Source of the DNA: Candidatus Bathyarchaeia archaeon
Lineage (GTDB): Archaea > Thermoproteota > Bathyarchaeia > Bathyarchaeales > DTEX01
Length of the DNA: 64,000 nucleotides
Assembly: GCA_038867895.1 (NCBI GenBank)
Contig: JAWBXL010000008.1
Location: 43 to 64,042 of the forward strand
Direction: 5' to 3'
Shown: piece by piece, positions 1 through 64,000 of the stretch
Numbering within the stretch: position 1 is the first letter of the stretch
Layout of the letters: the number at the start of each line of letters is the position of its first letter
Made by a program: the position numbers and the translations under genes
Notes under the pieces: generated by a model
The model's database searches: none
What the model was told of the DNA's origin: nothing
What the model saw: only the letters and a program-made list of their open reading frames with translations

Positions 1-180
1 TAGGGCTATGAGCATCATAAATGCTGGGAAGCCAAAATGCCAGAGCATACTACACTTCAAGTAGGCTAAATAAGCCTCGCGGAGCCACACAACAAAAGTC
101 AGAAGTAGAGAGACTAGGCAGACCTCAAGTAAAGCCGCATACCGCTTACCTAAGGGGGCCACACTAACTATATCCCACAA
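1..180 (-). CDS. hypothetical membrane protein, N-terminal part (runs off left edge)
   Basis: The minus-strand frame is open from TTG (180-178) to the window edge. The translation is hydrophobic (MWDIVSVAPLGKRYAALLEVCLVSLLLTFVVW...). It is absent from the ORF track because it is incomplete. No family recognised. Confidence 0.3.
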   Translation of the reverse strand, partial: MWDIVSVAPLGKRYAALLEVCLVSLLLTFVVWLREAYLAYLKCSMLWHFGFPAFMMLIAL

Positions 181-263
181 TATGAGATAATAAATCTTAG
201 TAGCCTTGTGGTTATTAAAGTCTTAAGGAGAAACTCTGTGTAGGGCTCCAGAAGTAGGGGTCT

Positions 264-339
264 TGGAGCCCCGGGCGGGATTTGAACCCGCGACCCGCGG
301 CTTACAAGGCCGCTGCTATAACCGCTAAGCTACCGGGGC
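264..339 (-). tRNA. tRNA-Thr (anticodon UGU), CCA encoded, no intron
   Basis: The reverse complement folds as a cloverleaf. Acceptor stem GCCCCGG/CCGGGGC; anticodon stem GCGGC/GCCGC with loop CUUGUAA (anticodon UGU); T arm GCGGG-UUCAAAU-CCCGC; discriminator U followed by genomic CCA. Confidence 0.85.
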
Positions 340-477
340 TCATCATATTTTATTTTTCGCGTTATCTTGATCTTATATTTTTATCTATTGCTATTTTTTG
401 TGTTCTTGTTTATATATTTCTTTGAGTTTAAAGCAGTATGGTTAAGTGTTGATTGATGGGTTTGGGCGTGGGGCTGC

Positions 478-1293
478 TTGATTAGCAAGATTAGGGAGGG
501 TGATTATGTCTTATTATATTTGGATGATAAGAGAACATATTTAGTTAGGGCTGAGAGGGGTAAGGTTCTTCACACGCATAAGGGTTTTGTTAGGATTGAT
601 GACTTTATTGGCAGAGAGTTTGGTGTGAGAGTTAAGAGTAGCATGGGCGTGGAGTTTATCGTGTTTAAGCCCGGCATAAGAGATTATATATATAAGAGCC
701 TCAGGGGCACGCAGGTAATATATCCTAAGGATATAGCGCTCATAATATTATATGGTAATATACAGCCAGGAAGCAGAATTGTGGAAGCCGGAACCGGTGT
801 CGGAGCGCTTACAACAGCATTAGCTAGCTATGTTAGACCATCTGGAAAAGTCTATGGCTATGAGGTTAGAGAGGAGTTTCTTGAGATCGCTCGAAAGAAT
901 CTTGAGAGGGCTGGTCTACTCGAATATGTTGAGCTGAAAATTAAGGACGTAACTCTGGGATTTGATGAGAGAGAAGTTGATGCAGTTATTCTTGATATGG
1001 CGACACCGTGGCTTGTTGTGCCCCATGCATATGTGGCTCTTAAGGGCGGCGGCTCATTTATATCATTCAGTCCGACAATCGATCAAGTTGTGAAGACCGT
1101 TGAGGAGCTGAGAGTTCACGGCTTCGCGTATATAGAAACAATAGAATGTCTTGTCAGAAGAATGCGTGTTGAGAGGGGAAAAACACGTCCAGAAACGTTG
1201 ATGACCGGGCATACTGGCTATATAACCTTTGCAAGAAAAGCCCTAAAGGAGATGCCTGAGTCTCCTATAGAATCTTCAAGCATCCCCACATAA
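478..1293 (+). CDS. trmI: tRNA (adenine-N1)-methyltransferase TrmI/GCD14 family (m1A57/58)
   Basis: SAM-binding motif VEAGTGVGALTTALA and the overall GCD14/TrmI layout (N-terminal beta domain plus Rossmann fold). TTG start taken from the ORF track. Confidence 0.8.
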   Translation: MISKIREGDYVLLYLDDKRTYLVRAERGKVLHTHKGFVRIDDFIGREFGVRVKSSMGVEFIVFKPGIRDYIYKSLRGTQVIYPKDIALIILYGNIQPGSRIVEAGTGVGALTTALASYVRPSGKVYGYEVREEFLEIARKNLERAGLLEYVELKIKDVTLGFDEREVDAVILDMATPWLVVPHAYVALKGGGSFISFSPTIDQVVKTVEELRVHGFAYIETIECLVRRMRVERGKTRPETLMTGHTGYITFARKALKEMPESPIESSSIPT

Positions 1294-1321
1294 ATTCATC
1301 CAGTCTTTTGGAGGGATAATC

Positions 1322-2194
1322 TTGAGCTTTTTTAAAAAGATTTATCGCTCCAGAATCTTCAAAGCGGCCCTAGAGATTGCTTTTTCCTTCATATTAGCCT
1401 TTGTTCTCCTAATGTCTTTGCGTATGGCTCTTGGGGTTGAGAACCCTTTATTTGTAGTCTCCTCCGGGAGCATGATTCCAGCAATTAATATCGGAGATAT
1501 TATTCTCGTACAGAAAGCTACGCCAACGCAGGTGAATCTCGGAGACATAGTAGTGTTTAGGGATCCCTATGCTCGCCTCAAAGCGCCAATAGTTCATAGG
1601 ATTGTGGATATAATTGTTGATGAGAATGGCAATTATAAAATTGCTACGGCCGGAGATGCTATTGGCAGCTGGGATCAGTTCTCTCCATGGGATGCATCAC
1701 TACTCATCGGCAAAGTGATCATGAGAATCCCATACATTGGCAATTTATACCTTCTCCTGTATTCAGATAACAGGTTTATCGTGATTATTTTTATTATAAT
1801 AATCTTTTTCCTAGCGCTATTATTCTTTTCCGACGATAAAGATAAAAAAGACTCGCGGAAAAAGATTTCTTGGAGCGGCAAAAATATTGCCTATATCCTC
1901 GTAATAAATCTGTTACTTGCGTCTCTCCTAATCCTTAGCTTATGGGGGAGAGGAACGAACTTTCTAGGCATGTTCGAGGAGTACCGTCTAAATGCCAAGA
2001 AATATGGTGATGAAAATGTTTCTCTATTAATAGGCTTTATGACATACAGGATTGATTGCCTAGTTCATGGTAGCGTTCGTCAGGGAGCATTAACCTTCTC
2101 TTGGACCCAATTCCTCCTCCTAATCTTAATATTATTCAATATTGTGAAGGTGCTAATCCCAGTTATTCGCCCACACCTGCTTAAAGATGAATAA
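1322..2194 (+). CDS. archaeal-type signal peptidase I (Sec11/S26B) with long hydrophobic C-terminal extension
   Basis: N-terminal TM segment, catalytic Ser box SSGSMIPAINIGD and His box VHRIV. GGAGGG lies 6 nt upstream of the TTG start. The C-terminal ~150 aa contain extra TM segments. Confidence 0.75.
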   Translation: MSFFKKIYRSRIFKAALEIAFSFILAFVLLMSLRMALGVENPLFVVSSGSMIPAINIGDIILVQKATPTQVNLGDIVVFRDPYARLKAPIVHRIVDIIVDENGNYKIATAGDAIGSWDQFSPWDASLLIGKVIMRIPYIGNLYLLLYSDNRFIVIIFIIIIFFLALLFFSDDKDKKDSRKKISWSGKNIAYILVINLLLASLLILSLWGRGTNFLGMFEEYRLNAKKYGDENVSLLIGFMTYRIDCLVHGSVRQGALTFSWTQFLLLILILFNIVKVLIPVIRPHLLKDE

Positions 2195-2241
2195 ATATAA
2201 ATATAACCTTTATAAAGCATATATTTTGGGGAAAAATTTAT

Positions 2242-2814
2242 ATGTCAAAACAAGAGCAGCCCCAGGTTAAAGTTAAGATAGAGAATGTTGTTGCGTCAGC
2301 AATATTGAATCAAAGAATAGATTTAAATGCTGTTGTTAAGGGTTACCCGGGTGTAGAATATCGTCCAGAACAGTTTCCTGGTCTTGTTTTTAGGTTAAAG
2401 AGGCCGAAAACCGCGACATTAATGTTTAGTTCTGGTAAAATGGTTTGTACTGGCGCGAAGTCTGAGAAGGAAGCCCGCAGAGCTGTTATGAGGGTGATAA
2501 AGGAGCTTAAGAGAAGTGGAATAGTTATAGTTAGTAAGCCGGAACTAAAGATACAAAATATTGTGGCTTCAGCAAATCTCGGTGGGATAATTGATTTGGA
2601 GAGGGCGGCATACGTCCTCGGCAAGACGATGTATGAGCCGGAGCAGTTTCCAGGATTAATCTATCGAATGGATGATCCAAAAGTTGTCATACTCTTATTT
2701 GCGAGTGGGAAACTGGTTTGTACTGGCGCGAAGAAAGAAGAGGACGTCTACAAGGCCGTCGATAACCTTCTGAAGAAGCTTGAAAAAGAGAAATTAATAT
2801 ATTATGAGCAATAA
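2242..2814 (+). CDS. tbp: TATA-box binding protein
   Basis: Two internal TBP repeats (IENVVASA...FPGLVFRL...SGKMVCTGAKS and IQNIVASA...FPGLIYRM...SGKLVCTGAKK). TTTATAAA at 2209-2216 lies upstream. Confidence 0.95.
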   Translation: MSKQEQPQVKVKIENVVASAILNQRIDLNAVVKGYPGVEYRPEQFPGLVFRLKRPKTATLMFSSGKMVCTGAKSEKEARRAVMRVIKELKRSGIVIVSKPELKIQNIVASANLGGIIDLERAAYVLGKTMYEPEQFPGLIYRMDDPKVVILLFASGKLVCTGAKKEEDVYKAVDNLLKKLEKEKLIYYEQ

Positions 2815-2833
2815 ATTGCTGATATAAGTCCTC

Positions 2834-3463
2834 TTAATAAATTACTGGTATAAATTCTCTTAACCTAAATTTAGCGCCGATCTTCCCAGCGAAATCCTGG
2901 ATTCTAGGAATGTTAATCTCTGGCAGGCTTACTGCAGTTATTTCAACATCTAGATCAGCATCTTTCACTGCCTGAATGAAATTTATAACGCTTCTGTAGG
3001 CTTCCTTAAACTCTGGTCTACAAACTATATTATATATTTCCTCATCATGTCCATTTAGGCTTACGCTAACGGAATCTACACCAGCGCTCTTGAGTTCACC
3101 TACAACATCCCTGCCTGGATTGAGTAGAATTGCGTGTCCATTTGTATTCAGCCTAATCTTGAGGAAGGGATTATACTTCTTAATCCACCTAGCGACTTCT
3201 AGAAGACAATCAAGTCTAGATGTTGGCTCACCAAAACCGCAGAAGACAATCTCTTTCCATCTCCTCCTCGAAATGTGTTTCTTTAATTCTTCAATCACTT
3301 TTTCGGTGCTCGGTTCATTACTGAGCTTAAGCCTAAAGCCGGCTATTCCATTCCAGAAATGTCTAAAACAGAAGTAGCATTTGTTAGAGCAACGGTTAGT
3401 TATATTTAGGTAGAGAGAATCCTCAAGCCAATATACTATATCCCCAGTATTCTTCTTAGACAT
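2834..3463 (-). CDS. radical SAM protein (small, TatD-associated-like type)
   Basis: CxxxCxxC motif (CSNKCYFC) near the N-terminus and a GFGEP glycine-rich SAM motif. The precise subfamily was not determined. Confidence 0.75.
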   Translation of the reverse strand: MSKKNTGDIVYWLEDSLYLNITNRCSNKCYFCFRHFWNGIAGFRLKLSNEPSTEKVIEELKKHISRRRWKEIVFCGFGEPTSRLDCLLEVARWIKKYNPFLKIRLNTNGHAILLNPGRDVVGELKSAGVDSVSVSLNGHDEEIYNIVCRPEFKEAYRSVINFIQAVKDADLDVEITAVSLPEINIPRIQDFAGKIGAKFRLREFIPVIY

Positions 3464-3488
3464 ACACTAGAATTTTATCTAGTTCCAC

Positions 3489-4046
3489 TTAAATTTTCTT
3501 TGATGAGCCGAGGATCACAAGTCCACTCATTATTTGGCAGCCGGAGCATGCGATGAAAATTGATTCAAAACCGAAATTGCTAACTATTAGCGCTGCTATT
3601 AGCGCTGCAAATGATCCAGCTAACTCGTAAGCTGACTCTGATATCCCAAAGATTAAGCCCTTCCTCTTCCTTCCACCCATCTCAGAGATTATTACTAATC
3701 TTGCCGGGTCTTCAAGGGCATATGAGACTCCGGAGAGAAACTCAAGCAGATATAGCTGAATCACATCTGAGGCAAATATGTAGGCTAATGAGCAGGCGGC
3801 GCCTAATATGACCCCACTAAGAAAGATTTTCTCTTTATCATAAGCATCAACCATTTTTCCAGCTATTACCTTAAAAAGCGCTGATGAGAAACCAAAAACT
3901 GTTAGGAGAAAACCAACATCTACTACTGAGACTGAGAAGCGGTTAAGAACAAAGAGTGGATAAACTGGGCCAAGCAGACCCGCCCCTAGCGAACTTAGGA
4001 AGCTCAGCGTAACTATGAGAGTTAATCTTCTCCGCATAGGCGCCAC
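3489..4046 (-). CDS. MFS transporter, N-terminal six-helix half only (possible remnant)
   Basis: MFS-like N-terminus (RRRLTLIVTLSFLSSLGAGLLGPVYPLF) and about 6 hydrophobic segments in 185 aa. No room remains for a C-terminal half before the next gene at 3463. Confidence 0.55.
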   Translation of the reverse strand: MAPMRRRLTLIVTLSFLSSLGAGLLGPVYPLFVLNRFSVSVVDVGFLLTVFGFSSALFKVIAGKMVDAYDKEKIFLSGVILGAACSLAYIFASDVIQLYLLEFLSGVSYALEDPARLVIISEMGGRKRKGLIFGISESAYELAGSFAALIAALIVSNFGFESIFIACSGCQIMSGLVILGSSKKI

Positions 4047-4283
4047 CCATTAAGAGGGTGGGGGTGAATCCAGCATCCAAGATTATTTTCTCTTCTAGTT
4101 CAACTTCCATTTCCTGATCTGCTTGCCCCCAGTATCCTCAATATTATATAGGCTTTAGGGTAATTAAAACCTTTTCAGCTATATTGCTCTAATGCTGGCA
4201 GATTCATCCTCGAAAAACCTTAAACTCCTCTTTTGAACGATAAAAGATGGTTTAAATTGAATTTTAAAGGGTTTAATGAAATG

Positions 4284-5291
4284 CTAATGTTTTCTTTCTT
4301 CTTTAAAGTGTTCCCATCCTCTTCTCTCTATAACTATTCTTTTTCCATCAATATTTGCTTCAATCTTCTTATCGCTTATAGCTCTTCCCAACTCTATTAA
4401 TTGCGCCCCAACACTATTAAGGGCATCTTTTGCTTTATCCCAAATCTCGGGTTTAACTGTTACGACGAGCTCGTACTCTTCCCCACCATAGAGACTTAGA
4501 TCTAATGGATCAAGACCATATTCCCCAGCGAATTCCTTCACCTCTGGGGCCACTGGAATATTATTTATTAGGAAACCAACCCCGCTGGCATCCGAGAGCT
4601 CATGGAGACTCCATGCGAGACCGTCGCTTGAATCTATGGACGCTGTTAATGCCTCTAGATCCGCTAATAATAGGCCTTCTCTAAGTCTGGCCCCCGGCAT
4701 TAAAACCGACTTGACAAGGGGCTCCCTAATATACTCTGGCGGGCTTAACCCCTCAAGAAGAATCTTAAGTCCGGCTGATGTCTTTCCAAACGGCCCCGTC
4801 ACGGCAACTATATCTCCCGGCCTTGCCCCGCTCCGCCTAATAATCCTCCTCCTATTGGAGTGGCCGACGAGTATGCAGCATACTGTTAGGTCTAGGGACT
4901 CGTTTGTATCCCCGCCTATAATATAGACTCCATACTCCTTAGCCCCATCATTTAGGCCGAGCGCTATCTCCCTAATATCTTCCTCCGTGAGATCCGGCGG
5001 TAAGCCAAGGGACACAAGCGCGGCAATCGGCCTGACCCCCTTAGCAGCGAAGTCGCTTACATTCATTACAATTGCTTTCCTCGCAGCTTGTCTCAAGCTC
5101 ATGCCTGGCGGCACATCAGTCTTGCCCACAAGCATATCCGTCTTTAAAACAACTATGTTTTCTCCATTAATTGGGATTGCTGAGACATCATCTCCAAAAG
5201 GTATTGGCATATCTGGCAGAGGCTCAAAGATTTCGAAAAGAACCCTTATAATCCACCTCTCGCCCAGCTCCCTAATTCTCCTCAAATCCAA
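4284..5291 (-). CDS. thiL: thiamine-monophosphate kinase (AIR synthase-related fold)
   Basis: N-terminal ELGE...FGDDVSAI...LKTDMLV...DVP and SDFAAKG motifs typical of ThiL/PurM-like proteins. Confidence 0.8.
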   Translation of the reverse strand: MDLRRIRELGERWIIRVLFEIFEPLPDMPIPFGDDVSAIPINGENIVVLKTDMLVGKTDVPPGMSLRQAARKAIVMNVSDFAAKGVRPIAALVSLGLPPDLTEEDIREIALGLNDGAKEYGVYIIGGDTNESLDLTVCCILVGHSNRRRIIRRSGARPGDIVAVTGPFGKTSAGLKILLEGLSPPEYIREPLVKSVLMPGARLREGLLLADLEALTASIDSSDGLAWSLHELSDASGVGFLINNIPVAPEVKEFAGEYGLDPLDLSLYGGEEYELVVTVKPEIWDKAKDALNSVGAQLIELGRAISDKKIEANIDGKRIVIERRGWEHFKEERKH

Positions 5292-5380
5292 CCCCCTTCG
5301 CCAAGAAAAATATTTTACATAACTACAAGTTTATTTTTTGAATTATTAAAAGTGAAATTGCTGCTTGGGATGAAGTTGAA

Positions 5381-6190
5381 ATGTGGAGGCGAAAAATAAT
5401 TACGTTAACCACGGATTTTGGTTTGAGGGACTCCTATGTTGCTGAGATGAAGGCAGTTATATTATCAATTTGCCCTGAGGCATGTATTGTTGATATAAGC
5501 CATGAGGTTAGGAAATTCGATATTAGAATGGGATCTTTCCTATTATTTCGCGCATCAAGGTTCTTCCCAAATGGAACAATCCATATGGCCGTAATAGATC
5601 CAGGCGTTGGAACTGAGAGGCGCCCAATAATAATTGAGACCGACTGGTCCATTTATGTTGGCCCAGATAATGGAATCCTGATTCCGTCAGCTCAAAGGGA
5701 TGGAATCAGACACATCTACATCATAGGGAACCCGAAATATATGCTTAAGGAAGTTTCAAAAACATTTCATGGAAGGGATATTTTTAGCCCAGCCGCAGCT
5801 TACTTGGCTAGAGGTGTTCCTCCATCCGAGTTTGGGCCAGAAATATTCGATCCAGTAGTCCCGAGCTTCGCCGAGCCCATCATCTCAGACGATTCTATCA
5901 TGGGAGAAATTATACACGTAGACGGCTTCGGAAATCTCATCACAAACATAAAGTATGAGGATCTGAAGTCTATGAGTATTAATGAGGGCGACTATTTAAC
6001 CGTCAAAATTGGGGAGAGTAAATTGGCGCTTAAATTATGTAGAGCTTACGGTGAAGTCCGTGCTAATAGCCCGCTCGCGATAATTGGGAGCTGCGGCCTC
6101 CTAGAAATTTCGGTTAATCAGGGTGATGCCTCAAAGTTTTTTGGAGTTAATGTTGGCGAAAAAGTATTTCTCTACAAGAGAATGCTCTGA
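5381..6190 (+). CDS. SAM hydroxide adenosyltransferase / SAM hydrolase family (DUF62, fluorinase-chlorinase related)
   Basis: Conserved N-terminus ITLTTDFGLRDSYVAEMKAVI and VIDPGVGT motif. Confidence 0.8.
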   Translation: MWRRKIITLTTDFGLRDSYVAEMKAVILSICPEACIVDISHEVRKFDIRMGSFLLFRASRFFPNGTIHMAVIDPGVGTERRPIIIETDWSIYVGPDNGILIPSAQRDGIRHIYIIGNPKYMLKEVSKTFHGRDIFSPAAAYLARGVPPSEFGPEIFDPVVPSFAEPIISDDSIMGEIIHVDGFGNLITNIKYEDLKSMSINEGDYLTVKIGESKLALKLCRAYGEVRANSPLAIIGSCGLLEISVNQGDASKFFGVNVGEKVFLYKRML

Positions 6191-6343
6191 TCTTAAATTG
6201 AGTGCCTGTCATATAGGCATGCTGCTTCTCATTTCAATTATTGGTAGGCTTATTATACACGTAAAACTCTGTCCTCTTTGCGAGGAAATCAGCAAAAATT
6301 ATATTTAAACTCAACTATATAAAGGAGGAAAGGAGAGTTTGTT

Positions 6344-8887
6344 ATGGATGAAAATATTGAAGTAAAGTATATCTTATGCCACAATGGTACAGGTGGATGT
6401 TATCTTTGCTGTGGTTTCTTGGCTTACGTTGATAAAAAAGAGAATCGTATTATTCGTATTGAACCTAATCCAGATCACCCGGTGAATAGGGGATGGATGT
6501 GTCCTGATCGTGCTAGAATAGGTCCAAACTTCTTCCTCAATTACTTATATCATAAGGCGCAGCTAACGCGTCCTCTCAAAAGAGTTGGGGAGAGAGGAGA
6601 AAATCGCTGGGTGAGAATCAGTTATGAGAAAGCTTTAGATGAAATTGCGGAAAAACTCAAGGAGATAATTGATAAATATGGGCCTGAATCCATAGGAGTA
6701 GTGGAGGGAACTTTCCGTTCAGACTCGTATTGGGCTAGAGCTCGACTTATGAACCTGCTCGGGAATCCGAATAATGTCGCTGACCCAGGCACGATATGCG
6801 GAAAACCCATGGGCGCCCAATGGCAACTAACTTTAGGGACTGCCTGCTCCTGTGGAGGTATGTTTCAATGGGGGATTCCTGGACTAAGTTGCTATGTTAT
6901 TATAGGCCATAATCCCGCAGAAAGCTTCCCCCTAGAATACCAAACAATCCTGAATAATAAGAAGCAAGGTATGAAATTGATAGTTTTTGATCCAAGACTT
7001 ACAGAGACGGCGAGATATGCAGATTATTGGTTTCAAATAAGGCCGGGAACAGACGCTGCCGCATTACTCGCATGGATCAACATTATCATTAAAGAAAAAC
7101 TATATGATTCCGCCTTTCTTTTACAGTGGACTAATGCGCCCTTCCTTGTAAGAACGGATCAAAATAGGCTTTTAAGAGAAAAAGATATTAGGGAGGGGGG
7201 AAGCGAAAACAGGTTTATAGTTTGGAATGAGATCTCAAATGAAATAGCAATATGGGATCCTGAAACTCAAGAGTATCTGCCCTCAAATACAACCCCAGCT
7301 CTTTTGGGAGAATTCAAGGTTAAACTGGCTACTGGTGAGGAGGTGCTCTGCAAAACTGTCTTTCAAATGCTGGCTGAGAGAGCCGCGGAATACACTCCTG
7401 AAAAAGTTGCTGAAATAACATGGCTTGACCCAGAGAAATTAAAGGAGGCCGCTATGCTCTGGGCCACCTCGAGAAAACCTAAGACGATATTAGCCTTCGT
7501 CTCATCTCATCAAATTGGCAGAAATTCTAGTAGGATACATCAATGTGTAATGATCCTTCATCTTCTAATGGGTATGGTCTCTATGCCAGTTTCGTTTCCT
7601 GGGCCTCGAGGGCCTGGTGGAATCTATGTTCGTGAATCAGAGATGGAGATGGCTGAAGCTCTCCCTGAGAATCAGCGGAGAAAGATGATTGGCGCTGACA
7701 AATTTAAAGTTATGGCTTGGCCACAATATGAAATTACAACACCTCTCTTTAAGAAGATCTGGGGCGTCTCCAATAATATGTCGGGACATGGGCATCTAGT
7801 CCCCGCGCCACTTTTATGGAGAGCGATTCTTACGGGAAAACCATATCCAATTAAGGCCCTAATCACGTGGACGGCGAATCCAATGGTCTGGGCCGCAAAC
7901 ACGAAGATTGTCTATAAAGCCTTAAAGAGTCCGAATCTTGAATTACATGTCGTCATAGATCATGTAATGACCCCGACAGCTGTTTTAGCCGACTACGTGA
8001 TACCTGCGGCATGCAAAAGTCTTGAGACTCCATTCATATCTAATTGGCAGGATGCTATGGGCGACATAATAGTTGGCCAGGCAGCCATCAAACCTTTAGG
8101 TGAAAGAAGAAGTGACTACGAATTTTGGAGGGAGCTAGCAATTAGACTTGGATTTGGAGAGTACTTCCCGTGGAAGGATGTGGAAGAGGTTTGTAATTAT
8201 CGTTTAAAGCCGCTGGGATTAACATTAGATGAAGCCGCGCAGCTGGGTGTGATTCCGAGCCAACCATGCACCCACGAGGCCTTTAAAGAAATAAACCCAG
8301 AAACTGGCAAACCCTACGGCTTTGCAACAATCACGAGGAAAGCGGAAATATGGCCTGTATCCTTTGAAATATTTGGGTATGATCCTCTCCCATTCTATGA
8401 AGAGCCCCCTGAGAGTCCTATTTCCACACCTGAAGTTGCAAGAGAGTATCCCCTAATATTGACTACTGGAGGGAGATTTAGACCAATGTTTCACTCAGAG
8501 TATAGGCACTGGGGGATGGGCTTCAGAGAACAGCATCCCTACCCAATAGTAGAAATACATTATCAAACGGCTAAGGAGCATGGTATATCGGATGGCGACT
8601 GGGTTTGGATAGAAACAAGAAGGGGGCGAATCCTACAGAAAGCGCGGCTATCCGCAACCATACATCCCAAAGTGGTAAACGTTCAAAGCCACTGGTGGTA
8701 TCCTGAGCTGCCAGCCGAGGAGCCATATCTTTACGGCGTGTGGATATCAAACGCTAATGTGTTAACTCTCGATGAGCCAGAAGCTCTCGATGAAATGGTA
8801 GGAGGCTGGTGCAACAGAGCCCTTCTATGCAAGATTTATAAGGCTGAGCAGCACCCCCCCATCCTCCACTGCTTGGGAGCATTATAA
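6344..8887 (+). CDS. molybdopterin (Mo/W-bisPGD) oxidoreductase catalytic subunit, cytoplasmic, substrate unknown
   Basis: 847 aa with MopB architecture. The N-terminal Cys cluster region is followed by DHPVNRGWMCP, and the C-terminal molybdopterin-binding barrel reads ILTTGGR...HS...DGDWVWIET. No twin-arginine signal. AGGAGG lies upstream. Confidence 0.85.
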   Translation: MDENIEVKYILCHNGTGGCYLCCGFLAYVDKKENRIIRIEPNPDHPVNRGWMCPDRARIGPNFFLNYLYHKAQLTRPLKRVGERGENRWVRISYEKALDEIAEKLKEIIDKYGPESIGVVEGTFRSDSYWARARLMNLLGNPNNVADPGTICGKPMGAQWQLTLGTACSCGGMFQWGIPGLSCYVIIGHNPAESFPLEYQTILNNKKQGMKLIVFDPRLTETARYADYWFQIRPGTDAAALLAWINIIIKEKLYDSAFLLQWTNAPFLVRTDQNRLLREKDIREGGSENRFIVWNEISNEIAIWDPETQEYLPSNTTPALLGEFKVKLATGEEVLCKTVFQMLAERAAEYTPEKVAEITWLDPEKLKEAAMLWATSRKPKTILAFVSSHQIGRNSSRIHQCVMILHLLMGMVSMPVSFPGPRGPGGIYVRESEMEMAEALPENQRRKMIGADKFKVMAWPQYEITTPLFKKIWGVSNNMSGHGHLVPAPLLWRAILTGKPYPIKALITWTANPMVWAANTKIVYKALKSPNLELHVVIDHVMTPTAVLADYVIPAACKSLETPFISNWQDAMGDIIVGQAAIKPLGERRSDYEFWRELAIRLGFGEYFPWKDVEEVCNYRLKPLGLTLDEAAQLGVIPSQPCTHEAFKEINPETGKPYGFATITRKAEIWPVSFEIFGYDPLPFYEEPPESPISTPEVAREYPLILTTGGRFRPMFHSEYRHWGMGFREQHPYPIVEIHYQTAKEHGISDGDWVWIETRRGRILQKARLSATIHPKVVNVQSHWWYPELPAEEPYLYGVWISNANVLTLDEPEALDEMVGGWCNRALLCKIYKAEQHPPILHCLGAL

Positions 8888-8959
8888 CAGTTGCCCATCA
8901 TGCGTCAACATTATCTTAAAATCTTCTTTTCGATCCATAGAATACTTCCCTCGCCATCG

Positions 8960-9901
8960 CTATTCTCTTCTAATTATCCTTGCTCCTTGTCCAGGTTTGG
9001 CGCATATTGGCTTACTTCTTACGCCAACTTCTTCGAAGGCATCCTTCATCGCCAACGCGATATCTTTAGTGTTCTTCTTATTGGAATCCACTATGGCTAT
9101 TATCGATGGGCCAGCACCACTTATGGCGACCCCAGCAGCCCCAGCCCTCAGAGCTAACTCTTTAACATGATTTAATCCTGGAATTAAATGAGCCCTTGCA
9201 GGTTCGACGACAGCATCCATCATGCCCTTACCCATAACCTCAACATTGTTCAGGGCTATTCCGGCCACGAAGGCCGCGGCCCGACCAATATTATAAACCA
9301 TGCTTGAGAGATCTACTTGCCTCGGCAGGACAGATCTTGCAAGCCTCGTGTCAACCCTTATCTCGGGTAGAACAATAGCAAATTCAGCGTTCGGTGGGAG
9401 TCTCAGCCTTAAGACTTCAAGGGGCTCCCTAGAAACTATTAATGTGAAGTCTCCTAGAATGGCTGCTGAAACATTATCTGCGTGCGGCGACCCAGCTGAA
9501 GCGGATTCGCCCATGGCCGCCGTCTCTATTAATTGGGTTGATGTTAGATTCAAATTTAGGAGATCATTTATGGCTATGGCGGTTGCCGCTGCGCTGGCGG
9601 CGCTGCTGCCTAGTCCACTTCCAGGCCTTATGCCCTTATAAATTTTTATTAATAAGCCAAATTTCTCTCCAGATTTCCTCAGCATCTCTGAAGCAACTAT
9701 TCCAGCGGTATTTCTCTCTGGCTCAGCCGGTATGTCTTTGGAGCCTTCCCCATGAACCTCAATTCTGATGTCTCCATCCTCTCTTTTTTCAACGATAACC
9801 CTATCAAATAATGCGTCTAAAGCCACGCCAAACACGTCGAAGCCGGCGCCGAGGTTCGCTGAGGTTGCCGGCGCGATGGCTTCAACAGCCCTTAAGCCCA
9901 A
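8960..9901 (-). CDS. thrB: homoserine kinase (GHMP kinase)
   Basis: PATSANLGAGFDVFGVAL and the GHMP motif PGSGLGSSAASAAA. Confidence 0.9.
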   Translation of the reverse strand: MGLRAVEAIAPATSANLGAGFDVFGVALDALFDRVIVEKREDGDIRIEVHGEGSKDIPAEPERNTAGIVASEMLRKSGEKFGLLIKIYKGIRPGSGLGSSAASAAATAIAINDLLNLNLTSTQLIETAAMGESASAGSPHADNVSAAILGDFTLIVSREPLEVLRLRLPPNAEFAIVLPEIRVDTRLARSVLPRQVDLSSMVYNIGRAAAFVAGIALNNVEVMGKGMMDAVVEPARAHLIPGLNHVKELALRAGAAGVAISGAGPSIIAIVDSNKKNTKDIALAMKDAFEEVGVRSKPICAKPGQGARIIRRE

Positions 9902-10049
9902 GAGTGATCACCAAAATATAATTTTCTAGGGTTATCTTAGTTAAAAAGAATATCTTTTTTGGTGCCAGCAAATTTTTATTCCGGCAATCTAATAGTTTAT
10001 ATTTGGGCTATTTACATCTATCTTTATCTAAGACAAATGGTGTATTATA

Positions 10050-11498
10050 ATGACGGTTCCACTCGAAAGAATTGATAAGTATACTTGGCGTATACCGAAG
10101 TATAAGCCTGGCATGCGCGTTCCAGGCGTAATTTTTGCGGATGATGATTTACTTGAGAAGATGAAGACTGATAAGACGCTTGAGCAGTGCGCTAATGTAG
10201 CCCATTTGCCGGGCATATATAAATATTCTATAACCCTGCCGGATGGACATGAGGGGTACGGTTTTCCGATAGGTGGTGTAGCGGCGACAGATTATGAGGA
10301 GGGTGTGATAAGCCCGGGCGGCGTAGGATACGATATAAACTGCGGCGTAAGACTTCTCGTAACAACCCTCTCGGAGAAGGATGTTAGGCCAAGATTAAAT
10401 GAGCTGGCCACAATAATATTCTACAATGTTCCAAGCGGCCTGGGCAGCCATAGAAGGGACTTCTCCGTCTCCATGAACGAGCTTGATAAAATAACTAAAG
10501 AGGGCGTACCATACCTGATAGATAAGGGCTACGGCTGGCAGGAGGACATAGAGCATTGTGAGGAACGTGGGCGTATGCCGGGCGCAAACCCAGAAAAAGT
10601 CTCGAGCACCGCTAAGAAGAGGGGTGCACCAGAGCTCGGAACACTAGGCTCGGGGAACCACTTCCTAGAGATACAGAAGGTTGATAGGATATTTAATGAG
10701 AGGGTTGCAAAGGCTTTTGGAATAACCCATGAAGGCCAGGTTACCGTGATGATTCACTGTGGCTCGCGTGGGTATGGGCACCAGATATGCTCCGATTATT
10801 TGAGGGTTATGGAGAGAGCTGTGCACAAATATCATATAGAGCTGCCGGATAGGGAGCTCGCATGCGCTCCTGGCACAAGTCAGGAGGCTCAGGATTATTA
10901 TGAGGCTATGGCATGCGCCGTAAATTATGCCTTCGCTAATAGGCAGATGATAACCCACTGGGTTAGGCAGAGTTTCGAGCAGGTATTCAAGACGTCCGCC
11001 GACAAGATTGGCCTAAATCTATTATATGATGTGGCGCATAACATTGCTAAGATTGAGGAGCACACCGTTGACGGTAAGACTGTTAAGGTTTGGGTTCATA
11101 GGAAGGGCGCGACGAGAGCCTTCCCACCTGGCCACAGGGATGTCCCGGCAGATTATAGGAGCCTCGGCCAGCCAGTCATAATACCCGGCTCGATGGGAAC
11201 AAGCTCATGGGTTCTAGTGGGCACCCCGAAAGCTATGGAGATAACATTTGGCTCAACAGCCCATGGCGCTGGTAGAATGCTCAGCCGCGCGGCTGCCACG
11301 AGGCGCTTTACTGGAGGCGAGATAAAGAGGACGCTTGAGAGTAGAGGCATAGTTGTCAGGGCGGCTAGCATGACTGTTCTAGCCGAGGAGGCTGATCCAG
11401 CCTACAAGAATGTTGATAAGGTTGCCGAGGTAAGCAACGCTGTTGGCATAGCAACATATGTCGCCAGACTTGTTCCATTAGCCGTAGTTAAGGGTTGA
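10050..11498 (+). CDS. rtcB: RNA-splicing ligase RtcB
   Basis: Near full-length RtcB signature: LPDGHEGYGFPIGGV, GYDINCGVR, GSGNHFLE, HCGSRGYGHQ, HGAGR. Confidence 0.95.
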   Translation: MTVPLERIDKYTWRIPKYKPGMRVPGVIFADDDLLEKMKTDKTLEQCANVAHLPGIYKYSITLPDGHEGYGFPIGGVAATDYEEGVISPGGVGYDINCGVRLLVTTLSEKDVRPRLNELATIIFYNVPSGLGSHRRDFSVSMNELDKITKEGVPYLIDKGYGWQEDIEHCEERGRMPGANPEKVSSTAKKRGAPELGTLGSGNHFLEIQKVDRIFNERVAKAFGITHEGQVTVMIHCGSRGYGHQICSDYLRVMERAVHKYHIELPDRELACAPGTSQEAQDYYEAMACAVNYAFANRQMITHWVRQSFEQVFKTSADKIGLNLLYDVAHNIAKIEEHTVDGKTVKVWVHRKGATRAFPPGHRDVPADYRSLGQPVIIPGSMGTSSWVLVGTPKAMEITFGSTAHGAGRMLSRAAATRRFTGGEIKRTLESRGIVVRAASMTVLAEEADPAYKNVDKVAEVSNAVGIATYVARLVPLAVVKG

Positions 11499-12267
11499 CG
11501 AAATCGACAATTCTCTTACTATTATTTTTCGCGTTGCCCTTTTCTTCCCCAACATATGTGGTATATAGAACTTCCTTAACTTTCTCAGAGGTTTTGGGAC
11601 CTAGCCCATAGACGTCCTTTGGCCACCTATCGACGTTCACTAGGGCGTTAAATGGGGTTTTATACACTTTGAGTAGGCTTATAGCTCTCTCCCTGCCAAT
11701 CTTTGGTAAGCTCGCGAGGAAGAATATTTGGGCATCAAATGTTGTCTCCAACTTCTTAACCGGGTGAATAGCCGGCTCCCTTTTCTCCCCAAACTGCTCC
11801 TGCTTAGCAGAAGTGTAAAGCAAGGTCACCGTCTCCCTATGATTTATCGTATTAATTACGCTTATGCCATTTTTTGCTAAAGCAAATATCGCGCCCCAGA
11901 TAGATGCGGGGCTTATCTTACTAAACTTGTAAATTAGTGGGAAGTATCCCTCAATCAGCAGAAATGGTTTCTCATAGGCCTCTCTAAGGAGAAAAACTTG
12001 CTCAAATAGGTCTCGGCGCGTGAGTGTATTAATGAAATCCTGCACAGTTTTCCGCTCGAATGCGCATTCATTAGAGATCACATAGTCTCCCTTATCGAGG
12101 GTTTCAATCCTCACTATTGCGCCAAGTTCCTTAAGTCCCTCAATTATCTTTGAGGCTGCGCTCGCCTCTCTACTATCAACGATTATTATCGGCTGATCTA
12201 AATCACCGTCTCCCCTAATATATGGTATGAGTGTTCCGGATCCGACCATAATATATCTCCGAGACAA
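11488..12267 (-). CDS. xpf: XPF/ERCC4-type structure-specific nuclease, short crenarchaeal-type form (nuclease + HhH2)
   Basis: ERCC4 core (IIVDSRE...GDYVIS...AFERKTVQDF) with a C-terminal helix-hairpin-helix region (YGLGPKTSEKV) and no helicase domain. The C-terminal KRIVDFV looks like a PIP box. Confidence 0.75.
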   Translation of the reverse strand: MSRRYIMVGSGTLIPYIRGDGDLDQPIIIVDSREASAASKIIEGLKELGAIVRIETLDKGDYVISNECAFERKTVQDFINTLTRRDLFEQVFLLREAYEKPFLLIEGYFPLIYKFSKISPASIWGAIFALAKNGISVINTINHRETVTLLYTSAKQEQFGEKREPAIHPVKKLETTFDAQIFFLASLPKIGRERAISLLKVYKTPFNALVNVDRWPKDVYGLGPKTSEKVKEVLYTTYVGEEKGNAKNNSKRIVDFVNP

Positions 12268-12357
12268 GTAGCTCTAAAAATTTTTATCCCCTTTTTGTTC
12301 TTAAATATCTTCTAGATAAAGGGTGTATATTTAGGCAGTAAAAGGAAAAAAGCGAAT

Positions 12358-15300
12358 GTGTGGTGGATGATTGAGGTTTCAGTTGAGGGTTTGAGGGCAA
12401 TATATCGTGGGATGTGCCCAAACTGCGGGGGAGATATTAGCGACCTAGAGCTACTTAGTACTGGCGTTTGTAGAGAATGCTTACCTAAGCAGCTGTCTGA
12501 TAAAGAAAAAGTCTACTTGGAGCTAATTAAGAATGGGCGTATCGGTGAATACGCGAAGATTTTAGAGGTTGAGTTTGAGCTTAAAAGATTTTCTGAGTTC
12601 TTTAGCTCGCTTATTGGATCTAGACCATGGGCTCTTCAAGAGGTTTGGGCTAAGCGGGTTTTAATGGGTAGAAGCTTCTCCATAGTTGCGCCGACAGGCA
12701 TTGGAAAAACTCATTTTGGGCTTATAATGGCATTATACTTGGCCAGAAAAGGAAAGAAAAGCTACATTATGGTGCCAACAAGTCTCCTAGTTAAGCATCT
12801 ACTGGATAGAGCTGGCTTCTTCCTTGAAAAATTAGCTGCGAGGGGCGAGCCGACACCAACAATTATAGGCTATTACTCTGGGATGCGCAAGAAGGAGATA
12901 GAGGAAACATTAAATCGGATCAGAAACCAAGACTTCTCCATATTGATCACGACTGATAGATTCCTCTACAACAGATTTGAGCTGATCAAAGATGTAGACT
13001 TCGACTTTATATTCGTTGATGATGTGGATTCTTTCCTTAAATCCCCAAAGAATATTGACAAAGTTGTCCTCTTAATGGGCTTTGACATCAAGGATATTGA
13101 ATGGGCTCTAAAGAAGGAAGAAAAGAAAGAACAGAAAACCAGTGTCACAGGATCGGCGCGGCAGAATCCAGGCAAGGTTCTGGTTGTTTCTGGGGCTACA
13201 CTGAGGGGAAAAAGAACAAAGAAGATGAGGGTTTTTAGGAGCCTCTTCGGCTTTGAGCCGGGCTTCAGCCCAGAATTCATTAGAAACATATCTAATCTCT
13301 ACATTAAGTCTGCGGGTGATGTTAAAGCGGAGACCCTAAATATAATTAAGAGGCATGGGCCCGGCTGCCTAGTTTTTGCTCCGCAGGTTAGAGGCTTAGA
13401 GTATGCTAAGGAGATCGCACTTGCCCTTAAAGAGGCTGGGATAAACGCTTTTATATATGAGAGGATGAGCCCGAAGCTTCTGGAGAGGTTTGTGAATGGA
13501 GAATACGCGGTCCTTATAGGAGTTGCAAGCAATAGGAGCCCTTTAGCTAGGGGTCTCGACCTCCCAGAAACGATAAGGTATATTGTCTTTGCTGGTGTTC
13601 CGAGAAGGGAGATTAGAGTCAGCATTAACGAGTGTAGCCCCCAGAAGATTTTAACGTTGCTTAGGGCTCTTTCGCCCTTCTTTGAAGAGAAGTTTAGTAG
13701 GGAGGCTGCCCCGGTAATAGCGGCTCTTACAAGAATAGTCCCAGTTACAAAAGATATAATCGACAGGATCAGGGAGGCTGATGAAAAAAACCTTGAGCTA
13801 GATGGGTTTGCCGGGCATGTTCAGAGGGTTGTTAAGGAGGCAAGAAAGCTTCTGGTTAAAATAATGGAGGATATAGACTTAAGAAAAGTTACCGAGAGAC
13901 TTGATGTAGACGTGAAAATTGAGGGGAACGAGTATATTCTAGTTATACCAGATGTTGATGGTTATATACAGGCATCTGGTAGATCATCGAGGTTCTATGC
14001 TATGGGGATAAGTCGTGGAGTATCCATTCTTATAGTTGATGATGAGAAAGCCTTTTACGGGCTGAGTAAAAGGATTCAGCTGGCGACTGAGGAGGAGTTT
14101 GAGGAATATTTTCTTGAAAAAGCTCAGGAAGAGTTTAGGCAGGTAGATATGGATAGAGAGGTTATTAGGAAGATACGGAGAGGCGAGTTTACAATAGATG
14201 CGGTAGACATTATCCGGTCTGCGCTCATAGTTGTTGAGTCCCCGACAAAGGCTAGGACGATAGCCTACTTCTTTGGCAGACCAGCTAAGAGAACGATAGA
14301 TGACTTCACAGTTTATGAGGTTGCAAGTGGGCAGCTAATCTTGAATGTTGTCGCCTCTGGAGGACATATTTTTGATCTAACAACAGAGGGCGGCTTCCAC
14401 GGCGTCTTGAAAGAGAATGGCTTCTATATTCCAGTATATACTGATATAAGGAGATGCAATAATTGTGGAGAGCAGTTTACAGATCGCGGTGAGTGCCCAT
14501 CCTGCGGGTCAAAGGATATACGCTCAAAGAGGAGCGTCGTCGAGCTAATTCAGAAGCTCGCGACGGAAGTAAACAAGGTATTTATTGCGACAGACCCGGA
14601 TGCTGAGGGGGAAAAGATAGGCTACGATATTTACGTTATGGTTAAACCTTATTGCAGAAACGTTGAGAGACTCGAGTTTCATGAGGTGACACGAAGGGCT
14701 CTTAGAAAAGCCCTTTCTGAGCCAAGAAGCATAAGGCTGCCTTATGTTCAGGCGCAGGTTGTTAGGAGGATTGAGGATAGATGGGTTGGATTCGAGCTTA
14801 GTAGGAAGCTCTGGGAAAAGTTCAAGCTAATGACCCTCTCGGCTGGTAGGGTGCAGACTCCGGTTTTAGGTTGGGTTATAAAGCGTGTTGAGGAGCTGAA
14901 GAATAAGATTCCGGTGGCCGAAGTATCGCTAGAAAATGGTTTATTAGTTAGGATTGTGAACCCGCCGAATATAGAAGATCTAAAAAGGAGGTTTAAAGAG
15001 GGCGATCTCAGGGCGAGGATCGAGGGTATAACCTTCCGGGAGGATAAAATTTACCCGCAGCCGCCATACACGACTGACAGTATGCTTAAGGATGCAGCCC
15101 AGAAATTGGGTTTCACGGTCGGATACACTATGGGTTTAGCTCAGACACTTTTCGAGTCTGGTCTAATAACATATCATAGGACTGATGCGACAACCGTATC
15201 AACAACTGGTATAGATATTGCGCGCCGATATATTGAGGAGAATCATCCAGGTCTCTTTAGACCAAGGGAATATAGGGGCGATGGGGCGCACGAATGTATA

Positions 15301-15936
15301 AGGCCGACCAAGCCCTTAAACCTTAAGCAGCTACGCTTTTACCTATCCTCCGGGGTTCTAAGGATACCGCAGAAGCTCGGCGCGGATCACTTAAAGCTAT
15401 ATGATATAATATTTAGAAGGTTTATTGCCAGCCAGATGAGTGAGACTAGGGTTCTAGTTCAGGAGTTTACGTTGAAGGTTGATGGCGCCGAGGCGAGGCA
15501 GAGCAGGGTTGTGAAGGTTCTTGAGCAGGGCTTCTTGGCTGTCAACCCTGTTATTAGGGTTGATGAGGAGGTTTGTGGAGGAGAATATAAGGTTGTGAGG
15601 TTAAGGATTAGGCGGGAGCCAATTGGTAGGCCATACCGTGAAGGAGACTTAATAGCGCTTATGAAGGAGAGGGGGATTGGAAGGCCGAGCACATACTCCA
15701 AAATAATTGATATACTTCTGAGAAGGCGATATATAATAGAGAATAATAGGGCTCTATTTAGCACGAGGCTCGGTAGGGCGGTATATAATTATCTAATCGA
15801 AAGATTTGGTTCACTTGTGTCAGAGGATCTAACTAGAACTCTCGAGAAAACTATAGATGCTATAGAGAATGGACAAGCATACTACCAAGATGTTTTAAGG
15901 ATTATTGAGAACGAGATAAGAAGTATAACAAAATAA
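12358..15936 (+). CDS. rgy: reverse gyrase
   Basis: 1192 aa. N-terminal Zn finger (CPNCGG...CREC), helicase-like domain with Walker A (APTGIGKT) and a C-terminal type IA topoisomerase (Toprim ATDPDAEGEKI, catalytic YHRTD). Confidence 0.95.
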   Translation: MWWMIEVSVEGLRAIYRGMCPNCGGDISDLELLSTGVCRECLPKQLSDKEKVYLELIKNGRIGEYAKILEVEFELKRFSEFFSSLIGSRPWALQEVWAKRVLMGRSFSIVAPTGIGKTHFGLIMALYLARKGKKSYIMVPTSLLVKHLLDRAGFFLEKLAARGEPTPTIIGYYSGMRKKEIEETLNRIRNQDFSILITTDRFLYNRFELIKDVDFDFIFVDDVDSFLKSPKNIDKVVLLMGFDIKDIEWALKKEEKKEQKTSVTGSARQNPGKVLVVSGATLRGKRTKKMRVFRSLFGFEPGFSPEFIRNISNLYIKSAGDVKAETLNIIKRHGPGCLVFAPQVRGLEYAKEIALALKEAGINAFIYERMSPKLLERFVNGEYAVLIGVASNRSPLARGLDLPETIRYIVFAGVPRREIRVSINECSPQKILTLLRALSPFFEEKFSREAAPVIAALTRIVPVTKDIIDRIREADEKNLELDGFAGHVQRVVKEARKLLVKIMEDIDLRKVTERLDVDVKIEGNEYILVIPDVDGYIQASGRSSRFYAMGISRGVSILIVDDEKAFYGLSKRIQLATEEEFEEYFLEKAQEEFRQVDMDREVIRKIRRGEFTIDAVDIIRSALIVVESPTKARTIAYFFGRPAKRTIDDFTVYEVASGQLILNVVASGGHIFDLTTEGGFHGVLKENGFYIPVYTDIRRCNNCGEQFTDRGECPSCGSKDIRSKRSVVELIQKLATEVNKVFIATDPDAEGEKIGYDIYVMVKPYCRNVERLEFHEVTRRALRKALSEPRSIRLPYVQAQVVRRIEDRWVGFELSRKLWEKFKLMTLSAGRVQTPVLGWVIKRVEELKNKIPVAEVSLENGLLVRIVNPPNIEDLKRRFKEGDLRARIEGITFREDKIYPQPPYTTDSMLKDAAQKLGFTVGYTMGLAQTLFESGLITYHRTDATTVSTTGIDIARRYIEENHPGLFRPREYRGDGAHECIRPTKPLNLKQLRFYLSSGVLRIPQKLGADHLKLYDIIFRRFIASQMSETRVLVQEFTLKVDGAEARQSRVVKVLEQGFLAVNPVIRVDEEVCGGEYKVVRLRIRREPIGRPYREGDLIALMKERGIGRPSTYSKIIDILLRRRYIIENNRALFSTRLGRAVYNYLIERFGSLVSEDLTRTLEKTIDAIENGQAYYQDVLRIIENEIRSITK

Positions 15937-15967
15937 TGGAAGATAATCATATCCAAGTATAGCGAGG

Positions 15968-16468
15968 TTAGATGAGGACCACTCCCTCATTTTGTCTAAC
16001 TCCCTCTGGCGGTAGCTGGGACAACCTATTCACTAACTCGATATAATACTCATTTTTAAGGAACTTTTCAAACTCTTGGAAGACGATACTCTTAGTTTCA
16101 TTTATCTTCATACAAATTGGTCCTTTAGAGTATGCTTCACTTAGATCATATATTGCTATGTGCTTCCGCATATCGCGATCCACAGCAATAATCGCAAATA
16201 TGTCCTCCGGAGGCCTTTCTTGGAAGATCCATGCCGTATAAGAGACGTTCACCAATCTATAAAATACATCATTTTCTCGTACCGGATAAAGATTGCTGAA
16301 GGCTATTGTCTTAAAAGTTTTTGGATAAACTTTCCTGGCGCAAAGAAAATTATGATATTCGCCCTCTGCATAAACAATATCCTCATATGGGGAAACCCAC
16401 CAACCCATTAACCTACACTGATGCTTAAATTGCCTAATTAAATCCCAAACTACAGGTATAGATTGCAT
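15968..16468 (-). CDS. hypothetical protein (no recognisable family)
   Basis: A 166-aa ORF that is the only long frame here, visibly more AT-rich than its neighbours. It abuts the AT-rich spacer that would hold its promoter. Confidence 0.5.
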   Translation of the reverse strand: MQSIPVVWDLIRQFKHQCRLMGWWVSPYEDIVYAEGEYHNFLCARKVYPKTFKTIAFSNLYPVRENDVFYRLVNVSYTAWIFQERPPEDIFAIIAVDRDMRKHIAIYDLSEAYSKGPICMKINETKSIVFQEFEKFLKNEYYIELVNRLSQLPPEGVRQNEGVVLI

Positions 16469-16695
16469 CTCTATTCTCCATATAAAATATGGTAAATCTA
16501 CCTTATAAATTATATATTTTTAATGAAAAACTTCATTTAAGCCAAAAAATTGATAATTTCGTCTTTAAAATTTTAAAGAAACTTAGAAAGATCTGATTTT
16601 TTAAAATTCCAATATTTTTTGAGTAAAATTTTTATTGGACAAGATTTTCATAATATTTTGTAAAATAAAGTCCTATTTCAGGAGGAGGGATTTTT

Positions 16696-16779
16696 ATGCC
16701 GAAGAAGAAGGAGGAAAAGAAGGAGAAAGCTGAAGCTAAACCAGAAGAAGAGAAAAAAGAGAAGAAAAAGAAGAAGTGA
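16696..16779 (+). CDS. candidate micro-ORF encoding a 27-aa Lys/Glu-rich peptide (MPKKKEEKKEKAEAKPEEEKKEKKKKK)
   Basis: ATG preceded by AGGAGGAGGG (16680-16689, 7-nt spacer) and ended by TGA. It lies 105 nt upstream of ABCE1 on the same strand and falls below the ORF-track size cutoff. Confidence 0.35.
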   Translation: MPKKKEEKKEKAEAKPEEEKKEKKKKK

Positions 16780-16883
16780 AGAGACAAATAGTGTTTTCCA
16801 ATAAACCTTTTTTAGTTAGATTTTTATTTTCAGGTAAATTTATTATTTAATCTCATTCAAGAACTTTTAGGAGGAGAACGAGT

Positions 16884-18662
16884 ATTAGGATAGCGGTTAT
16901 CGATGCCGATAAATGCAAGTCTAGCCGCTGCGATAGGGTATGCTATCGTTTTTGTCCGCAGGTTAGGAGTAGAGTTGAGGCCATTAGATTTGAGGATAAT
17001 AGGCCAGTGATCTCGGAGGTTCTATGTACTGGATGTGGAATATGCGTTAAAAAGTGTTCGTTTAAGGCGGTCTCCATAGTTAATGTTCCGGAGGAGCTGA
17101 AGGGTGAGTGCGTTCATAGGTTTGGGCCAAACACCTTTAAATTGTTCCGCCTACCAGTCCCCTCACCTGGGATAGTTTTAGGGTTATTGGGTCAGAATGG
17201 AATTGGAAAAACAACGGCAATAAAAATTCTTTCTGGCGAGATAAGACCTAACCTTGAAAGATATGTTGATCCACCAGACTGGCCTGAAATAATACAGTAT
17301 TTTAGGGGCTCGACACTTCAAGCATACTTTCAAAGGCTGAGTAGGGGCGAGCTTAAAATTGTTCATAAGCCCCAATATGTTGATAAGATACCACGTGTCG
17401 TGAAGGGTAAGGTTGGCGAGATACTTGAGCGTGTTGATGAGAGAGATAAGCTTACGGAGGTTTCCGAGAAACTTCAGCTTAAGGTTATATGGGATAGAAC
17501 TCTGGATGTATTAAGTGGTGGTGAGCTTCAGAGGGTTGCTATCGCAGCGGCTGTTTGCCGTGAGGCTGACGTTTACCTGTTTGATGAGCCCTCTAGCTAC
17601 TTGGACGTTAAGCAGAGACTTGAGGCCGCTAAGGTGATTAGGAGCCTAAAAGAGGAGAATAAGATGATAATCGTTGCAGAGCATGATCTGGCGGTTCTTG
17701 ATTACCTATCTGACCAGGTTTGTGTCTTCTATGGCAAGCCAGGAGTCTATGGGATAGTCTCCCACGTTCATGGGGTTAGGGTTGGGATAAACATTTACTT
17801 GGATGGCTTCATTCCGGACGAGAATATGCGCTTTAGGAAGGAACAAATAATATTTCATGTTAAGCCGCCAGTCGGCGACTCGCCAACCAATGCGCCAATT
17901 TTAAGGTGGGGTGAGATGACAAAGACCTATGGGGACTTTAGGCTTAAGATAGATTCTGGTGAGGCTAGGCTAGGTGAGGTTATAGGCATATTAGGGCCAA
18001 ACGGGATCGGCAAGACGACATTTATAAAGATATTAGCTGGGTTAGAGAAGCCGGATCAGGGATTGTCCCCGACAGAGAATGTTCTTGGGGTCAGTTATAA
18101 GCCGCAATATATTTCAACGGAGTATGAGGGAACTGTTGAGGATCTTCTAAAATTGGCTGCCAAAGACAAGTTTTCCTCAAGCTGGTATCAGACTGAAATA
18201 ATTAATCAGCTCAACCTAAGTTCCCTCTTTGATAGGAATATGAAGGAGCTTAGTGGTGGTGAGCTTCAGAGGGTTGCTATAGCCGCCTGTCTATCTCATG
18301 ATGCAGACATATATCTCCTTGACGAGCCGAGCGCGTATCTTGATGTGGAGGAGAGGCTAGCGATGGCCAGAGCTATACGCAGAGTCGTCGAGGATAAATG
18401 TGTAACAGCCTTTGTCGTTGAGCATGATATAATCGCCATGGATTTTATAGCGGATAGGCTAATGATTTTTACTGGCAAGCCTGGAATTTATGGAGTGGCT
18501 AAGTCGCCGACAAGTCTCCTAGACGGCATGAACAGTTTCCTTAAAGAGATGAGCATAACTTTTAGAAGGGACCCGGACACTAAGAGGCCAAGAGTGAATA
18601 AGGAGGATTCTAAACTTGATAAATATCAGAAAAAGATTGGACAATATTATTATGTTAAATAG
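16884..18662 (+). CDS. abce1: ABCE1 / RNase L inhibitor homolog (ribosome recycling ATPase), probable ATT start
   Basis: Two ABC NBDs (Walker A GQNGIGKT and GPNGIGKT; signature LSGGELQRV twice). The N-terminal FeS domain has its first Cys cluster (DKCKSSRCDRVCYRFCP) upstream of the ORF-track GTG at 17007. The frame is open from 16851 with no ATG/GTG/TTG. ATT 16884 aligns with the conserved MRIAVID start, and GGAGG lies 9 nt upstream. The 3' end is certain; the 5' end is moderately confident. Confidence 0.85.
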   Translation: MRIAVIDADKCKSSRCDRVCYRFCPQVRSRVEAIRFEDNRPVISEVLCTGCGICVKKCSFKAVSIVNVPEELKGECVHRFGPNTFKLFRLPVPSPGIVLGLLGQNGIGKTTAIKILSGEIRPNLERYVDPPDWPEIIQYFRGSTLQAYFQRLSRGELKIVHKPQYVDKIPRVVKGKVGEILERVDERDKLTEVSEKLQLKVIWDRTLDVLSGGELQRVAIAAAVCREADVYLFDEPSSYLDVKQRLEAAKVIRSLKEENKMIIVAEHDLAVLDYLSDQVCVFYGKPGVYGIVSHVHGVRVGINIYLDGFIPDENMRFRKEQIIFHVKPPVGDSPTNAPILRWGEMTKTYGDFRLKIDSGEARLGEVIGILGPNGIGKTTFIKILAGLEKPDQGLSPTENVLGVSYKPQYISTEYEGTVEDLLKLAAKDKFSSSWYQTEIINQLNLSSLFDRNMKELSGGELQRVAIAACLSHDADIYLLDEPSAYLDVEERLAMARAIRRVVEDKCVTAFVVEHDIIAMDFIADRLMIFTGKPGIYGVAKSPTSLLDGMNSFLKEMSITFRRDPDTKRPRVNKEDSKLDKYQKKIGQYYYVK

Positions 18663-18800
18663 CGGTGTAGATACGCTTAATTTTCCATCTTCTATGTTAA
18701 TAAGAAAATTCTTTCCACATTATTTTAGCCAAAAATTGTTGCAAAACACATTTATTCGCTTCCTACCCTCTCTCCTCTATAGAGTTGGGAGAGTATATTC

Positions 18801-19040
18801 ATGGTTATTGCCGAGGAGAGAAGGGAACCGATACGCTCTCATAAGGTTGTTATCAGGGGGGTTGTTGAGGGGTACGAGGTTGCTTCACTTGAAGACCTAA
18901 AGAAGATTGAGGATCGAATTGAAAGCATACAGAGCGAGATAAACGCCTTAAGAAATCAAATTAGTGAATTACAGAAGACATTAAATGCAACGAACATGAG
19001 ACTAGAGAGGCTAGAAAACTTCCTAAAATCGTTCAGGTGA
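18801..19040 (+). CDS. hypothetical small coiled-coil protein
   Basis: 79-aa ORF with a heptad-like C-terminal half (LEDLKKIEDRIESIQSEINALRNQISELQKTL...LERLENFL). No family recognised. Confidence 0.4.
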   Translation: MVIAEERREPIRSHKVVIRGVVEGYEVASLEDLKKIEDRIESIQSEINALRNQISELQKTLNATNMRLERLENFLKSFR

Positions 19041-19109
19041 TATTAGGTTAAGTAAGATTCGCTGAAGCCTATTGCAGACCAGATGATCAATGTTGGATCT
19101 AAGGATGAT

Positions 19110-19138
19110 GAAAAAAGAAAACGAGCTTTTCTTTTTCC
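19110..19138. terminator. A/T-rich hairpin with T-tracts on both strands between convergent genes (candidate bidirectional terminator)
   Basis: GAAAAAAGAAAA-CGAGC-TTTTCTTTTTCC forms a stem of about 11 bp. It presents an oligo-T run on each strand and sits between the 3' ends of 18801-19040(+) and 19170-19919(-). Confidence 0.35.
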
Positions 19139-19169
19139 AGTCTTTTCAGGCCCTAACTAAAAAAGGCAT

Positions 19170-19919
19170 CTACTCTTTAATTCTTTTCAAAATACTGTCT
19201 ATCTTTAGTAATGCTTCTATCGGATTATTATTAAGAGTTATGTAGGAGCCTACTACAGCAACTCTTGCCCCAGCCTTCCATGCTTCTACGATTGTTTCCG
19301 GGTTAATGCCTCCATCAACCTCTATAATCTTGTCAGGGAATCTCTTTGAGATTCTCCTTAGTTTTTCTGTCGCTTCACTACAATACTCTTGTCCACCTAA
19401 ACCCATTGGCACGCTCATCACTAAAATCATGTTGGCTTCTCTGGCAATTCTTTTTGTCAGTTTCTCCTCGGGTGTTGGGAGGTTTAAACCGATGCCAGCT
19501 CTATAGCCATACCTTTTAATGCTCCTAATAGCCTTCATCATCTCATCTTCAGTGCTGAAAGCTTCAACCTGAACTATGATCGCTATTTTCTCTCTATCGC
19601 TGCTCACTATAAACCTGTTTATATCTTCTGTGATCTTGAGGGGATTGCTTGTCATCAAGTGTATGTTTAAGAGGGTTTCCTCTTTTAGCTCCTCATATAA
19701 TCTTCTTATTAAGTCTATAGAGAATTTATTCTTGTCTGGTATTAACGGGGGTCTCATAACATCTACATGAATGCTATCTATTCTTCCAGTCTTAAGCAGA
19801 TTCGTGATGTTTATAAAGGCTCGGCTCTCCCTTAAACTATCTATATTCTTGGATAACTCATTTTCATATTCTAAGATTGATAGTGAAATAGACATGCTCA
19901 CAGCACTAACTTTATTCAT
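19170..19919 (-). CDS. ribulose-phosphate-binding TIM-barrel protein, divergent ribulose-phosphate 3-epimerase-like
   Basis: RPE-like landmarks are present: HVDVM, IHLM and EVDGGI near the C-terminus. The canonical MDGHFVPN is replaced by MRPPLIPD. Confidence 0.5.
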   Translation of the reverse strand: MNKVSAVSMSISLSILEYENELSKNIDSLRESRAFINITNLLKTGRIDSIHVDVMRPPLIPDKNKFSIDLIRRLYEELKEETLLNIHLMTSNPLKITEDINRFIVSSDREKIAIIVQVEAFSTEDEMMKAIRSIKRYGYRAGIGLNLPTPEEKLTKRIAREANMILVMSVPMGLGGQEYCSEATEKLRRISKRFPDKIIEVDGGINPETIVEAWKAGARVAVVGSYITLNNNPIEALLKIDSILKRIKE

Positions 19920-19998
19920 CTTCCTCTAATACTATTTGGGTAAATATTACACGGGGATATAAAAGTAACAACAATAAATAAATAAGTCTCTAATCTCC

Positions 19999-20010
19999 TT
20001 TTATATAAAA
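19999..20010 (+). promoter_or_regulatory. candidate TATA box of the cdh operon
   Basis: TTTTATATAAAA is centred about 30 nt upstream of the cdhA TTG start (20035), consistent with an archaeal promoter giving a very short leader. Confidence 0.35.
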
Positions 20011-20034
20011 TCATACTTTAAGGTTGGGTCCCAT

Positions 20035-22389
20035 TTGGTTTCTGAAAAAAATATCCGAGTTAAGATTGATGAGCTGAGGAGTAGTGCAGGTCTTTTAAAG
20101 GGCGTTGAGATCTCCATTGGCAAAATAATTGGCGAGGAGTGGCTTGAGGAGACTGGGCCATCACAGTTCCCAAAGATACCCGACTTAAGGGAGTGGGACT
20201 TCAAGCTCCTGCAGCGCTATAAGCCCTTCTATATGCCATTCTGCGACCTCTGCTGCCTCTGCACATTCGGGAAATGCGATTTAACGGGGGATAAGCGCGG
20301 CGCATGTGGAATAAATATGTCAGCCCAGCAGTCACGCATAGTTCTCTTAGCATGCTGTATAGGCGCCTCTACACACGCGTCTCATGCTAGGCATCTGCTT
20401 GAGCACTTAATAGAGAAGTATGGACGCGACCACCCAATAGACGTCGGCGGCTTAAATGTTGAGGTGGAGGCGCCAATAACACGCTTAGTATGTGGTGTTA
20501 GACCCAGAACCCTCGGCGATCTAGAGGAAGTTCTAAACTACCTTGAGCAGGAAATAGTTAGGTTGTTAGCGGCCACACATACTGGCCAAGAGTCAAGCAA
20601 TATAGACTTCGAGTCTAAAGTATTTCACGCTGGGATGATAGACCATGTCGCGCTTGAGGTGGCCGATATAGCACAGATCTCAGCGCTCGGTTTTCCGAAG
20701 GCGGATCCAGAAGCGCCCCTGGTTGACATAGGTTTGGGTGTCGTTGACTCGACGAAGCCAGTCATAATGGTTGTGGGCCACAATGTTCCACCAGCAGCAG
20801 CCATAGTAGACTACTTGGTTGAGAATGGATTATATGGTGGCATTGAGGTTGTAGGCTTATGCTGTACAGCACATGATCTTACACGATATAACCCTAAGGC
20901 GAAGATTATTGGGCCAATATCATGGCAGCTTAGGTTTATTAGGAGCGGTGTAGCCGACGTCATAATTGTTGATGAGCAGTGCATTAGGACCGATACGCTC
21001 CTCGAGGCCCAGAAGGTTAAGGCTCCAGTTATAGCGACAAGCGATGTGAACTGCGCTGGGCTGCCAGATAGGACAAAAGATAGCGTTGAAAAGATTGTTG
21101 AGGACTTGGTTCTAAATGGGCAGCCGGGCGCATTGATCCTAGATCCGGAGAAGGCTGCTGAGGTCGCTGTTAAGACAGCTCTCTTAATCGCGTCTAAGAG
21201 GATGAAGCTTAAGGCTCTCCCAGATGTAAGCGACATAATTGAGGGCGCAAAGAAATGCCGTAAATGTGATGACTGTAGAAGAGCCTGTCCAAACGATTTG
21301 CCGGTGAGAGATGCCCTTGCGAAGGCGTTGGAGGGCAACCTAAATGCTCTTGCAGATCTCTATGAGGCATGCATTGGTTGTGCCAGGTGCGAGAGCGCAT
21401 GCCCAGTAGATCTTCCACTCCACAGCTTCATAGTTAAGGCTGCTGAGAAGAGGATAAAAGAGGAGAAGTATAAGGTGCGCGCGGGTAGGGGTGCGATACA
21501 GGATGTTGAGATTAGACAAGTGGGCAGCCCAATAGTTCTGGGCGAGATACCTGGCGTTGTGGCCTTCGTCGGATGCGCTAATTATCCTAATGGTGGAACC
21601 GAGGTTGCCGAGATGGCAGTTGAGTTCGCTAAGAGGCGCTATATTATCGTGGCGAGCGGCTGCGCAGCCATGTCCATAGGAATGTATAGGGACGAGGAGG
21701 GCAAAACACCATACGAGGCCTTCTCAGGAGCCTTTGATGCCGGAGGAATAGTTAATGTTGGCTCATGCGTCTCAAACTCACATATTGCCGGAGCAGCAAT
21801 AAAGATAGCCAACATATTTGCTAAGCGTAAGCTCCGCGCCAATTATGAGGAGATAGCAGATTATATACTTAATAGGGTCGGCGCCGTCGGCGTAGCCTGG
21901 GGCGCCATGTCGCAGAAGGCTGCTTCCATAGCCAGCGGCTTCTGGAGGCTCGGCGTCCCAGTTATTGTTGGGCCCCATGGGCTTAAGTATAGGCGTATGC
22001 TCTTAGGCAGGAAGGATAAGCCTGAGGATTGGTACGTCTATGATGCTAGGACTGGAGAGAAAGTTTATGTTGGCCCAGCTCCGGAACACCTGTTCTATGC
22101 CGCTGAGAGTAAGGAGGAAGCTATGGTTATGATAGCGAAGCTATGCATGAGACCAAACGACACTACTAAGGGTAGAGCGATAAAGCTTTCAAATTATATT
22201 GATCTCCATAAGCGCTTCTTTGGAACAATGCCGGATGACGTACACCTCTTCGTCCGCACATTGGCCGATGTTCCGCTGACGATGCGCGAGGAGGTCATAA
22301 AGGTTCTTGAGGAAAAGGGCTGGAAAGAGAATGTTATACCAGATCCAACGCTCCTACCGAGACTAGTGAGGAAAAAGGCTGGTGAGTGA
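20035..22389 (+). CDS. cdhA: acetyl-CoA decarbonylase/synthase complex subunit alpha (CODH catalytic subunit)
   Basis: N-terminal Cys-rich motif ([16 protein letters not shown]...RGACGI) and an internal two-cluster ferredoxin insert ([24 protein letters not shown]) typical of archaeal CdhA. 784 aa. Confidence 0.95.
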
Positions 22390-22939
22390 TATGGCCGCGA
22401 GAGCCGAGTCCTGGCAGACAGCTGAGATACCAGGCCCAAAGAAGGCCATGACTATAACTACTCCACAAATAGTTACAGCGTTAGTTAAGCGTTCAAAGAA
22501 CCCGGTTCTCATTGTTGGCGCAATGGCCCCAAAGATAAGGCTTAGTGGTGGCGATTTAATAGACTATGCTATCCGGATCGCTGAGGCGGCCGGAATGCCA
22601 ATCGTGTCCTCGCCGGGCATTTTTAAGGAGTTTATTGATAGGGGCTTTAAGAGGGTCTCCAACATGCCAGCTGTTGATATAGCAAATAGGCTTACAGACC
22701 CTAAATGGGCTGGGCTTGAGGGTAGGGGGCAGCACGACCTAGCCATCTTTATGGGCTTCAGGTACTACGTTTGCTGGCTAATCCTATCAGGCCTAAAGCA
22801 CTACTCCCAAAACCTCAAGACAATATCTCTAGAAATGTATTATCAGCCGCATGCATTATGGTCATTTCCAAACATCTCAAAAGAGGAGTGGGAGAAGAAC
22901 CTTGACGCCATTATTAAAAGTTTAAGAGAGGGAAAATAG
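22382..22939 (+). CDS. cdhB: acetyl-CoA decarbonylase/synthase complex subunit epsilon
   Basis: A protein of about 180 aa immediately after and overlapping the cdhA stop, with the size and position expected of CdhB. The start may instead be ATG 22391. Confidence 0.85.
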
Positions 22940-22974
22940 TCTTTTAATAGAAAGGTTGAAGGATGTGAGATAAT

Positions 22975-24384
22975 ATGTCAATGTTTGCTGATATTCCGGT
23001 TGGCGTCGGCGAGGTGTATTCTGGCGAGAGGATAAGGTGGCAGGACACTCAAGTGGAATTTGGTGGGTTAAGGGTTCAATATAAATTTGAGCTCGTTAAA
23101 GTTCGTAAAATGGATGAAGTTGAGGATGAAAAGATAACCATAATTGGTCCGGACATAAAGGATCTTGAGCCCCAGAAGTCTTATCCACTTGGAATATTTA
23201 TTGAGGTTGCAGGAAGACAGATTGAGGAGGAGCTTGAGGGAGTTATAGAGCGGAGAATACATGAGTACACGAACTACATTGAGGGCATGATGCACCTAAA
23301 CCAGAGATACGATATATGGATAAGACTCGGCAAAAGATCCTTTGAGAAGGGCTTAAACTCATTCCACATTGTCGGAAAAGTTTATCAAAGATTATTTAAG
23401 AGCGAGCTCCCAATAATCGAGAAGATACAAATAACCTTCATAACCGATCCAGAAAAAGTCAAGGAAATGTATGATTACGCGCTCAAGGAGTATGAGAAGA
23501 GGGATGCTAGGGCCAGGGGCCTAAAGGATGAGGAGGTAGACGCATTCTATGGGTGCACGCTATGTCAGTCCTTTGCTCCAACGCACGTCTGCGTAATAAC
23601 CCCACAGAGATACTCTAACTGCGGCGCAATAAGCTGGTTTGATGCAAGAGCTTCGGCAAGAATTGATCCTAAAGGGCCAGTATTTAGGATTGAGAAAGGC
23701 GAGTGCATTGATTCGATAAAAGGCGAGTATACTGGAGTAAACGATGTTGTTAAAATGAAATCTGGCGGAGAAATACAGCGCGTCTGGCTATATGCCGCCT
23801 TTGGACACCCGCACACCTCTTGCGGATGCTTTGAGGGGATAGCCTTCTATATCCCAGAGGTTGACGGCTTCGGAATAGTCCATAGGGGCTTCACCGAGAA
23901 CACCCCTATAGGCATATCATTCTCGAAGCTGGCAGATTCTACTGCTGGTGGTAGGCAGATCGATGGTTTCCATGGAATATCAATCGAGTATATGCGTTCA
24001 CCAAAGTTCCTACAGGCTGATGGCGGCTGGGAGAGGGTTGTCTGGATTCCCTCAACCGTTTTAGAGAAGGTTAAGGATTTCGTTCCAAAGCACCTTGTGG
24101 ATAAAATAGCGACCGAGAAAGACGCAAAGACTGTGGAGGAGCTTAAGAGCTTCCTTGTAGCCAAGGGCCACCCGATAGTTAAGAGGTGGGAGGAGAAGGC
24201 TAAGGTGGAGGCTGCGGCCAAACCTGTTGAGGAGAAGGCTGCCCTGGCTGTTGCCGCTCCAGAGACTGTTGCGGAGATCGCGGCTCCAGTAAGTGTTGGA
24301 GCCATTGGAGGGTTCAAAATAATACTCAAGAATGCTAAGATTAGAGCGGAGAAAGTTAAGATAATTAGGGCGAAGGAGAAGTGA
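22975..24384 (+). CDS. cdhC: acetyl-CoA decarbonylase/synthase complex subunit beta (acetyl-CoA synthase, A-cluster)
   Basis: A-cluster ligand motifs CTLCQSFAPTHVCVITPQRYSNCG and HTSCGCFE (Cys-Gly-Cys). Confidence 0.95.
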   Translation: MSMFADIPVGVGEVYSGERIRWQDTQVEFGGLRVQYKFELVKVRKMDEVEDEKITIIGPDIKDLEPQKSYPLGIFIEVAGRQIEEELEGVIERRIHEYTNYIEGMMHLNQRYDIWIRLGKRSFEKGLNSFHIVGKVYQRLFKSELPIIEKIQITFITDPEKVKEMYDYALKEYEKRDARARGLKDEEVDAFYGCTLCQSFAPTHVCVITPQRYSNCGAISWFDARASARIDPKGPVFRIEKGECIDSIKGEYTGVNDVVKMKSGGEIQRVWLYAAFGHPHTSCGCFEGIAFYIPEVDGFGIVHRGFTENTPIGISFSKLADSTAGGRQIDGFHGISIEYMRSPKFLQADGGWERVVWIPSTVLEKVKDFVPKHLVDKIATEKDAKTVEELKSFLVAKGHPIVKRWEEKAKVEAAAKPVEEKAALAVAAPETVAEIAAPVSVGAIGGFKIILKNAKIRAEKVKIIRAKEK

Positions 24385-24390
24385 AGGGAA

Positions 24391-25623
24391 ATGGCTAGTA
24401 AAGAGAAGAGGGATGCTGAGGAAGGAGCCCTTATAAAGCTCGGCCCAAAGCTCCTAGATCTTCTGAGACAGTTTGGTGAGATTGAGTTAGAGAATGTTGA
24501 GATCGAGGCTGAGGAGCTGGAGATATGGATACCAGCAGTTACAGCTGTCGCTCCGCCACCCGTGGCCCCGCCAAAGATGGTCCCGGCGAAGCCAGTAGAA
24601 ATATTAAGGGCGGAGTTTAAGCCTCCAATCCAAACTTATTCTGGAAAGATAACCGAGGTTAAGCTCGGGGCGACAAGAGGTGAGGGCGGCACTAGAGAAA
24701 AAGTTATAAAGGTTGGCGGGGAAGCTACCCCCACATTCTATCTTTTTGAGGAGGTTCCTCTAAACCCGCCAGTAATATCGGCCGACATATTTGACATGGA
24801 GGTTCCGCTTCCAAAGGCTATAAAGATGCATGTCCAGGAGGTTATCGGTGACCCAGCTGCGTGGGCTAAGCTCGCCGTAGATAAATTTGGCGCGGATCTA
24901 ATCACAGTCCACTTGGTTAGCACAGATCCTCTTAGAAAGGATGCCCCGCCGAGCGATGCCGCGAAGATAATTGAGAGGATTCTACAGGCGGTTAAGGTTC
25001 CAATAATTGTTGGAGGCTGCGGCGACCCAAAGAAAGATACGGAAGTCTTTAAGAGGGTCGCTGAGGTGGCGCATGGGGAGCGTGTCATGCTAAGCTCCGT
25101 AACCCTAGACATGGCTGAGGCAGGTCTATTAGAAGAGGTTGCTAAGGCCGCTAGGGAGCATGGCCACGTTGTGCTGGCATTTACGGCCATGGACTTAAAC
25201 CAGGCTAAAGAGCTCAACAGAAAACTCTACGATTATCTGCCAAGGGAGAGCATAATCATGGATTTAACCACGGCAGCCCTGGGATACGGACTAGAGTACT
25301 CGTTCACGGTGCATGAGAGGGCTAGACTCGCAGCCCTAGCTGGTGACCAAGAACTTCAGCACCCAACATCCTCAGGAACAACAAATGCCTGGGCCGCTAG
25401 AGAGGCTTGGCTGAAGCTCGGCCCGGAGTGGGAGCCTAGGGAGCTGAGGGGACCACTATGGGAGACAGTTACGGCAATAACCCTCCTCTTGGCTGGCGTA
25501 GATATCTTCATGATGATGCATCCGGCGGCGATACGTACTGTTAAGGAGACTATCAGTAACCTCTATAAGCGTGGCAGAGCTAAGCCTGAGGGCGTGGCTG
25601 ACTGGATTTCCATTAAAATATAG
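24391..25623 (+). CDS. cdhD: acetyl-CoA decarbonylase/synthase complex subunit delta (corrinoid/FeS protein small subunit)
   Basis: Position after cdhC, a Pro/Ala-rich linker and a TIM-barrel-like C-terminal region, as in CdhD/AcsD. Confidence 0.88.
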   Translation: MASKEKRDAEEGALIKLGPKLLDLLRQFGEIELENVEIEAEELEIWIPAVTAVAPPPVAPPKMVPAKPVEILRAEFKPPIQTYSGKITEVKLGATRGEGGTREKVIKVGGEATPTFYLFEEVPLNPPVISADIFDMEVPLPKAIKMHVQEVIGDPAAWAKLAVDKFGADLITVHLVSTDPLRKDAPPSDAAKIIERILQAVKVPIIVGGCGDPKKDTEVFKRVAEVAHGERVMLSSVTLDMAEAGLLEEVAKAAREHGHVVLAFTAMDLNQAKELNRKLYDYLPRESIIMDLTTAALGYGLEYSFTVHERARLAALAGDQELQHPTSSGTTNAWAAREAWLKLGPEWEPRELRGPLWETVTAITLLLAGVDIFMMMHPAAIRTVKETISNLYKRGRAKPEGVADWISIKI

Positions 25624-25640
25624 TTTGGAGGTGGGGGTAC

Positions 25641-27077
25641 TTGCCCACAGGTGAAGTAAAGAAGGGTGTGAGAGAGTTAAGTCCGTTAGACGCCTATATG
25701 CTCCTGCCGAGAACGAATTGTGGGAAGTGCGGTGAGAGCAATTGTATGGCATTCGCAACGAAGCTCGTTAATAGGGAGGTTACGCTGGAGTTATGTAAGC
25801 CGCTTATAGAGGAGGAGAAGTATAAAGCCCAGTATTCTAAGCTGAAAGAGCTTCTCGCTCCGCCGATTAAAGAGGTTGTTATTGGTGTTGGCGAAACCGC
25901 TGTTAAAGTTGGCGGTAAGCTCGTAATGTATAGGCATGAGCTCACGTACACGAATCCACCGCCCATAGCGATAGATGTGATGGATGAGATGCCTGAAGAC
26001 GAACTGCTTAAGCGTATAGAAAAGATTAATAGTCTTGCATATACTTATATTGGCAAGACAATTAAGCTCGATATGGTGGCAGTTAGGTCAACGTCAAATG
26101 ACCCCGCGAAGTTTAAGTCAGCCGTTCAGAAGGTTATGTCTGCAACAAAGCTTCCATTAATATTATGTACATTTAACCCGGATGTTATGAAGGCTGCCCT
26201 TGAGGTTGCATATGATCGGAGACCGTTAATATATGCCGCTACTGAGCGCAATTGGAGGCAGATGGCTGATTTAGCATTAATGTATAATTGTCCATTAGCG
26301 GTCTTCGCCCCAAACGATATAGCCCTACTAAAGTCGCTTACAAATACTCTCATAGAATATGGCATTGAGGATCTCCTCCTCGATCCGGGGACATTCCCAG
26401 AGGACGGTATTGCGGACACAATCACAAACTTTACAATGATTAGGAGGAGCGCATGTAAGTTTGGCGATAACCTTTTAGGTTTCCCGCTTATCGGTGTACC
26501 CATGACTGTATGGACCTTAAAAGATGTTCCGAAAGATGTTCTACAGTGGATGGAAGCATGCTTAGCGGGAATGCTGATTGTTAGATACGCTGATCTGCTT
26601 ATATTACATAGTCTTGAAGGATGGTCCCTTCTACCAACCCTAATCTTGAGGGCTAACATATACACTGATCCAAGGAAGCCGGTGGCCGTTGAGCCTGGAC
26701 TGAAGGTACTTGGCAGCCCAGATGAAAACTCACCAGTCCTAATAACATCAAACTATGCATTAACGTTCTTTACGGTTCAGTCTGATATAGAATCTGCCGG
26801 GATAAGCTGCTACCTCATAGTTGTTGATAGCGAAGGATACGCCGTTGAAAGTGCTGTTGCAGGGAGAAAAATGACAGCACAGACAATTGCAGATGCGCTT
26901 AAATCCTCAGGCATAGAAGAAAAAGTTAAGCACAAATACCTTATAATTCCTGGGCTAGCGGCTAGACTAAGTGGCGAGATAGAGGAGCTAGCAGGCTGGA
27001 AAGTCCTTGTTGGACCAAGAGATTCATCTGGCATACAGGCATTCTTAAAGGAGAATTGGCCCCCAAAAACTCCATGA
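25641..27077 (+). CDS. cdhE: acetyl-CoA decarbonylase/synthase complex subunit gamma (corrinoid/FeS protein large subunit)
   Basis: N-terminal [4Fe-4S] motif LPRTNCGKCGESNCMAFA followed by TIM-barrel and corrinoid-binding regions, as in CdhE/AcsC. Confidence 0.9.
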   Translation: MPTGEVKKGVRELSPLDAYMLLPRTNCGKCGESNCMAFATKLVNREVTLELCKPLIEEEKYKAQYSKLKELLAPPIKEVVIGVGETAVKVGGKLVMYRHELTYTNPPPIAIDVMDEMPEDELLKRIEKINSLAYTYIGKTIKLDMVAVRSTSNDPAKFKSAVQKVMSATKLPLILCTFNPDVMKAALEVAYDRRPLIYAATERNWRQMADLALMYNCPLAVFAPNDIALLKSLTNTLIEYGIEDLLLDPGTFPEDGIADTITNFTMIRRSACKFGDNLLGFPLIGVPMTVWTLKDVPKDVLQWMEACLAGMLIVRYADLLILHSLEGWSLLPTLILRANIYTDPRKPVAVEPGLKVLGSPDENSPVLITSNYALTFFTVQSDIESAGISCYLIVVDSEGYAVESAVAGRKMTAQTIADALKSSGIEEKVKHKYLIIPGLAARLSGEIEELAGWKVLVGPRDSSGIQAFLKENWPPKTP

Positions 27078-27121
27078 TTTTTTTCTCTTAGTCTTCTAAT
27101 TTTTAGTTAAGGGGATCTAGA

Positions 27122-27883
27122 TTGAAGACTCTTGTCTCGATGGGCAGGGGTGGAACCGGGAAAACAAGTTTTGTAGCCCTAACCACAAAATATTTTATAG
27201 AGAAGAAAGTATCTCCAATGCTCCTAATAGACGCAGATCCGGACCAGAGTCTAGCGGACGTTTTGGGAGTGGATTTCGAGGGGGAGGGTAAAAAGACTAT
27301 TTCTGAGCTTCTTGTCGAGACCTTTATTGAGGGCGGGGGCACGCTTGTCGGGGTCCCTCCATCAGAGAGGATGGAGAGTAGAATTTGGGAGGAAGGTCTC
27401 TACGAAGGGGAATATTTTGACTTGATCGTTATAGGGCCAAAGTGGGTTGAGGGCTGCTACTGCCTCCCAAATGAAGCCCTGAGGGCGGCTCTAGGGAACC
27501 TAATAAAGAATTACAGGTATATTATTATTGATACTCCGGCCGGTCTAGAGCACCTTAATAGGCGGATAACCACGAGGGTTAATGATATTTTCGATTTAAT
27601 AGATCCATCATTGAAATCCTTTGAGCATGTGGCCAGAGCATACAGGATAGCAAAGGAGGTTAACATAAAATTTGATAACTTTTATGTTATTGGGGGTTTC
27701 AGGTTTCCGGAAAAGCTTGGAAATAAAGTTGAGAGTAGACTAGGCTTAAGGTTTCTTGGGAAAATAGCCTTTGATGAAAATGTTGAGGATTTTGTCCTAT
27801 CTGGGAGATCTCTCCTTGAAATCCCGGAGGATTCGCCGGCATACCGTTCAGTTAAGGAAATATTGGCCAAAGCTGGATATTAG
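27122..27883 (+). CDS. CooC/AcsF-family Ni-insertion ATPase, divergent paralog 1
   Basis: MinD/ParA-like P-loop in a deviant form, GRGGTGKT (signature Lys replaced by Arg). CxC metal motif EGCYC and switch region IIIDTPAGLEH. Confidence 0.75.
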   Translation: MKTLVSMGRGGTGKTSFVALTTKYFIEKKVSPMLLIDADPDQSLADVLGVDFEGEGKKTISELLVETFIEGGGTLVGVPPSERMESRIWEEGLYEGEYFDLIVIGPKWVEGCYCLPNEALRAALGNLIKNYRYIIIDTPAGLEHLNRRITTRVNDIFDLIDPSLKSFEHVARAYRIAKEVNIKFDNFYVIGGFRFPEKLGNKVESRLGLRFLGKIAFDENVEDFVLSGRSLLEIPEDSPAYRSVKEILAKAGY

Positions 27884-27917
27884 GTAGAAGATAAATAAAA
27901 GGATTGAGAGCGCGGAA

Positions 27918-28343
27918 ATGAGTGAGCCTAAGAGTATAGATATTTTCCAGTTGCTTTTAGAGAGTTCAAGTAAAAAGGCGCGTAGATCAGAGATCCTATC
28001 TTCCCTTGGAATAAAAGAGTATTTCATTGATGGGGATATAGAAATAGACAAGAAGACCTGTAGGGGGGTGGACTGCCAGCTTTGCATCAAAGTCTGCCCA
28101 ACAAACGCCCTATACTGGAGCTACGGCCAAGTAAACATAACCAAGGAGCTATGTATACACTGCACGGCCTGCGTCCTTATCTGCATGGTTGACAACTGTA
28201 TTAAGGTTACTAGAAGGAGATCCAATGACAGGGTTGAGACTTTCAGCAACCCTAAGCAAGTGTTTAGGCTTCTGCAATCAATTGGCTCTGAGAAGCGTCT
28301 TGATATAGTGAACCGAGTTTTCCAGCTTAGAAGATCCATGTGA
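27918..28343 (+). CDS. 2x[4Fe-4S] ferredoxin-domain protein with N-terminal HTH-like extension
   Basis: Cys motifs CRGVDCQLCIKVCP and CIHCTACVLIC. The N-terminal ~40 aa (IDIFQLLLESSSKKARRSEILSSLGI) resemble a winged-helix recognition unit. Confidence 0.7.
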   Translation: MSEPKSIDIFQLLLESSSKKARRSEILSSLGIKEYFIDGDIEIDKKTCRGVDCQLCIKVCPTNALYWSYGQVNITKELCIHCTACVLICMVDNCIKVTRRRSNDRVETFSNPKQVFRLLQSIGSEKRLDIVNRVFQLRRSM

Positions 28344-28352
28344 GGGGTCTTA

Positions 28353-29144
28353 TTGAAGATAGTTGTTGCTGGTAAAGGTGGTGTTGGAAAAACTCTTGTC
28401 GCCGGAACCTTAGCTCGAATCTACGCTCGTATGGGCTTCAATGTCCTGGCAGTAGATGCTGATCCAGCCATGAACCTTGCTTACACTCTGGGAATACCTC
28501 AGGACGTATCGTCAAAGATAGTTCCAATAGCCGAGAACATCCCCCTAATAGAGGAGAGAACTGGAGCCAAGCCTGGATCCGCATTCGGAATACTCTTTAG
28601 TCTGACACCGAGGGTGGATGACATAGCCGAGAGGTATGGTGTAGTTGGGCCGGATGGTGTTAGGCTACTTGTTATGGGCACAATAAAGTCTGGTGGATCC
28701 GGGTGCGCATGCCCAGCCAACTCGCTTCTGAGCGCATTAATTAGGCATATAACCTTGAGAAGAGGCGATATAGTCATCATGGACGCTGAGGCTGGTTTAG
28801 AGCATCTTGGCAGGGCCACAGCCAAGGGTTTTAACATGATGATATGTATTGTGGAGCCAAGCGCCCCGTCAATAGAGACGGCCATAAAAATCAGGAAGTT
28901 AGCTAGCGAGATAAATATCAGAGAGGTTATCTTTGTCGGAAACAAGATCTCCGATTCTGAAGAGGAAAAATATATTAGAGGAGAGCTAGGTAAATCCTCT
29001 CTAAGCCTATTCCATACAATCCCTTTTGACCAAAATATTATTATGGCTGGGAGGGCCCGCGCCGCGCCAATAGATTATTCACCGTCGTCGCCAGCAATAT
29101 TAGCCATAAAGGATCTCGCTGAGAATCTCATAACTAAAATATAA
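28353..29144 (+). CDS. cooC: CooC/AcsF-family Ni-insertion ATPase, paralog 2
   Basis: GKGGVGKT deviant Walker A, CxC motif GSGCACP and DAEAGLEH switch. Confidence 0.85.
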   Translation: MKIVVAGKGGVGKTLVAGTLARIYARMGFNVLAVDADPAMNLAYTLGIPQDVSSKIVPIAENIPLIEERTGAKPGSAFGILFSLTPRVDDIAERYGVVGPDGVRLLVMGTIKSGGSGCACPANSLLSALIRHITLRRGDIVIMDAEAGLEHLGRATAKGFNMMICIVEPSAPSIETAIKIRKLASEINIREVIFVGNKISDSEEEKYIRGELGKSSLSLFHTIPFDQNIIMAGRARAAPIDYSPSSPAILAIKDLAENLITKI

Positions 29145-29239
29145 GGAAATCGCTCTTTTTATCAAAGTTTCAATTGATTTTATTATGAGTTAAATATATA
29201 CCTTAAGTATGCGTTATAATTACTAGGTGAAACTGTTTT

Positions 29240-31909
29240 TTGGGCATAGAGGGATTAGACAAAATATTTAATCCCAAGAGAATCGCCGTTATCGGCGCAA
29301 GTAATAGAGAGGATTCTGTGGGATATAAAATATTTAATAACCTTATTGGTTTTAAGGGCTTCATTTATCCAGTTAACCCTTTTAGCCAGAGCATACAGGG
29401 GGTTACTGCCTATCCGAGCGTCAAAAAGATTCCATGGCGCATAGATTTAGCGGTGATTGCTACACCAGCCCATACTGTCCCAGAGATTGTGGAGGAGTGC
29501 GGTGAGGCTGGGATAACCGGGGTTATAATAGTTTCATCAGGCTTCAGGGAGACTGATCTAAGGGGAAAAGCCTTTGAAGAGGAGATTTTGAAGATAAAAT
29601 CTAGGTTCGGCTTGAGGATAATAGGGCCGAACTGTCTGGGGATTATACGCCCGAGCATAAAGATGAACGCGACATTCGCTAATAAGGTGGTCAGGCCGGG
29701 TAACATGGCTTTTATATCTCAGAGCGGCGCTATCTGCGCATCTGTATTAGATTGGGCTGAAGTAGCCAATGTTGGATTCAGCGCGGTTGTATCGCTGGGC
29801 AATACGATAGATGTGGACTTCGCTGATCTCATAGACTACTTTGGAATGGATCCAGAAACTAGAAGCATAATACTCTTCATTGAATTCTTAAGTGATCCTG
29901 GAAAGTTTATGAGCGCTGCGAGAAGATTTGCTGCGACAAAGCCGATAATAGCAATTAAGGCTGGTAGAACAAGCGAGGGTATAAGGGCGGCAGTATCGCA
30001 TACTGGTGCAATTGTGAGTGATGATGCACTTTATGACGCGCTTTTCTCAAGGGCTGGTGTAGTCCGTGTTGAAACCATCTCGGATCTATTCTCCTGCTCA
30101 GAGATCCTAGCAACCCAGCCATTACCTAAAAGCCCAAACTTAGTGATAATAACTAATGCTGGGGGCGCCGGGGTTATGGCCGCTGACGCCCTAATCTTAA
30201 GAGGAGGGGATCTAGCAAGACTGAGCGAAAAAACGGTTGAAGAGTTAGAGAGGGTTCTACCATACTATTGGAGTAGATCCAATCCAATAGATATATGTGA
30301 AGATGCGACGGCTGAAAGATTTAGAAAGGCTGCTGAAATATGCCTGAAAGATCCGGGCGCCGGGGGCTTCCTGGTGCTCTATACCCCAATTGGTGAGGCA
30401 GATCCCACGGAGACTGCTAAGGCTATAATCGAGGTTTTTAAGGGATCTGGGAAGCCGGTTCTCACATGCTGGCTTGGTGAAAAGGAGGTTCGTGAAGCTA
30501 GGGAAATATTTAGAAAAAATAGGATTCCAACATATCCAACTCCAGAGGAAGCCGTCGCAGCCTTCATGCACATGTACCAGTATGCCAGAAACATCGAGAT
30601 ACTCTACGAGGTTCCCGAGGAGATAAAATTGAGCCCACCGAGCGATAAAATGCGCCTAAAGAATATAATTAAGCGCGCCGTAGATGAGGGAAGATTTACA
30701 CTCACAGAGTTTGAATCAAAGGAGTTCCTCAAAGAGTATGGCATACAGGTTTCCGAGACATATGTTGCGAAAAACCCGGCAGAGGCTGCGGAAATTGCCT
30801 CCAAGATAGGCTTTCCAGTGGCTATGAAGGTTCTCTCACCAGATATTACACATAAGATGGATGTCGGCGGCGTCATCCTAAACATTTATAGTGAAGCACA
30901 GGTGAAGAACTGCTTCCTGCAGATAATAGGGAATGTTAAATCTCAATATCCAAACGCCAAAATTTATGGCGTTACTGTGCAGCCAATGCATCCTAGAGAC
31001 TATGAAGTTATTATTGGGTCGAAAAGAGATCCGGTTTTCGGATCATTCATAATTTTTGGGAGTGGTGGAGTTAGCGTTGATCTCTTTAGGGATATTGCCA
31101 TAGGCTTCCCACCATTAAATCAGACCCTGGCAAGAAGAATGATTGAGAGGACGAAAGTCTATAAAGCTTTTTCTGGAGGATTTAAAGGCTTATCTTTGGC
31201 TAACCTCAGATCAATCGAGGAGGCCCTTGTAAGGTTCTCGCAGCTAGTAATAGATTTTCCAGAAATAGATGAGGTGGATATTAACCCGCTTGCTGTCTCC
31301 TCTAATGGCATTATAGCCTTAGATGCCCGGATAATAGTTGATGTAGAGAAGGTGAGGAGTGAGCCTAAACCATATGAGCATATAATCATAAGACCTTACC
31401 CAACCAAGTATATATCTGAGCGCACACTGCGTGATGAAAGCAAAGTTACGCTTAGACCAGCTAGACCAGAAGATGAACCACTACTCATAGAATTATTCAG
31501 AGCCTTCTCGGCAGAGACCATGAGACTAAGATTTTTCCGGGTGATGAAGGAGATAGATCATTATGTGACAGCCAGATACTGTAATATTGATTATAGCCGT
31601 GAAATAACAATTGTTGCTGAAACAGAAATAAATGGAAAAAAGCGTCTGATAGGTATGGCAAATCTTATCATCCAACCGGACGGAAACAACAGCGAGATAT
31701 CAGTTGTAGTGGGGGATCCGTGGCAGAATAAAGGTTTAGGATCAATAATGATTGACCACCTTATAGAAGTTGGGAGAGACATGGGTCAAAAGAAACTTTT
31801 CGGAGAGTTTCTTGCAGAGAACAAAAAGGTTTTTCACATTTTACAGAAGAAGGGTTTTGAGATAAGGAGGATTGATAAGGAAACATGTATCGCCACGCTT
31901 AACCTCTAA
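29240..31909 (+). CDS. Pat-like bifunctional protein: ADP-forming acyl-CoA synthetase (fused alpha+beta) with C-terminal GNAT acetyltransferase
   Basis: 889 aa. CoA-binding N-terminus (IAVIGASNRE), phosphohistidine loop SHTGA and ATP-grasp region. The C-terminal GNAT carries LRPARPEDE...IDYSREI...WQNKGLG. Confidence 0.85.
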   Translation: MGIEGLDKIFNPKRIAVIGASNREDSVGYKIFNNLIGFKGFIYPVNPFSQSIQGVTAYPSVKKIPWRIDLAVIATPAHTVPEIVEECGEAGITGVIIVSSGFRETDLRGKAFEEEILKIKSRFGLRIIGPNCLGIIRPSIKMNATFANKVVRPGNMAFISQSGAICASVLDWAEVANVGFSAVVSLGNTIDVDFADLIDYFGMDPETRSIILFIEFLSDPGKFMSAARRFAATKPIIAIKAGRTSEGIRAAVSHTGAIVSDDALYDALFSRAGVVRVETISDLFSCSEILATQPLPKSPNLVIITNAGGAGVMAADALILRGGDLARLSEKTVEELERVLPYYWSRSNPIDICEDATAERFRKAAEICLKDPGAGGFLVLYTPIGEADPTETAKAIIEVFKGSGKPVLTCWLGEKEVREAREIFRKNRIPTYPTPEEAVAAFMHMYQYARNIEILYEVPEEIKLSPPSDKMRLKNIIKRAVDEGRFTLTEFESKEFLKEYGIQVSETYVAKNPAEAAEIASKIGFPVAMKVLSPDITHKMDVGGVILNIYSEAQVKNCFLQIIGNVKSQYPNAKIYGVTVQPMHPRDYEVIIGSKRDPVFGSFIIFGSGGVSVDLFRDIAIGFPPLNQTLARRMIERTKVYKAFSGGFKGLSLANLRSIEEALVRFSQLVIDFPEIDEVDINPLAVSSNGIIALDARIIVDVEKVRSEPKPYEHIIIRPYPTKYISERTLRDESKVTLRPARPEDEPLLIELFRAFSAETMRLRFFRVMKEIDHYVTARYCNIDYSREITIVAETEINGKKRLIGMANLIIQPDGNNSEISVVVGDPWQNKGLGSIMIDHLIEVGRDMGQKKLFGEFLAENKKVFHILQKKGFEIRRIDKETCIATLNL

Positions 31910-32681
31910 TTATTGTTGGGATAATTTTCTCTTCAACTATCTTTTTGACGTCTAATAGAGCATCACCAGATTTTAATAGTTTCCTTCTGAGGCATGAAAC
32001 ATAGAGCTCCCTATCAAATCTCACCAGACCATCTATGTTTAAGCCCACGCCAGCAGTCTCCTCAATAATAAGATCTTTTACATCATCCGTGACTTTATTA
32101 GCTATGACCCAAAATATCTTCCCTAAATTCTTGGCTATCTTCTTTAGTGTTAATGCCAGTTCTATGGATTCGGCCGTGGGATCTATGACCACAAGTATTC
32201 CATCTGAGACTTCCTCAATTCTTCTGCCAATATGCTCTACGCCAGCATCAGTATCAATCAATACAACCTCATTTTTCTCTAGACTTAGGTTTCCAAGCAG
32301 AATCCTCGTTAATATATTGAATGGGCATGCGCACCCCTCACCGTACTCCCTAACTTTACCTATCACTATTAATCTCACTCCCTCTCTTGAGGTTGCTATA
32401 TATTCGCTGGGGAGTAAGCTCAATTTTATGCCTTCCCTAGCCGTGGATAAAGCCCTAATGATATCCGGCTCCATCTTCTCGAAATCTTCCTCCTCCCTCT
32501 TCCCACCGACATATTCGACCAGAGGCTTTGGCGGGTTAACCCCAAGAAAGACCGGTAAAAGAGAATTTGATTCGTCTGAATCAACTATATATACCTTAAA
32601 TTTTTCTAGGAGAGACCTGGCAATTAGAATTGATAGTACTGTTTTACCAGACCCACCTTTACCACAAACCATAATCTTCAT
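31899..32681 (-). CDS. cooC: CooC/AcsF-family Ni-insertion ATPase, paralog 3
   Basis: GKGGSGKT, CxC motif GEGCACP and DTDAGVEH. Converges on the Pat-like gene and overlaps it by 11 nt. Confidence 0.85.
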   Translation of the reverse strand: MKIMVCGKGGSGKTVLSILIARSLLEKFKVYIVDSDESNSLLPVFLGVNPPKPLVEYVGGKREEEDFEKMEPDIIRALSTAREGIKLSLLPSEYIATSREGVRLIVIGKVREYGEGCACPFNILTRILLGNLSLEKNEVVLIDTDAGVEHIGRRIEEVSDGILVVIDPTAESIELALTLKKIAKNLGKIFWVIANKVTDDVKDLIIEETAGVGLNIDGLVRFDRELYVSCLRRKLLKSGDALLDVKKIVEEKIIPTIIRG

Positions 32682-32700
32682 AGTTCCCGATCCCTACCCA

Positions 32701-32979
32701 TCAACCATCAATCTTAAGTTCCCCCTTAATCCTCAGCACGAATATAGAGTTTAAGGCATCAATCATTAAGAAGCCGACCCCAGATATAATCTTCTCCCTT
32801 CCTTCTACGTCAAGGATTCTAAATGATTCTTCATCCGCGGATATATGCGCCACATTCCCGGCTAAGAGAAGCTTTCCACCGAACCTCGAATCCTCAACAT
32901 AAACCTTTAAGAGGCACAAGCATAACACCAGCCTAATAAAATTATTTGATTTGAAAGGTAAATTTATAGATGTCCCCAT
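32701..32979 (-). CDS. hypothetical small protein upstream of cooC paralog 3
   Basis: The ORF ends 20 nt before the cooC3 start on the same strand. I chose the internal ATG (MGTSINLP...) because the longer ORF-track start would overlap the divergent elp3. No family recognised. Confidence 0.35.
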   Translation of the reverse strand: MGTSINLPFKSNNFIRLVLCLCLLKVYVEDSRFGGKLLLAGNVAHISADEESFRILDVEGREKIISGVGFLMIDALNSIFVLRIKGELKIDG

Positions 32980-32994
32980 AAACTTTTCTTGTAG

Positions 32995-34587
32995 TTGGTG
33001 CTGATGAGCGCATCCGTTTATAGAGAAATAATCGAGCATCTTAAAAGCATCCCGAACCCAACACAGAAGGACGTTCAGCTAGCCAAGATTAGGATCGCAG
33101 AGAAGTACAGTTTAAGCGTAATACCATCAAACTCCGAGATAATTAAGCATTTAAAACCAGAAGAGAAGACCATCTTACTTAAGGTTTTGAGAAAAAAGTC
33201 TGTGAGAACAGTTTCCGGCGTAACAATCGTTGCTGTGATGGCTAAGCCCTGGCCGTGCCCCCAGAGGGAGCCATGCGCATACTGCCCAGGAGGGCCAACA
33301 TATGGGGTTCCACAGAGTTATACTGGGCGTGAGCCTGCCACAATGAGGGGCCTACAATTCAACTTTGACCCATATAGCCAGGTTAAGCATAGGATTGAGC
33401 AGCTCGAATCTATCGGGCATACTGTTGACAAGATTGAACTGATAGTTATGGGTGGAACCTTCCCGGCGACTCCAGTCGATTATCAAGTATCCTTCATTAA
33501 AGAGTGCCTTGACGCGATAACTGGTGTTCAATCAACCTCTCTTGAAGAGGCAAAAAGAAATGCCGAGGTGAGCCAGAGAAGAAATGTTGGTATAACAGTT
33601 GAGACCCGCCCGGACTGGTGCAGGGAATACCATGTAGATATAATGCTATCCTATGGCACTACGCGTGTAGAGATAGGCGTACAGAACATTTACGATGACA
33701 TATACGCCCTTGTTAACAGGGGACATACAGTTAAAGATGTCATAGAGGCGACTAGGATAGCTAAGGATGCTGGGCTTAAAGTGGTTTATCATATGATGCC
33801 AGGTCTCCCAGGCTCAGACTTTGATAGGGATTTAGAGGCGTTTAAGAAGATATTTATGGACCCAGACTTTAAACCCGACATGCTTAAGATATATCCATGT
33901 CTCGTAGTTAAGGGGACAAAAGTTTACGATTGGTGGGTTAAGGGTTTATATAAGCCGTATACAACTGAGGAGGCTGCTAAGCTGATAGCTGAGGTTAAAA
34001 AGATTATTCCAGAGTGGGTTAGAATAATGCGTGTTCAGAGGGATATACCAGCCTATATGATTGAGGCTGGGTCAAAGAGCAGTAACCTACGTGAAATAGC
34101 CCTTAGAATGCTTAGGGATGAGGGATTAAGATGTAGGTGTATAAGATGTCGTGAGGTGGGCCATAGATGGCTTAAAGATCATGTTAAGCCGAACCCGGAC
34201 AATGTTGAGATAACTGTTAGACGTTATGATGCATCTATGGGGGAAGAATTCTTTATATCCGCGGAGGATCAGACGAGGGATGTTCTCGTAGGCTACTTGA
34301 GATTGAGGATTCCATCCAGCTTAGCCCATAGACCAGAAATATCTGGAAAGGAGACCGCGATAATAAGGGAGCTACGGGTCTTAGGTCCACTTGTGCCAGT
34401 TGGAAGGCGTGCAGGAGAGGAATACCAGCATAAGGGTTTTGGTAGAATACTTCTCGAAAAAGCTGAGGAGATGAGCGCCAATATGGGCTGCAGGAAGATT
34501 CTTGTCACAAGCGCCCTTGGGACGAAAAAATATTATATGCGCTTTGGCTATAATTACGATGGCCCCTATATGAGTAAAAGCCTATAA
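32995..34587 (+). CDS. elp3: Elp3-type tRNA uridine(34) modification radical SAM/GNAT enzyme
   Basis: Radical-SAM region (PWPCPQREPCAYCPGG) plus a C-terminal GNAT (YQHKGFGRILLEKAE). The length and layout match archaeal Elp3. The start could be ATG 33004. Confidence 0.9.
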   Translation: MVLMSASVYREIIEHLKSIPNPTQKDVQLAKIRIAEKYSLSVIPSNSEIIKHLKPEEKTILLKVLRKKSVRTVSGVTIVAVMAKPWPCPQREPCAYCPGGPTYGVPQSYTGREPATMRGLQFNFDPYSQVKHRIEQLESIGHTVDKIELIVMGGTFPATPVDYQVSFIKECLDAITGVQSTSLEEAKRNAEVSQRRNVGITVETRPDWCREYHVDIMLSYGTTRVEIGVQNIYDDIYALVNRGHTVKDVIEATRIAKDAGLKVVYHMMPGLPGSDFDRDLEAFKKIFMDPDFKPDMLKIYPCLVVKGTKVYDWWVKGLYKPYTTEEAAKLIAEVKKIIPEWVRIMRVQRDIPAYMIEAGSKSSNLREIALRMLRDEGLRCRCIRCREVGHRWLKDHVKPNPDNVEITVRRYDASMGEEFFISAEDQTRDVLVGYLRLRIPSSLAHRPEISGKETAIIRELRVLGPLVPVGRRAGEEYQHKGFGRILLEKAEEMSANMGCRKILVTSALGTKKYYMRFGYNYDGPYMSKSL

Positions 34588-34672
34588 GACTGATCCTTCA
34601 ATAACCTAAAAGAGACCTCAAGAATATTATTGGGAGAAAGATGAACGTTACTCCTTGGGGGTTCAGTCGGCA

Positions 34673-36421
34673 ATGAAAGCCGTGGATAAGTTTGAGAAGA
34701 TAAGTGAGATGGCGCGTAGAAGAGGCTTCTTCTGGCCATCATATGAAATATATGGTGGGGTAAGCGGCTTCATATGCTGGGGTCCGCTTGGAGCACTTAT
34801 GAAGCGCAGGATAGAAGATAAATTCAGAGATATATTTTTGAGACGCCTAAACTTTTATGAGGTTGAGACTCCGATAATTGCTCCGGAGCGCGTCTTTAAG
34901 GCTTCTGGGCACATAGATAACTTTAAGGAGCCGATGGTTGAGTGTGCTGCGTGTAAGAGGAAGTACAGGGCTGATCACCTACTTCAGGAAGCTGCCGGAT
35001 TAAGTTCGCAGGAAACCGATAGAATGGGGCTAGAGGGCATCGGGAGGAGCATTAAGGAGCATGACGTCAAGTGTCCTGAGTGTGGCGGGCCCCTTTCAGA
35101 GCCAAGATACTTCTTAACAATGTTTCAGACGACTATTGGCCCATACTCTGAGAACATTGGATATGGGCGCCCAGAGGCTGCGCAGGGAATATTCACCGAG
35201 TTTAAGCGTCTCTATGAACAGATTAGGGAGCGCCTGCCAATAGGTTTCGCCCAGATAGGGCACGCATTAAGAAATGAGATATCTCCTAGGCAGGGCCCTA
35301 TAAGGCTTAGGGAGTTCACGATAATAGACCTAGAGTTCTTCTTTGATCCAGAGAATCCAAAATGTCATCTTTTGGACGAGGTTGCCGATGAGAAGCTGAG
35401 ACTTATCTTGGCGGAGAATAGGCTTAGAGGAGATGAGAGCCCAGTAGAGCTTACTGTTAGGGAGATTGTTGATAAGGGTTATGTTATGGTTGAGTGGCTT
35501 GCCTTCTTTATGGCCTTGGCTAAGCGCTTGGCTGTGAGCCTAGGTATCCCGGAAGATACACAGCACTTTATAGAGAAGCATCCGTGGGAGAGAGCTCATT
35601 ACTCAGCCCAGGGATTTGACCAGGAAGTTTATCTTGGGCGTTGGGGCTGGGTCGAGGTGGCGGGCTTTAACTATAGGACAGACTATGATTTGAGCGGGCA
35701 CATGAGGGAGAGCGGCATAGACATGAGGGTTTTTAAGCAGAGCGACAAGGAAATTATACATGAGGAGACCAGGATAAGACCAGTGATACAGAACATTAAA
35801 GAGGACTTTGCTGAGAGGGCCCCAGAAGTCATAAGAATATTACAGAACATTAATCCTACAGTTATTCTTGAAGCGTTTAATAAGCAGGGCTTCTATGACT
35901 TAAATGGCTTAAAGATTGAGCCAAAACATGTTGAGATTGCGAGGATGGAGGTTAGGGAGAGGGGTAAGCGTTTTATACCACATGTTATTGAGCCTAGTTT
36001 TGGCTCAGACCGCTTAGCATACGCCGCATTAGAATACGCTTATACAGTCAAAGATGACAGGGTTATTCTAAGGTTACCTAGGGATATTGCACCAATACAA
36101 TTGGCCGTATTACCTTTGGTTAGCAGGGATGGGCTTCCGGAAAAGGCTAAAGAAGTTTATAATCTTCTCCTTGACGAGGGGTTCTATGTTGAATATGATG
36201 AATCAGGCTATATTGGAAGAAGATATGCGCGTTTCGACGAGATTGGCGTCCCACTTTGTATAACGGTGGATTATCAAACACTAAAAGATGATACCGTGAC
36301 AATTCGGGATAGAGACTCGTGGAGGCAGGTTAGAACCCAAATGAGGGAGCTACCAAGCCTACTACATAAGTACTTCCGTTACAAGATTAACTTTGAGGAT
36401 TTGGGCACACCATACAGGTAG
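34673..36421 (+). CDS. glyS: glycine--tRNA ligase (archaeal/eukaryotic alpha2 type)
   Basis: N-terminus KRRGFFWPSYEIYGGVSGF, class II motifs and a C-terminal anticodon-binding domain. The ATG at 34673 is preferred over the upstream TTG of the ORF track. Confidence 0.93.
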   Translation: MKAVDKFEKISEMARRRGFFWPSYEIYGGVSGFICWGPLGALMKRRIEDKFRDIFLRRLNFYEVETPIIAPERVFKASGHIDNFKEPMVECAACKRKYRADHLLQEAAGLSSQETDRMGLEGIGRSIKEHDVKCPECGGPLSEPRYFLTMFQTTIGPYSENIGYGRPEAAQGIFTEFKRLYEQIRERLPIGFAQIGHALRNEISPRQGPIRLREFTIIDLEFFFDPENPKCHLLDEVADEKLRLILAENRLRGDESPVELTVREIVDKGYVMVEWLAFFMALAKRLAVSLGIPEDTQHFIEKHPWERAHYSAQGFDQEVYLGRWGWVEVAGFNYRTDYDLSGHMRESGIDMRVFKQSDKEIIHEETRIRPVIQNIKEDFAERAPEVIRILQNINPTVILEAFNKQGFYDLNGLKIEPKHVEIARMEVRERGKRFIPHVIEPSFGSDRLAYAALEYAYTVKDDRVILRLPRDIAPIQLAVLPLVSRDGLPEKAKEVYNLLLDEGFYVEYDESGYIGRRYARFDEIGVPLCITVDYQTLKDDTVTIRDRDSWRQVRTQMRELPSLLHKYFRYKINFEDLGTPYR

Positions 36422-36476
36422 ATTTTTAAACGCTGCTTTCCTATTTTTCTATAGAAAGAACATTAAGAAGTCTTGG

Positions 36477-37154
36477 ATGGAAGAGGGGTCGCTGGTGGTC
36501 TTTCCAATAGAGACTGAGCCGCGAATTAAGAGGAGATCTTTAAATCTCTGCCAAGAGCATTTAAGGAAGGTTGTCGAAGTTGCCAGAAAAACCGTGCAGA
36601 TGGTTGATGCTTTTGTAGCGGGCGATACCAACTCTATAGTGCAACTATATGATGAAGTACAAAAGCTAAGCGAGGAGGTTGCGACTTCAAAGAGAGATGT
36701 TGCGCAGGAGCTTACTGAGGTTGGCGCAATACTAATTAACCGTGAAGACTTCTTAAGGTTCATTTTTATAACTAGCGATATTTCTGAACTCTGTAAGGGG
36801 GTTTCGTTTAGGATTATGGCGATTGTTGAGCGAAAGTGGGATATTCCAGAGGATATAAAAAGAGGTATCGCCGAGCTTTCCGGCGCGATGCTTAATGCCA
36901 TGATGAGGCTTAGAGATATGACTTTTGCCCTCAATTATGGATCGCCGCAGGTATCCGAGAAGGCTAGGGAAGTTGAGCGGGTGGAGAAGGAAGTAGATAA
37001 CCTCTATAGGAAACTCGAAATAACTATTCTGGAGCGAAATATGGAGATGCCTAAAACTCTCCTTACAAGAGATATAATACAGCTTCTTGAGGATACCACC
37101 GATAAAATTGAGGATGCTTCAAATAATGCTAGAATACTTGTGCTGGCTCTATAG
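36477..37154 (+). CDS. DUF47 / PhoU-like helical protein (TIGR00153-type)
   Basis: All-helical repeat architecture with a C-terminal EKEVDNLYRKL...LLEDTTDKIEDASN typical of DUF47. ATG 36477 was chosen to avoid overlap with glyS. Confidence 0.7.
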   Translation: MEEGSLVVFPIETEPRIKRRSLNLCQEHLRKVVEVARKTVQMVDAFVAGDTNSIVQLYDEVQKLSEEVATSKRDVAQELTEVGAILINREDFLRFIFITSDISELCKGVSFRIMAIVERKWDIPEDIKRGIAELSGAMLNAMMRLRDMTFALNYGSPQVSEKAREVERVEKEVDNLYRKLEITILERNMEMPKTLLTRDIIQLLEDTTDKIEDASNNARILVLAL

Positions 37155-37172
37155 GGGGTATATATCAACAAA

Positions 37173-37739
37173 ATGGGATGCAAAAGGAGGAAGATTGAAA
37201 CAGAGTTTATAGAGAATTTCTTGGTGGTGTGGGATCCGAAAGATGGGTCAGAACTCTATAAAATGGGCTTCTATGGAAAACCGCTTGGGATACCGAAGCC
37301 GAAGAGCCCAGACTTTAATGTTCCATTAATTCTCGATCTAATGGAGGGTCTCTATCTACTTGAGAAAGGTATAATTACAGTCTATGAGGGAGAAAATAAG
37401 AATAGAGTTAGTATAAAAGAGTTAAAACGCAGGACCAAGCGGGTTTATGAAGATTTTGACCTAAAATATGCTGTATATAAAGATTTGAGGGATAAGGGAC
37501 TTATTGTGACGCCGGGTGTAAAATTTGGATGTGACTTTGCAGTATATAAGATTGGCCCAGGGCTTGAGCACGCGCCGTACATTATCTCGGTTAAAAGTAA
37601 GAAAAATGAGATAACTCCAACAGAGATTGTTAAGGCTGGTAGGCTTGCAACGAGTGTTAGAAAGCGCTTTATAATAGCTGTCCCAGATCTAGAGAAAGAT
37701 AAGGTTGAATATCTGATTTTTAAATGGTTTAAGGCATAG
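37173..37739 (+). CDS. endA: tRNA-splicing endonuclease
   Basis: YKDLRDKGLIV..G.KFG.DF.VY...HAPYIISV motif set of the archaeal EndA catalytic domain. Confidence 0.9.
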   Translation: MGCKRRKIETEFIENFLVVWDPKDGSELYKMGFYGKPLGIPKPKSPDFNVPLILDLMEGLYLLEKGIITVYEGENKNRVSIKELKRRTKRVYEDFDLKYAVYKDLRDKGLIVTPGVKFGCDFAVYKIGPGLEHAPYIISVKSKKNEITPTEIVKAGRLATSVRKRFIIAVPDLEKDKVEYLIFKWFKA

Positions 37740-37872
37740 TTTGCTAGCGCTACACTATACTAGGGGATCAGAAACCGGGATTTCTCATCATTTTATGATG
37801 GAGATTTATGTCAGTCCCGGGTAATAGCATCATTTCTCATAAACATTTTTATGATTTTCCAGGATCAAATAT

Positions 37873-38232
37873 TTATGCTTTTTCCGTCTCCTCTAGGATT
37901 TTAGTGTTTATCTGCATAGTGTCTTCGGTTATCATGTTTCCTCTAATGGTTTTTCTCCTTCTTTCACCTTTATCTTCTGGTTTAAAACCTGGTCCACCGC
38001 TTAAGAGGATCTTAGTCTTTACGCCCCCATGGACATCTGGTCTCATTGGGAAGCCATCCTTGTCGCTTCCGCCAGTTATTAGAAGTTTTACTCTAGGCAT
38101 ACCGATTACTGCCCCATCAATTGTATCTCCTATCTTCTTACCTATAAATGGAGTAGCCTTTGGCCCCTCAACCTCAACTGACTTAGCCTTTCCGCTCTTT
38201 GGGTCAGAAATAATTATCTTAAACTTCGCCAT
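37873..38232 (-). CDS. rps6e: 30S ribosomal protein S6e
   Basis: MAKFKIIISDPKSGKA...GGSDKDGFPMRPDVHG matches the conserved S6e core. Confidence 0.95.
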   Translation of the reverse strand: MAKFKIIISDPKSGKAKSVEVEGPKATPFIGKKIGDTIDGAVIGMPRVKLLITGGSDKDGFPMRPDVHGGVKTKILLSGGPGFKPEDKGERRRKTIRGNMITEDTMQINTKILEETEKA

Positions 38233-38300
38233 ACCATACGCTCCCTCTTTAATAGATTTTCAAATTTTACTTTTAAGCATATAAACTATTCGTCTCATGT

Positions 38301-39452
38301 CTAGAAAACACCTTTTCGCGTGATGACTGTTATAGCTGGCCCTGAAATTATAGTGACTTGGTGAATTGACTTTATTATTGGAAGCGGGAGCCGTGGGCAA
38401 ATGGCTTCTCTCTCAAGCTCCATAATATCCTCCTCGTAAACATAGAATTCGCTTGCCTCAAAAAACTTTTTCATAGATATTGTTTTGTGGACATAATCGG
38501 TTACGGTGACATTTAAGTATTGAAATACATAGTGTTCCATTACCGCTGAGCGCATTATCGCATTTATGGGGTTTAGTTTTAAATCCACGCTGACATATGT
38601 TAGATCTACCGGAAGCCAACCCCAAGGCGGCACATAAACCATTGCCCAGCCATGCCAGCCAACCTCAACCTCCCTTATTAATAGATGTCCAGACCAGTAA
38701 TTGAGGCTGCGATTAAGAGTTGGTATATGTACACAACCCATCTGAAGATATGCTGGTATGCCAACTGCGCGGCAGAAAGTTATCAGCAGGTTAGCCTGGT
38801 CGTCGCAGTCACCTAGGCGCTGGCTGAGGGTTTCATTTGGATATCTTGGTCTCTCCGACGTAGCATAATATATATTGTTGGCTATCCACATGATAAACTT
38901 CTTTAAAATGGCTAGGACTTTTTTCTCACCACCAGCTATTTCTTGAGCTATTTCTTTAAGTGGGGTCATATTGGACTGCCATAGAGATGTCGGTTTACAA
39001 TATTTTTCTTTTAGTTCTCTGGGTATATCATTTAGTTCTCCAGACTCCTCCTCCGATATTATGGGTAATTTTCTCTCCTTGTAGATGAGCCTATAAGTAA
39101 CGTTATAGATGACTCTTCCCCCAGGAGGAACCTTCATCTCACCAATGTTAAGCGAGACGACATGGTTTCCGTCAGGATCATTATAGAATCCCCTTATAGG
39201 ATGAGACGCGCTCACCAGATAGACTTCCTGCCAACTATTATTCATAAATAAGCCTGGTGTGACATCATCCTCACTTAAAAACAACGTTTCATTCCAGCTC
39301 CTATTCTCGTAGATCACTTTGACGGTAAGCTTAAATGCCTTCTCTGATTTAATGGAACGCATAAAATGGCATGCGACAGAAAATGTTAAAAATGAGAGAA
39401 AAATCATTAAAAGGAGCATTAAATTTATCCTATTTCTCCATGGGATCTTCAT
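38301..39452 (-). CDS. membrane-anchored transglutaminase-like (Cys-His-Asp) domain protein
   Basis: N-terminal TM segment. Transglutaminase core motif GDCDDQANLLITFCRAVGIPA followed by the GWHGWAMV His region. Confidence 0.8.
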   Translation of the reverse strand: MKIPWRNRINLMLLLMIFLSFLTFSVACHFMRSIKSEKAFKLTVKVIYENRSWNETLFLSEDDVTPGLFMNNSWQEVYLVSASHPIRGFYNDPDGNHVVSLNIGEMKVPPGGRVIYNVTYRLIYKERKLPIISEEESGELNDIPRELKEKYCKPTSLWQSNMTPLKEIAQEIAGGEKKVLAILKKFIMWIANNIYYATSERPRYPNETLSQRLGDCDDQANLLITFCRAVGIPAYLQMGCVHIPTLNRSLNYWSGHLLIREVEVGWHGWAMVYVPPWGWLPVDLTYVSVDLKLNPINAIMRSAVMEHYVFQYLNVTVTDYVHKTISMKKFFEASEFYVYEEDIMELEREAICPRLPLPIIKSIHQVTIISGPAITVITRKGVF

Positions 39453-39528
39453 CTTTCGCGGTCCACCATATTTATGCTACATTAATTTTTAAATAATGTT
39501 TGGTAGCATTTTAGATCGGGTGGTATTT

Positions 39529-40068
39529 ATGCAGGTTAGGGTTGGCGAGACCCTAATAGAGCTTGTTAAGGGTGATATAACCGAGCTTGGTGTTGACTGT
39601 ATAGTTAATGCTGCAAACAGCATGCTTAAGATGGGTGGGGGTGTTGCTGGGGCGATAAGAAGGAAGGGTGGAGAGAAGATACAGGAGGAGTGTGATAGAA
39701 TAGTTGCTGAGAGGGGCCCCATACCGGCCGGCGGGGCAGCTATAACGAGCGGCGGAAACCTTAAGGCTAAATATGTTATACACGCGGTAGGCCCAGTTTA
39801 TGGAGAGGGCGATGAGGAGAGGAAGCTTAGGAACGCGGTGATAAACAGCCTAAAGCTTGCGGAGCAGCATGGAATAACGAGCATAGCCTTCCCGGCGATA
39901 TCGACAGGAGTCTTCGGAATGCCAAAGAAATTGTGTGCCGAAACAATGCTTCCAGCAGTAATATCATATGCCAAAAGCGGAACCAGTATAAAAAGGATAG
40001 CTTTCTGCCTCTACGATAATGAAACATTTAATGTATTCAAGGAGGCTCTCAAAAATATTAAAATTTAA
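39529..40068 (+). CDS. macro domain protein (ADP-ribose / O-acetyl-ADP-ribose binding hydrolase)
   Basis: GDITELGVDCIVNAANSMLKMGGGVAGAI and SIAFPAISTGVFG motifs. The internal ATG is preceded by GGGTGG. Confidence 0.85.
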   Translation: MQVRVGETLIELVKGDITELGVDCIVNAANSMLKMGGGVAGAIRRKGGEKIQEECDRIVAERGPIPAGGAAITSGGNLKAKYVIHAVGPVYGEGDEERKLRNAVINSLKLAEQHGITSIAFPAISTGVFGMPKKLCAETMLPAVISYAKSGTSIKRIAFCLYDNETFNVFKEALKNIKI

Positions 40069-40131
40069 GTAGCATCCCGCTTTTCCCTAAAAATAAAAAA
40101 AGATAAGGCTGGTTTAATGTTCTTTTGCAGC

Positions 40132-40506
40132 CTATTCTATTCCCCATTTTCTAGTCATCTTGACTATCAAGAATATTACAAATGCGATTATTATGAATGT
40201 TATAAGCGCGCCTATAAATTTACCCACGCGGAAAGGCCCGATGGTAATCAGCTCCCAAGGGAGCCCAGGAGTCGCAAGCTGTATTATTGGCATTAATAAG
40301 TCATTTACGAGCGATTGAACTAGAGCGCCTAAATATATGCCCATAACGAAGGCGACGGCCATTCCCATAACCTTATACTTCGATATGAAATCCCTAAATT
40401 CCGCAATCAGCCCTTTAGGTGGAGGAGGCGCTGGTTTAGGAGCTAAGAGATCCCTAATCTCCTTAAGGACGCTTAAAATCTCCTCATCTCTGCTTACCCT
40501 AGGCAT
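40132..40506 (-). CDS. mscL: large-conductance mechanosensitive channel
   Basis: FRDFISKYKVMGMAVAFVMG...LVNDLLMPII matches the MscL TM1 region. Two TM helices, with a short Pro-rich N-terminal extension. Confidence 0.8.
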   Translation of the reverse strand: MPRVSRDEEILSVLKEIRDLLAPKPAPPPPKGLIAEFRDFISKYKVMGMAVAFVMGIYLGALVQSLVNDLLMPIIQLATPGLPWELITIGPFRVGKFIGALITFIIIAFVIFLIVKMTRKWGIE

Positions 40507-40606
40507 ATAATCTCCATCCTTATGTTCTCTTACACTATTAAATTGTTCCTTAGAATTAAATAAGCCTTTAAGATAGAAATATTATAAGAGGTTGGAGGTG
40601 TTTAGG

Positions 40607-40813
40607 TTGTCCAGAAAACCTTGCCCAAATGTGGAGATAAACTTGAAGGATTGTCCATGCACATATCCATGCGATATTAAGGGGATATGCTGCCAATGCC
40701 TACTTAATCATAGGTTGCATGGAGAGCTGCCAGCATGCTACTTTCCGCCGGAGGTTGAGCGGACATACGATAGATCAATAAGGAGATTTATACAGGTCCA
40801 TAAGAGCAGGTAA
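40607..40813 (+). CDS. small Cys-rich protein (DUF6485-like pattern)
   Basis: Pattern CPN...CPCTYPCDIKGICCQCLLNHRLHGELPACYF. GGAGGTG lies 6 nt upstream of TTG 40607. The family assignment is from memory only. Confidence 0.5.
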   Translation: MSRKPCPNVEINLKDCPCTYPCDIKGICCQCLLNHRLHGELPACYFPPEVERTYDRSIRRFIQVHKSR

Positions 40814-40841
40814 AGCATAAGACCCCCAGGATGGAGATATT

Positions 40842-41507
40842 ATGGGGAGAAAACGCGGAGCATTACATCGCCTAATTACCATAGTTGTTGTCTTGTTCAT
40901 CGGAATGGCCCTTGGCGTCTCTCTGGGCGAGTCCATGGTCTCAGAGAGGGTTAAGAATCTTCAAGTGGAGAATGAGAGTCTCCGAAGGTGGCTTGAGGGA
41001 AACATAACAGCGTATAATGAAAAAATAAACCTTTATGAGAGGGAGATAAGATCCCTTAAAGATCAGATTGAAATAGAGGTTCTTGGAATATATTTTTCTC
41101 CGAAGGGCGGCTGCGCCCAAGCAATAATCGACTTAATAAGATCCGCAAACAAGTCTATCCATGTACTGATATATAGTTTTACGCTGGACTCTATTGGATA
41201 TGCTCTTGTCGAGGCCTATAAGCGTGGGATCGACGTTAAGGTTGTATTCGAGAAGGGGCAGGTTACAGAGTATAGTGAATACTTGAGACTTAGGGCTGCG
41301 GGTGTGCCAGTACGTAATGACACGAATCCTAACTTGATGCATAATAAGATTATGATAGTGGACTCGGAGATAGTTGTTACTGGAAGCTATAATTGGTCGA
41401 GAAGTGCAGAGGAGGAGAATAACGAGAACATGATTATTGTAAGAAGCAGGAGAATCGCCAACGAGTATGAGAGAATATTTGAGGAGATTTGGGCGAGAGG
41501 CGTCTAA
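40842..41507 (+). CDS. membrane-anchored phospholipase D-like (single HKD) nuclease/phosphodiesterase, Nuc-type
   Basis: N-terminal TM, a short coiled coil, and one HKD motif HNKIMIVDSEIVVTGSYNWS in a Nuc-sized domain. Confidence 0.8.
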   Translation: MGRKRGALHRLITIVVVLFIGMALGVSLGESMVSERVKNLQVENESLRRWLEGNITAYNEKINLYEREIRSLKDQIEIEVLGIYFSPKGGCAQAIIDLIRSANKSIHVLIYSFTLDSIGYALVEAYKRGIDVKVVFEKGQVTEYSEYLRLRAAGVPVRNDTNPNLMHNKIMIVDSEIVVTGSYNWSRSAEEENNENMIIVRSRRIANEYERIFEEIWARGV

Positions 41508-41524
41508 ATTCTTAGTTTTTTATG

Positions 41525-43309
41525 CTAGGAGGCCCATAGTGGATAGTTCTTTCCCATTATCTTTATGATTTCTTCCAGCGTCTCCATCTCATCTTCGCTC
41601 AGCTTATCCTTGAATTTAGTCTTTAATGCCCTTGCATGGTTCTCTGGAACATAGACGTAGAGTATGTCGCCCTCATTGAAATGTCTCCCAACTATTGGTT
41701 TATCAATTGATATTGCTACTTGCTTCCCCCTTTCAGCATATGGTATCGGCGTACCCTTATCTTGGATCTGTAGTATCTCACCTATCTCTTTCCCCTCAGC
41801 CGTCATAAGCTGTACTTTTGGCCTAATTTGGCCGGATAAGACCTCAACGCCAACTATAGCTGGTTTAGATCTTCTGAAGATGAAGCCGGGTAAAACCTTT
41901 ATTTTCGCCGGTCTAATCAGCCTCTCTAGTTCGCTTCTTTCACGCGCCTCCTTCTCGCTTTTCATCCACCTTAAATAGTCGTCAATTAAATGGTAAATAA
42001 CATTATGCCAGAAAATAGGCACATTATGCGCCTTAGCCTCCTCCTCAGCGTCTGGGAGAACTTTAACATTGAATGCTAAGATTACACCGTAGAGCGGCTC
42101 CTTCTCCTTAACTATAAGGGCCTCAGTAACATCCCTCTTTGATACGTCGCCCACGTCCGCCAACCTTATTGGGATATTATTTCTGGCTAAGCTCTCGGCT
42201 ATCGCTTCTAGAGAACCAAGGGCATCGGCCTTCAAGATTACACCATCACCCTCAGTAAAGATTTTAACGCGCTCAACCTCCTCAGAAACCTCCTTAATAT
42301 ACTCGTCAATCTTATTCTTGGATGGAACAGCATAGATTGGCGCGCCTGCAAGGGCCCCCTCAAGATCTGGGGCGACAATTTTGACTCCCGCAGCAGCCGA
42401 GACCTCTTCAACAGAGGAGAACTTCTCCCGGGGATCTCTTATCTCATCAAGGGGTTTAGGCATGAGGATTGCCCGAACATTTGTGAGGATAGGCTTCTCT
42501 TTTCCTCCGAGAACTATTATATCGCCTTTACGTAGGACACCATCATAAATTATCGCGTTTATTGTTACACCTAATCCTGGCTCCTCCTTAACCTCAAGTA
42601 CGGTGCCTTTTGCGGGGCCACTAGTAACCATAAGTCTCTTCTTGAGATATTGCTGTGTTAAGCCAGCTAAAACAGCTAGCAGATCAGGTATCCCCTCGCC
42701 AGTTTTGGCGCTCACTGGAATAAGTGCAACTGTTCTTGTGAAATCCCTTATTCTATCAAACCTATCAGCTCTAAACGATAGCTCAGAGAACTTTCCAATG
42801 ATCCTGTAAAGATGTTCATCGAGGAGCTGCTTAACGGCGGGCTCCTGCACCTCATAGGATTCAAGGAATGATGCGTTTGGAACCGGCTTCCAGCCGGGTA
42901 TTCTATCGATTTTATTTACGGCTACGAGGAATGGCGTCTTCCTAGACTTCAATATCTCCATAACCTCATATGTCTGCGCTTCAAACCCCTTCAAAATGTC
43001 TATGACCAGTATGGCGATATCCGCTATGCTGCCACCCCTACGCCTAAGATTCGCAAAAGACTCATGACCAGGAGTGTCAATGACCAAAAGGCCCGGTATC
43101 CGTATTTCACCCCCAATTTTTTTCAAGAATGGGCCAGCAATCTCCTTTAGGGTATCCATTGGAAAGAAGCTTGCGCCAATATGCTGCGTCATCCCACCGA
43201 CTTCACGGGCCTGAACACTTGTTTTTCTAATCTGATCTAGGAGCGTGGTTTTACCGACGTCAACATGCCCAAGAACGCAGACGATTGGCTGCCTAATGTA
43301 TTCAGACAA
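41525..43309 (-). CDS. infB: translation initiation factor aIF5B (IF-2)
   Basis: GTPase G1 GHVDVGKTTLLD, G3 DTPGHE, NKID and four-domain length of 594 aa. No intein. Confidence 0.95.
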   Translation of the reverse strand: MSEYIRQPIVCVLGHVDVGKTTLLDQIRKTSVQAREVGGMTQHIGASFFPMDTLKEIAGPFLKKIGGEIRIPGLLVIDTPGHESFANLRRRGGSIADIAILVIDILKGFEAQTYEVMEILKSRKTPFLVAVNKIDRIPGWKPVPNASFLESYEVQEPAVKQLLDEHLYRIIGKFSELSFRADRFDRIRDFTRTVALIPVSAKTGEGIPDLLAVLAGLTQQYLKKRLMVTSGPAKGTVLEVKEEPGLGVTINAIIYDGVLRKGDIIVLGGKEKPILTNVRAILMPKPLDEIRDPREKFSSVEEVSAAAGVKIVAPDLEGALAGAPIYAVPSKNKIDEYIKEVSEEVERVKIFTEGDGVILKADALGSLEAIAESLARNNIPIRLADVGDVSKRDVTEALIVKEKEPLYGVILAFNVKVLPDAEEEAKAHNVPIFWHNVIYHLIDDYLRWMKSEKEARERSELERLIRPAKIKVLPGFIFRRSKPAIVGVEVLSGQIRPKVQLMTAEGKEIGEILQIQDKGTPIPYAERGKQVAISIDKPIVGRHFNEGDILYVYVPENHARALKTKFKDKLSEDEMETLEEIIKIMGKNYPLWAS

Positions 43310-43422
43310 TCTTAATCACGCTCACAAATAATAATCAAATCATCTCTCCGTTTAATCTTTCCATTCTTAGCAAATTAAGATCTTAAAAAGAATATATAAA
43401 TGAATCTCTTTTTCGATGAAAG

Positions 43423-44502
43423 TTAAAGTTTCTCGCCGATAATTTTCTCTAGATTCACATACTTCTTAACTAGGTTTATGGCGGCGTTTATTCTCCTAAC
43501 ATCTTTGGGCTTTATTCTTCCAATCACTCTTTGTATGTATTGGAGGGTTGTATAAGTGTCGTATGGAACAAGTAGTAGTGGGATTTTAAGATGGTCTGCT
43601 TTTGGAAAGACTTTAACGCTTGGATAAAGATTTCCAGTTAATATTATTGCTGATACTCCCATCTCAAGAGCCGTTAAAATTATGTCTGTCCGGTCGCCGC
43701 CCGTTATCACAACTTCATTAAGAGCTCTACGAAAGTATTTTGCCGCGCTTTCAGGCGTCATGGCTCCAACAAGAATTTCCTCAACAACATTATCCAGCCC
43801 ATCTTTTCCTGCTAGAATCCTCCCGCCGATAAACTCGCATATCTCCCTGACTGTTGGAGCCTTTAATTCTCTGTCCTCCGGGATCACCCCTAGAACATTA
43901 ATATTCTGCTTTTCAATGAAGGGTTTGATCATACCTCTAAATCGCTCAATCCTGTCTTCCGGAACCCTGTTAAATATTACACCTAAGAGATTCGCCCTCC
44001 ATCTTGCGCATAGATCTTGAGACTGAAGCACGTTATCAATGGCAAAATCATTTTCCGCCATCTCAACCAATATTATATCTGCGCCTAGCTCCCTTGCAAT
44101 TCTTGGAGCTGAGCACCCTATAAAGGAGCCAGCCATGAGATTATGGGGGCTCTCAAGCAACACGACATCAGAGTTCTCTGAGATCTTTCTATAAGCACTT
44201 TTTATTTTCTCCATAAATAATTCAAGGTTATCCTCAACAAAATCCTCAAGAAATTCATCACCTTTAAGAAGAATTGGGCATATAATATCCTCAGCGTAAC
44301 CCAGCTTTAATATTGATTTCATTATTTCAACGTCTTCGTCATGTAGTTCTTTTCCAGGGGTGATTGATGAGCTAATTCCTATAGGTTTAAAGTATCCTAC
44401 CTTTAACCCCCTCTCCATGAATGTTAATGCTAAGGCTATGGTTATGGCGCTTTTACCAGAAAGCTCCTCGGTGGAGACTATATAAATTGCTTTTCTAGCC
44501 AA
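43423..44502 (-). CDS. Pta N-terminal-like regulatory protein (BioD-like P-loop + DRTGG domain) lacking the phosphotransacetylase catalytic domain
   Basis: N-terminus IYIVSTEELSGKSAITIALAL...GYFKPIG, and a DRTGG-type segment VITGGDRTDIILTALEMGVSAIILTGN. It lies 35 nt downstream of the ACD gene on the same strand. Confidence 0.7.
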   Translation of the reverse strand: MARKAIYIVSTEELSGKSAITIALALTFMERGLKVGYFKPIGISSSITPGKELHDEDVEIMKSILKLGYAEDIICPILLKGDEFLEDFVEDNLELFMEKIKSAYRKISENSDVVLLESPHNLMAGSFIGCSAPRIARELGADIILVEMAENDFAIDNVLQSQDLCARWRANLLGVIFNRVPEDRIERFRGMIKPFIEKQNINVLGVIPEDRELKAPTVREICEFIGGRILAGKDGLDNVVEEILVGAMTPESAAKYFRRALNEVVITGGDRTDIILTALEMGVSAIILTGNLYPSVKVFPKADHLKIPLLLVPYDTYTTLQYIQRVIGRIKPKDVRRINAAINLVKKYVNLEKIIGEKL

Positions 44503-44536
44503 TCTCCATCCCCAATATTCTTAACTCTTAACATTT

Positions 44537-46636
44537 TTATATTCTTATAATTATTCTCACATCCACTCCAAGACATCCTTCACCGCTCTCATAAACAAAC
44601 AATGGATTAATCTCCATCTCGGCTATATCCTCGAACTGCATCATTACCTCCGATACCCTAAGCATAACATCTATAATGGAGTTTATGTCTGAGGGTGGTT
44701 CTCCCCTAACTCCTCTAAGAAGAGCGTATGTTCTTGTCTCCTCGATCATTCTAGCAGCCTCTGCCCTAGTTAATGGACAGAGGCTATAGGAAACGTCCCT
44801 TAAGAAGTCAACATATATTCCGCCCAGGCCAAACATCATCAGCGGGCCGAACTGCGGGTCTCTGACGGCGCCCACAATAACCTCCTTCCCCCGTGGCGCC
44901 ATCTTCTGTATTAGCACGCCAGAGACCTTTGCGCGCGGAATAACTGCCCTCACCCTCCTAAGAAGATACTCATAATTTTCCTCCACCTCAGCCCTACTTT
45001 TAACTCCGAGGATCACCCCGCCAATATCTGTTTTATGTATGATGTCTGGCGAGATTACCTTCATCGCTACTGGATAACCCAATTCATCAGCTAGCCTGCC
45101 AGCCTCCTCCCTATTTTTAGCAACTACAGCCTTTGGCATAGGTATCCCAGCTGCATCAGCAACAGTTATAGCTTCGTTTATTGTGAGAGCTGACCGGCCC
45201 TCTGATCTTACGCGCTGAATAACCTCCAAAATTTTATCAGCATTTATTTCCACCTTTGAAATTTTCTCTTCAATAGGGGAGTTAAGTATTAAAGTGTACT
45301 CGTACATTGATTTGAGGACGTAAGCCGCTTGCTCCGGAAATGCGTAATTTGGAATTCTACTCCCCTTAAGTGTCTTAATGACCGTTGAGCTCTCCTCAAA
45401 CCCCATGAAGGAGGCGAGAATAGGTTTGCTTGAAATTCTTCCAATCTCAGCCAGGGCCTCGGCAACCTTTTCTGAGGGGGTTACCGCCTGTGGAGTTAAA
45501 ATAACTATTATTCCATCAACGTTACCGCTCTTTAAGCCTGCCTCAATTGCAATCTTATAGCGTTTTTCATCCGCATCACCCAAAACATCTATTGGATTGC
45601 TTAAACTAGCTTGTGGAGGCATATTTTTACGCAGATCTTCTATTATATCATGCTCAAGAAGTGGCAGCTCTAGATTAGATTTTTCGCATGCATCCGCGGC
45701 TAGTATGCCCGGTCCCCCACCATTCGTTACTATCAATATTCTTCTTCCTTTAAGTGGCGGTTGGGAGCCGAAAGCTAATACAAGGTTAAATAGTTCCTCA
45801 AGAGTATTAACCCTTATTACTCCAGCCTTCTTAAAGGCTGCTGAGAAAGCCGCGTCTGAGCCTGCTAAAGAGCCAGTATGAGATGAAACGGCCCTCATGC
45901 CAGCGCTAGTTGTCCCAGCTTTCACTGCGACTATGGGCTTCTTTCTAGAAACCCTCTTAGCAACCTCTATGAAGCGCTCCCCATTCTTAACGCCCTCAAT
46001 ATAAAGCCCGATAACCTTCGTGTCCTCGTCCTCGCCCAAAGCCTCTATAAAGTCGGCAGCATTCAAGTCAGCCTCATTACCCAAACTTATAAACTTTGTG
46101 AAGCCAATCCCGCTCCCAATAGCCCAATTTAGTATTGCGCTTCCAAGAGCCCCACTTTGAGAAACAAATGCTATATTGCCAGGTAAAGGCATTGCGGGGG
46201 CGAAAGAAGCATTTACGCGGTTTTGAACGCTTATTATTCCGAGACAGTTCGGACCTTGCATCCGCATACCGTATTTCCGGCATATGCTGACTAGCTCGCG
46301 CTCTAATTGTGCTCCTTCTCTGCCAGTCTCTCCAAAACCAGCGGAGATTATGACCACGCCCTTAATTCCCTTAGCGCCGCAGTCTTCTAGAACTGATGGC
46401 ACGGCCCTAGCTGGAACAACAATCACTGCTAGATCAACTTCACTTGGGGTGTCTCTAACACTTTTATAGCATTTTAGTCCCAGTATCTCGTCGGCATTAG
46501 GATTTATTGGATAAAGAGTTCCGCTAAAGCCTCCCTCAATAAGGTTTTTAAGTACCCTATGTCCAACCTTAGTTGGTTCTCTACTTGCCCCAACAACTGC
46601 GATGGATTTTGGGTTAAAGAAAGCGTCTAGTCCCAT
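44537..46636 (-). CDS. acd: acetate--CoA ligase (ADP-forming), fused alpha/beta subunits
   Basis: CoA-binding IAVVGASREP, phosphohistidine loop SSHTGSLAGSD and a C-terminal ATP-grasp. 699 aa. Confidence 0.9.
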   Translation of the reverse strand: MGLDAFFNPKSIAVVGASREPTKVGHRVLKNLIEGGFSGTLYPINPNADEILGLKCYKSVRDTPSEVDLAVIVVPARAVPSVLEDCGAKGIKGVVIISAGFGETGREGAQLERELVSICRKYGMRMQGPNCLGIISVQNRVNASFAPAMPLPGNIAFVSQSGALGSAILNWAIGSGIGFTKFISLGNEADLNAADFIEALGEDEDTKVIGLYIEGVKNGERFIEVAKRVSRKKPIVAVKAGTTSAGMRAVSSHTGSLAGSDAAFSAAFKKAGVIRVNTLEELFNLVLAFGSQPPLKGRRILIVTNGGGPGILAADACEKSNLELPLLEHDIIEDLRKNMPPQASLSNPIDVLGDADEKRYKIAIEAGLKSGNVDGIIVILTPQAVTPSEKVAEALAEIGRISSKPILASFMGFEESSTVIKTLKGSRIPNYAFPEQAAYVLKSMYEYTLILNSPIEEKISKVEINADKILEVIQRVRSEGRSALTINEAITVADAAGIPMPKAVVAKNREEAGRLADELGYPVAMKVISPDIIHKTDIGGVILGVKSRAEVEENYEYLLRRVRAVIPRAKVSGVLIQKMAPRGKEVIVGAVRDPQFGPLMMFGLGGIYVDFLRDVSYSLCPLTRAEAARMIEETRTYALLRGVRGEPPSDINSIIDVMLRVSEVMMQFEDIAEMEINPLFVYESGEGCLGVDVRIIIRI

Positions 46637-46777
46637 AGAGATCTTTCTATTTTTTCGCTTCTAATTATCTCTACGGCCTTATTAATAAATAGCGCGGTAT
46701 CATATAGGTGTGGACGCGTATATTTATAATATCCAGTAACATTTTTATCGGGGGTAATCCGCGGGGGGATCCATAAT

Positions 46778-48661
46778 ATGCTTAAGGAGGAGAGATTGCG
46801 CGATAGACCATACGACGATAAGAAGATGAGTTTGAAGGAGGCTCTAGACCGCATAAAACCTGGGGACCATATTTTTATAGGATCGGCTTGCGGTGAACCG
46901 CAATATTTAGTTAGGGGTTTAGTTGAGATGGCGGATCACTTAGCTAATAATGAGATACTTCATGTGCATACTCTTGGAGTGGCGCCATACACGAAGCCTA
47001 GGTATTCAGAGAGGTTCAGGATGAACGCATTTTTTGTTGGAATCAATACTCGTAGGGCAGTAGCTGAAGGTAGAGCTGATTATACACCAACCTTCTTATC
47101 TGACCTGCCACACTTAATAAGGAATGGAGCTATCCAAATCGATGTTGCGCTCATACAAGTTACGCCTCCGGATGAACATGGATTCTGTAGCCTGGGCGTT
47201 TCAGTGGATGTTACAAAGGTTGCCGCTGAGAGATCAAAGCTAGTTATCGCTCAGGTCAATAGGAAGATGCCGAGGGTTTTGGGCGATAGCTTCATACACG
47301 TGAAGGATATTGATATAATTGTTGAGCATGATGAGCCAATACTCGAGGCACCGTCCTCTGAACCAGACATAGTTTCAGAGCGTATCGCAAAGTATGTCTC
47401 TGACCTAGTTGAGAATGAGTCAACGCTACAGATAGGCATAGGTAGTATACCAGACGCGATCCTAAATTACCTGGTAGATAAAAGGGATCTTGGGATACAC
47501 ACCGAGCTTCTCACCGAAGGTGTTGTGAGCCTTGTTGAGGAGGGCGTGATAACATGCGCTAAAAAGACGATAAATAGAGGAAAGATAATCGCGTCATTTG
47601 CGATGGGAACCCGCAAATTATATGACTTCATAGATAATAATCCTATGGTTGAGTTTTACCCGTCAGACTATGTAAATAATCCATTCATAATTGCTCAGCA
47701 TGACAAGATGGTTGCGATAAATCAGGCGCTCGAAGTAGACTTAACTGGTCAGGTATGCTCCGATTCACTTGGCTATAAATTTTATAGTGGGTTGGGTGGG
47801 CAGGCTGATTTTATGAGGGGTGCAAGACTATCAAGGGGTGGAAAGGCGATAACAGTCTTACCTTCGACGGCGAAGGATGGAAGAATCTCGCGTATAAAGG
47901 ACTTTCTGACAAAGGGGGCAGGCGTCGTGTTAACTAGGGGTGATGTTGATTATGTTGTTACAGAGTATGGTGTAGCCTACCTTAGGGGTAAGACGATTAG
48001 GGAGAGGGCTCTAGCGTTAATAAGCATAGCTCATCCAAAGTTTAGGAATAGGCTTCTTGAATGGGCGAAAAAATATAATTACGTTCCAAAGGAGATTATG
48101 CCCTTCCCTGAAGTAGAGTATCCGGAGGAGCTAAAGCGGTATATCACATTGAAGGATGGGTCAAGAGTGCTGCTTAGGCCTATAAAGCCTTCTGATGCGA
48201 CCTTAAAGCAGCATCTCTTTTATGCCCTCTCAAAAGAGAGCGTTAAGAGAAGATTTCTGGGATCGTTAGATCTCATGCCCCTTAAACGAATATGGCCATA
48301 CGTTGTAATAGACTATGCTAATGAGATGAGCATTGTTGGCACGGTGATGGAGAATGATAATGAATTTATGGTAGCTATAGGAAGCTATTCACGTATACCC
48401 GGAACAGAAAAGGCAGAGGTTTCATTAATCGTGAGGGATGATTGGCAGAATAAGGGTTTGGGAACAGCCCTATTCAACTATCTAGCGGAGATAGCGAAAT
48501 CCCGTGGAATAAAGATTTTCACCGGATGGATTCTCGTGGAGAATGCTAAAATGATGCACATACTTAAGAAATCTGGGTATCCAATGAAATATAGAGTTGA
48601 CGGAAACCTATTTTATGTTGAGTTGGACCTCACAAAAACCCCAGTAAAGAAAAATGCTTGA
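46778..48661 (+). CDS. acetyl-CoA hydrolase/CoA-transferase (4-hydroxybutyrate CoA-transferase-like) fused to a C-terminal Pat-type GNAT
   Basis: The first ~430 aa show the CoA-transferase family I layout (GDHIFIGSACGEP..., HTELLTEG). The C-terminal ~180 aa are a GNAT with LRPIKPSD...IDYANEM...DDWQNKGLG. Confidence 0.85.
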   Translation: MLKEERLRDRPYDDKKMSLKEALDRIKPGDHIFIGSACGEPQYLVRGLVEMADHLANNEILHVHTLGVAPYTKPRYSERFRMNAFFVGINTRRAVAEGRADYTPTFLSDLPHLIRNGAIQIDVALIQVTPPDEHGFCSLGVSVDVTKVAAERSKLVIAQVNRKMPRVLGDSFIHVKDIDIIVEHDEPILEAPSSEPDIVSERIAKYVSDLVENESTLQIGIGSIPDAILNYLVDKRDLGIHTELLTEGVVSLVEEGVITCAKKTINRGKIIASFAMGTRKLYDFIDNNPMVEFYPSDYVNNPFIIAQHDKMVAINQALEVDLTGQVCSDSLGYKFYSGLGGQADFMRGARLSRGGKAITVLPSTAKDGRISRIKDFLTKGAGVVLTRGDVDYVVTEYGVAYLRGKTIRERALALISIAHPKFRNRLLEWAKKYNYVPKEIMPFPEVEYPEELKRYITLKDGSRVLLRPIKPSDATLKQHLFYALSKESVKRRFLGSLDLMPLKRIWPYVVIDYANEMSIVGTVMENDNEFMVAIGSYSRIPGTEKAEVSLIVRDDWQNKGLGTALFNYLAEIAKSRGIKIFTGWILVENAKMMHILKKSGYPMKYRVDGNLFYVELDLTKTPVKKNA

Positions 48662-48673
48662 AATTGAACTCTA

Positions 48674-49276
48674 CTATTCGCTCTTGAAGATCTCTAAAAT
48701 CCTCTCTCTGATCACGTCAAAGTGTTCTGGAAGTTTTTCTGGCGGTAAGTTTCTGACAAGATATTCTGAGAAGTGCGTTGAGTATTTCTCCTTGTCAGTT
48801 GAGGCTAATAGCTCAGCATACTTGGCTATATGTTCTCCACGTACTCTCGATTCATCTGGCAGGATAGATTCATCATGGGGAACCTCTACACCAGCATCTA
48901 CAAATCCCTTCATGGCCGCGAAGACTGCTGCGCCCCTTGATGGCGTATGTAAACCTATATCCAAGATAGCCTTTTTAACACCCTTTGTGGCAGCCCTTAA
49001 GCCGCAGAGTAAACCCACTAGATAGGCAGCTGGAAGATTATTTAGGCTTCCAAGCCAGCCAAATTTCTTTCTAAGCTCGCGGGAATGCGCTGAGGCGATA
49101 ACAACATCACCTATAACTGTTGCCATAATGACCTGAGCAACAAAGTTTCTATTAGTCTTCCTAACAACAAGCCGAGGAACCTTAGACACAATAAGCTTTT
49201 TTCTAACTCTATAATCGGTCTTGCCCTCCCTTCTTCTCCTATATGGAACGTTGTATGCGGGGCCCTTAGCCATCAT
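48674..49276 (-). CDS. rpl18: 50S ribosomal protein L18 (uL18)
   Basis: YRRRREGKTDYRVRKKLI...LVVRKTNR motif, at the end of the ribosomal operon. Confidence 0.9.
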   Translation of the reverse strand: MMAKGPAYNVPYRRRREGKTDYRVRKKLIVSKVPRLVVRKTNRNFVAQVIMATVIGDVVIASAHSRELRKKFGWLGSLNNLPAAYLVGLLCGLRAATKGVKKAILDIGLHTPSRGAAVFAAMKGFVDAGVEVPHDESILPDESRVRGEHIAKYAELLASTDKEKYSTHFSEYLVRNLPPEKLPEHFDVIRERILEIFKSE

Positions 49277-49725
49277 CGCCTCCTCCTTAGCCCGTGAGCC
49301 TCAATATACTGATGTAGGTCTGCGATTGATTTGAATACTCCAGCTTTAGCTTTAAGGTAAAGATGCCTGTAAGTCCTAACGGTTATTACGCGTTTCTCCT
49401 TAAGCTCGCGGAGTCTCCTCCTGATCGCTCTTATCCTCTCAACCCACTCCTTTGAGTGATCAATCCTTGCACCGGAAGCACCTCTCCTGCCTCCAATTCC
49501 TCTGCGTCTCCCCCTCTTCCTCTTCTCGTGGAGTATTCTAGCGCGCGCCCTGCTTACGCCCTGATCTTTAATCTTCCTTATAACGCCCTCCTCAATAAGC
49601 CTCTTAATATCCTCCCGCGTTATTGCATTCTCTACATCCTCAATTCTTTCAGGGTCTATCCAAACCCTCTCCTCGCCAACGCCTAATATTTCTGCAGCCA
49701 TCCTACGTTGACTTCTAAGACTCAA
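49273..49725 (-). CDS. rpl19e: 50S ribosomal protein L19e
   Basis: LRSQRRMAAEILGVGEERVWIDP conserved N-terminus and an Arg-rich centre. Confidence 0.9.
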   Translation of the reverse strand: MSLRSQRRMAAEILGVGEERVWIDPERIEDVENAITREDIKRLIEEGVIRKIKDQGVSRARARILHEKRKRGRRRGIGGRRGASGARIDHSKEWVERIRAIRRRLRELKEKRVITVRTYRHLYLKAKAGVFKSIADLHQYIEAHGLRRRR

Positions 49726-49753
49726 TTATAACACCTCCACCAGCCATCCTAGA

Positions 49754-50155
49754 TCATATTGTTGCGTTTAGAACATGTATGCCTAGCTCCTTTGCTCTAT
49801 TAAGTATTTCAGTCCTCTTTTTTGCGCCAACAGTATGAGCTATTCTTATAGCCTCTGTCATGGGGTTAACGTGGTTCAGGTCGTCAACATTATAAACTAT
49901 AACCTCACGGTAGGCTGAGGGGTGTAAGGCTCTAGCCTTCCTCGGCCCTCTATAGCCAATTTTAACCCTAGCTGGCCAGCCCTTAACCTCCTTACGCATT
50001 TTACTATCTATACCCTTCGGTTTCCTCCAATTTTCATCCACACGGTCGTAGCGCCAGCTCTCCTGTCTAACAAAGTCCGGCTTTTTCCTCTTAATCTTCC
50101 TTCTTAACTCTATAGCTCTCTTAACCTCTTCTAAACTTTTAGCCTCGGAGTTCAA
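49754..50155 (-). CDS. rpl32e: 50S ribosomal protein L32e
   Basis: KKPDFVRQESWRY..V...WRKPKGIDSKMR motif. Confidence 0.9.
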   Translation of the reverse strand: MNSEAKSLEEVKRAIELRRKIKRKKPDFVRQESWRYDRVDENWRKPKGIDSKMRKEVKGWPARVKIGYRGPRKARALHPSAYREVIVYNVDDLNHVNPMTEAIRIAHTVGAKKRTEILNRAKELGIHVLNATI

Positions 50156-50718
50156 CTGACAAGCCCCTCCATCTTCTCATAAACATATATGCCATCTAGA
50201 AACCTGCGCGGATCCTTCTCTTTTATTCTAGTCGCCTGCTCTATGTTTGCGGCTGTTTGGCTAACTTCCTCCAGGTTTATCCCATATACTATTACATCAT
50301 CCCCTTTAATAGCAACTTTTGCACTACCAACAATCTTCGCGATTCTCGGCGTTCTCTCACCCATAAAGTTTTCAATGAGGATCTTGTTCCCATCAACTTT
50401 GACTGATATTGGAAAGTGGGCATAAACTATCTTAAGCTTATACGTCCAACCTTTTGTTACACCTTTAATCATATTTTTAATATGTGCTGCAACTGTTCCC
50501 ACATGAGACTTTTCTCTTCTCTTTGGCCAAACTGCGTAAACCACAACCTTATCCCCTAAAACCTCTATTGAAACAGGGTTACTCGTGAAATCGCGTGTTA
50601 ATTTGCCTAGGGGGCCTATAACCTCCACTATCCTGCCATTTATATTAATCTTAACTCCCTCTGGAACCTCTATTTCCCTTTTCTCGACCTTAGCAACCTC
50701 ATATAGCTGTTCCAGCAT
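50152..50718 (-). CDS. rpl6: 50S ribosomal protein L6 (uL6)
   Basis: Two-domain uL6 pattern and operon position between S8 and L32e. Confidence 0.9.
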   Translation of the reverse strand: MLEQLYEVAKVEKREIEVPEGVKININGRIVEVIGPLGKLTRDFTSNPVSIEVLGDKVVVYAVWPKRREKSHVGTVAAHIKNMIKGVTKGWTYKLKIVYAHFPISVKVDGNKILIENFMGERTPRIAKIVGSAKVAIKGDDVIVYGINLEEVSQTAANIEQATRIKEKDPRRFLDGIYVYEKMEGLVS

Positions 50719-50734
50719 TCCATCTCACCAACCA

Positions 50735-51124
50735 CTAATAAACGTATGCTAAGAGCTTACCTCCAATCCCCCTCTTCTTAGCCTCAATATGCGACATAAC
50801 TCCCTGAGAGGTCGTCACTATGAGTACACCCATATCTCTTGCGGGAAGATAAGTTTTCTCCCACTCTTCAATATCCTTGGTCCTAAAAGAGTATCTGGGC
50901 CTAATAGCCCCGCACTTATTTATTCTACCAAGGAGCTGAACCCTAAACTTACCTGTCCTGCCATCATCAATAAACTCGAATTCGCCAATATAGCCGTGCA
51001 TCTGCATAACCCTTAATACATTGCCGAGGAGCTTTGATGCGGGCATTATATAGCATTCCTTCTTTCTCCTAACCTCATTATTATATATCGTGGTTAAACC
51101 ATTAGCAATAGTATCCATGTTCAT
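50735..51124 (-). CDS. rps8: 30S ribosomal protein S8 (uS8)
   Basis: [14 protein letters not shown]...YIMPASKL conserved N-terminus. ATG 51124 is preceded by GAGGTGG (5-nt spacer), preferred over the ORF-track GTG at 51133. Confidence 0.9.
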
Positions 51125-51134
51125 TGAAACCACC

Positions 51135-51302
51135 TCAGCTATACTTCTTAAAGCCTAGTTTCTCAGCGACCTCCCTAAAGCATTGTCTGCATAACATTAA
51201 GCCATACCTTCTTATTATTGGGCCATATGAGCCGCATCTTCTACACGGTCTACTACCCTTTCCGATCTTTCTCACCTTTTTTTGTTGACCTTTCTCGCTC
51301 AC
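51135..51302 (-). CDS. rps14: 30S ribosomal protein S14 type Z (uS14, zinc-binding)
   Basis: Hand-translated 55-aa ORF, below the ORF-track cutoff: (GTG)[55 protein letters not shown]. It has the CxxC...CxxC zinc motif and the expected slot between L5 and S8. Confidence 0.85.
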
Positions 51303-51315
51303 TTACCCACCCCCA

Positions 51316-51909
51316 TTACTTCTTTTTACGTTTTTTCTTTTCTTTTTTCTCCTCGGTTATATTGACACCGAACTCATTAATCATAAATGAGATTGCTTCC
51401 TCGGCTGTCAACCTATGTTTTTTGCCAACTTTAGATCTTGCATGCCTCCTATATTTAACCCTATAGCCTGGCCTTGCCAGAGATACGCAGATATCCATGC
51501 CTATAATGCCCAATTCAGGAGAATATTTTGTCCCGGGTATATCAATATGCTCCTCTATCCCGAATGAGAAGTTCCCAAAATTGTCAAATGAGCTGGCTGG
51601 GATCTTGTTGCCAACGGCATCCAGCACCCTCTTCAAGAACTCTATGGCCCTTTCACCCCTAAGTGTAACTAAGCATGCTATTGGCTCCTTACGCCTTATG
51701 CCAAAATCCTTTATTGTCTTTTTGGCTCTTCTATAGCATGGCTTCTGGCCAGTTAGATCCTCAATTATCTTCATAGCTTTCTCAAGCGGTTCACCTGACT
51801 TGCCGACACAACAGTTCACAACAACTTTCTCTATTCTCGGCATAAGCATCGGATTCTCCTGCCACTTAGCCCTAAAACTTTCAATTAGCTCAGCTGAGAT
51901 GCTACTCAC
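51316..51909 (-). CDS. rpl5: 50S ribosomal protein L5 (uL5) with Lys-rich C-terminal tail
   Basis: NPMLMPRIEKVVVNCCVG core. GTG 51909 gives MSSISAELIESFRAKWQENPM, matching archaeal uL5 N-termini. The ORF-track ATG 51951 would run deep into rps4e. Confidence 0.88.
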   Translation of the reverse strand: MSSISAELIESFRAKWQENPMLMPRIEKVVVNCCVGKSGEPLEKAMKIIEDLTGQKPCYRRAKKTIKDFGIRRKEPIACLVTLRGERAIEFLKRVLDAVGNKIPASSFDNFGNFSFGIEEHIDIPGTKYSPELGIIGMDICVSLARPGYRVKYRRHARSKVGKKHRLTAEEAISFMINEFGVNITEEKKEKKKRKKK

Positions 51910-52669
51910 CCTCCACCACCTTTGGTAGAGAGATCCTGGGCATTTTATCACCTATAACAAACAGATAGTCTAGGATTGTTTGATACAGATCTCCCTTCTC
52001 ATCCTCTATCGACACCAGGCACCTACGCTTTTTCTGTCCCTCGATTAGATCAATATTTTTGATAGAACCATATCTGCCAAGGTTTTCCCCGTCAACTATA
52101 AGGGCCATCATACCAGCCTCAAGCCTAAGGTGCTCAAGGATCGTCTGGTCTGGCAGGCTTATCCTCAGCGTATCGAGGGTGCGGTATTCCTCTCCAACAG
52201 GCTTCTTCGGGTCCTCGCATCTTATGAGTATATTTCTACCATCATGTAGATTAAGCTGAAGGTGTCCTCCGAGGAGAGTTTTCTTATTTTCTATCCTACA
52301 GATCTTATACTTTATCTCCTCACCATTTATCTCAAATAACGCTAAACCCTTACCGTATGGGAGAACTCTCCAATGCTTATTGATTTCTGGTATGGAGAGA
52401 ACATCCATTAATCCAATCGGAAAGTGCACATCACGCCTAATCTTACCATCAACAAGAATCTTTCCTTGGGCGACAACCATCTTTGCCTCCCTCATCGTCT
52501 CGGCATAGCCCAAAAGATCTCTAACAATTACCCCCAAGGGTATACAGCGCTCAAAGGGATGTGGTCCAGGATCCGGCTTAAGAGCCCAAACATACTTCTT
52601 TCTATGTATAGGCCAGAAGGCAGGGGTTACCTCACGCTTTAAATGTCTACTGCCACCCATCTTCCCCAT
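51902..52669 (-). CDS. rps4e: 30S ribosomal protein S4e
   Basis: GGSRHLKR...AFWPI.RK...W...P.PGPH conserved N-terminus. Confidence 0.95.
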   Translation of the reverse strand: MGKMGGSRHLKREVTPAFWPIHRKKYVWALKPDPGPHPFERCIPLGVIVRDLLGYAETMREAKMVVAQGKILVDGKIRRDVHFPIGLMDVLSIPEINKHWRVLPYGKGLALFEINGEEIKYKICRIENKKTLLGGHLQLNLHDGRNILIRCEDPKKPVGEEYRTLDTLRISLPDQTILEHLRLEAGMMALIVDGENLGRYGSIKNIDLIEGQKKRRCLVSIEDEKGDLYQTILDYLFVIGDKMPRISLPKVVEGE

Positions 52670-52671
52670 AA

Positions 52672-53097
52672 CTAGCCACCTCCGGCAGCGCTAGAAACTT
52701 CTGGCGCCGCCTCCGCCCCCTCCAGCTTCTTGCCCAACCTCCTCTCCAGCATTGCTCTCCTAAATTTATCATCCAAGTTTAACTTTATAATTTCAACGTT
52801 AGAGGGATTTATTGGAACAAGCACGGTTGTTCCATCAACCTTTTGTCTAGTTATGCCCTCAATATAAATGCAGTATTTCTTTCTATCGACCCTCGTAACC
52901 TTTCCCTCAACACCCCTAAAATCGCCCCTCATAACCTTCACAACATCGCCTGTTCTTATTGGGAGGGATCTAGTCCCATATGTTTCGCTGAGCCCCTCAG
53001 ATAAATGTGCGGACATAATCTTTCCACGCAGGTGGTACGGCGCATTATATAATTTCTTTCTCTGTTTGCTCGGCTTAGCTGAGGTGCTTCTAGTCAT
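52672..53097 (-). CDS. rpl24: 50S ribosomal protein L24 (uL24)
   Basis: KOW motif region [18 protein letters not shown] and operon position. Confidence 0.9.
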
Positions 53098-53108
53098 GAA
53101 GTTCCCCC

Positions 53109-53549
53109 TTATATTATTATGCTTGCCGCACTAGCTATTCTTGGCCACCTCTCGGCAGCCTCCCTAGCGACGGGGCCATGCACCTCGGAGCCACGCATCT
53201 CGCCCTCAGGCGTTATTATGACTGCGGCATTATCCTCAAATTGAACCCATATTCCTTCAGGCCGCCTGTAAGGCTTCCTCTGCCTAACGAGTACTGCATG
53301 AAATATTTTTTTCCTCATGTCAGGTGTCCCCCTTCTAACAGATACTACTATTAAATCGCCTACAGCAGCCGCGGGGACCCTTCTGCGCCTACCCTTATAT
53401 CCAACAACTTGGACGACCCTTAGCTCCTTAGCTCCAGAGTTATCTGTGCACTTGATTATTGATCCGACATTAACTCCCCTACTTATTTTCACTCTAGGTC
53501 TTCCGGCGCCTTTGGCCTGTAGTCCCCTAGTCTTAGCTTTAGCCGCCAC
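53109..53549 (-). CDS. rpl14: 50S ribosomal protein L14 (uL14)
   Basis: [13 protein letters not shown] and the conserved C-terminal half. Confidence 0.9.
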
Positions 53550-53550
53550 T

Positions 53551-53877
53551 TTAATGCTCCTCCTTCCTGCCCATTTTCTCCACTACAACAAAGGCTACGG
53601 TTTTGCTTATTGGCCTGCACTCAGCTATTTTAACGATGTCGCCCTCGGTTGCGCCTATGCATGGGGGATTATGAGCTGATATCCTACTATGCCTCCGCTC
53701 ATAGCGCTTAAACTTTGGCTCGTAATGTGCGTAATCACGCCTAACGATAACTGTTTTCTGCATCTTAGCACTCACAACTACACCCTCAAGTATCCTACCC
53801 CTAATTCTTAAGGATCCGTGGAAGGGGCAATATTCATCATCACATGTTTTATCAGGCGGATTAATCTTATATGACAT
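53551..53877 (-). CDS. rps17: 30S ribosomal protein S17 (uS17)
   Basis: CDDEYCPFHGSLRIRGRILEGVVVSAKMQKTVIV conserved archaeal uS17 N-terminus. Confidence 0.9.
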   Translation of the reverse strand: MSYKINPPDKTCDDEYCPFHGSLRIRGRILEGVVVSAKMQKTVIVRRDYAHYEPKFKRYERRHSRISAHNPPCIGATEGDIVKIAECRPISKTVAFVVVEKMGRKEEH

Positions 53878-54162
53878 TTACCAACGCCTCCTAATAACCC
53901 TCTTAACTCTATCTTCAGGACGGCCCACAAGAGCCTTACCATCAATCTCAACTATGGTTTTATCAGGTAATGTAAAATGGAAAATGCAATTCTCCTTAAT
54001 TAATATTTTCTCCCTATGATCCCTGCAGAGAACTCTAAATGTATTCTTGGTCTCATCAATAATGATTCCAGATAGACCGACACAACTCGGGTTAGTGCAT
54101 TTAGCAACCTTAACCTTTAATCCAATAAACTCGTCTTGGAGAATATATTTCAGGTCTCTCAT
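53878..54162 (-). CDS. rnp1: RNase P protein component 1 (Rpp29/Pop4)
   Basis: 94-aa Sm-like protein (GL.G.IIDETKNTF) in the canonical archaeal slot between L29 and S17. Confidence 0.8.
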   Translation of the reverse strand: MRDLKYILQDEFIGLKVKVAKCTNPSCVGLSGIIIDETKNTFRVLCRDHREKILIKENCIFHFTLPDKTIVEIDGKALVGRPEDRVKRVIRRRW

Positions 54163-54371
54163 CTTTTAATTCCCTTATCCTCTTCACTATTAACTGTTAA
54201 TATGCGGGCGATCGCCCGCTTAATCTCCCTTATCCTAGCTGGCTTATCGATCGCTCCCCCAGCTTTAACAATCATCCTCAGCCTAGTGAGCTCAACACGT
54301 AGCTCAGTCAGCTTCTTCTCCCGCTCTTCTTGGCTCATTCCCCTAATCTCCTTAACCCTTAAAATCGCCAT
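54159..54371 (-). CDS. rpl29: 50S ribosomal protein L29 (uL29)
   Basis: LRVKEIRGMSQEEREKKLTELRVEL pattern and operon position. Confidence 0.85.
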   Translation of the reverse strand: MAILRVKEIRGMSQEEREKKLTELRVELTRLRMIVKAGGAIDKPARIREIKRAIARILTVNSEEDKGIKR

Positions 54372-54390
54372 ATTCGATCACCCCAAAAAC

Positions 54391-55029
54391 CTAAGATTCA
54401 CTCTCCTCGCCTTCGGCAACAGTCTCTCCCTCTTTTTCCTCAGGGATCTCAATCTCGTCTGGGAATTTAACATTTGGCTGGACTATGAAGACTTGGATTC
54501 CAAATATGCCTGGTTTAAGCTGGACGTGCGCAACTGCCTTTTTAACATATTTCATTGCTGGATCACCGCTCTTCGGTATATATCCGCTCCTAAACTTTTC
54601 CGATCTAGATCTCTCAGTTCTAAGTTTACCGCTAATAATTATCTCTGCTCCAAGAGCGCCCGCCTTCATTATCTGGTTTAGCGCCCAGAAACCAACCCTC
54701 CTAAAGTGGATTCCACGCCTAAGGGCAGCAGCTATCCTAGAAGCCATGACATACGGATTTAATTCTGGAACCTCTATCTCAACCACCGAGATCTGCGGGT
54801 TTGGTAAATTAAATTTCTCTTCAAGGATCTTAGCGAGATTTTTAATGGTTTCTCCACCACGACCTATAATTAGGCCGGGGCGCACAGCGTGGATGGCAAC
54901 GTTCGTGCCAAGCGGGGTCTTGGTTATCTCAACCCCGCCATAACCGGCTCTCTCAAACTCTCTCCATAAAAACTCATCAACTTCAGCCCTCTTGATAGAT
55001 TCCTTAATAAAATGTTTTACATAAGCCAT
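54391..55029 (-). CDS. rps3: 30S ribosomal protein S3 (uS3)
   Basis: KH domain GLIIGRGGETIKNL and the conserved C-terminal domain. Confidence 0.95.
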   Translation of the reverse strand: MAYVKHFIKESIKRAEVDEFLWREFERAGYGGVEITKTPLGTNVAIHAVRPGLIIGRGGETIKNLAKILEEKFNLPNPQISVVEIEVPELNPYVMASRIAAALRRGIHFRRVGFWALNQIMKAGALGAEIIISGKLRTERSRSEKFRSGYIPKSGDPAMKYVKKAVAHVQLKPGIFGIQVFIVQPNVKFPDEIEIPEEKEGETVAEGEESES

Positions 55030-55038
55030 TTATACCCC

Positions 55039-55497
55039 TCACTTCACCTCTTGTAGAACTATCTCAACGTGGCATAATGTCTCGAACCTTGGCGTTGCTC
55101 TGCCAAACGCCCGTGGCCTATATCTTCTTATTTTTACACCGGGATATGCAGACGCGTGGATAACCTTGAGTTTCTCCATGTCTAATCCCTTGTATTCGGC
55201 GTTTGCCTCAGCGCTCTCCAGAACCTCAAGTATTTTTGAGGCCGCCTTAACGGGGTATCTGCCAGCCCCTCCTAAACCCCTCCTATGTGGAAGCTTCTTT
55301 TTATATCGCCTATATAGAACAGCAGTTTTCTTAGCGATAACTTTCCTTAGAAACTCTTTCGCCTCCTCAAGCATCATGCCTCTTATTGCTGAGCAAACCT
55401 CCCTAGCGGCTTTAGGCGATATTCTAAGCTCCCTACCACCAGCTCTAGCCATGGTTGCATGATCATACATTACTATTGAATAGCCCCATTCAGGCAC
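55039..55497 (-). CDS. rpl22: 50S ribosomal protein L22 (uL22)
   Basis: A.A.GRELRISPK.AREVC.AIRGM pattern. First gene of the operon in this window. Confidence 0.9.
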   Translation of the reverse strand: MPEWGYSIVMYDHATMARAGGRELRISPKAAREVCSAIRGMMLEEAKEFLRKVIAKKTAVLYRRYKKKLPHRRGLGGAGRYPVKAASKILEVLESAEANAEYKGLDMEKLKVIHASAYPGVKIRRYRPRAFGRATPRFETLCHVEIVLQEVK

Positions 55498-55573
55498 AGT
55501 TCATTCACCGCTGCTTGTTGAGTTACAAAAATATTATAGATATTTATAAGAATTTCCTTAGTATTTCTCGGGT

Positions 55574-55858
55574 TTATCCTCCGCCTATAACCGTCATTAA
55601 TGTTATTGTATCACCATCCTTAAGCATAATGCTGTCGCTCTCGGCAATCTTTATTGAAGCTCCGTTCAATGCCGCTATTAAGGTTGGGTCAGCAAGGCTC
55701 TCGCCTAAACTGCCAATAATATCCCTGAGTGACGGGTATTTCTCAGCCACCTTAACGAGAAGATCTTTAAGTGAAGATTTATCTACTAGATCGTAATCTT
55801 CTTCTCCCCTACCAGTTTTTTGTCTAACAACGCCTAGATAGATAACTCGTATCCTCAT
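55574..55858 (-). CDS. MoaD/ThiS-family ubiquitin-like small protein (SAMP-like), C-terminal Gly-Gly
   Basis: Beta-grasp-sized ORF ending ...TLMTVIGGG. ATG 55858 is preceded by GAGAGG. Confidence 0.7.
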   Translation of the reverse strand: MRIRVIYLGVVRQKTGRGEEDYDLVDKSSLKDLLVKVAEKYPSLRDIIGSLGESLADPTLIAALNGASIKIAESDSIMLKDGDTITLMTVIGGG

Positions 55859-56002
55859 GAAACCTCTCAAAAAGAAATATCTGTAAAGTAAATTTAAGTT
55901 TTCCTAAAATTAGGCTAACCGTCATATCCACGTATATACCCATATAATCTAGGCGGTGGAAAGTATATTTACCTCAAAACAGTAAATATTCCTTGAGGTC
56001 TA

Positions 56003-56560
56003 GTGTTGCCAAGCATGTCTGAGGAATGTTACTCAAGCATAGAGTTTTCAGACTTCATATTTGAGAACAATTTTGTTACTGTAATCGCTGTTAAGAGCGT
56101 TCCAAAAATTGATCTTGTAGGTTTCTCTATAGGACCATTTGATGAGGGGCATGAGTATGAGGTTAGGTTCTGGGTGGCGCGGGAGCTAGAGAGGGATAAG
56201 CTAGTTAGGATTAAGGAGAGTGGGTTTGACGCTGCTAAGATCTATAAAATTCAGTGGACTGAGCGTATTCAAGCTCTTGGGCAGCTCTCAACAATTCCAG
56301 AAGACTTTTACCCCAAAATTAGGCGGGTAATCGCTGATCTTAGGCAGTCTTCTAGAACAAGCCCAGAGAAATTAAGGGAGTACGAGCATATCCTAAATCT
56401 GGTGCATGATATAGTTAACTGTAGGCTTAGGAAAATCATATCCCTAGCAACAATCTCAACTCCAGAGGGTCACGCCCTGAAGAATCTCACTCCCGAGGAG
56501 AAGGCTCTCTATGAGCGGATAAGGCAGATAGTGGCCGAGTGGAGATCTAAAATAATTTAG
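56003..56560 (+). CDS. GINS complex subunit (Gins23-like by position upstream of mcm)
   Basis: 185-aa helical/beta protein directly upstream of mcm (11-nt gap), the arrangement known from Sulfolobus gins23-mcm. The sequence-level assignment is weak. Confidence 0.65.
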   Translation: MLPSMSEECYSSIEFSDFIFENNFVTVIAVKSVPKIDLVGFSIGPFDEGHEYEVRFWVARELERDKLVRIKESGFDAAKIYKIQWTERIQALGQLSTIPEDFYPKIRRVIADLRQSSRTSPEKLREYEHILNLVHDIVNCRLRKIISLATISTPEGHALKNLTPEEKALYERIRQIVAEWRSKII

Positions 56561-56571
56561 GAGAGGTTGGT

Positions 56572-58614
56572 GTGACCGAGGTTATTGTTGAGAAGCCCCT
56601 TGAAAAATTTGGCTCATTGTTTAAGACCCCTAAGTATCGTCAGAGAATAGCCCAGATAGCCCTTAACGCATCAACCTCAGTTATAGTTGACTTTGAAGAT
56701 ATTCTAATGATCGATCCCTACTTGGCGGACATGCTGCTTGAGAAGCCGCAGGAATACCTATCTTATGCAAGTAACGCAGCTTTCGAGCAGCTTGAGTTCG
56801 AGGTTAAAGATTATGCCGAGAAGATAAGGGAGACCGGAGTTACCGTTAGAGTTCGCGGGTTGCCACGCGTAACGTCGCTACGCAAGTTGGGCTCAGAGCA
56901 TATAGGTAAGCTAGTCATGATTGAAGGCATAATAATGCGGGCGTCGACTGTTAGGCCAATTGTAACATTAGCCATCTTTAAATGTAAGAGCTGTGAGGCT
57001 AAAATAGATGTTCCGCAGAGCGGGGCCTTTCTAACATTCCCATTTAAGTGCGCTAACCCAAGATGCGGGAAGAAGGGGCCTTTTGAGTTCATTCAGGAGG
57101 AATCTAAGTTTGTTGATTATCAGGAGCTTCGGATACAGGAGTACCCTGAGGATATTCCGCCTGGGCAGACTCCCCGCTCTCTCGACATAAGAGTTGTTGG
57201 TAAAGATATTGTTGATACCGCGAGGCCCGGGGATAGAGTATATATTGTTGGTATAGTTGGCGCTGAAGCAGCATCATACCCTAGAACTGGCAAGAGCAGG
57301 GCCTTTACGCTATACTTGGACGCGAATTATATTGAAACTGCGAGTAGGGAGCCTGAGTCGCTGCTAATAACGCCTGAGGAGGAGGAGCAGATACTCAAGC
57401 TGGCAAAGGATCCAAGCGTACACCAGAAGATTATCCAGTCCATTGCGCCATCAATCTACGGTTATGAGCATATTAAAGAGGCAATTATGTACCTTCTATT
57501 CAGCGGGGTTCCGAAGCACCTCCCGGACATAGCTGTCAGGGGAGATATACATGTGTTGCTTATAGGCGACCCCGGCACAGCCAAGTCGCAGCTTCTACGT
57601 TATGTTCAGAGGATTGCGCCGAGAGGCTTATACACGAGTGGAAGGGGAACAACCGCAGCCGGCTTAACTGCGGCTGTTCTCCCATCGCCTACTAGCGGGA
57701 TGACCCTTGAGGCGGGCGCCCTTGTCTTAGCGGATAAGGGCATTGCATGCATAGATGAGATTGATAAGATGAGGAATGAGGATAGGGTTGCCATACATGA
57801 GGCTATGGAGCAGCAGACTGTTTCTGTTGCTAAGGGCGGAATAGTTGCGACATTAAATGCGAGGGCCGCGATACTGGCCGCGGCTAACCCGGCCCTGGGG
57901 AGATATGATCCCTATAGAACCGTCGCCGAGAACATTTCCCTGCCAATAACGATACTGTCTAGGTTTGATTTAATCTTTGTCTTAAGGGATGTTCCGGAGA
58001 AGGAGCATGATGCGAGGATGAGCGAGCACATGCTTAAGCTACATGCTAAGGAGGCCCCGCCAGCAGAGCCGCCTATACCGCCAGATCTTCTTAGAAAATA
58101 TATTGCCTATGCCAGAAACAATGTTAGGCCAGTTCTAACTCAGGAGGCTATGGAACGCCTAAAAGAGTTCTATCTGACTATGCGGTCAGCGAGTGAGGGT
58201 GAGGGGACACCGATCGCGATAACGGCCCGTCAGCTTGAGGCTCTCATAAGGATAGCTGAGGCTAGGGCACGCGCAGCCCTAAGGAATGTTGTTCTTCCGG
58301 AGGATGCCGAGGCGGCCATAAATATTATGAGAAGATCCCTTGAGGAGGTTGGGGTTGATGTTTCTTCGAAGAAGTTTGACATCGATATTATTATGGTTGG
58401 TAAGCCGAGGAGTGTTCAGGATAAGCTGCGCGTTATATTGAGCATGATTGTTGATATGGAGAAGGAGAGTGGGATGGTTAATAGGGCTGATCTGCTTGAG
58501 AGGCTTAGCAGCGAGTATGGTATAGCTAGAAGTGAGGCTGAGAAGCTCATTCAGCAGCTGATCCGCGAGGGAACACTTTATGAGCCAAGAAGTGGATACT
58601 TAAAGAAGACGTAA
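56572..58614 (+). CDS. mcm: minichromosome maintenance (MCM) replicative helicase
   Basis: Zn motif CKSCEA...CANPRCG, Walker A GDPGTAKSQ, Walker B CIDEIDKM, arginine finger SRFDLIF and a C-terminal wHTH. 680 aa, no intein. Confidence 0.95.
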   Translation: MTEVIVEKPLEKFGSLFKTPKYRQRIAQIALNASTSVIVDFEDILMIDPYLADMLLEKPQEYLSYASNAAFEQLEFEVKDYAEKIRETGVTVRVRGLPRVTSLRKLGSEHIGKLVMIEGIIMRASTVRPIVTLAIFKCKSCEAKIDVPQSGAFLTFPFKCANPRCGKKGPFEFIQEESKFVDYQELRIQEYPEDIPPGQTPRSLDIRVVGKDIVDTARPGDRVYIVGIVGAEAASYPRTGKSRAFTLYLDANYIETASREPESLLITPEEEEQILKLAKDPSVHQKIIQSIAPSIYGYEHIKEAIMYLLFSGVPKHLPDIAVRGDIHVLLIGDPGTAKSQLLRYVQRIAPRGLYTSGRGTTAAGLTAAVLPSPTSGMTLEAGALVLADKGIACIDEIDKMRNEDRVAIHEAMEQQTVSVAKGGIVATLNARAAILAAANPALGRYDPYRTVAENISLPITILSRFDLIFVLRDVPEKEHDARMSEHMLKLHAKEAPPAEPPIPPDLLRKYIAYARNNVRPVLTQEAMERLKEFYLTMRSASEGEGTPIAITARQLEALIRIAEARARAALRNVVLPEDAEAAINIMRRSLEEVGVDVSSKKFDIDIIMVGKPRSVQDKLRVILSMIVDMEKESGMVNRADLLERLSSEYGIARSEAEKLIQQLIREGTLYEPRSGYLKKT

Positions 58615-58636
58615 CTTATGGAGAAAGGCCGAAGCC

Positions 58637-60874
58637 TTGCTCATAGAAGACCTTGATGTACATCCAAGCGTAAAAGAAATCCTCTTGAAGGAGGGCATAA
58701 AGGAACTTTTTCCACCGCAAGCCGAGGCAGTAAAGGCTGGCGTGCTTGAGGGTATAAACCTAGTTTTAGCTAGCCCAACAGCCTCTGGTAAAACTCTGAT
58801 CGCGGAGCTATGCGCTCTGAAGCATGTACTGGAGAATGATGGAAAAGTTTTATATTTGACGCCCCTAAGGGCCCTTGCAAACGAGAAATATGAGGAATTT
58901 AAGAAGTATACTGTTATACGAAAGCCGGATGGAAGGAGCATAGGTGTAGGCATAAGCACCGGAGACTATGATAGTAGTGACCCGTGGCTCGGAAAATATG
59001 ACATTATAGTTACGACCAATGAGAAATGTGATTCGCTGCTCAGGCATAGGGCTCCATGGATAAGCGAGGTTTCGCTCGTCATTGTCGATGAAGTTCATTT
59101 AATCAATGATGTTGAGAGGGGACCAACATTAGAGGTCGTTTTGGCTAGACTATCTCAGGTAAATCCGGGAATTCAGATACTGGCTTTAAGCGCGACTATA
59201 AGAAATGTAGATGAGATATCTGAGTGGCTTAACGCTAAGACAGTAACAACCGATTGGAGACCAGTTAAGCTCCGGGAGGGAATATTATATAATGGCGAAA
59301 TTCAATTCAGGGACGGCGGCTCCATCAAGATCGATAAGGTTGTCAGGGATCCAGTAATAAACTTGGCTGTACACTGCGTTAAGCAGGGTGGGCAGGCGCT
59401 TGTATTTGCATCCTCAAGGAAGAATGCTGTTAGTATTGCAAAGAGGGCCTCTCAAGAGATAAGTCAGCTGATACCTAAGTCCATTAGGCGCTCATTGGAG
59501 AACCTGGCTGAGGAGATACAGGCTTCAGGCGAGAGAACTAGGCTCAGCGACACTTTGGCCGAGCTAGTTAGGAGCGGTGTAGCCTTCCACCACGCTGGCT
59601 TATCCGGAGCCCACAGAAAAATAATTGAGGATTCCTTCAGGGAGGGAAAAATTAAGGTTTTAACTGCGACCCCAACCCTTGCCTTCGGCGTAAACCTTCC
59701 CGCCAGAATGGTTGTAATAAGTGATTATAGGCGCTATGAGCCGGGATACGGCTACTATCCAATTACTGTTCTCGAGTATAAGCAGATGGTTGGTAGGGCT
59801 GGGAGACCTAAATATGATAATGTTGGGGAGGCAATATTGATTGCTAGGAGCGAGGATGAGAGGGACTACCTTTTAACGAGCTATGTTCTCGCTAAGCCAG
59901 AACGCATATGGTCCAAGCTTGGTGTCGAGAAGGTTTTGAGGAGTCATGTTCTCGCGACGGTAGCCTCCGGCTTCGCCTACTCAGAGCAGGGGGTTTATGA
60001 GTTCTTTGCAAAAACTTTGTATGCTTATCAGTATAGTCTCGATGAGATTAAGGGGAAAATACAAAGGATACTAAAGTTTCTCCATGATGAGGGCATGTTG
60101 AAGGTGGAGGGCGACTTTCTTAGGGCGACGGAGTTTGGGGAGAGGGTCTCACAACTGTATATTGATCCACTCTCAGCTATAATAATCCGCGACGCCCTAA
60201 AAAGAGGGGCTCAAAGGATAACCGATATAAGCCTGCTCCATATGATAGCGCATACGCCCGACATGTCTCCGAAGATTAGGCCATCCTCAGGGGATATTGA
60301 TAGGATCGCCCTCTTCGTGGACGGGCACAATGATGAATTCATGTTTAAGGTTCCTGAAGAATGGGGTGACAGGATAGAATATGAGGAGTTTCTAGGCGAG
60401 GTCAAGACCGCGATGGTTCTAAAAGCCTGGATGGAAGAATATAGCGAGGATCAGATAATTGAGCGCTTCGGCGTTGAGCCGGGAGACCTATATTATCTGA
60501 CGGAAACGGCCAGGTGGCTTCTATATTCCACCTATGAGCTCGCGAAGCTCCTCGGACACAAGAGCCTATTACCAAGGATTGCTGAGCTCATTGAGCGCGT
60601 TGAGAAGGGGGTTAAGGCCGAGTTGCTCCCAATCGCAAGGCTTGAGGGCATTGGGCGAGTTAGGGCCCGCATACTCTACAACGCCGGGCTGAAGACAATA
60701 GAAGATTTAAAGAGGGCGCCAATAGAAAGGCTAATGTCCCTGCCACACATAGGTCCAAAGACAGCAAAAAGAATTAAAGAGCAGGTTGGCGGAACAATAA
60801 GCCAGGAAGAATGGAAGAAACTGAGTGATGCGGCCAGCCAACAGGAACAACAATCTTTAACAGACTACCAATAA
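58637..60874 (+). CDS. hel308: Hel308/Ski2-like DNA helicase
   Basis: SF2 motifs ASPTASGKT, DEVH, SAT and HHAGL, plus a C-terminal ratchet/HhH region. 745 aa, TTG start. Confidence 0.9.
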   Translation: MLIEDLDVHPSVKEILLKEGIKELFPPQAEAVKAGVLEGINLVLASPTASGKTLIAELCALKHVLENDGKVLYLTPLRALANEKYEEFKKYTVIRKPDGRSIGVGISTGDYDSSDPWLGKYDIIVTTNEKCDSLLRHRAPWISEVSLVIVDEVHLINDVERGPTLEVVLARLSQVNPGIQILALSATIRNVDEISEWLNAKTVTTDWRPVKLREGILYNGEIQFRDGGSIKIDKVVRDPVINLAVHCVKQGGQALVFASSRKNAVSIAKRASQEISQLIPKSIRRSLENLAEEIQASGERTRLSDTLAELVRSGVAFHHAGLSGAHRKIIEDSFREGKIKVLTATPTLAFGVNLPARMVVISDYRRYEPGYGYYPITVLEYKQMVGRAGRPKYDNVGEAILIARSEDERDYLLTSYVLAKPERIWSKLGVEKVLRSHVLATVASGFAYSEQGVYEFFAKTLYAYQYSLDEIKGKIQRILKFLHDEGMLKVEGDFLRATEFGERVSQLYIDPLSAIIIRDALKRGAQRITDISLLHMIAHTPDMSPKIRPSSGDIDRIALFVDGHNDEFMFKVPEEWGDRIEYEEFLGEVKTAMVLKAWMEEYSEDQIIERFGVEPGDLYYLTETARWLLYSTYELAKLLGHKSLLPRIAELIERVEKGVKAELLPIARLEGIGRVRARILYNAGLKTIEDLKRAPIERLMSLPHIGPKTAKRIKEQVGGTISQEEWKKLSDAASQQEQQSLTDYQ

Positions 60875-61003
60875 ACGTTTAAAGCATGGATAAGACTGAA
60901 AAACTTCTCAGTTTTAAGGGTCAGGAAAACAAAAAATATTTGCGTGATTAACTTAACAATAATGCTATTGATATAATCCTATGTATGAAAAATTCAGCTC
61001 AAT

Positions 61004-61294
61004 ATGCTCGGGGGTGATCCCGTGTCACTTGGCCTTAAGGGCATCGTACTCAACTATAGACTCGGCCTAAGAGAGCAGTATCCGCGGGAATGTATACTCC
61101 AGTTCCCAGGAATTAACTCTAGGCGTGAGGCGGGGCAGATTATAGGCCGAAGGGTCTCATGGACTAATGGAAAAAAGAATACTATAGTGGGCGTGATAGT
61201 TGCACCACATGGAAACAAGGGCTTAGTAAGAGCTAGATTCAAAAAGGGGTTACCGGGACAAGCCCTTGGAACAGAAGTGAAGATAATCGGCTGA
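61004..61294 (+). CDS. rpl35ae: 50S ribosomal protein L35Ae
   Basis: KGIVLNYRLG......ILQF.G........G..V.W....N.I.G.I...HGNKG.VRARF pattern. GTG 61022, preceded by GGGGTGATCC, is a plausible alternative start. Confidence 0.88.
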   Translation: MLGGDPVSLGLKGIVLNYRLGLREQYPRECILQFPGINSRREAGQIIGRRVSWTNGKKNTIVGVIVAPHGNKGLVRARFKKGLPGQALGTEVKIIG

Positions 61295-61454
61295 AAATAA
61301 GGCTTAGAGCAGAGAGGAGAGGCTAGAATCGAATACAGATCAGAAAAAACAAAAACAAAAAGCATTTTCTCCAACAAAGATTAACTTATAGTTACGGTAT
61401 AAGACTACTGAGCTGCGCAATACTCTCTAAGTGGACTTTTCTCTCCCTATATTC

Positions 61455-62033
61455 TTATTTGCAGAGCGCCCTCATTACCTCCCTCGCCAATAATCTCGCT
61501 ATTCTAAGCGGCTCCGGCACGGCACCATGAAGTGTAAACTTATTCAGTACGCCCCTCGCCTCCTCTAGGCTCATTCCATAAAACCTTATGTACACATCAA
61601 ATCCAGTATGAAGTCTTATGGTGGTTCTAGATCCATTTTTACGGTAAACCTCTATTCTCTTCTCGCAGTCTTCTGGAAAGAGCTCCATGAAGTATTTCTC
61701 TAGGCCAGGAGATTCCTCGTATGTTACGCAGATCAGTGGTAGGCCAGTTTCCTCATAAACCCTCTGTAGATCAATCACATTATACCAGCTTATCACGCAT
61801 CCATTAAGCATCAAAACGTTTATGTCATCCCTTCCCAAAGCCTTACACATTTTTATAATGGAGTCAGTTGCATCCATCCCGCCGACCGTGGCCTTCGAGA
61901 ATGTGAATCCATCGGTTATCCGATCGCTCCTCAGAACCACGCCAGCTAAAATAGACTTCTCACTAAATCCTTTAATGAAACTCTCAGATACTCCAAGCGC
62001 TCTGAAAGCCTTTTTATGGATATGTAGGCGCAA
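61455..62033 (-). CDS. DUF99/UPF0215 family protein (endonuclease V-like fold)
   Basis: ALGVSESF......LAGVV.R.D...DGF.F...TVGG.DATD pattern typical of archaeal DUF99. Confidence 0.75.
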   Translation of the reverse strand: MRLHIHKKAFRALGVSESFIKGFSEKSILAGVVLRSDRITDGFTFSKATVGGMDATDSIIKMCKALGRDDINVLMLNGCVISWYNVIDLQRVYEETGLPLICVTYEESPGLEKYFMELFPEDCEKRIEVYRKNGSRTTIRLHTGFDVYIRFYGMSLEEARGVLNKFTLHGAVPEPLRIARLLAREVMRALCK

Positions 62034-62060
62034 TGAAGAGCACCATCTTTATAATAAAGT

Positions 62061-62768
62061 CTACTCTACAGCGAAGTAAACGCGCTTATGGAGTCTACCC
62101 TTACTCTCAATCCTAAGCAGCCTTATCTGGCCGACCTCCCTAAGACTCTTAACATGCGTCCCACCATCAGCCTGCTTATCCACACCTACAATCTCAACTA
62201 TGCGTAGGCTAGGTATCTCGGGCGGAAGAGCCTTAGCCATCTTAACAATCCCCGGGATCTTCATAGCCTCTTCGCGCGGCAGTTCATACCATACTACGGG
62301 AATATCTTGTCTAAACAGTTCATTAGATTTTTCGACGCATTTCATAATTATCTTTCTATCCATCTGTTCTAGGTTGAAGTCGAAGCGAACCTTATCCTCC
62401 TCAATCTGATTTCCAGTAACAAGCGCGCCTGTCTCATTGCAGACTAATGAAGCAAATACGTGGGCCGCAGTATGGCTACGCATAAACTTATATCGTCTAT
62501 CCCAATCGATTACGCAGCGGACACAATCCCCAACCATCAACCCCTCCTTATCAACCTCATGCAATATCTCATTGCCAACTTTGGCGACAAAAATAACATT
62601 AAAGATATCATTGTCACGAATTATCTTGCCAGTATCATGCGGCTGCCCACCGCCCCCAGGATAGAAGATCGTTTGATCCAACACTATTTTTCTTCCATCA
62701 ACAACCTTAACAACGGTTGCCTCGTACTCCTTAAGGTAACTATCCTCTAAATATAAGGCCCTAGTCAA
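62061..62768 (-). CDS. alaX: alanyl-tRNA editing protein AlaX (AlaX-M type)
   Basis: Zn-binding HTAAHV motif and GGTHV motif of the AlaRS editing domain. 235 aa. Confidence 0.85.
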   Translation of the reverse strand: MTRALYLEDSYLKEYEATVVKVVDGRKIVLDQTIFYPGGGGQPHDTGKIIRDNDIFNVIFVAKVGNEILHEVDKEGLMVGDCVRCVIDWDRRYKFMRSHTAAHVFASLVCNETGALVTGNQIEEDKVRFDFNLEQMDRKIIMKCVEKSNELFRQDIPVVWYELPREEAMKIPGIVKMAKALPPEIPSLRIVEIVGVDKQADGGTHVKSLREVGQIRLLRIESKGRLHKRVYFAVE

Positions 62769-62932
62769 ATCGCGCGCCCCAAAGGGATAAAGATCAAATT
62801 AAAATTTATACCTTTAGCCTATGAAGGGCCAATAAACGAAGATTCTAGAATTAGTGGAAATGCCTTTTTTCGCTTAACCGCTTTCAAATGTATACTTTGC
62901 AAACTGAAAAATGTCTTTCATCCTCTCTTTTT

Positions 62933-63601
62933 CTAAAGTTGCCGAATTAAAGATGGTAAAATGCTTAGACTATTTATTATGGCGAATGCATCCTTCTCCG
63001 CATCTCCAGAGCTCCACCTCTCATTTCTAAATAAAATAAATTTTACTCCAGAGTTTCTTGCACATAAAGCATCTATAAAATGATCCCCAACAAATATCGC
63101 CTCAGAGGCGCGTACACCAAGGGCTTCGAGTGCTTTTAAGAGGGGCTCTGGGTCGGGTTTATGGTGGTAAACATCGTCCCTTGAAACCAAGACGTCAATA
63201 TACTTGCCTAGTGAGAGGGTCTCAAGTATCTTCATAGAATATGCGCTGCAGCTGTTCGTTACCACACCAATCTTAAGACCTAAACTCTTTAATGCAACTA
63301 AGGTTTCCAAGGATCCATCCATTAACCTAGCTTTATCTAGAGATCTTAGCTCAGCATCATTAAACATCGCATAAACACTGTTGATTATTTTCTTAATCCT
63401 TTCTCCACTAAAATTCTTTCTGCGCAGATCTTTTATCGCCCTATTAATGATCTCTAAGTTTGGCATGTTCTCGTCTAGAAGACTTTCATCCACGTCAGAT
63501 TCGACTAAGAATTTTATTATTGAAGATTTTACCCCCTTATAGTCTATTCCAGAGCGTATTAACGTATCATCTAAATCAAATATTACTGCTTTTACCCGCA
63601 T
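62933..63601 (-). CDS. HAD-superfamily hydrolase (subfamily IA, phosphatase-like)
   Basis: Motif I FDLDDTL, motif II VTNS and motif III/IV K...VGD. Confidence 0.8.
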   Translation of the reverse strand: MRVKAVIFDLDDTLIRSGIDYKGVKSSIIKFLVESDVDESLLDENMPNLEIINRAIKDLRRKNFSGERIKKIINSVYAMFNDAELRSLDKARLMDGSLETLVALKSLGLKIGVVTNSCSAYSMKILETLSLGKYIDVLVSRDDVYHHKPDPEPLLKALEALGVRASEAIFVGDHFIDALCARNSGVKFILFRNERWSSGDAEKDAFAIINSLSILPSLIRQL

Positions 63602-63704
63602 TGTGGAGCAACCAAGGCGATATTAACTGAGTGGAGCAAATATAATCTTTATCATTTTTCAGAAATCTATATATTGGCAGAGCATATACCTCTAATCGAT
63701 TAAG

Positions 63705-64000
63705 ATGAATAAAAACCCCCTTACAAAATTTCTCGTATTTCTTTTAGTTGGGCTACCTGTTTTCTTAATATACCTTTTTTTTGCCGTAGGTGTCAATGAA
63801 ATAATAAGCATATTCGAGGGGCTTGACGTACGAAATTACCTGTTATATTATGTTTCCGCCCTTGCAGCAGTTTTCTTAAGCACCCTCTTCTACTCAATGA
63901 GCTGGAATAAACTCATGGAGTCTATAGGAGTAAGGATAGGGGTAAAGAAGGCTTTCCTTTACTGCTGGCTTGGAAGCTTCGTGGATGCAATAATACCATT
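63705..64000 (+). CDS. flippase-like / UPF0104 (LPG-synthase TM-type) membrane protein, N-terminal part (runs off right edge)
   Basis: ATG 63705 with the frame open to the window end. The translation MNKNPLTKFLVFLLVGLPVFLIYLFF...YYVSALAAVFLSTLFYSMSWNKLM resembles UPF0104 N-termini. Confidence 0.55.
   Translation, partial: MNKNPLTKFLVFLLVGLPVFLIYLFFAVGVNEIISIFEGLDVRNYLLYYVSALAAVFLSTLFYSMSWNKLMESIGVRIGVKKAFLYCWLGSFVDAIIP

Follow-up and report, generated by a model that had tools for sequence, protein, structure and literature searches.

A probable Lys/Glu micro-gene adjoining ABCE1 in one genus of Bathyarchaeia, probably translated and probably without cis control over its neighbor

The 27-codon Lys/Glu open reading frame (ORF) preceding ABCE1 in the window, i.e., the whole analyzed stretch of 64,000 nucleotides from a Candidatus Bathyarchaeia archaeon, is best explained as a stand-alone, probably translated, fast-evolving, and dispensable micro-gene, encoding a charge-only Lys/Glu peptide and adjoining ABCE1 without controlling it in cis (probability of about 0.55). 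The unit would comprise an AT-rich BRE/TATA-like element, a strong Shine-Dalgarno (SD) sequence, 27 codons, and an oligo-T terminator approximately 30 nt past the stop codon. Its predicted product is a Lys/Glu peptide of ~3.3 kDa with a net charge of about +6 and apparently without fold-specifying sequence. Only the Lys-rich ends (MPKKK... and ...KKK-stop) are kept, while the middle part would grow and shrink by triplet-repeat slippage, yielding products of 12-31 residues. As no fold-specifying sequence is apparent and only the Lys-rich ends are kept, the peptide would act through its charge; its most likely target would be a polyanion, such as rRNA or the ribosome, or else the hyper-acidic Glu/Trp micro-protein that these organisms also encode. 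The gene probably predates the divergence of the two larger clades within the genus, and its loss or decay in most species suggests that it is dispensable. It precedes ABCE1 by about 90-190 nt in the same orientation, at a site that holds a Glu/Trp micro-gene in most other Bathyarchaeia and many Thermoproteota, and ABCE1 is probably transcribed from its own promoter, independently of the micro-gene in cis.

The host is represented by a hot-spring Bathyarchaeia metagenome-assembled genome (G000), whose closest public relatives are the Jinze and Zhenzhuquan bins from Tengchong. Thermophilic lineages bearing reverse gyrase, including these Tengchong bins, have been described (PMC8407382). On re-reading of the sequence, the micro-ORF (16696-16779, plus strand, TGA stop included) consists of 27 codons between the ATG at 16696 and the TGA at 16777-16779, encoding 14 Lys, 8 Glu, 2 Ala, 2 Pro, and the initial Met, and closes with AAG AAA AAG AAG AAG TGA. 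Nine of the Lys codons are AAG and five are AAA, and the longest A-run is 6 nt. The SD sequence AGGAGGAGGG (16680-16689, plus strand), whose GGG core is invariant in 6/6 aligned loci, is located 6 nt 5' of the ATG. The layout given by the first-pass annotation (SD, ATG, 27 codons, an end of five Lys codons, TGA, and T-tracts) is thus confirmed, except for the spacer between SD and ATG, which it had put at 7 nt.

The transcription limits of the unit can be placed tentatively. A candidate BRE/TATA element, GTAAAATTTTTATT (16623-16636, plus strand), lies 60-73 nt 5' of the ATG, and the block also occurs in the closest relative, G018. It scores 5.2, compared with a median best-site score of 5.1, under a matrix derived from 181 SD-led genes of this genome; the matrix is poorly discriminating in the AT-rich spacer, where several sites score 4.5-6.3, and AT-rich stretches at 16566-16579 and 16663-16671 constitute alternatives. 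Archaeal RNA polymerase terminates at oligo-T, and by analogy AAACCTTTTTT (16803-16813, plus strand; T6 at 16808-16813), found 24-34 nt past the stop codon, is a candidate terminator. A second T-tract, TTTTTATTTT (16821-16830, plus strand), directly 5' of the ABCE1 promoter, could be either a terminator or an upstream promoter element.

Downstream, the unit is bounded by ABCE1, which lies outside it. ABCE1 (16884-18662, plus strand) encodes 592 aa with a Fer4_RLI and two ABC_tran domains according to Pfam, and is preceded by a BRE/TATA element of its own, GGTAAATTTATTAT (16833-16846, plus strand; conserved motif RCAARTTTATTA), 3' of the micro-ORF stop, and by the SD sequence GGAGGAG (16870-16876, plus strand). 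Its frame contains no canonical start codon and must therefore begin at the ATT at 16884, 104 nt past the micro-ORF stop. The upstream neighbors are the reverse gyrase gene and a minus-strand gene for a 166-aa orphan protein; with the orphan gene oriented in this way, the 415-bp spacer constitutes a divergent promoter region. The orphan gene itself (15968-16468, minus strand), divergent from the micro-ORF, has no Pfam match and is conserved, at 50-75% identity and in the equivalent position, across at least 11 congeneric species.

A short SD-led ORF is by itself unremarkable in this genome. As many as 109 SD-led ATG-ORFs of 20-100 aa are found outside long ORFs, under a loose SD definition and with many of them looking spurious, and T-runs are also frequent in the AT-rich spacer. 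It is the composition, together with the cross-species conservation of the start, that marks the micro-ORF as real beyond chance. Only two ATG-ORFs of 10-70 aa with a K+E fraction of at least 0.65 are present in the 1.7-Mb genome, the micro-ORF being one of them. Likewise, merely three tracts of at least 75 nt with at least 90% purine occur genome-wide: the micro-ORF, the hinge of the ribosomal stalk protein aP1, which is coding, and the Glu/Trp ORF, a conserved micro-gene on contig C2.

The distribution of the ORF was assessed by locating ABCE1 in 41 genomes of the order, 60 further Bathyarchaeia genome loci, 78 metagenome contigs, and 120 Thermoproteota genomes, and by scanning the upstream regions with a script. 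Five species, all of one genus, proved to have a K/E ORF beginning with MPKKK ahead of ABCE1, with 27 codons in the window genome, 31 in G018, 22 in G007, 20 in G011, and 12 in G013. The G013 ORF corresponds to that of G011 less one 8-codon repeat, with its stop codon changed from TGA to TAG. Across these carriers, the stop codon is located 89-186 nt 5' of ABCE1. The 20 congeneric ABCE1 loci divide into five with an intact ORF, three with a decayed one, and 12 without any; among the last, the reverse gyrase/orf166/ABCE1 synteny is retained in at least five. The decayed homologous stretches are cut to 13 unrelated codons in G016, lack an ATG in G002, and carry ATA and a frameshift in G022. The locus thereby displays several states of a micro-gene within one genus (intact, shortened, start-less, and frameshifted), constituting a small natural experiment on micro-gene birth and loss.

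Beyond the genus, scanning ahead of ABCE1 revealed no K/E ORF, whether in the remainder of the order and the sister genera (10 loci), in other Bathyarchaeia (about 50 loci), or in Thermoproteota (60 genomes of about 30 families). The 19 closest of the 78 metagenome contigs yielded only the already known carrier species, plus one Ala-to-Thr variant. In the ABCE1 tree, the ORF is found in clade A (six species, support 100/99), where it is decayed in three, and in one pair within clade B. The post-stop GAGAC common to both clades argues for a single origin followed by losses.

Besides these loci, the only look-alikes are a 14-codon ORF in G001 and G021 and a 17-codon ORF in G032, described below. 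The former, MPKKKK-G/V-KSGKKKK, is free-standing (L113:1501-1545 in G001 and L118, minus strand, in G021), located away from ABCE1 in an AT-rich spacer 3' of a sugar-kinase-like gene, and kept between the two close species with a stop change from TAA to TGA.

Evidence for translation comes mainly from the pattern of conservation. In a six-locus alignment, a single block, GGG-N-T-N4-ATGCC-N-AAGAAGAA, is invariant, which covers the core of the SD sequence, the ATG, and the first four codons, while the spacer flanking it barely aligns. The four other carrier species retain the GGG, the ATG, CCN, and AAG AAG of the start block, along with the Lys-run and the stop. The Pro codon changes at its third base only (CCG, CCA, and CCT), the AEAKP block differs between G000 and G018 by three synonymous and zero non-synonymous changes, the stop is retained in G013 despite the substitution of TAG for TGA, and terminal Lys runs of 3-5 residues are conserved among carriers. 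The carrier clades are separated by more divergence than the flanking spacer survives. Judging from these comparisons, the conserved start block and the wobble-only and synonymous changes favor translation and some purifying selection. The second suggestion of the first-pass annotation, a genuine K/E-rich micro-protein, is supported in this respect, the SD, ATG, and first codons forming the best-conserved block of the spacer in five species. Nevertheless, transitions within a K/E polypurine tract are mostly silent or exchange K and E, and triplet slippage produces indels of 3n without any selection, so frame maintenance is weaker evidence here than usual. With five of 20 loci intact, three decayed, and a 2.5-fold variation in length, selection would be weak or episodic.

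The 3' end shows a similar, looser regularity. In G000, G007, and G011 (as well as in the metagenome variant of the last, L205), the sequence past the stop contains a motif resembling AAAC(C)TTTT(T), and G013 has a looser T6 tract. Runs of T5-6 between the micro-ORF and the ABCE1 TATA element are found in all five ORF-bearing loci of the genus, and a sequence resembling GATTTTTATTT occupies the position of the second T-tract in G000, G018, G007, and G016.

The same observations bear on the neutral alternative, which survives best among the competing explanations but is rather unlikely. It holds that the ORF is non-functional or dying, a polypurine triplet-repeat tract that chanced on an SD sequence and an ATG, possibly as a relic of an older micro-gene at this site, and that it persists by slippage rather than by selection. 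Decay in half of the clade A species, absence from 12 other congeners, and a length ranging over 12-31 codons would fit such a history, but not readily the conservation of the start block and stop between clades whose flanking spacer is unalignable, nor variation restricted to wobble positions and synonymous changes. Purine tracts contain few stop codons in any forward frame; yet a single transversion would turn any K/E codon into a stop, and the frame has stayed open in five lineages. About 50 other spurious-looking SD-led ORFs of 20-35 codons exist in the genome, although it contains no comparable non-coding polypurine tract elsewhere. Furthermore, neither a purine tract nor a TGG relic was found in the intermediate lineages, leaving derivation from the Glu/Trp gene unsupported.

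The Glu/Trp micro-gene is nevertheless the natural point of reference for this position. Outside the genus, 44 of 51 Bathyarchaeia loci have a Glu/Trp micro-ORF ahead of ABCE1, in the same orientation and with an EEEEW-stop ending, as do 24 of 60 Thermoproteota genomes. The stop of this ORF is usually located 107-260 nt 5' of the ABCE1 start, and a 22-codon form is near-invariant in peat and soil lineages. In the present genus, the gene has 40-45 codons, an added basic N-terminus, and a location away from ABCE1; in the window genome, it corresponds to a polypurine tract on the minus strand of contig C2 (C2:31830-31955), for whose 41-aa product a homolog search returned no word-sharing candidates. 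The K/E ORF occupies the position upstream of ABCE1 that the Glu/Trp gene vacated. Long purine tracts are found upstream of ABCE1 only where a K/E or Glu/Trp ORF is present, G022 keeping a short remnant, and both kinds of tract lie at equal coordinates (-190 to -105). The site just upstream of ABCE1 is a recurrent home of tiny, highly charged, unannotated archaeal genes, usually acidic and Glu/Trp-rich, here basic.

Several further observations concern the Glu/Trp gene. Two DNA patterns detected none in G018, G004, or G008, three genomes of the genus that are 95-99% complete, of which G018 has the longest K/E ORF. The adjacency of the gene to ABCE1 is lost in families f1, f5, and f12, the lineages in which ABCE1 starts with ATT or ATC instead of ATG. 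As these families group together in the ABCE1 tree bar one genome (G038, weakly placed), the loss of adjacency and the change of start codon may be a single event rather than a statistical association. G032 encodes a bicistronic unit (L149:1478-1573) in which a 12-codon acidic ORF ending in EEEEEEW-stop, with its own SD, is followed after 4 nt by a 17-codon poly-Lys/Arg/Gly ORF.

An origin of the K/E ORF from a Glu/Trp gene at this position, by frameshift or mutation, was also considered but is not supported. No TGG relic was detected, in the lineages between the Glu/Trp-bearing families and the genus the region preceding ABCE1 contains no purine tract, and the C2 locus has no flanking synteny in common with the ABCE1 loci of other families; the sequences being of low complexity, these negative results only lower the likelihood of such an origin.

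An unlikely alternative assigns a function to the position itself. The K/E peptide would serve as a basic counterpart to the hyper-acidic Glu/Trp micro-protein, each binding or buffering the other in a process connected with ABCE1 and translation. The stops of the two ORFs lie at similar distances before ABCE1 on the same strand (89-186 nt for K/E and typically 107-260 nt for Glu/Trp), but no K-rich ORF accompanies ABCE1 in 51 other Bathyarchaeia loci. G032 has a Glu/Trp and poly-Lys pair in one bicistronic unit, while 29 of 30 Glu/Trp loci in the order have no K-rich ORF beside the gene; within this order only G032 shows such an arrangement, and a general acid/basic pairing was accordingly rejected. 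The basic N-terminus acquired by the Glu/Trp gene of this genus might also point to a partnership. However, the net charges are unmatched (about +6 versus about -25), most congeners have the Glu/Trp gene without the K/E ORF, and G018 has the K/E ORF without a Glu/Trp gene detectable by either pattern. Should the K/E peptide prove to bind either the Glu/Trp peptide or the ribosome, it would offer the first functional handle on the larger, unexplained Glu/Trp family.

According to the main reading of the first-pass annotation, the micro-ORF encodes a leader peptide that tunes ABCE1 expression. In its explicit form, ribosomes that pause or await recycling at the terminal Lys codons and stop would hide the T6 terminator or maintain the coupling to RNA polymerase, so that low recycling capacity leads to read-through into ABCE1 or to ribosome hand-on to its weak AUU start. 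Such a mechanism would be biologically coherent, as ABCE1/Pelota splits terminated and stalled ribosomes; moreover, conservation within the unit extends to the Lys-run, the stop, and the oligo-T that follows, and the micro-ORF precedes the weak AUU start by 104 nt on the same strand. Nevertheless, comparative evidence argues against the micro-ORF as a control switch for ABCE1, and the leader is a very unlikely explanation.

One objection is the promoter of ABCE1 itself. The BRE/TATA motif RCAARTTTATTA is present 41-67 nt 5' of the ABCE1 start, and hence after the micro-ORF where there is one, in practically every one of the 30 loci of the order, irrespective of the micro-ORF. The position of the 16833-16846 site is typical of this genome, where promoter sites lie 50-65 nt before start codons, and its score is 4.5, compared with a median of 5.1 for best sites (matrix from 181 promoters of this genome). 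By comparison across the order, a BRE/TATA past the micro-ORF stop predicts a transcription start site for ABCE1 downstream of 16779. The order-wide conservation of the element (L001-L030) stands out from a surrounding spacer that is otherwise unalignable.

The species distribution points in the same direction. The frame, which a leader would be expected to conserve along with its gene, is missing or decayed in 15 of the 20 congeneric loci, i.e., in 15 congeners whose ABCE1 retains its AUU/AUC start, and in all other lineages searched. This distribution and the predicted ABCE1 start site past 16779 come close to two of the outcomes that the first-pass annotation had itself named as counting against its proposal. 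In the three natural knock-outs (G016, G002, and G022), the ABCE1 promoter, SD, and ATT start are unchanged, and no compensating change was seen. The 14-codon look-alike of G001 and G021, located away from ABCE1, likewise speaks against a leader.

Further points concern the spacer RNA, the codons, and the gap. Folding of the spacer RNA gave no structure better than shuffled sequences (z = +1.75; 196/200 shuffles fold as well), and no Rfam match was found for it. Long poly(A) tracts are linked to stalling in eukaryotes; the micro-ORF contains none, since its Lys codons are mainly AAG. Termination-reinitiation is typical of adjacent or overlapping prokaryotic cistrons, and the 104-nt gap is too long for it. 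Taken together, the conserved promoter, the unchanged signals in the knock-outs, the absence of an alternative fold, and the AAG-rich Lys codons argue against a leader tuning ABCE1, and that proposal finds no support here, although some low-level read-through into ABCE1 may occur. Given a conserved promoter belonging to the neighbor and natural knock-outs, the locus also calls for caution: an SD-led homopolymeric mini-ORF need not be a leader peptide. Highly improbable, finally, is an accessory recycling sensor acting in a few species on top of the constitutive promoter, in which an unsplit terminated ribosome on the Lys-run and stop would cover the RNA before the oligo-T and suppress intrinsic or FttA/aCPSF1-type termination, read-through adding ABCE1 when it is limiting.

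Independently of these readings, the start of ABCE1 varies among Bathyarchaeia. Among the 25 loci examined in families f1, f5, and f12 (L001-L025), 24 use ATT or ATC and one uses TTG, and these ATT and ATC starts are always preceded by a strong GGAGG-type SD. In more distant Bathyarchaeia, an ATG is found one codon upstream. Six genomes of family f28 (G057, G072, G080, G087, G110, and G141) have ABCE1 frames of 785-926 aa that match the query from its residue 53, which suggests an N-terminally extended or fused ABCE1.

The preferred reading, a stand-alone micro-gene for a charged peptide, can be set against known systems by comparison rather than by homology. No Pfam family was matched at E ≤ 10 by three orthologues of the peptide, and neither an NCBIfam nor a PDB match was obtained; a literature search on archaeal ABCE1 uORFs and lysine-rich archaeal small proteins returned nothing relevant. 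Like bacterial leader-peptide attenuators and polybasic stalling uORFs, the micro-ORF is short and SD-led, contains a run of one residue, and is followed by T-tracts upstream of a functionally related gene; it differs by a promoter that, by comparative inference, intervenes before that gene, by the apparent lack of competing hairpins, and by not being conserved with the gene.

Eukaryotic TMA7 (PF09072) and the K/E-rich factors of ribosome hibernation, Lso2/CCDC124 among them, are also small and Lys-rich; like the K/E peptide, they are presumed to be disordered or helical and might conceivably be connected with the ribosome and ABCE1-dependent splitting. The K/E peptide is two to three times shorter and has neither sequence similarity to them nor a common conserved motif; the resemblance to TMA7 noted in the first-pass annotation obtained no sequence support from Pfam (PF09072 included, E ≤ 10).

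A resemblance in composition is found in the aP1 stalk hinge, an E/K/A-rich run of near-identical composition that also forms a long polypurine tract in G000. The C-terminal tail of archaeal aP1 is reported to bind translation GTPases and ABCE1. In G000, the C terminus of aP1 reads ...ALEGLASLFG; the micro-ORF, by contrast, closes with a Lys run and encodes neither the N-terminal dimerization domain nor the hydrophobic, GLxxLFG-type factor-binding tip. Duplication of the hinge was rejected as an origin, the best local DNA alignment covering 48 nt confined to the purine tract; the resemblance is compositional only.

Poly-lysine micro-genes and the tiny basic ribosomal proteins (the eL41, bS22, and Thx class) resemble the K/E gene in that their product is very short and Lys-rich, in being self-contained, with a strong SD and a terminator of their own, and in having a housekeeping neighbor that they adjoin without controlling it. 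The promoter, SD, and terminator of the K/E unit, read from sequence only, would place it with the poly-lysine micro-genes. By contrast, its product is ~30% Glu, with a net charge of about +6 and neither Arg nor aromatic residues, and the gene varies in length and is lost in most congeners, which is not the behavior expected of a core ribosomal protein. Instead of the broad conservation of a ribosomal component, the K/E gene has a range of five species in one genus.

The Glu/Trp micro-gene provides the closest parallel in location. The two differ in the sign of their charge, and the K/E ORF, which has no Trp codon in any frame and hence no C-terminal W-stop, encodes a basic product that sets it apart from the Glu/Trp family; it is also far narrower in distribution (five species) and much less conserved in sequence. 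Both, however, are small polypurine genes of similar size with an SD of their own, too short for standard gene callers, and both occupy the same position, on the same strand and at the same distance upstream of ABCE1, with the promoter of ABCE1 lying between.

Follow-up and report, generated by a model that had tools for sequence, protein, structure and literature searches.

A 64,000-nucleotide stretch of the genome of a hot-spring Bathyarchaeon (hereafter the window) encodes two Pat-type GNAT domains, each joined to a seemingly still-active acyl-CoA enzyme. The reading we favour, which we hold to be on balance probable, is that these are two separate modules at the acetate/acetyl-CoA node, each a Pat-family lysine acyltransferase with a different acyl-CoA-handling module. 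The argument draws on the domain architectures, the intact catalytic residues, homology to PatZ and the conserved neighbourhoods, from which we infer acyltransferase activity, allosteric coupling, targets, and the substrate specificity of the ADP-forming acyl-CoA synthetase (ACD) and CoA-transferase (CoAT) modules.

A first-pass annotation had placed four elements within about 29 kb: cdhABCDE with maturation genes, an ACD-GNAT fusion, an ACD with a Pta-N-only partner, and a CoAT-GNAT fusion. Pfam and NCBIfam searches recovered all of the named genes and domain architectures, and the Pfam profiles confirmed the architecture of both fusions (Table 1). However, the span is not one cluster, because housekeeping genes (Elp3, GlyRS, tRNA-splicing endonuclease, Macro, MscL, PLD and aIF5B) separate the modules; the real units are cdh through ACD-GNAT, and PtaN-ACD divergent from CoAT-GNAT. 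Neither an AMP-forming Acs nor a deacetylase (sirtuin or HDAC) is encoded within the window.

Table 1. Positions of the cdh cluster, both fusions and adjoining genes in the window.
Feature	Position	Strand	Basis or detail
cdhA, cdhB, cdhC, cdhD, cdhE (five ACDS/CODH subunits)	20035-27077	+	Pfam
cdhA	20035-22389	+	Pfam Prismane, Fer4
cdhB	22382-22939	+	Pfam CO_dh
cdhC	22975-24384	+	Pfam CdhC, ACS_CODH_B_C
cdhD	24391-25623	+	Pfam CdhD
cdhE	25641-27077	+	Pfam CdhD, FeS
First post-cdh CbiA/MinD-family P-loop ATPase	27122-27883	+	Pfam CbiA/AAA_31/ParA
4Fe-4S ferredoxin between the two post-cdh ATPases	27918-28343	+	Pfam Fer4
Second post-cdh CbiA/MinD-family P-loop ATPase	28353-29144	+	Pfam CbiA/AAA_31/ParA
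ACD-GNAT fusion, 889 aa	29240-31909	+	Pfam CoA_binding_2, Succ_CoA_lig, Ligase_CoA_2, ATP-grasp_5, GNAT
ACD module of ACD-GNAT (aa ~6-700)	29255-31339	+	Pfam
Phospho-His H254 of ACD-GNAT	29999-30001	+	SHTGA motif
Pat-type GNAT of ACD-GNAT (aa ~729-883)	31424-31888	+	Pfam
Catalytic Glu819 of ACD-GNAT	31694-31696	+	the same GNAT carries Q829-x-x-G-x-G
Third CbiA/MinD-family ATPase, convergent with ACD-GNAT	31899-32681	-	Pfam CbiA
Pta-N-only protein	43423-44502	-	Pfam AAA_26/BioD-like, DRTGG; no PTA_PTB
Fused alpha-beta ACD, 699 aa	44537-46636	-	Pfam; no GNAT
Divergent intergenic region, ACD / CoAT-GNAT, 141 bp	46637-46777		
CoAT-GNAT fusion, 627 aa	46778-48661	+	Pfam AcetylCoA_hydro, AcetylCoA_hyd_C, GNAT
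Family-I CoAT module (4-hydroxybutyrate-CoA-transferase-like; aa ~12-438)	46811-48091	+	
Catalytic Glu243 of CoAT-GNAT	47504-47506	+	GLGGQ at 338-342
Pat-type GNAT of CoAT-GNAT (aa ~456-620)	48143-48637	+	
Glu547 of CoAT-GNAT	48416-48418	+	the same GNAT carries Q557-x-x-G-x-G

The cdhA-E assignments stood, with the delta (556 bits; cut-off 488) and gamma (621 bits; cut-off 306) subunits above the curated NCBIfam cut-offs. The maturation genes fared less well: the two post-cdh ATPases are putative CooC-type Ni-insertion factors but are CooC-like only generically, with no match to any curated CooC model in the NCBIfam search. ACD-GNAT starts 95 bp downstream of this cdh-cooC cluster on the same strand. 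The whole arrangement, with the post-cdh ATPases and ferredoxin, recurs in nine loci (L081-85, L093, L097, L106 and L109; 65-82% identity), and the third ATPase remains beside ACD-GNAT in L081-L085. The link is rearranged or partial in L092 and L095, and cdh was absent around ACD-GNAT in the distant loci L086-L091, L094, L096, L098, L099, L101, L105 and L119. Adjacency to cdh is thus limited to relatives of at least 65% identity, a Bathyarchaeia subclade. Alongside ACD-GNAT in distant loci L094, L098, L099, L101 and L119 lies an Acs with PKTRSGKI.

ACD-GNAT aligned over its full length with E. coli PatZ (9it0; E 1e-159; co-linear over 874 residues). It shares the order CoA-binding, ligase-CoA, ATP-grasp, GNAT with the type I enzymes PatZ (YfiQ) and S. 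enterica Pat (SePat) (9it0, 9isq). PatZ and SePat have lost the catalytic phospho-histidine, so that the ACD-like domain of these two serves purely to sense acetyl-CoA (PMC3195501, PMC12184503). By contrast, ACD-GNAT and all of its aligned relatives (122 out of 122) keep this residue, His254, as SH(T/I)GA, where PatZ has NTTA; Glu819 and QxxGxG of the GNAT are kept in 121 out of 122. The setting differs as well, the ACD-GNAT host being archaeal with cdh or Acs as neighbour, whereas the context of PatZ is enterobacterial.

The CoAT module aligned (residues 12-438; E 1e-131) with the family I enzymes AbfT, a 4-hydroxybutyrate CoA-transferase, and RipA, a butyryl-CoA transferase (3gk7, 3eh7, 9vag, 3qli), and the remainder with Pat GNATs (E about 1e-14 to 1e-15). 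Glu243 aligns with AbfT E238; this class of catalytic Glu (E249 in RipA) and GxGGQ are common to all three (PMC3180442). The module scored below the curated cut-off of TIGR03948 in NCBIfam. AbfT and RipA are separate proteins of some 440 aa, whereas the fusion carries an extra 190-aa Pat-type GNAT. Glu243, GLGGQ, Glu547 and QxxGxG were invariant in 17 archaeal homologs. Across diverse clusters the GNAT motifs persisted, while the CoAT catalytic Glu was lost in 11 out of 26 clusters and GGQ in roughly one third to two thirds, depending on the column. This pattern, a parallel to the His loss of PatZ, points to the GNAT as the functional core that stays constant. The system is not confined to archaea: CoAT-GNAT is spread over many phyla of both domains, and Planctomycetota and Syntrophobacteria are among the bacteria in which it is common.

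The two GNAT modules are homologous (34% identity; E 4e-33), in agreement with their earlier description as paralogs, and all six shared motifs listed then can be read in both translations. The proposed Pat/YfiQ affiliation was borne out by structure matches: for both fusions the nearest GNATs of solved structure are those of S. lividans PatA (4nxy/4u5y), E. coli PatZ (9it0) and MtPat of M. tuberculosis (4ava); the CoAT fusion additionally matched the 'Acetyltransferase Pat' entries 4orf/4oll/4onu, and the mycobacterial Pat model was matched in NCBIfam. Catalytic and acetyl-CoA-binding residues are intact in both modules, which share with PatZ the catalytic Glu (E809), the P-loop QxxGxG, K860 and R754 of the gating motif; position F756 is Phe in ACD-GNAT and Leu in CoAT-GNAT. 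Mutant effects at these PatZ residues have been reported (PMC12184503). A neighbour-joining (NJ) tree grouped the ACD-linked GNATs, that of PatZ among them, in one clade and left every CoAT-linked GNAT outside, indicating two old, independent fusions. The idea of one GNAT grafted onto two enzymes therefore holds for the two different acyl-CoA-handling modules but not as a recent double graft.

Joining a Pat-type GNAT to a metabolite-binding module is a principle that CoAT-GNAT shares with type II/III Pats (S. lividans PatA, M. tuberculosis Rv0998 with cAMP, Micromonospora PatB with ACT and Myxococcus ActC with NADP+); the GNAT of PatA provides the best structural sequence match to the GNAT of CoAT-GNAT (58 bits). 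Unlike the small ligand-binding domains of type II/III Pats, the CoAT module appears from its residues to be a full enzyme with the catalytic Glu intact. No regulatory domain in Pat types I-V is a CoA-transferase (PMC12184503), and CoAT-GNAT is an uncharacterised fusion type outside this scheme. Sulfolobus SsPat (substrate Alba) and Haloferax HvPat2 (glycerol kinase) are likewise archaeal GNAT-family KATs, and SsPat (3f8k) matched both GNATs weakly; in contrast to the window fusions, the archaeal KATs studied, these two included, are single-domain (PMC12607858). As the first-pass annotation had stated, we found no characterised archaeal multidomain Pat.

To place CoAT-GNAT in context, we surveyed the best-scoring 80 of 586 candidate loci (GTDB, archaeal and bacterial), a choice biased towards relatives of the query. 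At least 49 out of these 80 loci had acetate/acetyl-CoA enzymes beside the fusion. A His-intact ACD adjoined it in 41 out of the best 80, every one (41/41) carrying SHTG[AS], and in 28 archaeal loci among these 41 a Pta-N-only gene adjoined the ACD. Archaeal pairs were mostly divergent, with L027 and L049 as same-strand exceptions. Same-strand pairs with gaps of about 10-220 bp occurred in Planctomycetota, WOR-3, Latescibacterota and two unclassified bacterial MAGs, and the Leptospiraceae locus L051 was divergent. An AMP-forming ligase with the Pat-site motif PxxxxGK was present in 11 out of 80 loci (six bona fide Acs and five 521-aa acyl-CoA ligases), and Syntrophobacteria neighbourhoods were uninformative. 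None of the best 80 had cdh within 10 kb. Of the expected gene linkages, that to ACD recurred around CoAT-GNAT and that to cdh was confined to the ACD-GNAT subclade. An alignment of 11 loci across the 141-bp intergenic region gave no conserved operator, just TATA-like boxes rich in A and T.

Both fusion families are tied to ACD and to AMP-forming Acs with the PKTRSGK site, which upholds the earlier link to enzymes that make and spend acetyl-CoA. ACD-GNAT would then be an archaeal relative of type I Pats whose ADP-forming acetyl-CoA synthetase active site is complete, most likely interconverting acetyl-CoA and acetate plus ATP where the Wood-Ljungdahl route ends and most likely acetylating target lysines once acetyl-CoA fills the ACD module. 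In CoAT-GNAT, transcribed divergently from ACD-PtaN, the ACD-like domain would be replaced by a family-I CoA-transferase binding or turning over short-chain acyl-CoA. With the neighbouring ACD, it could convert acyl-CoA and acetate to acetyl-CoA, and then to acetate and ATP, while its GNAT would tie the acylation of lysines in acetate/acetyl-CoA enzymes to that acyl-CoA status. Candidate targets are AMP-forming Acs at the PKTRSGK lysine and possibly the adjacent ACD, although we know of no ACD shown to be an acetylation target. Both N-terminal modules retain catalytic residues here, and each may act as an enzyme instead of serving purely as a sensor.

That retention also suits a purely metabolic role, which we consider unlikely: ACD-GNAT would be an acetogenic ACD, CoAT and ACD would use an acetate shuttle to conserve ATP from short-chain acyl-CoA, and the GNATs would act only in cis, as self-regulation, or on a small molecule, with no Pat-like control of other proteins. 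The invariant His254, the archaeal conservation of Glu243 and GGQ, the intact His of the neighbouring ACDs and the position of ACD-GNAT directly 3' of the cdh operon all fit. ACD adjacency occurred only where the CoAT Glu was intact (39/66 versus 0/8, p=0.0016, phylogeny ignored), so that metabolic CoAT-ACD coupling fits as well as regulation. However, the GNATs are specifically Pat-type and include the N-terminal gating segment by which PatZ shapes its pocket for protein substrates (PMC12184503); both families recur beside Acs with the canonical acetyl-lysine motif; and many CoAT-GNAT members without CoAT catalysis retain the GNAT.

Somewhat more doubtful is that the N-terminal modules make the acyl-CoA donor in situ for the fused GNAT, ACD from acid, ATP and CoA and CoAT from acid and acetyl-CoA. 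Non-acetyl acylations (propionyl, butyryl, 4-hydroxybutyryl) would then report the available organic acid. Both donor-making active sites look intact in this lineage, the closest characterised relatives of both modules use 4-hydroxybutyrate or butyrate, and fusion is a classic channelling route. Nevertheless, a tunnel and donor specificity are without support, the homologous PatZ site is allosteric rather than a donor source (PMC12184503), and the many relatives that have lost CoAT catalytic residues show donor synthesis to be dispensable for the family. The two-input acylation circuit originally proposed to control ACDS/Cdh of the Wood-Ljungdahl pathway is very improbable, since the cdh adjacency of ACD-GNAT, its one attraction, disappears in distant loci, has no counterpart within 10 kb of CoAT-GNAT in the best 80 loci, is equally explained by an ACD consuming ACDS-made acetyl-CoA, and gives way to ACD and Acs as the recurrent neighbours.

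The stand-alone ACD scored 597.5 bits against TIGR02717 (cut-off 567) and shares 41% identity with the corresponding module of ACD-GNAT. In both, the full domain set of archaeal ACDs (Ca. Korarchaeum ACD1 4xyl, P. horikoshii 2csu, Nitrosopumilus 4HB-CoA synthetase 8wzu) is present together with the His residues of the swinging loop and the beta subunit; what sets them apart from these enzymes is the extra C-terminal GNAT of the fusion and the Pta-N-only gene that accompanies the stand-alone ACD. This gene lies 34 bp downstream of the ACD, and its DRTGG architecture was as previously described. The protein, which may conceivably be a regulator, corresponds to the N-terminal half of class II Pta only (positions 3-368 of 708; NCBIfam), and its best 120 homologs are all stand-alone proteins of 339-378 aa named 'phosphotransacetylase family protein'.

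ORF listing together with Pfam and NCBIfam scans, on which we based the gene content of the window, confirmed every gene and element named in the first-pass annotation. Its grouping of four elements over about 29 kb did not hold: the span comprises two modules rather than one cluster, because housekeeping genes (Elp3, GlyRS, PhoU-like, tRNA-splicing endonuclease, transglutaminase-like, Macro, MscL, PLD-like and aIF5B) fill the stretch between them. The first module encodes the alpha, epsilon, beta, delta and gamma subunits of an archaeal ACDS/CODH (Cdh) together (Pfam/NCBIfam) and ends with ACD-GNAT, a fusion of an ADP-forming acyl-CoA synthetase (ACD) module to a C-terminal Pat-type GNAT. The second contains a Pta-N-only gene and an unfused ACD, a pair given as 17 kb downstream of the first module, and CoAT-GNAT, a fusion of a family I CoA-transferase module to a Pat-type GNAT. 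[quoted passage not shown]

Features of the window, with positions, strands and remarks
Feature	Position	Strand	Remark
Molybdopterin oxidoreductase	6344-8887	+	Formate dehydrogenase alpha-like, under equivalog cut-offs
Reverse gyrase	12358-15936	+	Helicase, Toprim, topoisomerase, reverse-gyrase zinc finger
cdhA-B-C-D-E	20035-27077	+	Pfam; delta and gamma exceed NCBIfam cut-offs
Two CbiA/MinD-type ATPases and ferredoxin	27122-29144		ATPases CooC-like in a generic sense only
ACD-GNAT, 889 aa	29240-31909	+	Strand of cdh; starts 95 bp past the ATPase/ferredoxin genes
Elp3 homolog	32995-34587	+	ELP3_N, radical SAM, GNAT
Macro-domain protein	39496-40068	+	Below model cut-offs
Pta-N-only gene	43423-44502	-	AAA_26 and DRTGG, no PTA_PTB
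ACD, 699 aa	44537-46636	-	
CoAT-GNAT, 627 aa	46778-48661	+	Divergent from Pta-N-only/ACD, 141 bp between
123-aa ORF	48654-49025	+	Overlaps CoAT-GNAT end, antisense to ribosomal protein L18; probably not a gene

All six motifs that had been described as shared by the two GNATs could be read in both translations, and the GNATs are related to each other (34% identity, E 4e-33). The likeness to bacterial Pat was also borne out, with both matching the structures of S. lividans PatA, E. coli PatZ and M. tuberculosis Rv0998; 4orf-type "Acetyltransferase Pat" entries were matched by CoAT-GNAT only. We placed the shared motifs on PatZ numbering, using mutational data from PMC12184503. The catalytic Glu (PatZ E809) falls inside the E(I/V)S motif, WQNKGLG is the acetyl-CoA P-loop, RF corresponds to the substrate-gating motif R754/F756 (with Phe replaced by Leu in CoAT-GNAT), and the Lys in K(K/S)G is PatZ K860. 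Both fusions have the catalytic Glu and the Q/RxxGxG/A P-loop of type I Pat, so the acetyl-CoA-binding residues that were to be checked are present: E819 and Q829NKGLG in ACD-GNAT (conserved in 121/122 homologs) and E547 and Q557NKGLG in CoAT-GNAT (17/17). Because the catalytic Glu, P-loop, gating and K860 motifs all map onto PatZ, both GNATs look catalytically competent and specifically Pat-like.

The idea of one GNAT grafted onto two enzymes fared less well. In a neighbour-joining tree of 187 GNAT domains, which carries no support values and whose sampling was seeded by a single query, all 28 ACD-linked GNATs, including PatZ and the window's ACD-GNAT, fell into one clade that contained no CoA-transferase-linked GNAT. 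The two fusions thus appear to be old and independent, not a recent double graft. Searching the full library with the GNAT alone returned 3341 cluster representatives at E<=1e-10, and the top 150 included 26 of CoAT-GNAT size plus further truncated copies. Mid-length matches (300-520 aa), considered as possible new architectures, were mostly N-terminally truncated CoAT-GNAT fragments, with one GAF-GNAT. Members of the same GNAT subfamily in the representative library include a GAF-GNAT protein (P0294, 357 aa) and a triple fusion of a ferredoxin-like region, a CoA-transferase and a GNAT (P0358, 967 aa).

ACD-GNAT has the full-length ACD-like N-terminus of type I Pat, being co-linear with PatZ along 874 residues (9it0, residues 4-877, E 1e-159); NCBI names it [quoted passage not shown]. 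Bacterial Pat is defined partly by loss of the ACD catalytic His (PMC3195501; PMC12184503), and PatZ L245 stands at the position of ACD1 H254 (PMC12184503). By contrast, ACD-GNAT does not carry this mark of a catalytically dead ACD-like domain: its aligned swinging-loop motif reads AAVSHTGA, versus LLNTTA in PatZ. Both ACD-GNAT and the 699-aa ACD have the CoA_binding, Succ_CoA_lig, Ligase_CoA_2 and ATP-grasp_5 domains, the alpha phospho-His and the beta His, and against the TIGR02717 cut-off of 567 the ACD scored above (597.5) and ACD-GNAT just below (532.7). Among 122 aligned ACD-GNAT homologs (53-85% identity), all kept the phospho-His and 111 the beta His; metagenomic relatives retained His too, including SHIGA variants. 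Motif regexes under-called conservation, and alignment-based counts were used in their place. By regex, the HTGA motif was absent from most of the 14 longest representatives (>680 aa, mostly ACD-GNAT-sized), so His retention is a lineage trait. As far as its sequence tells, ACD-GNAT is a His-intact, archaeal variant of type I Pat.

CoAT-GNAT has no ACD-like N-terminus. Instead, it has AcetylCoA_hydro and AcetylCoA_hyd_C (Pfam E-values for the two halves, 1e-35 and 4e-68), and residues 12-438 match 4-hydroxybutyrate CoA-transferases (E 1e-131), with none of the specific NCBIfam equivalog cut-offs reached. Both halves, the catalytic Glu (E243, aligned to AbfT E238) and the GxGGQ motif (GLGGQ) of an AbfT-type family I CoA-transferase are present; the mechanism of this family is treated in the RipA paper (PMC3180442). 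E243 and GLGGQ were invariant among 17 archaeal homologs, which had 82% mean column identity over both domains. Relatives formed more than 120 clusters at at least 72% identity, mostly from Bathyarchaeia. Every one of the best 80 of 586 GTDB species-representative loci covered both the CoA-transferase and GNAT domains; candidates beyond these 80 may include GNAT-less transferases. The 80 came from archaea (Bathyarchaeia, Hadarchaeales, Brockarchaeota, Thorarchaeota and Methanomassiliicoccales) and bacteria (Planctomycetota/Phycisphaerae, Chloroflexi, WOR-3, Latescibacterota, Leptospiraceae, Bacillota, Chthonomonas and Syntrophobacteria), and cultured carriers among them include Desulfacinum infernum DSM 9756 and D. 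hydrothermale DSM 13146. Published Pat types I-V have ACD-like, cAMP, ACT, NADP+ or no regulatory modules, with no CoA-transferase type (PMC12184503), and our literature searches found no description of a CoA-transferase-GNAT or an archaeal ACD-GNAT. CoAT-GNAT represents a widespread but uncharacterised form of the Pat principle.

GNAT residues were largely kept across 26 diverse representatives of CoAT-GNAT clusters (E547 in 19, with Asp in five more; Q557 in 24; G560 in all 26), whereas the transferase catalytic Glu was replaced in 11 and GGQ was lost in roughly one third to two thirds, depending on the column. This catalytic loss parallels the lost ACD His of PatZ. Persistence of the GNAT residues while the transferase residues are lost argues that the conserved function of the family is that of an acyltransferase and that its N-terminal module can degenerate into a binding domain. 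In the window's lineage, both N-terminal active sites (ACD and CoA-transferase) are intact. In a subgroup from unclassified bacteria (L072, L076, L077, L078 and L080), which may represent pseudo-enzymes or adaptors, both catalytic sites are altered: the transferase carries E243Q and has GDQ for GGQ, and the GNAT has Met at the Glu position. All of these loci except L080 have a neighbouring 521-aa AMP-forming ligase with PRNPTGKI at its end.

Neighbours of CoAT-GNAT were collected by tblastn and neighbour clustering across the best 80 of the 586 loci. A GNAT-less ACD adjoins the fusion in 41, with the phospho-His motif in 41/41; in bacterial loci it usually lies on the CoAT-GNAT strand, about 10-220 bp away, and is divergent in the Leptospiraceae locus L051. 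Eleven loci have an AMP-forming ligase in place of the ACD (six true Acs with ACAS_N and AMP-binding domains, and five 521-aa ligases), and all 11 ligases carry a Pat acetylation motif (PKTRSGKI or PRNPTGKI). ACD adjacency occurred only where E243 was intact (39/66 vs 0/8; Fisher p=0.0016, kinship ignored). Twenty-eight of the 80 loci, all archaeal, have the Pta-N-only gene as a neighbour. We found no conserved operator in the divergent ACD/CoAT-GNAT intergenic region of 11 loci, where only AT-rich boxes were common, and the Syntrophobacteria neighbours (FdhE-like, MinC/MinD and NT5C) offered no functional lead. In the Hadarchaeales MAG JZ-2_201705_bins_17, the module of Pta-N-only, ACD and divergent CoAT-GNAT occurs on two separate contigs (L021 and L022), so either the module is duplicated or the bin mixes strains.

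The Pta-N-only protein contains AAA_26 and DRTGG only (Pfam), without the PTA_PTB that follows them in class II Pta, and its NCBIfam match spans positions 3-368 of 708 in the class II Pta model; judged by its domains, it is not a Pta enzyme. Its place next to ACD is conserved across 28 archaeal loci. The best 120 homologs are all stand-alone and annotated "phosphotransacetylase family protein", with no Rosetta-stone fusions to ACD or GNAT among them. A similar orphan in Desulfovibrio, DVU3031, has been noted as of unknown role (PMC4481167). By analogy with class II Pta, a regulatory role is a reasonable guess.

For ACD-GNAT, we examined neighbours in 40 metagenomic loci. The cdh-cooC cluster lies directly upstream in nine (65-82% identity); in two more the link is rearranged or incomplete. 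NADH-linked NiFe-hydrogenase genes take the place of cdh at 61-64% identity, and at about 51% identity the neighbour is an Acs with PKTRSGKI, transcribed divergently. Given that Acs with this motif is adjacent to relatives of each fusion, both families recur beside the canonical Pat substrate. Type I Pat acetylates the PxxxxGK lysine of AMP-forming acyl-CoA synthetases, with a sigmoidal dependence on acetyl-CoA, and the adjacency supports such an activity of the fusions only indirectly. The proposed cdh linkage is thus a trait of one ACD-GNAT subclade only and does not extend to CoAT-GNAT, with no cdh genes within 10 kb in any of the 80 loci. Three hydrogenase loci (L086, L087 and L105) have NuoE/NuoF/NuoG-like genes and NiFe-hydrogenase small and large subunits upstream of the fusion, and L094 (9291-16735) has two tandem ACD-GNAT paralogs with Acs between them.

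Taking these results together, the observations of the first-pass annotation stood and its interpretation did so in part. On balance, we favour two Pat-family lysine acyltransferases that link acyl-CoA status to acylation of acetate/acetyl-CoA enzymes, with activity, targets, allostery and substrate range that we infer. Their acyl-CoA-handling N-terminal modules would still be enzymes in the window's lineage, the acylated enzymes would be those interconverting acetate and acetyl-CoA (Acs, possibly ACD), and ACD-GNAT would double as an ACD spending acetyl-CoA made by ACDS. It is unlikely that both fusions serve metabolism alone, with GNATs acting in cis or using small molecules as substrates, although plain metabolic coupling of CoA-transferase and ACD also predicts ACD adjacency only with intact E243. 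Somewhat less probable still is self-charging, in which each acyltransferase produces a non-acetyl donor for itself. A Cdh-directed circuit, as first proposed, is very improbable given the restriction of cdh linkage to one ACD-GNAT subclade and its absence around CoAT-GNAT.

A more ambitious version of the acyltransferase reading is doubtful at present. CoAT-GNAT would be an unrecognised cross-domain Pat-like class in which a live CoA-transferase either synthesises the acyl donor or uses its covalent Glu-CoA intermediate to sense short-chain acyl-CoA, with the adjacent ACD among the targets; the His-intact archaeal ACD-GNAT would represent an ancestral form that is still bifunctional, and bacterial Pat would have evolved from it by losing ACD catalysis. 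In bacteria, the textbook example of lysine acetylation controlling metabolism is the Pat-type modification of acetyl-CoA synthetase, and ACD is the main archaeal ATP-yielding acetate enzyme; if this version were true, ACD would be controlled by lysine acylation. The data raise the hypotheses that ADP-forming acetyl-CoA synthetase may be under acylation control and that archaea living by acetogenesis or fermentation may adjust the acetate switch via acyl-CoA-sensing acyltransferases. The CoAT-GNAT architecture is widespread, strongly conserved and, in lineages that include Bathyarchaeia, Hadarchaeales, Brockarchaeota, Thorarchaeota, Methanomassiliicoccales and Planctomycetota, linked to ACD or Acs genes; it is likely a class missing from the Pat scheme, in which types I-V have no CoA-transferase member or studied archaeal multidomain member. 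The ACD-GNAT lineage, with ACD catalysis apparently not lost, is plausible as an evolutionary intermediate on the way to Pat. These findings enlarge a known type of system and do not establish a new one.

Several other genes in the window deserve mention. The 123-aa ORF is probably not a gene, since its apparent conservation elsewhere stems from L18 on the opposite strand. The Macro-domain protein resembles ADP-ribose-binding and O-acetyl-ADP-ribose deacetylase models; O-acetyl-ADP-ribose is a by-product of sirtuin deacetylation, and the window encodes no sirtuin. Its gene is kept in the between-module synteny of L001-L003, L005 and L028 (CoAT-GNAT loci) and L081-L085 (ACD-GNAT loci). The Elp3 homolog, the region's third GNAT, lies about 1 kb downstream of ACD-GNAT with a CbiA-type ATPase gene between, and is syntenic in L081-L085; we take it to be a tRNA-modification enzyme, not a protein acetyltransferase. 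The molybdopterin oxidoreductase may be relevant to the Wood-Ljungdahl methyl branch. Genes flanking the region include those for reverse gyrase, MCM, GINS, TBP and ribosomal proteins, and the reverse gyrase indicates a (hyper)thermophilic host, consistent with the nearest relatives being hot-spring Bathyarchaeia MAGs.

Follow-up and report, generated by a model that had tools for sequence, protein, structure and literature searches.

What does a protein built like the large bacterial acetyltransferase Pat do in an archaeon, and is its N-terminal part still an enzyme? The question is posed by a gene in a 64,000-nucleotide stretch of DNA (hereafter the window) from a Bathyarchaeia MAG. In the acetylation literature, the N-terminal domain of the large Pat is a dead acetyl-CoA sensor, and archaeal acetyltransferases are single-domain proteins. 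The first-pass annotation of the window had described the gene product as a full Pat architecture, with a fused NDP-forming acyl-CoA synthetase (below, ADP-forming acyl-CoA synthetase, ACD) and a C-terminal GNAT, had suggested that the synthetase part may be active rather than a pure sensor, and had raised bacterial-to-archaeal transfer as a possible origin.

The gene and its surroundings

The start codon at 29240 (Table 1) is correctly placed, as homologues of 888–895 residues align with the product from residue 1–6; the possibilities of a wrongly called start and of two genes run together were rejected, these homologues being collinear from that point to the end. The placement of the gene directly after a cdh/cooC cluster was confirmed, as was the 11-nt overlap of its 3' end with a convergent CooC-like ORF. 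The linkage to the cdh and CooC-like genes is conserved in the genus, and a second arrangement is found in another family. In the AT-rich spacer upstream, an oligo-T run lies just 3' of the stop codon of the second CooC-like gene, a TATA-like TTATAA lies ~22–27 nt upstream of the ACD-GNAT start, and AGGTGA lies 9 nt upstream, which suggests a putative promoter and Shine-Dalgarno site belonging to the gene itself. A scan for sigma-70 promoters and terminators gave sites not above those in shuffled sequence, and such a scan is not applicable to an archaeon.

Table 1. Coordinates of the ACD-GNAT gene, its encoded domains and its neighbours in the window
Feature	Position	Strand	Remarks
cdhABCDE, CooC-like gene, ferredoxin, second CooC-like gene	20035..29144	+	upstream
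Spacer after second CooC-like gene	29145..29239	+	95 nt, AT-rich; sequence read by eye
ACD-GNAT gene, type I Pat-like	29240..31909	+	889 aa, TTG start
CoA_binding_2, subdomain 1, residues 13-136	29276..29647	+	SSGFRE at 99-104
Succ_CoA_lig, subdomain 2, residues 153-290	29696..30109	+	power helix 1 FISQSGA, Glu215, swinging loop
SHTGA swinging loop, residues 253-257	29996..30010	+	His254, the phosphohistidine position
Ligase_CoA_2, subdomain 5, residues 302-454	30143..30601	+	power helix 2 ITNAGGAGV
ATP-grasp_5, residues 480-700	30677..31339	+	His538 (nt 30851-30853); DINP 680-683
Pat-type GNAT, residues 736-874	31445..31861	+	Glu819 (nt 31694-31696); QNKGLG P-loop (nt 31724-31741)
CbiA/MinD-family (CooC-like) ATPase, convergent	31899..32681	-	260 aa; position conserved in same genus

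Domain architecture and catalytic motifs

With domain boundaries taken from Pfam, the architecture is that of PatZ of E. coli (YfiQ/Pka) and S. enterica Pat (PDB 9IT0, 9ISQ), which are type I GNAT protein lysine acetyltransferases. The domain order is the same, the lengths are 886 (PatZ) and 889 residues, and the match to PatZ runs over residues 4–877 (E 1e-159, 34% identity), with a TM score of 0.75 to liganded PatZ; the earlier description of a full Pat architecture thus stands. Both proteins have Glu215, the His of the ATP-grasp domain and, in the GNAT, the catalytic Glu and the P-loop. Type I Pat/PatZ is a homotetramer activated allosterically by acetyl-CoA via its N-terminal domain; it acetylates AMP-forming Acs at the A10 lysine, a modification that a sirtuin reverses.

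The N-terminal part was also compared with the ACDs themselves, namely Ca. Korarchaeum ACD1 (4XYL), P. horikoshii PH0766/PH1788 and the fused N. maritimus Nmar_0206 (8WZU). The subdomain order, 1-2-5-4-3, is that of fused ACDs, and identity reaches 37–42% with TM scores of 0.80–0.90 (per module). Both His, both power helices, Glu215 and the ATP-grasp site are shared with these enzymes, from which the archaeal protein differs in the addition of a 190-residue linker plus Pat-type GNAT and in scoring slightly below a curated ACD-alpha cut-off (532.7 bits against 567.15 for TIGR02717, AcCoA-syn-alpha, NCBIfam), above which the genome's plain ACD lies (597.5 bits). The N-terminal half nonetheless matches true ACDs (2csu, 6e-111; ckcACD1, 1e-104) more strongly than it matches PatZ (6e-93), whose branch in the tree is 4–5 times longer than the median.

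Every ACD element that was checked is kept: SHTGA with His254, SQSGA, NAGGAGV, SSGFRE, Glu215, His538 and the DINP Mg site. The two His, both of which the first-pass annotation had singled out for scoring against ACDs, and both power helices align with ckcACD1 and Nmar_0206 (H256/H535); His254 corresponds to His254-alpha of ckcACD1 and His256 of Nmar_0206, and the second His, His538, lies in SPDITHKMD. In the plain ACD at 44537-46636, the counterpart of the SHTGA loop is SSHTGSLAG, as had been noticed earlier. In PatZ, by contrast, SSGFRE is replaced by SAPASQ, SQSGA by SQSAA and NAGGAGV by NGAAPAA, DINP has become DIHP (with His for the Mg-site Asn), and the loop is ~4 residues shorter and without its His. 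Published accounts trace the lack of activity in the ACD domain of Pat to the missing His (PMC12184503, PMC3195501, PMC8556138), and a dead ACD-like domain without the catalytic His, given in review as a trait of types I and II, is not what the archaeal protein has, His254 being present. Where the ACD part of PatZ is an inactive acetyl-CoA sensor, its archaeal counterpart may, to judge from these motifs, be an enzyme, and the earlier suggestion of activity gains from the retention of all the checked motifs that PatZ has lost.

The GNAT is intact as well. Glu819 and QNKGLG, which fits the P-loop consensus Q/R-x-x-G-x-G/A, align with AEF and GLG of PatZ (catalytic Glu, E809), and Glu819, Gln829, Gly832 and Gly834 are invariant in 61 homologues; a degenerate GNAT was rejected on the invariance of Glu819 and the P-loop. 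For the AlphaFold model (a monomer, pLDDT 81), TM scores are 0.80–0.85 to ACDs and 0.85 to the GNAT of S. lividans PatA. [quoted passage not shown] The GNAT fold and presumed lysine acetylation are shared with 3F8K, although the match is weak and covers residues 735–881 only (E 2e-6). Another parallel is found in the same window at 46778-48661, where a CoA-transferase::Pat-GNAT fusion adjoins the plain ACD and a DRTGG/Pta-N-like protein. Its Pat-type GNAT is 34% identical to residues 717–880 of the ACD-GNAT protein and is likewise fused to an enzyme that handles acetyl-CoA and whose chemistry appears intact; in this case, however, the partner is an acetyl-CoA hydrolase/transferase, and the ACD is a separate neighbouring gene.

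Conservation and descent of the family

His254 is invariant in 135 close homologues, and its position is kept in 77 of 80 genome loci, a count biased by the use of the SQSGA motif itself as the search pattern (the scan ran with an 11-sequence alignment, a 45-sequence alignment being too divergent for it). Conservation along the protein is highest in the His-loop subdomain, with a mean identity of 73% against 59% for the GNAT. Motif losses co-occur: among 105 ACD-GNAT cluster representatives, from a census biased in that its 150 representatives are those most similar to the archaeal protein, His538 is kept in 65 of the 77 that have His254 and in only 4 of the 28 that lack it. Because the losses go together, one intact class and one decayed class can be distinguished, and the archaeal protein belongs to the former. 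A literature search for His-retaining or archaeal type I Pat, or for a Bathyarchaeia ACD-GNAT, returned nothing specific and no biochemical study.

These patterns bear on the reading that the ACD-like region is a sensor only, binding acetyl-CoA (perhaps also nucleotide or phosphate) and activating the GNAT allosterically as in PatZ, with the motifs kept for the shape of the ligand site or for a phospho-His regulatory switch without net turnover. This is the sole mechanism demonstrated experimentally for the ACD-GNAT architecture (PMC12184503, PMC3195501), inactive PatZ still has Glu215, His538 and the ATP-grasp fold, and the archaeal protein falls below the ACD-alpha cut-off. We nevertheless regard it as unlikely, since the power helices, full-length loop, two His and Mg-site Asn are kept over distances at which others decay, and since they are lost jointly in other lineages, a pattern that a role in binding alone would not require.

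A full-length copy is present in ~35 of 301 sampled Thermoproteota genomes, and at least 6 archaeal and 12 bacterial phyla contain relatives at 44–55% identity that, with few exceptions, retain the His. The rarity implied by calling the protein a bacterial one in an archaeon is therefore not seen, His-retaining forms being widespread in both domains. Named relatives at 53% identity or more are all from Bathyarchaeia or Thermoproteota. In the tree, the 37 nearest neighbours are all archaeal, and the protein falls in a clade (99% support) that holds Bathyarchaeia only and whose branching tracks genus, family and order. There is also a second clade of Bathyarchaeia paralogues. The wider tree mixes bacteria and archaea, with at least 6–7 domain switches among 79 labelled rows, and Dehalococcoidia, Syntrophales and Sulfurovum nest within an otherwise archaeal clade, not the reverse. 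Because the plain ACD representatives gave no clean outgroup, the tree carries no claim on the frequency of GNAT gain or loss or on the ultimate domain of origin.

Recent import from bacteria, which the bacterial provenance of the studied members and the intermixing of the wider tree might favour, is very improbable and was rejected on the archaeal neighbours, the Bathyarchaeia-only clade that follows taxonomy and the synteny conserved within the genus; the second paralogue clade and the nesting of bacterial lineages among archaea point the same way. The ACD-GNAT family is a common one, inherited in both archaea and bacteria. The first-pass annotation had held that its view would be refuted by a common, vertically inherited archaeal clade with known plain ACD function and a degenerate GNAT, or by lost catalytic residues; the clade is indeed common and vertical in archaea, but the GNAT is not degenerate and the catalytic residues that were checked are all kept.

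Proposed function and its place in acetyl-CoA metabolism

Further evidence comes from the neighbours of related genes. Acs, SIR2 or HDAC genes lie within 6 kb in 26 of 100 relatives' loci, with the arrangement Acs...ACD-GNAT-SIR2 in Bacteroidota and an HDAC directly adjoining the ACD-GNAT gene in Thermoplasmatota, Nanobdellota, Methanosarcinales and Altiarchaeota. The genome studied here encodes, away from the ACD-GNAT locus, one SIR2, three HDACs and an AMP-forming Acs (contig C10, 12344-14191) in which the sequence PKTRSGKIMRR is present. As the gene itself adjoins cdh and CooC-like genes rather than Acs or a deacetylase, a target can be proposed from the relatives only, and it is probably of the same kind (Acs) as in PatZ, with the same writer/eraser logic.

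That the protein is mainly an ACD, forming acetate and ATP from ACDS-derived acetyl-CoA, with a GNAT that acetylates its own enzyme or a small molecule rather than Acs or other proteins, seems to us quite unlikely. Its ACD motifs are intact, the cdh/CooC-like linkage occurs in two different arrangements within the clade, and PatZ auto-acetylates. The GNAT, however, is of the Pat type and closest to that of S. lividans PatA, which was solved with the Acs C-terminal domain (4u5y/4nxy), relatives adjoin Acs and protein deacetylases, and the genome has a plain ACD besides.

Given the observed architecture, intact motifs, conservation, gene neighbourhoods and phylogeny, we put at roughly 55% the probability that this is a lysine acetyltransferase of proteins of the Pat type (type I GNAT) and that its first 700 residues still work as an ADP-forming acetyl-CoA synthetase instead of being a dead sensor; the two activities, the target and the coupling are what we infer. 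Against this reading stand the score below the ACD-alpha cut-off and the separate plain ACD, which leaves no obvious need for a second such activity; nor is the retention of motifs proof of turnover. The ACD module would catalyse acetyl-CoA + Pi + ADP <-> acetate + CoA + ATP, the phosphoryl group passing via phospho-His254, on a swinging loop between the two power helices, and His538 of the ATP-grasp domain, a route established for ACDs. The GNAT would acetylate lysines from acetyl-CoA, Glu819 serving as the base and QNKGLG as the P-loop; the likeliest substrate is the AMP-forming Acs of the genome, at its A10 lysine, and the acetyl group would be removed by the sirtuin or HDAC-type deacetylases. 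In PatZ, the GNAT is activated by acetyl-CoA bound at this N-terminal site; in the archaeal protein, occupancy of a catalytic site would tie acetylation to the acetyl-CoA supply and to ADP/ATP/Pi. A plausible pay-off is that Acs would be off while acetyl-CoA from ACDS is being turned into acetate and ATP by the ACD, so that an ACD/Acs futile cycle is avoided.

A broader and more tentative reading, to which we give somewhat less than even odds, is that the "regulatory domain" of type I Pat was ancestrally a working ACD and is still so in many archaea and bacteria, the fusion coupling substrate-level ATP formation from acetyl-CoA to the shut-off of Acs by acetylation as a device against futile cycling. 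On the same reading, the fused enzyme may even supply its own GNAT with acetyl-CoA made from acetate and ATP. The studied Pat of E. coli and Salmonella looks like a decayed version of the intact ACD-GNAT family; it would then be a pseudoenzyme, and the textbook view of the type I and II domains as inactive would be a generalisation from one lineage.

The gene stands for a class that is large, conserved and unstudied, spans many phyla of archaea and bacteria, and has the full ACD catalytic kit in its N-terminal domain. If both halves work, the class would tie protein acetylation directly, at the level of the enzyme, to energy conservation at the acetyl-CoA/acetate node, and would show a sensor domain arising through enzyme decay. 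Reconstructions of metabolism in Bathyarchaeia and other uncultured anaerobes would then be affected too, as such genes could be tallied there as 'acd' alone or as 'acetyltransferase' alone.

Architecture and catalytic residues

The ACD-GNAT gene encodes an ADP-forming acyl-CoA synthetase (ACD) with a C-terminal GNAT, and its product is most likely (probability roughly 0.55) a bifunctional enzyme in which a Pat-type lysine acetyltransferase is joined to an ACD that still works. The gene model holds up, since homologues of 888–895 aa are collinear with it from residue 1–6 through the end. Its best solved relative is the E. coli type I lysine acetyltransferase PatZ (9IT0/9ISQ; residues 4–877 aligned, E 1e-159), and this alignment, together with five Pfam domains, bears out the first-pass annotation's description of a full Pat architecture in one chain. 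The AlphaFold model (pLDDT 81, pTM 0.75) matches full-length PatZ with TM 0.75, ACDs with TM 0.80–0.85 (on target) and the S. lividans PatA GNAT with TM 0.85; confidence is low in the swinging loop (249–255) and at residues 764–771 within the GNAT, which adjoin the stretch aligned to the mobile "gating motif" of PatZ.

Features of the ACD-GNAT gene and related genes (window coordinates unless a residue range or contig C22 of the same genome is named)
Feature	Position	Strand	Remark
ACD-GNAT ORF	29240-31909	+	889 codons open, TTG start
CoA_binding_2	residues 13-136 of ACD-GNAT		Pfam
Succ_CoA_lig	residues 153-290 of ACD-GNAT		Pfam
Ligase_CoA_2	residues 302-454 of ACD-GNAT		Pfam
ATP-grasp_5	residues 480-700 of ACD-GNAT		Pfam
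GNAT	residues 736-874 of ACD-GNAT		Pfam
Region with three CooC-like ATPases	27122-32681		flank ACD-GNAT
AAA_26+DRTGG (Pta-N-terminal-like) protein	43423-44502	-	follows plain ACD
Plain fused ACD	44537-46636	-	divergent from CoA-transferase::GNAT gene
Pat-type GNAT fused to acetyl-CoA hydrolase/transferase (CoA-transferase)	46778-48661	+	34% identity to ACD-GNAT residues 717-880
AMP-binding acyl-CoA synthetase-like gene	C22:4675-6276	+	
SIR2 gene	C22:8179-8733	-	sole SIR2 gene of the genome

In the literature, the inability of Pat and PatZ to work as ACDs is put down to the absence of the catalytic His, ckcACD1 His254-alpha (PMC12184503; PMC3195501), and reviews apply this to type I and II enzymes as a whole (PMC8556138). 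Residue-level alignments were made with PatZ, Ca. Korarchaeum ACD1, P. horikoshii PH0766 and N. maritimus Nmar_0206. ACD-GNAT has SSGFRE at the CoA site, FISQSGA in power helix 1, NAGGAGV in power helix 2 and DINP at the Mg site, where PatZ has SAPASQ, FISQSAA, NGAAPAA and DIHP, respectively; its swinging loop is full length with SHTGA, whereas that of PatZ is about four residues shorter and lacks the His. Glu215 and the ATP-grasp His (His538; Nmar H535) are kept in both. The phosphohistidine loop noted at first pass is thus genuine, with His254 in place, and the comparison with Pat and ACDs proposed there finds His254, His538 and both power helices present. True archaeal ACDs outscore PatZ as matches to the N-terminal half, and the GNAT retains Glu819 (PatZ E809) and a QNKGLG P-loop; with these motifs kept, neither half looks degenerate. 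The alternative that the ACD domain is only a sensor, as in PatZ, could draw on the score against the ACD-alpha equivalog model, a caveat on intactness at 532.7 bits, slightly below the 567.15 cut-off (597.5 bits for the plain ACD of the window); set beside the retained motifs, we consider it unlikely.

Intact and decayed classes

The homologue samples favour relatives of the query, and SQSGA was among the genome-scan patterns, so the motif proportions are indicative only: His254 occurs in 135/135 close homologues (≥53% identity), in 77 of the 80 genome loci that most resemble the query and in 77 of 105 ACD-GNAT representatives of 50%-identity clusters, 25 of which carry all six motif sets. 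The His-loop subdomain is the best-conserved region: its mean identity among close homologues is 73%, against 59% in the GNAT, and across the 80 loci 61% against 44%. Losses go together, His538 being retained in 65/77 representatives with His254 vs 4/28 without, and the power helix 2 GG in 64/77 vs 6/28; the proteins thus fall into an intact and a decayed class, with the window protein in the former. PatZ belongs to the decayed class, on a tree branch 4–5 times the median length. Representatives of about 800–826 aa (P0181, P0195, P0215, P0235, P0242, P0246, P0249, P0250, P0253 and others) lack the central part of the ATP-grasp, and with it the SPxIxHK segment, while some keep the His254 loop, and so are, judged by sequence, a further kind of decayed variant.

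The architecture is already in automatic annotation ([quoted passage not shown]), but in our literature search, neither experimental nor comparative studies of the intact class or of archaeal members came up; archaeal GNATs were still described in 2025 as typically single-domain (PMC12607858).

Phylogeny and the cdh locus

The closest named matches (80–85% identity) are Candidatus Bathyarchaeia MAGs. Full-length matches (46–80% identity) occur in about 35 of 301 genomes sampled from the phylum, including 3/6 of the same family and 17/28 of the same order. A genome-collection scan (44–70% identity) returned 33 archaeal loci (Bathyarchaeia, Thermoplasmatota, Methanoperedenaceae, Methanosarcinales, Nitrososphaerota, Nanobdellota, Altiarchaeota) and 46 bacterial ones (Dehalococcoidia, Bacteroidota, Thermodesulfobacteriota, Planctomycetota, Cloacimonadota, Actinomycetota, Campylobacterota, Nitrosomonas and others). 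The bacterial-to-archaeal transfer suggested at first pass would fit a family that as a whole switches domain often (at least 6–7 times among 79 labelled rows). In two trees, however, ACD-GNAT falls inside the Bathyarchaeia-only clade A (support 99), whose branching tracks genus, family and order, and bacterial lineages nest in a neighbouring, otherwise archaeal clade; a recent bacterial import is therefore not supported and is very improbable. Plain ACDs are scattered among the fusions. The sister of clade A is a second Bathyarchaeia paralogue clade, B, and two genomes carry full-length copies of both (G216: L088, L089; G210: L097, L098). Two loci labelled "Nitrosopumilales" (L014) and "Thermoplasmata" (L058) sit deep within clade B, which could reflect binning or labelling error or recent transfer.

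As first described, ACD-GNAT follows the cdh/cooC cluster, and its 3' end overlaps a convergent CbiA/MinD-family (CooC-like) ORF by 11 nt. Two same-genus genomes and one 70%-identical locus share the arrangement cdhABCDE, CooC-like gene, ferredoxin, CooC-like gene, ACD-GNAT, convergent CooC-like gene, elp3. The three CooC-like ATPases are divergent (26–28% mutual identity), and they and the flanking 141-aa 2x[4Fe-4S] ferredoxin are position-conserved in the genus. In another clade A family (L098, L024, L099), ACD-GNAT lies 1.5–6 kb upstream of two CooC-like genes and cdhABC; in G210, the clade A copy (L098) is beside the cdh cluster, whereas no cdh genes were seen around the clade B copy (L097) in the stretch examined. 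At most other ACD-GNAT loci, no cdh gene was found within 9 kb. The 95-nt spacer 5' of ACD-GNAT contains an oligo-T run, a TATA-like box and AGGTGA, which resembles a Shine-Dalgarno site; by eye, it was read as holding a putative promoter of the gene's own.

Putative acetylation partners and proposed role

AMP-forming acetyl-CoA synthetase (Acs, a PatZ-type target), SIR2 or HDAC-type deacetylase genes lie within 6 kb at 26 of 100 relatives' loci. In Bacteroidota (L055, L065, L073, L075, L079), Acs is upstream and SIR2 directly downstream; an HDAC-type gene is directly adjacent in Thermoplasmatota, Nanobdellota, Methanosarcinales, Altiarchaeota and others (archaeal loci L009, L017, L019, L025, L026, L028, L036), and Acs is divergent from ACD-GNAT at one clade B locus. 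The genome containing the window has one SIR2, three HDACs and a bona fide Acs, in which the acetylatable motif PKTRSGKIMRR is present. Its SIR2 gene is about 2 kb from an acyl-CoA synthetase-like gene whose A10-like motif is IPLTSVGKYDKK. These neighbourhoods argue that His-retaining ACD-GNATs are real protein acetyltransferases in a writer/eraser/target circuit, and they make it doubtful that the GNAT of an active ACD instead modifies the enzyme itself or small molecules.

If ACD-GNAT is indeed bifunctional, the acetyl-CoA site, purely a sensor in PatZ, would be catalytic, and GNAT activity would follow acetyl-CoA supply and energy charge. Acs could be shut off while the ACD turns ACDS-derived acetyl-CoA into acetate and ATP, and a futile cycle would thereby be avoided.
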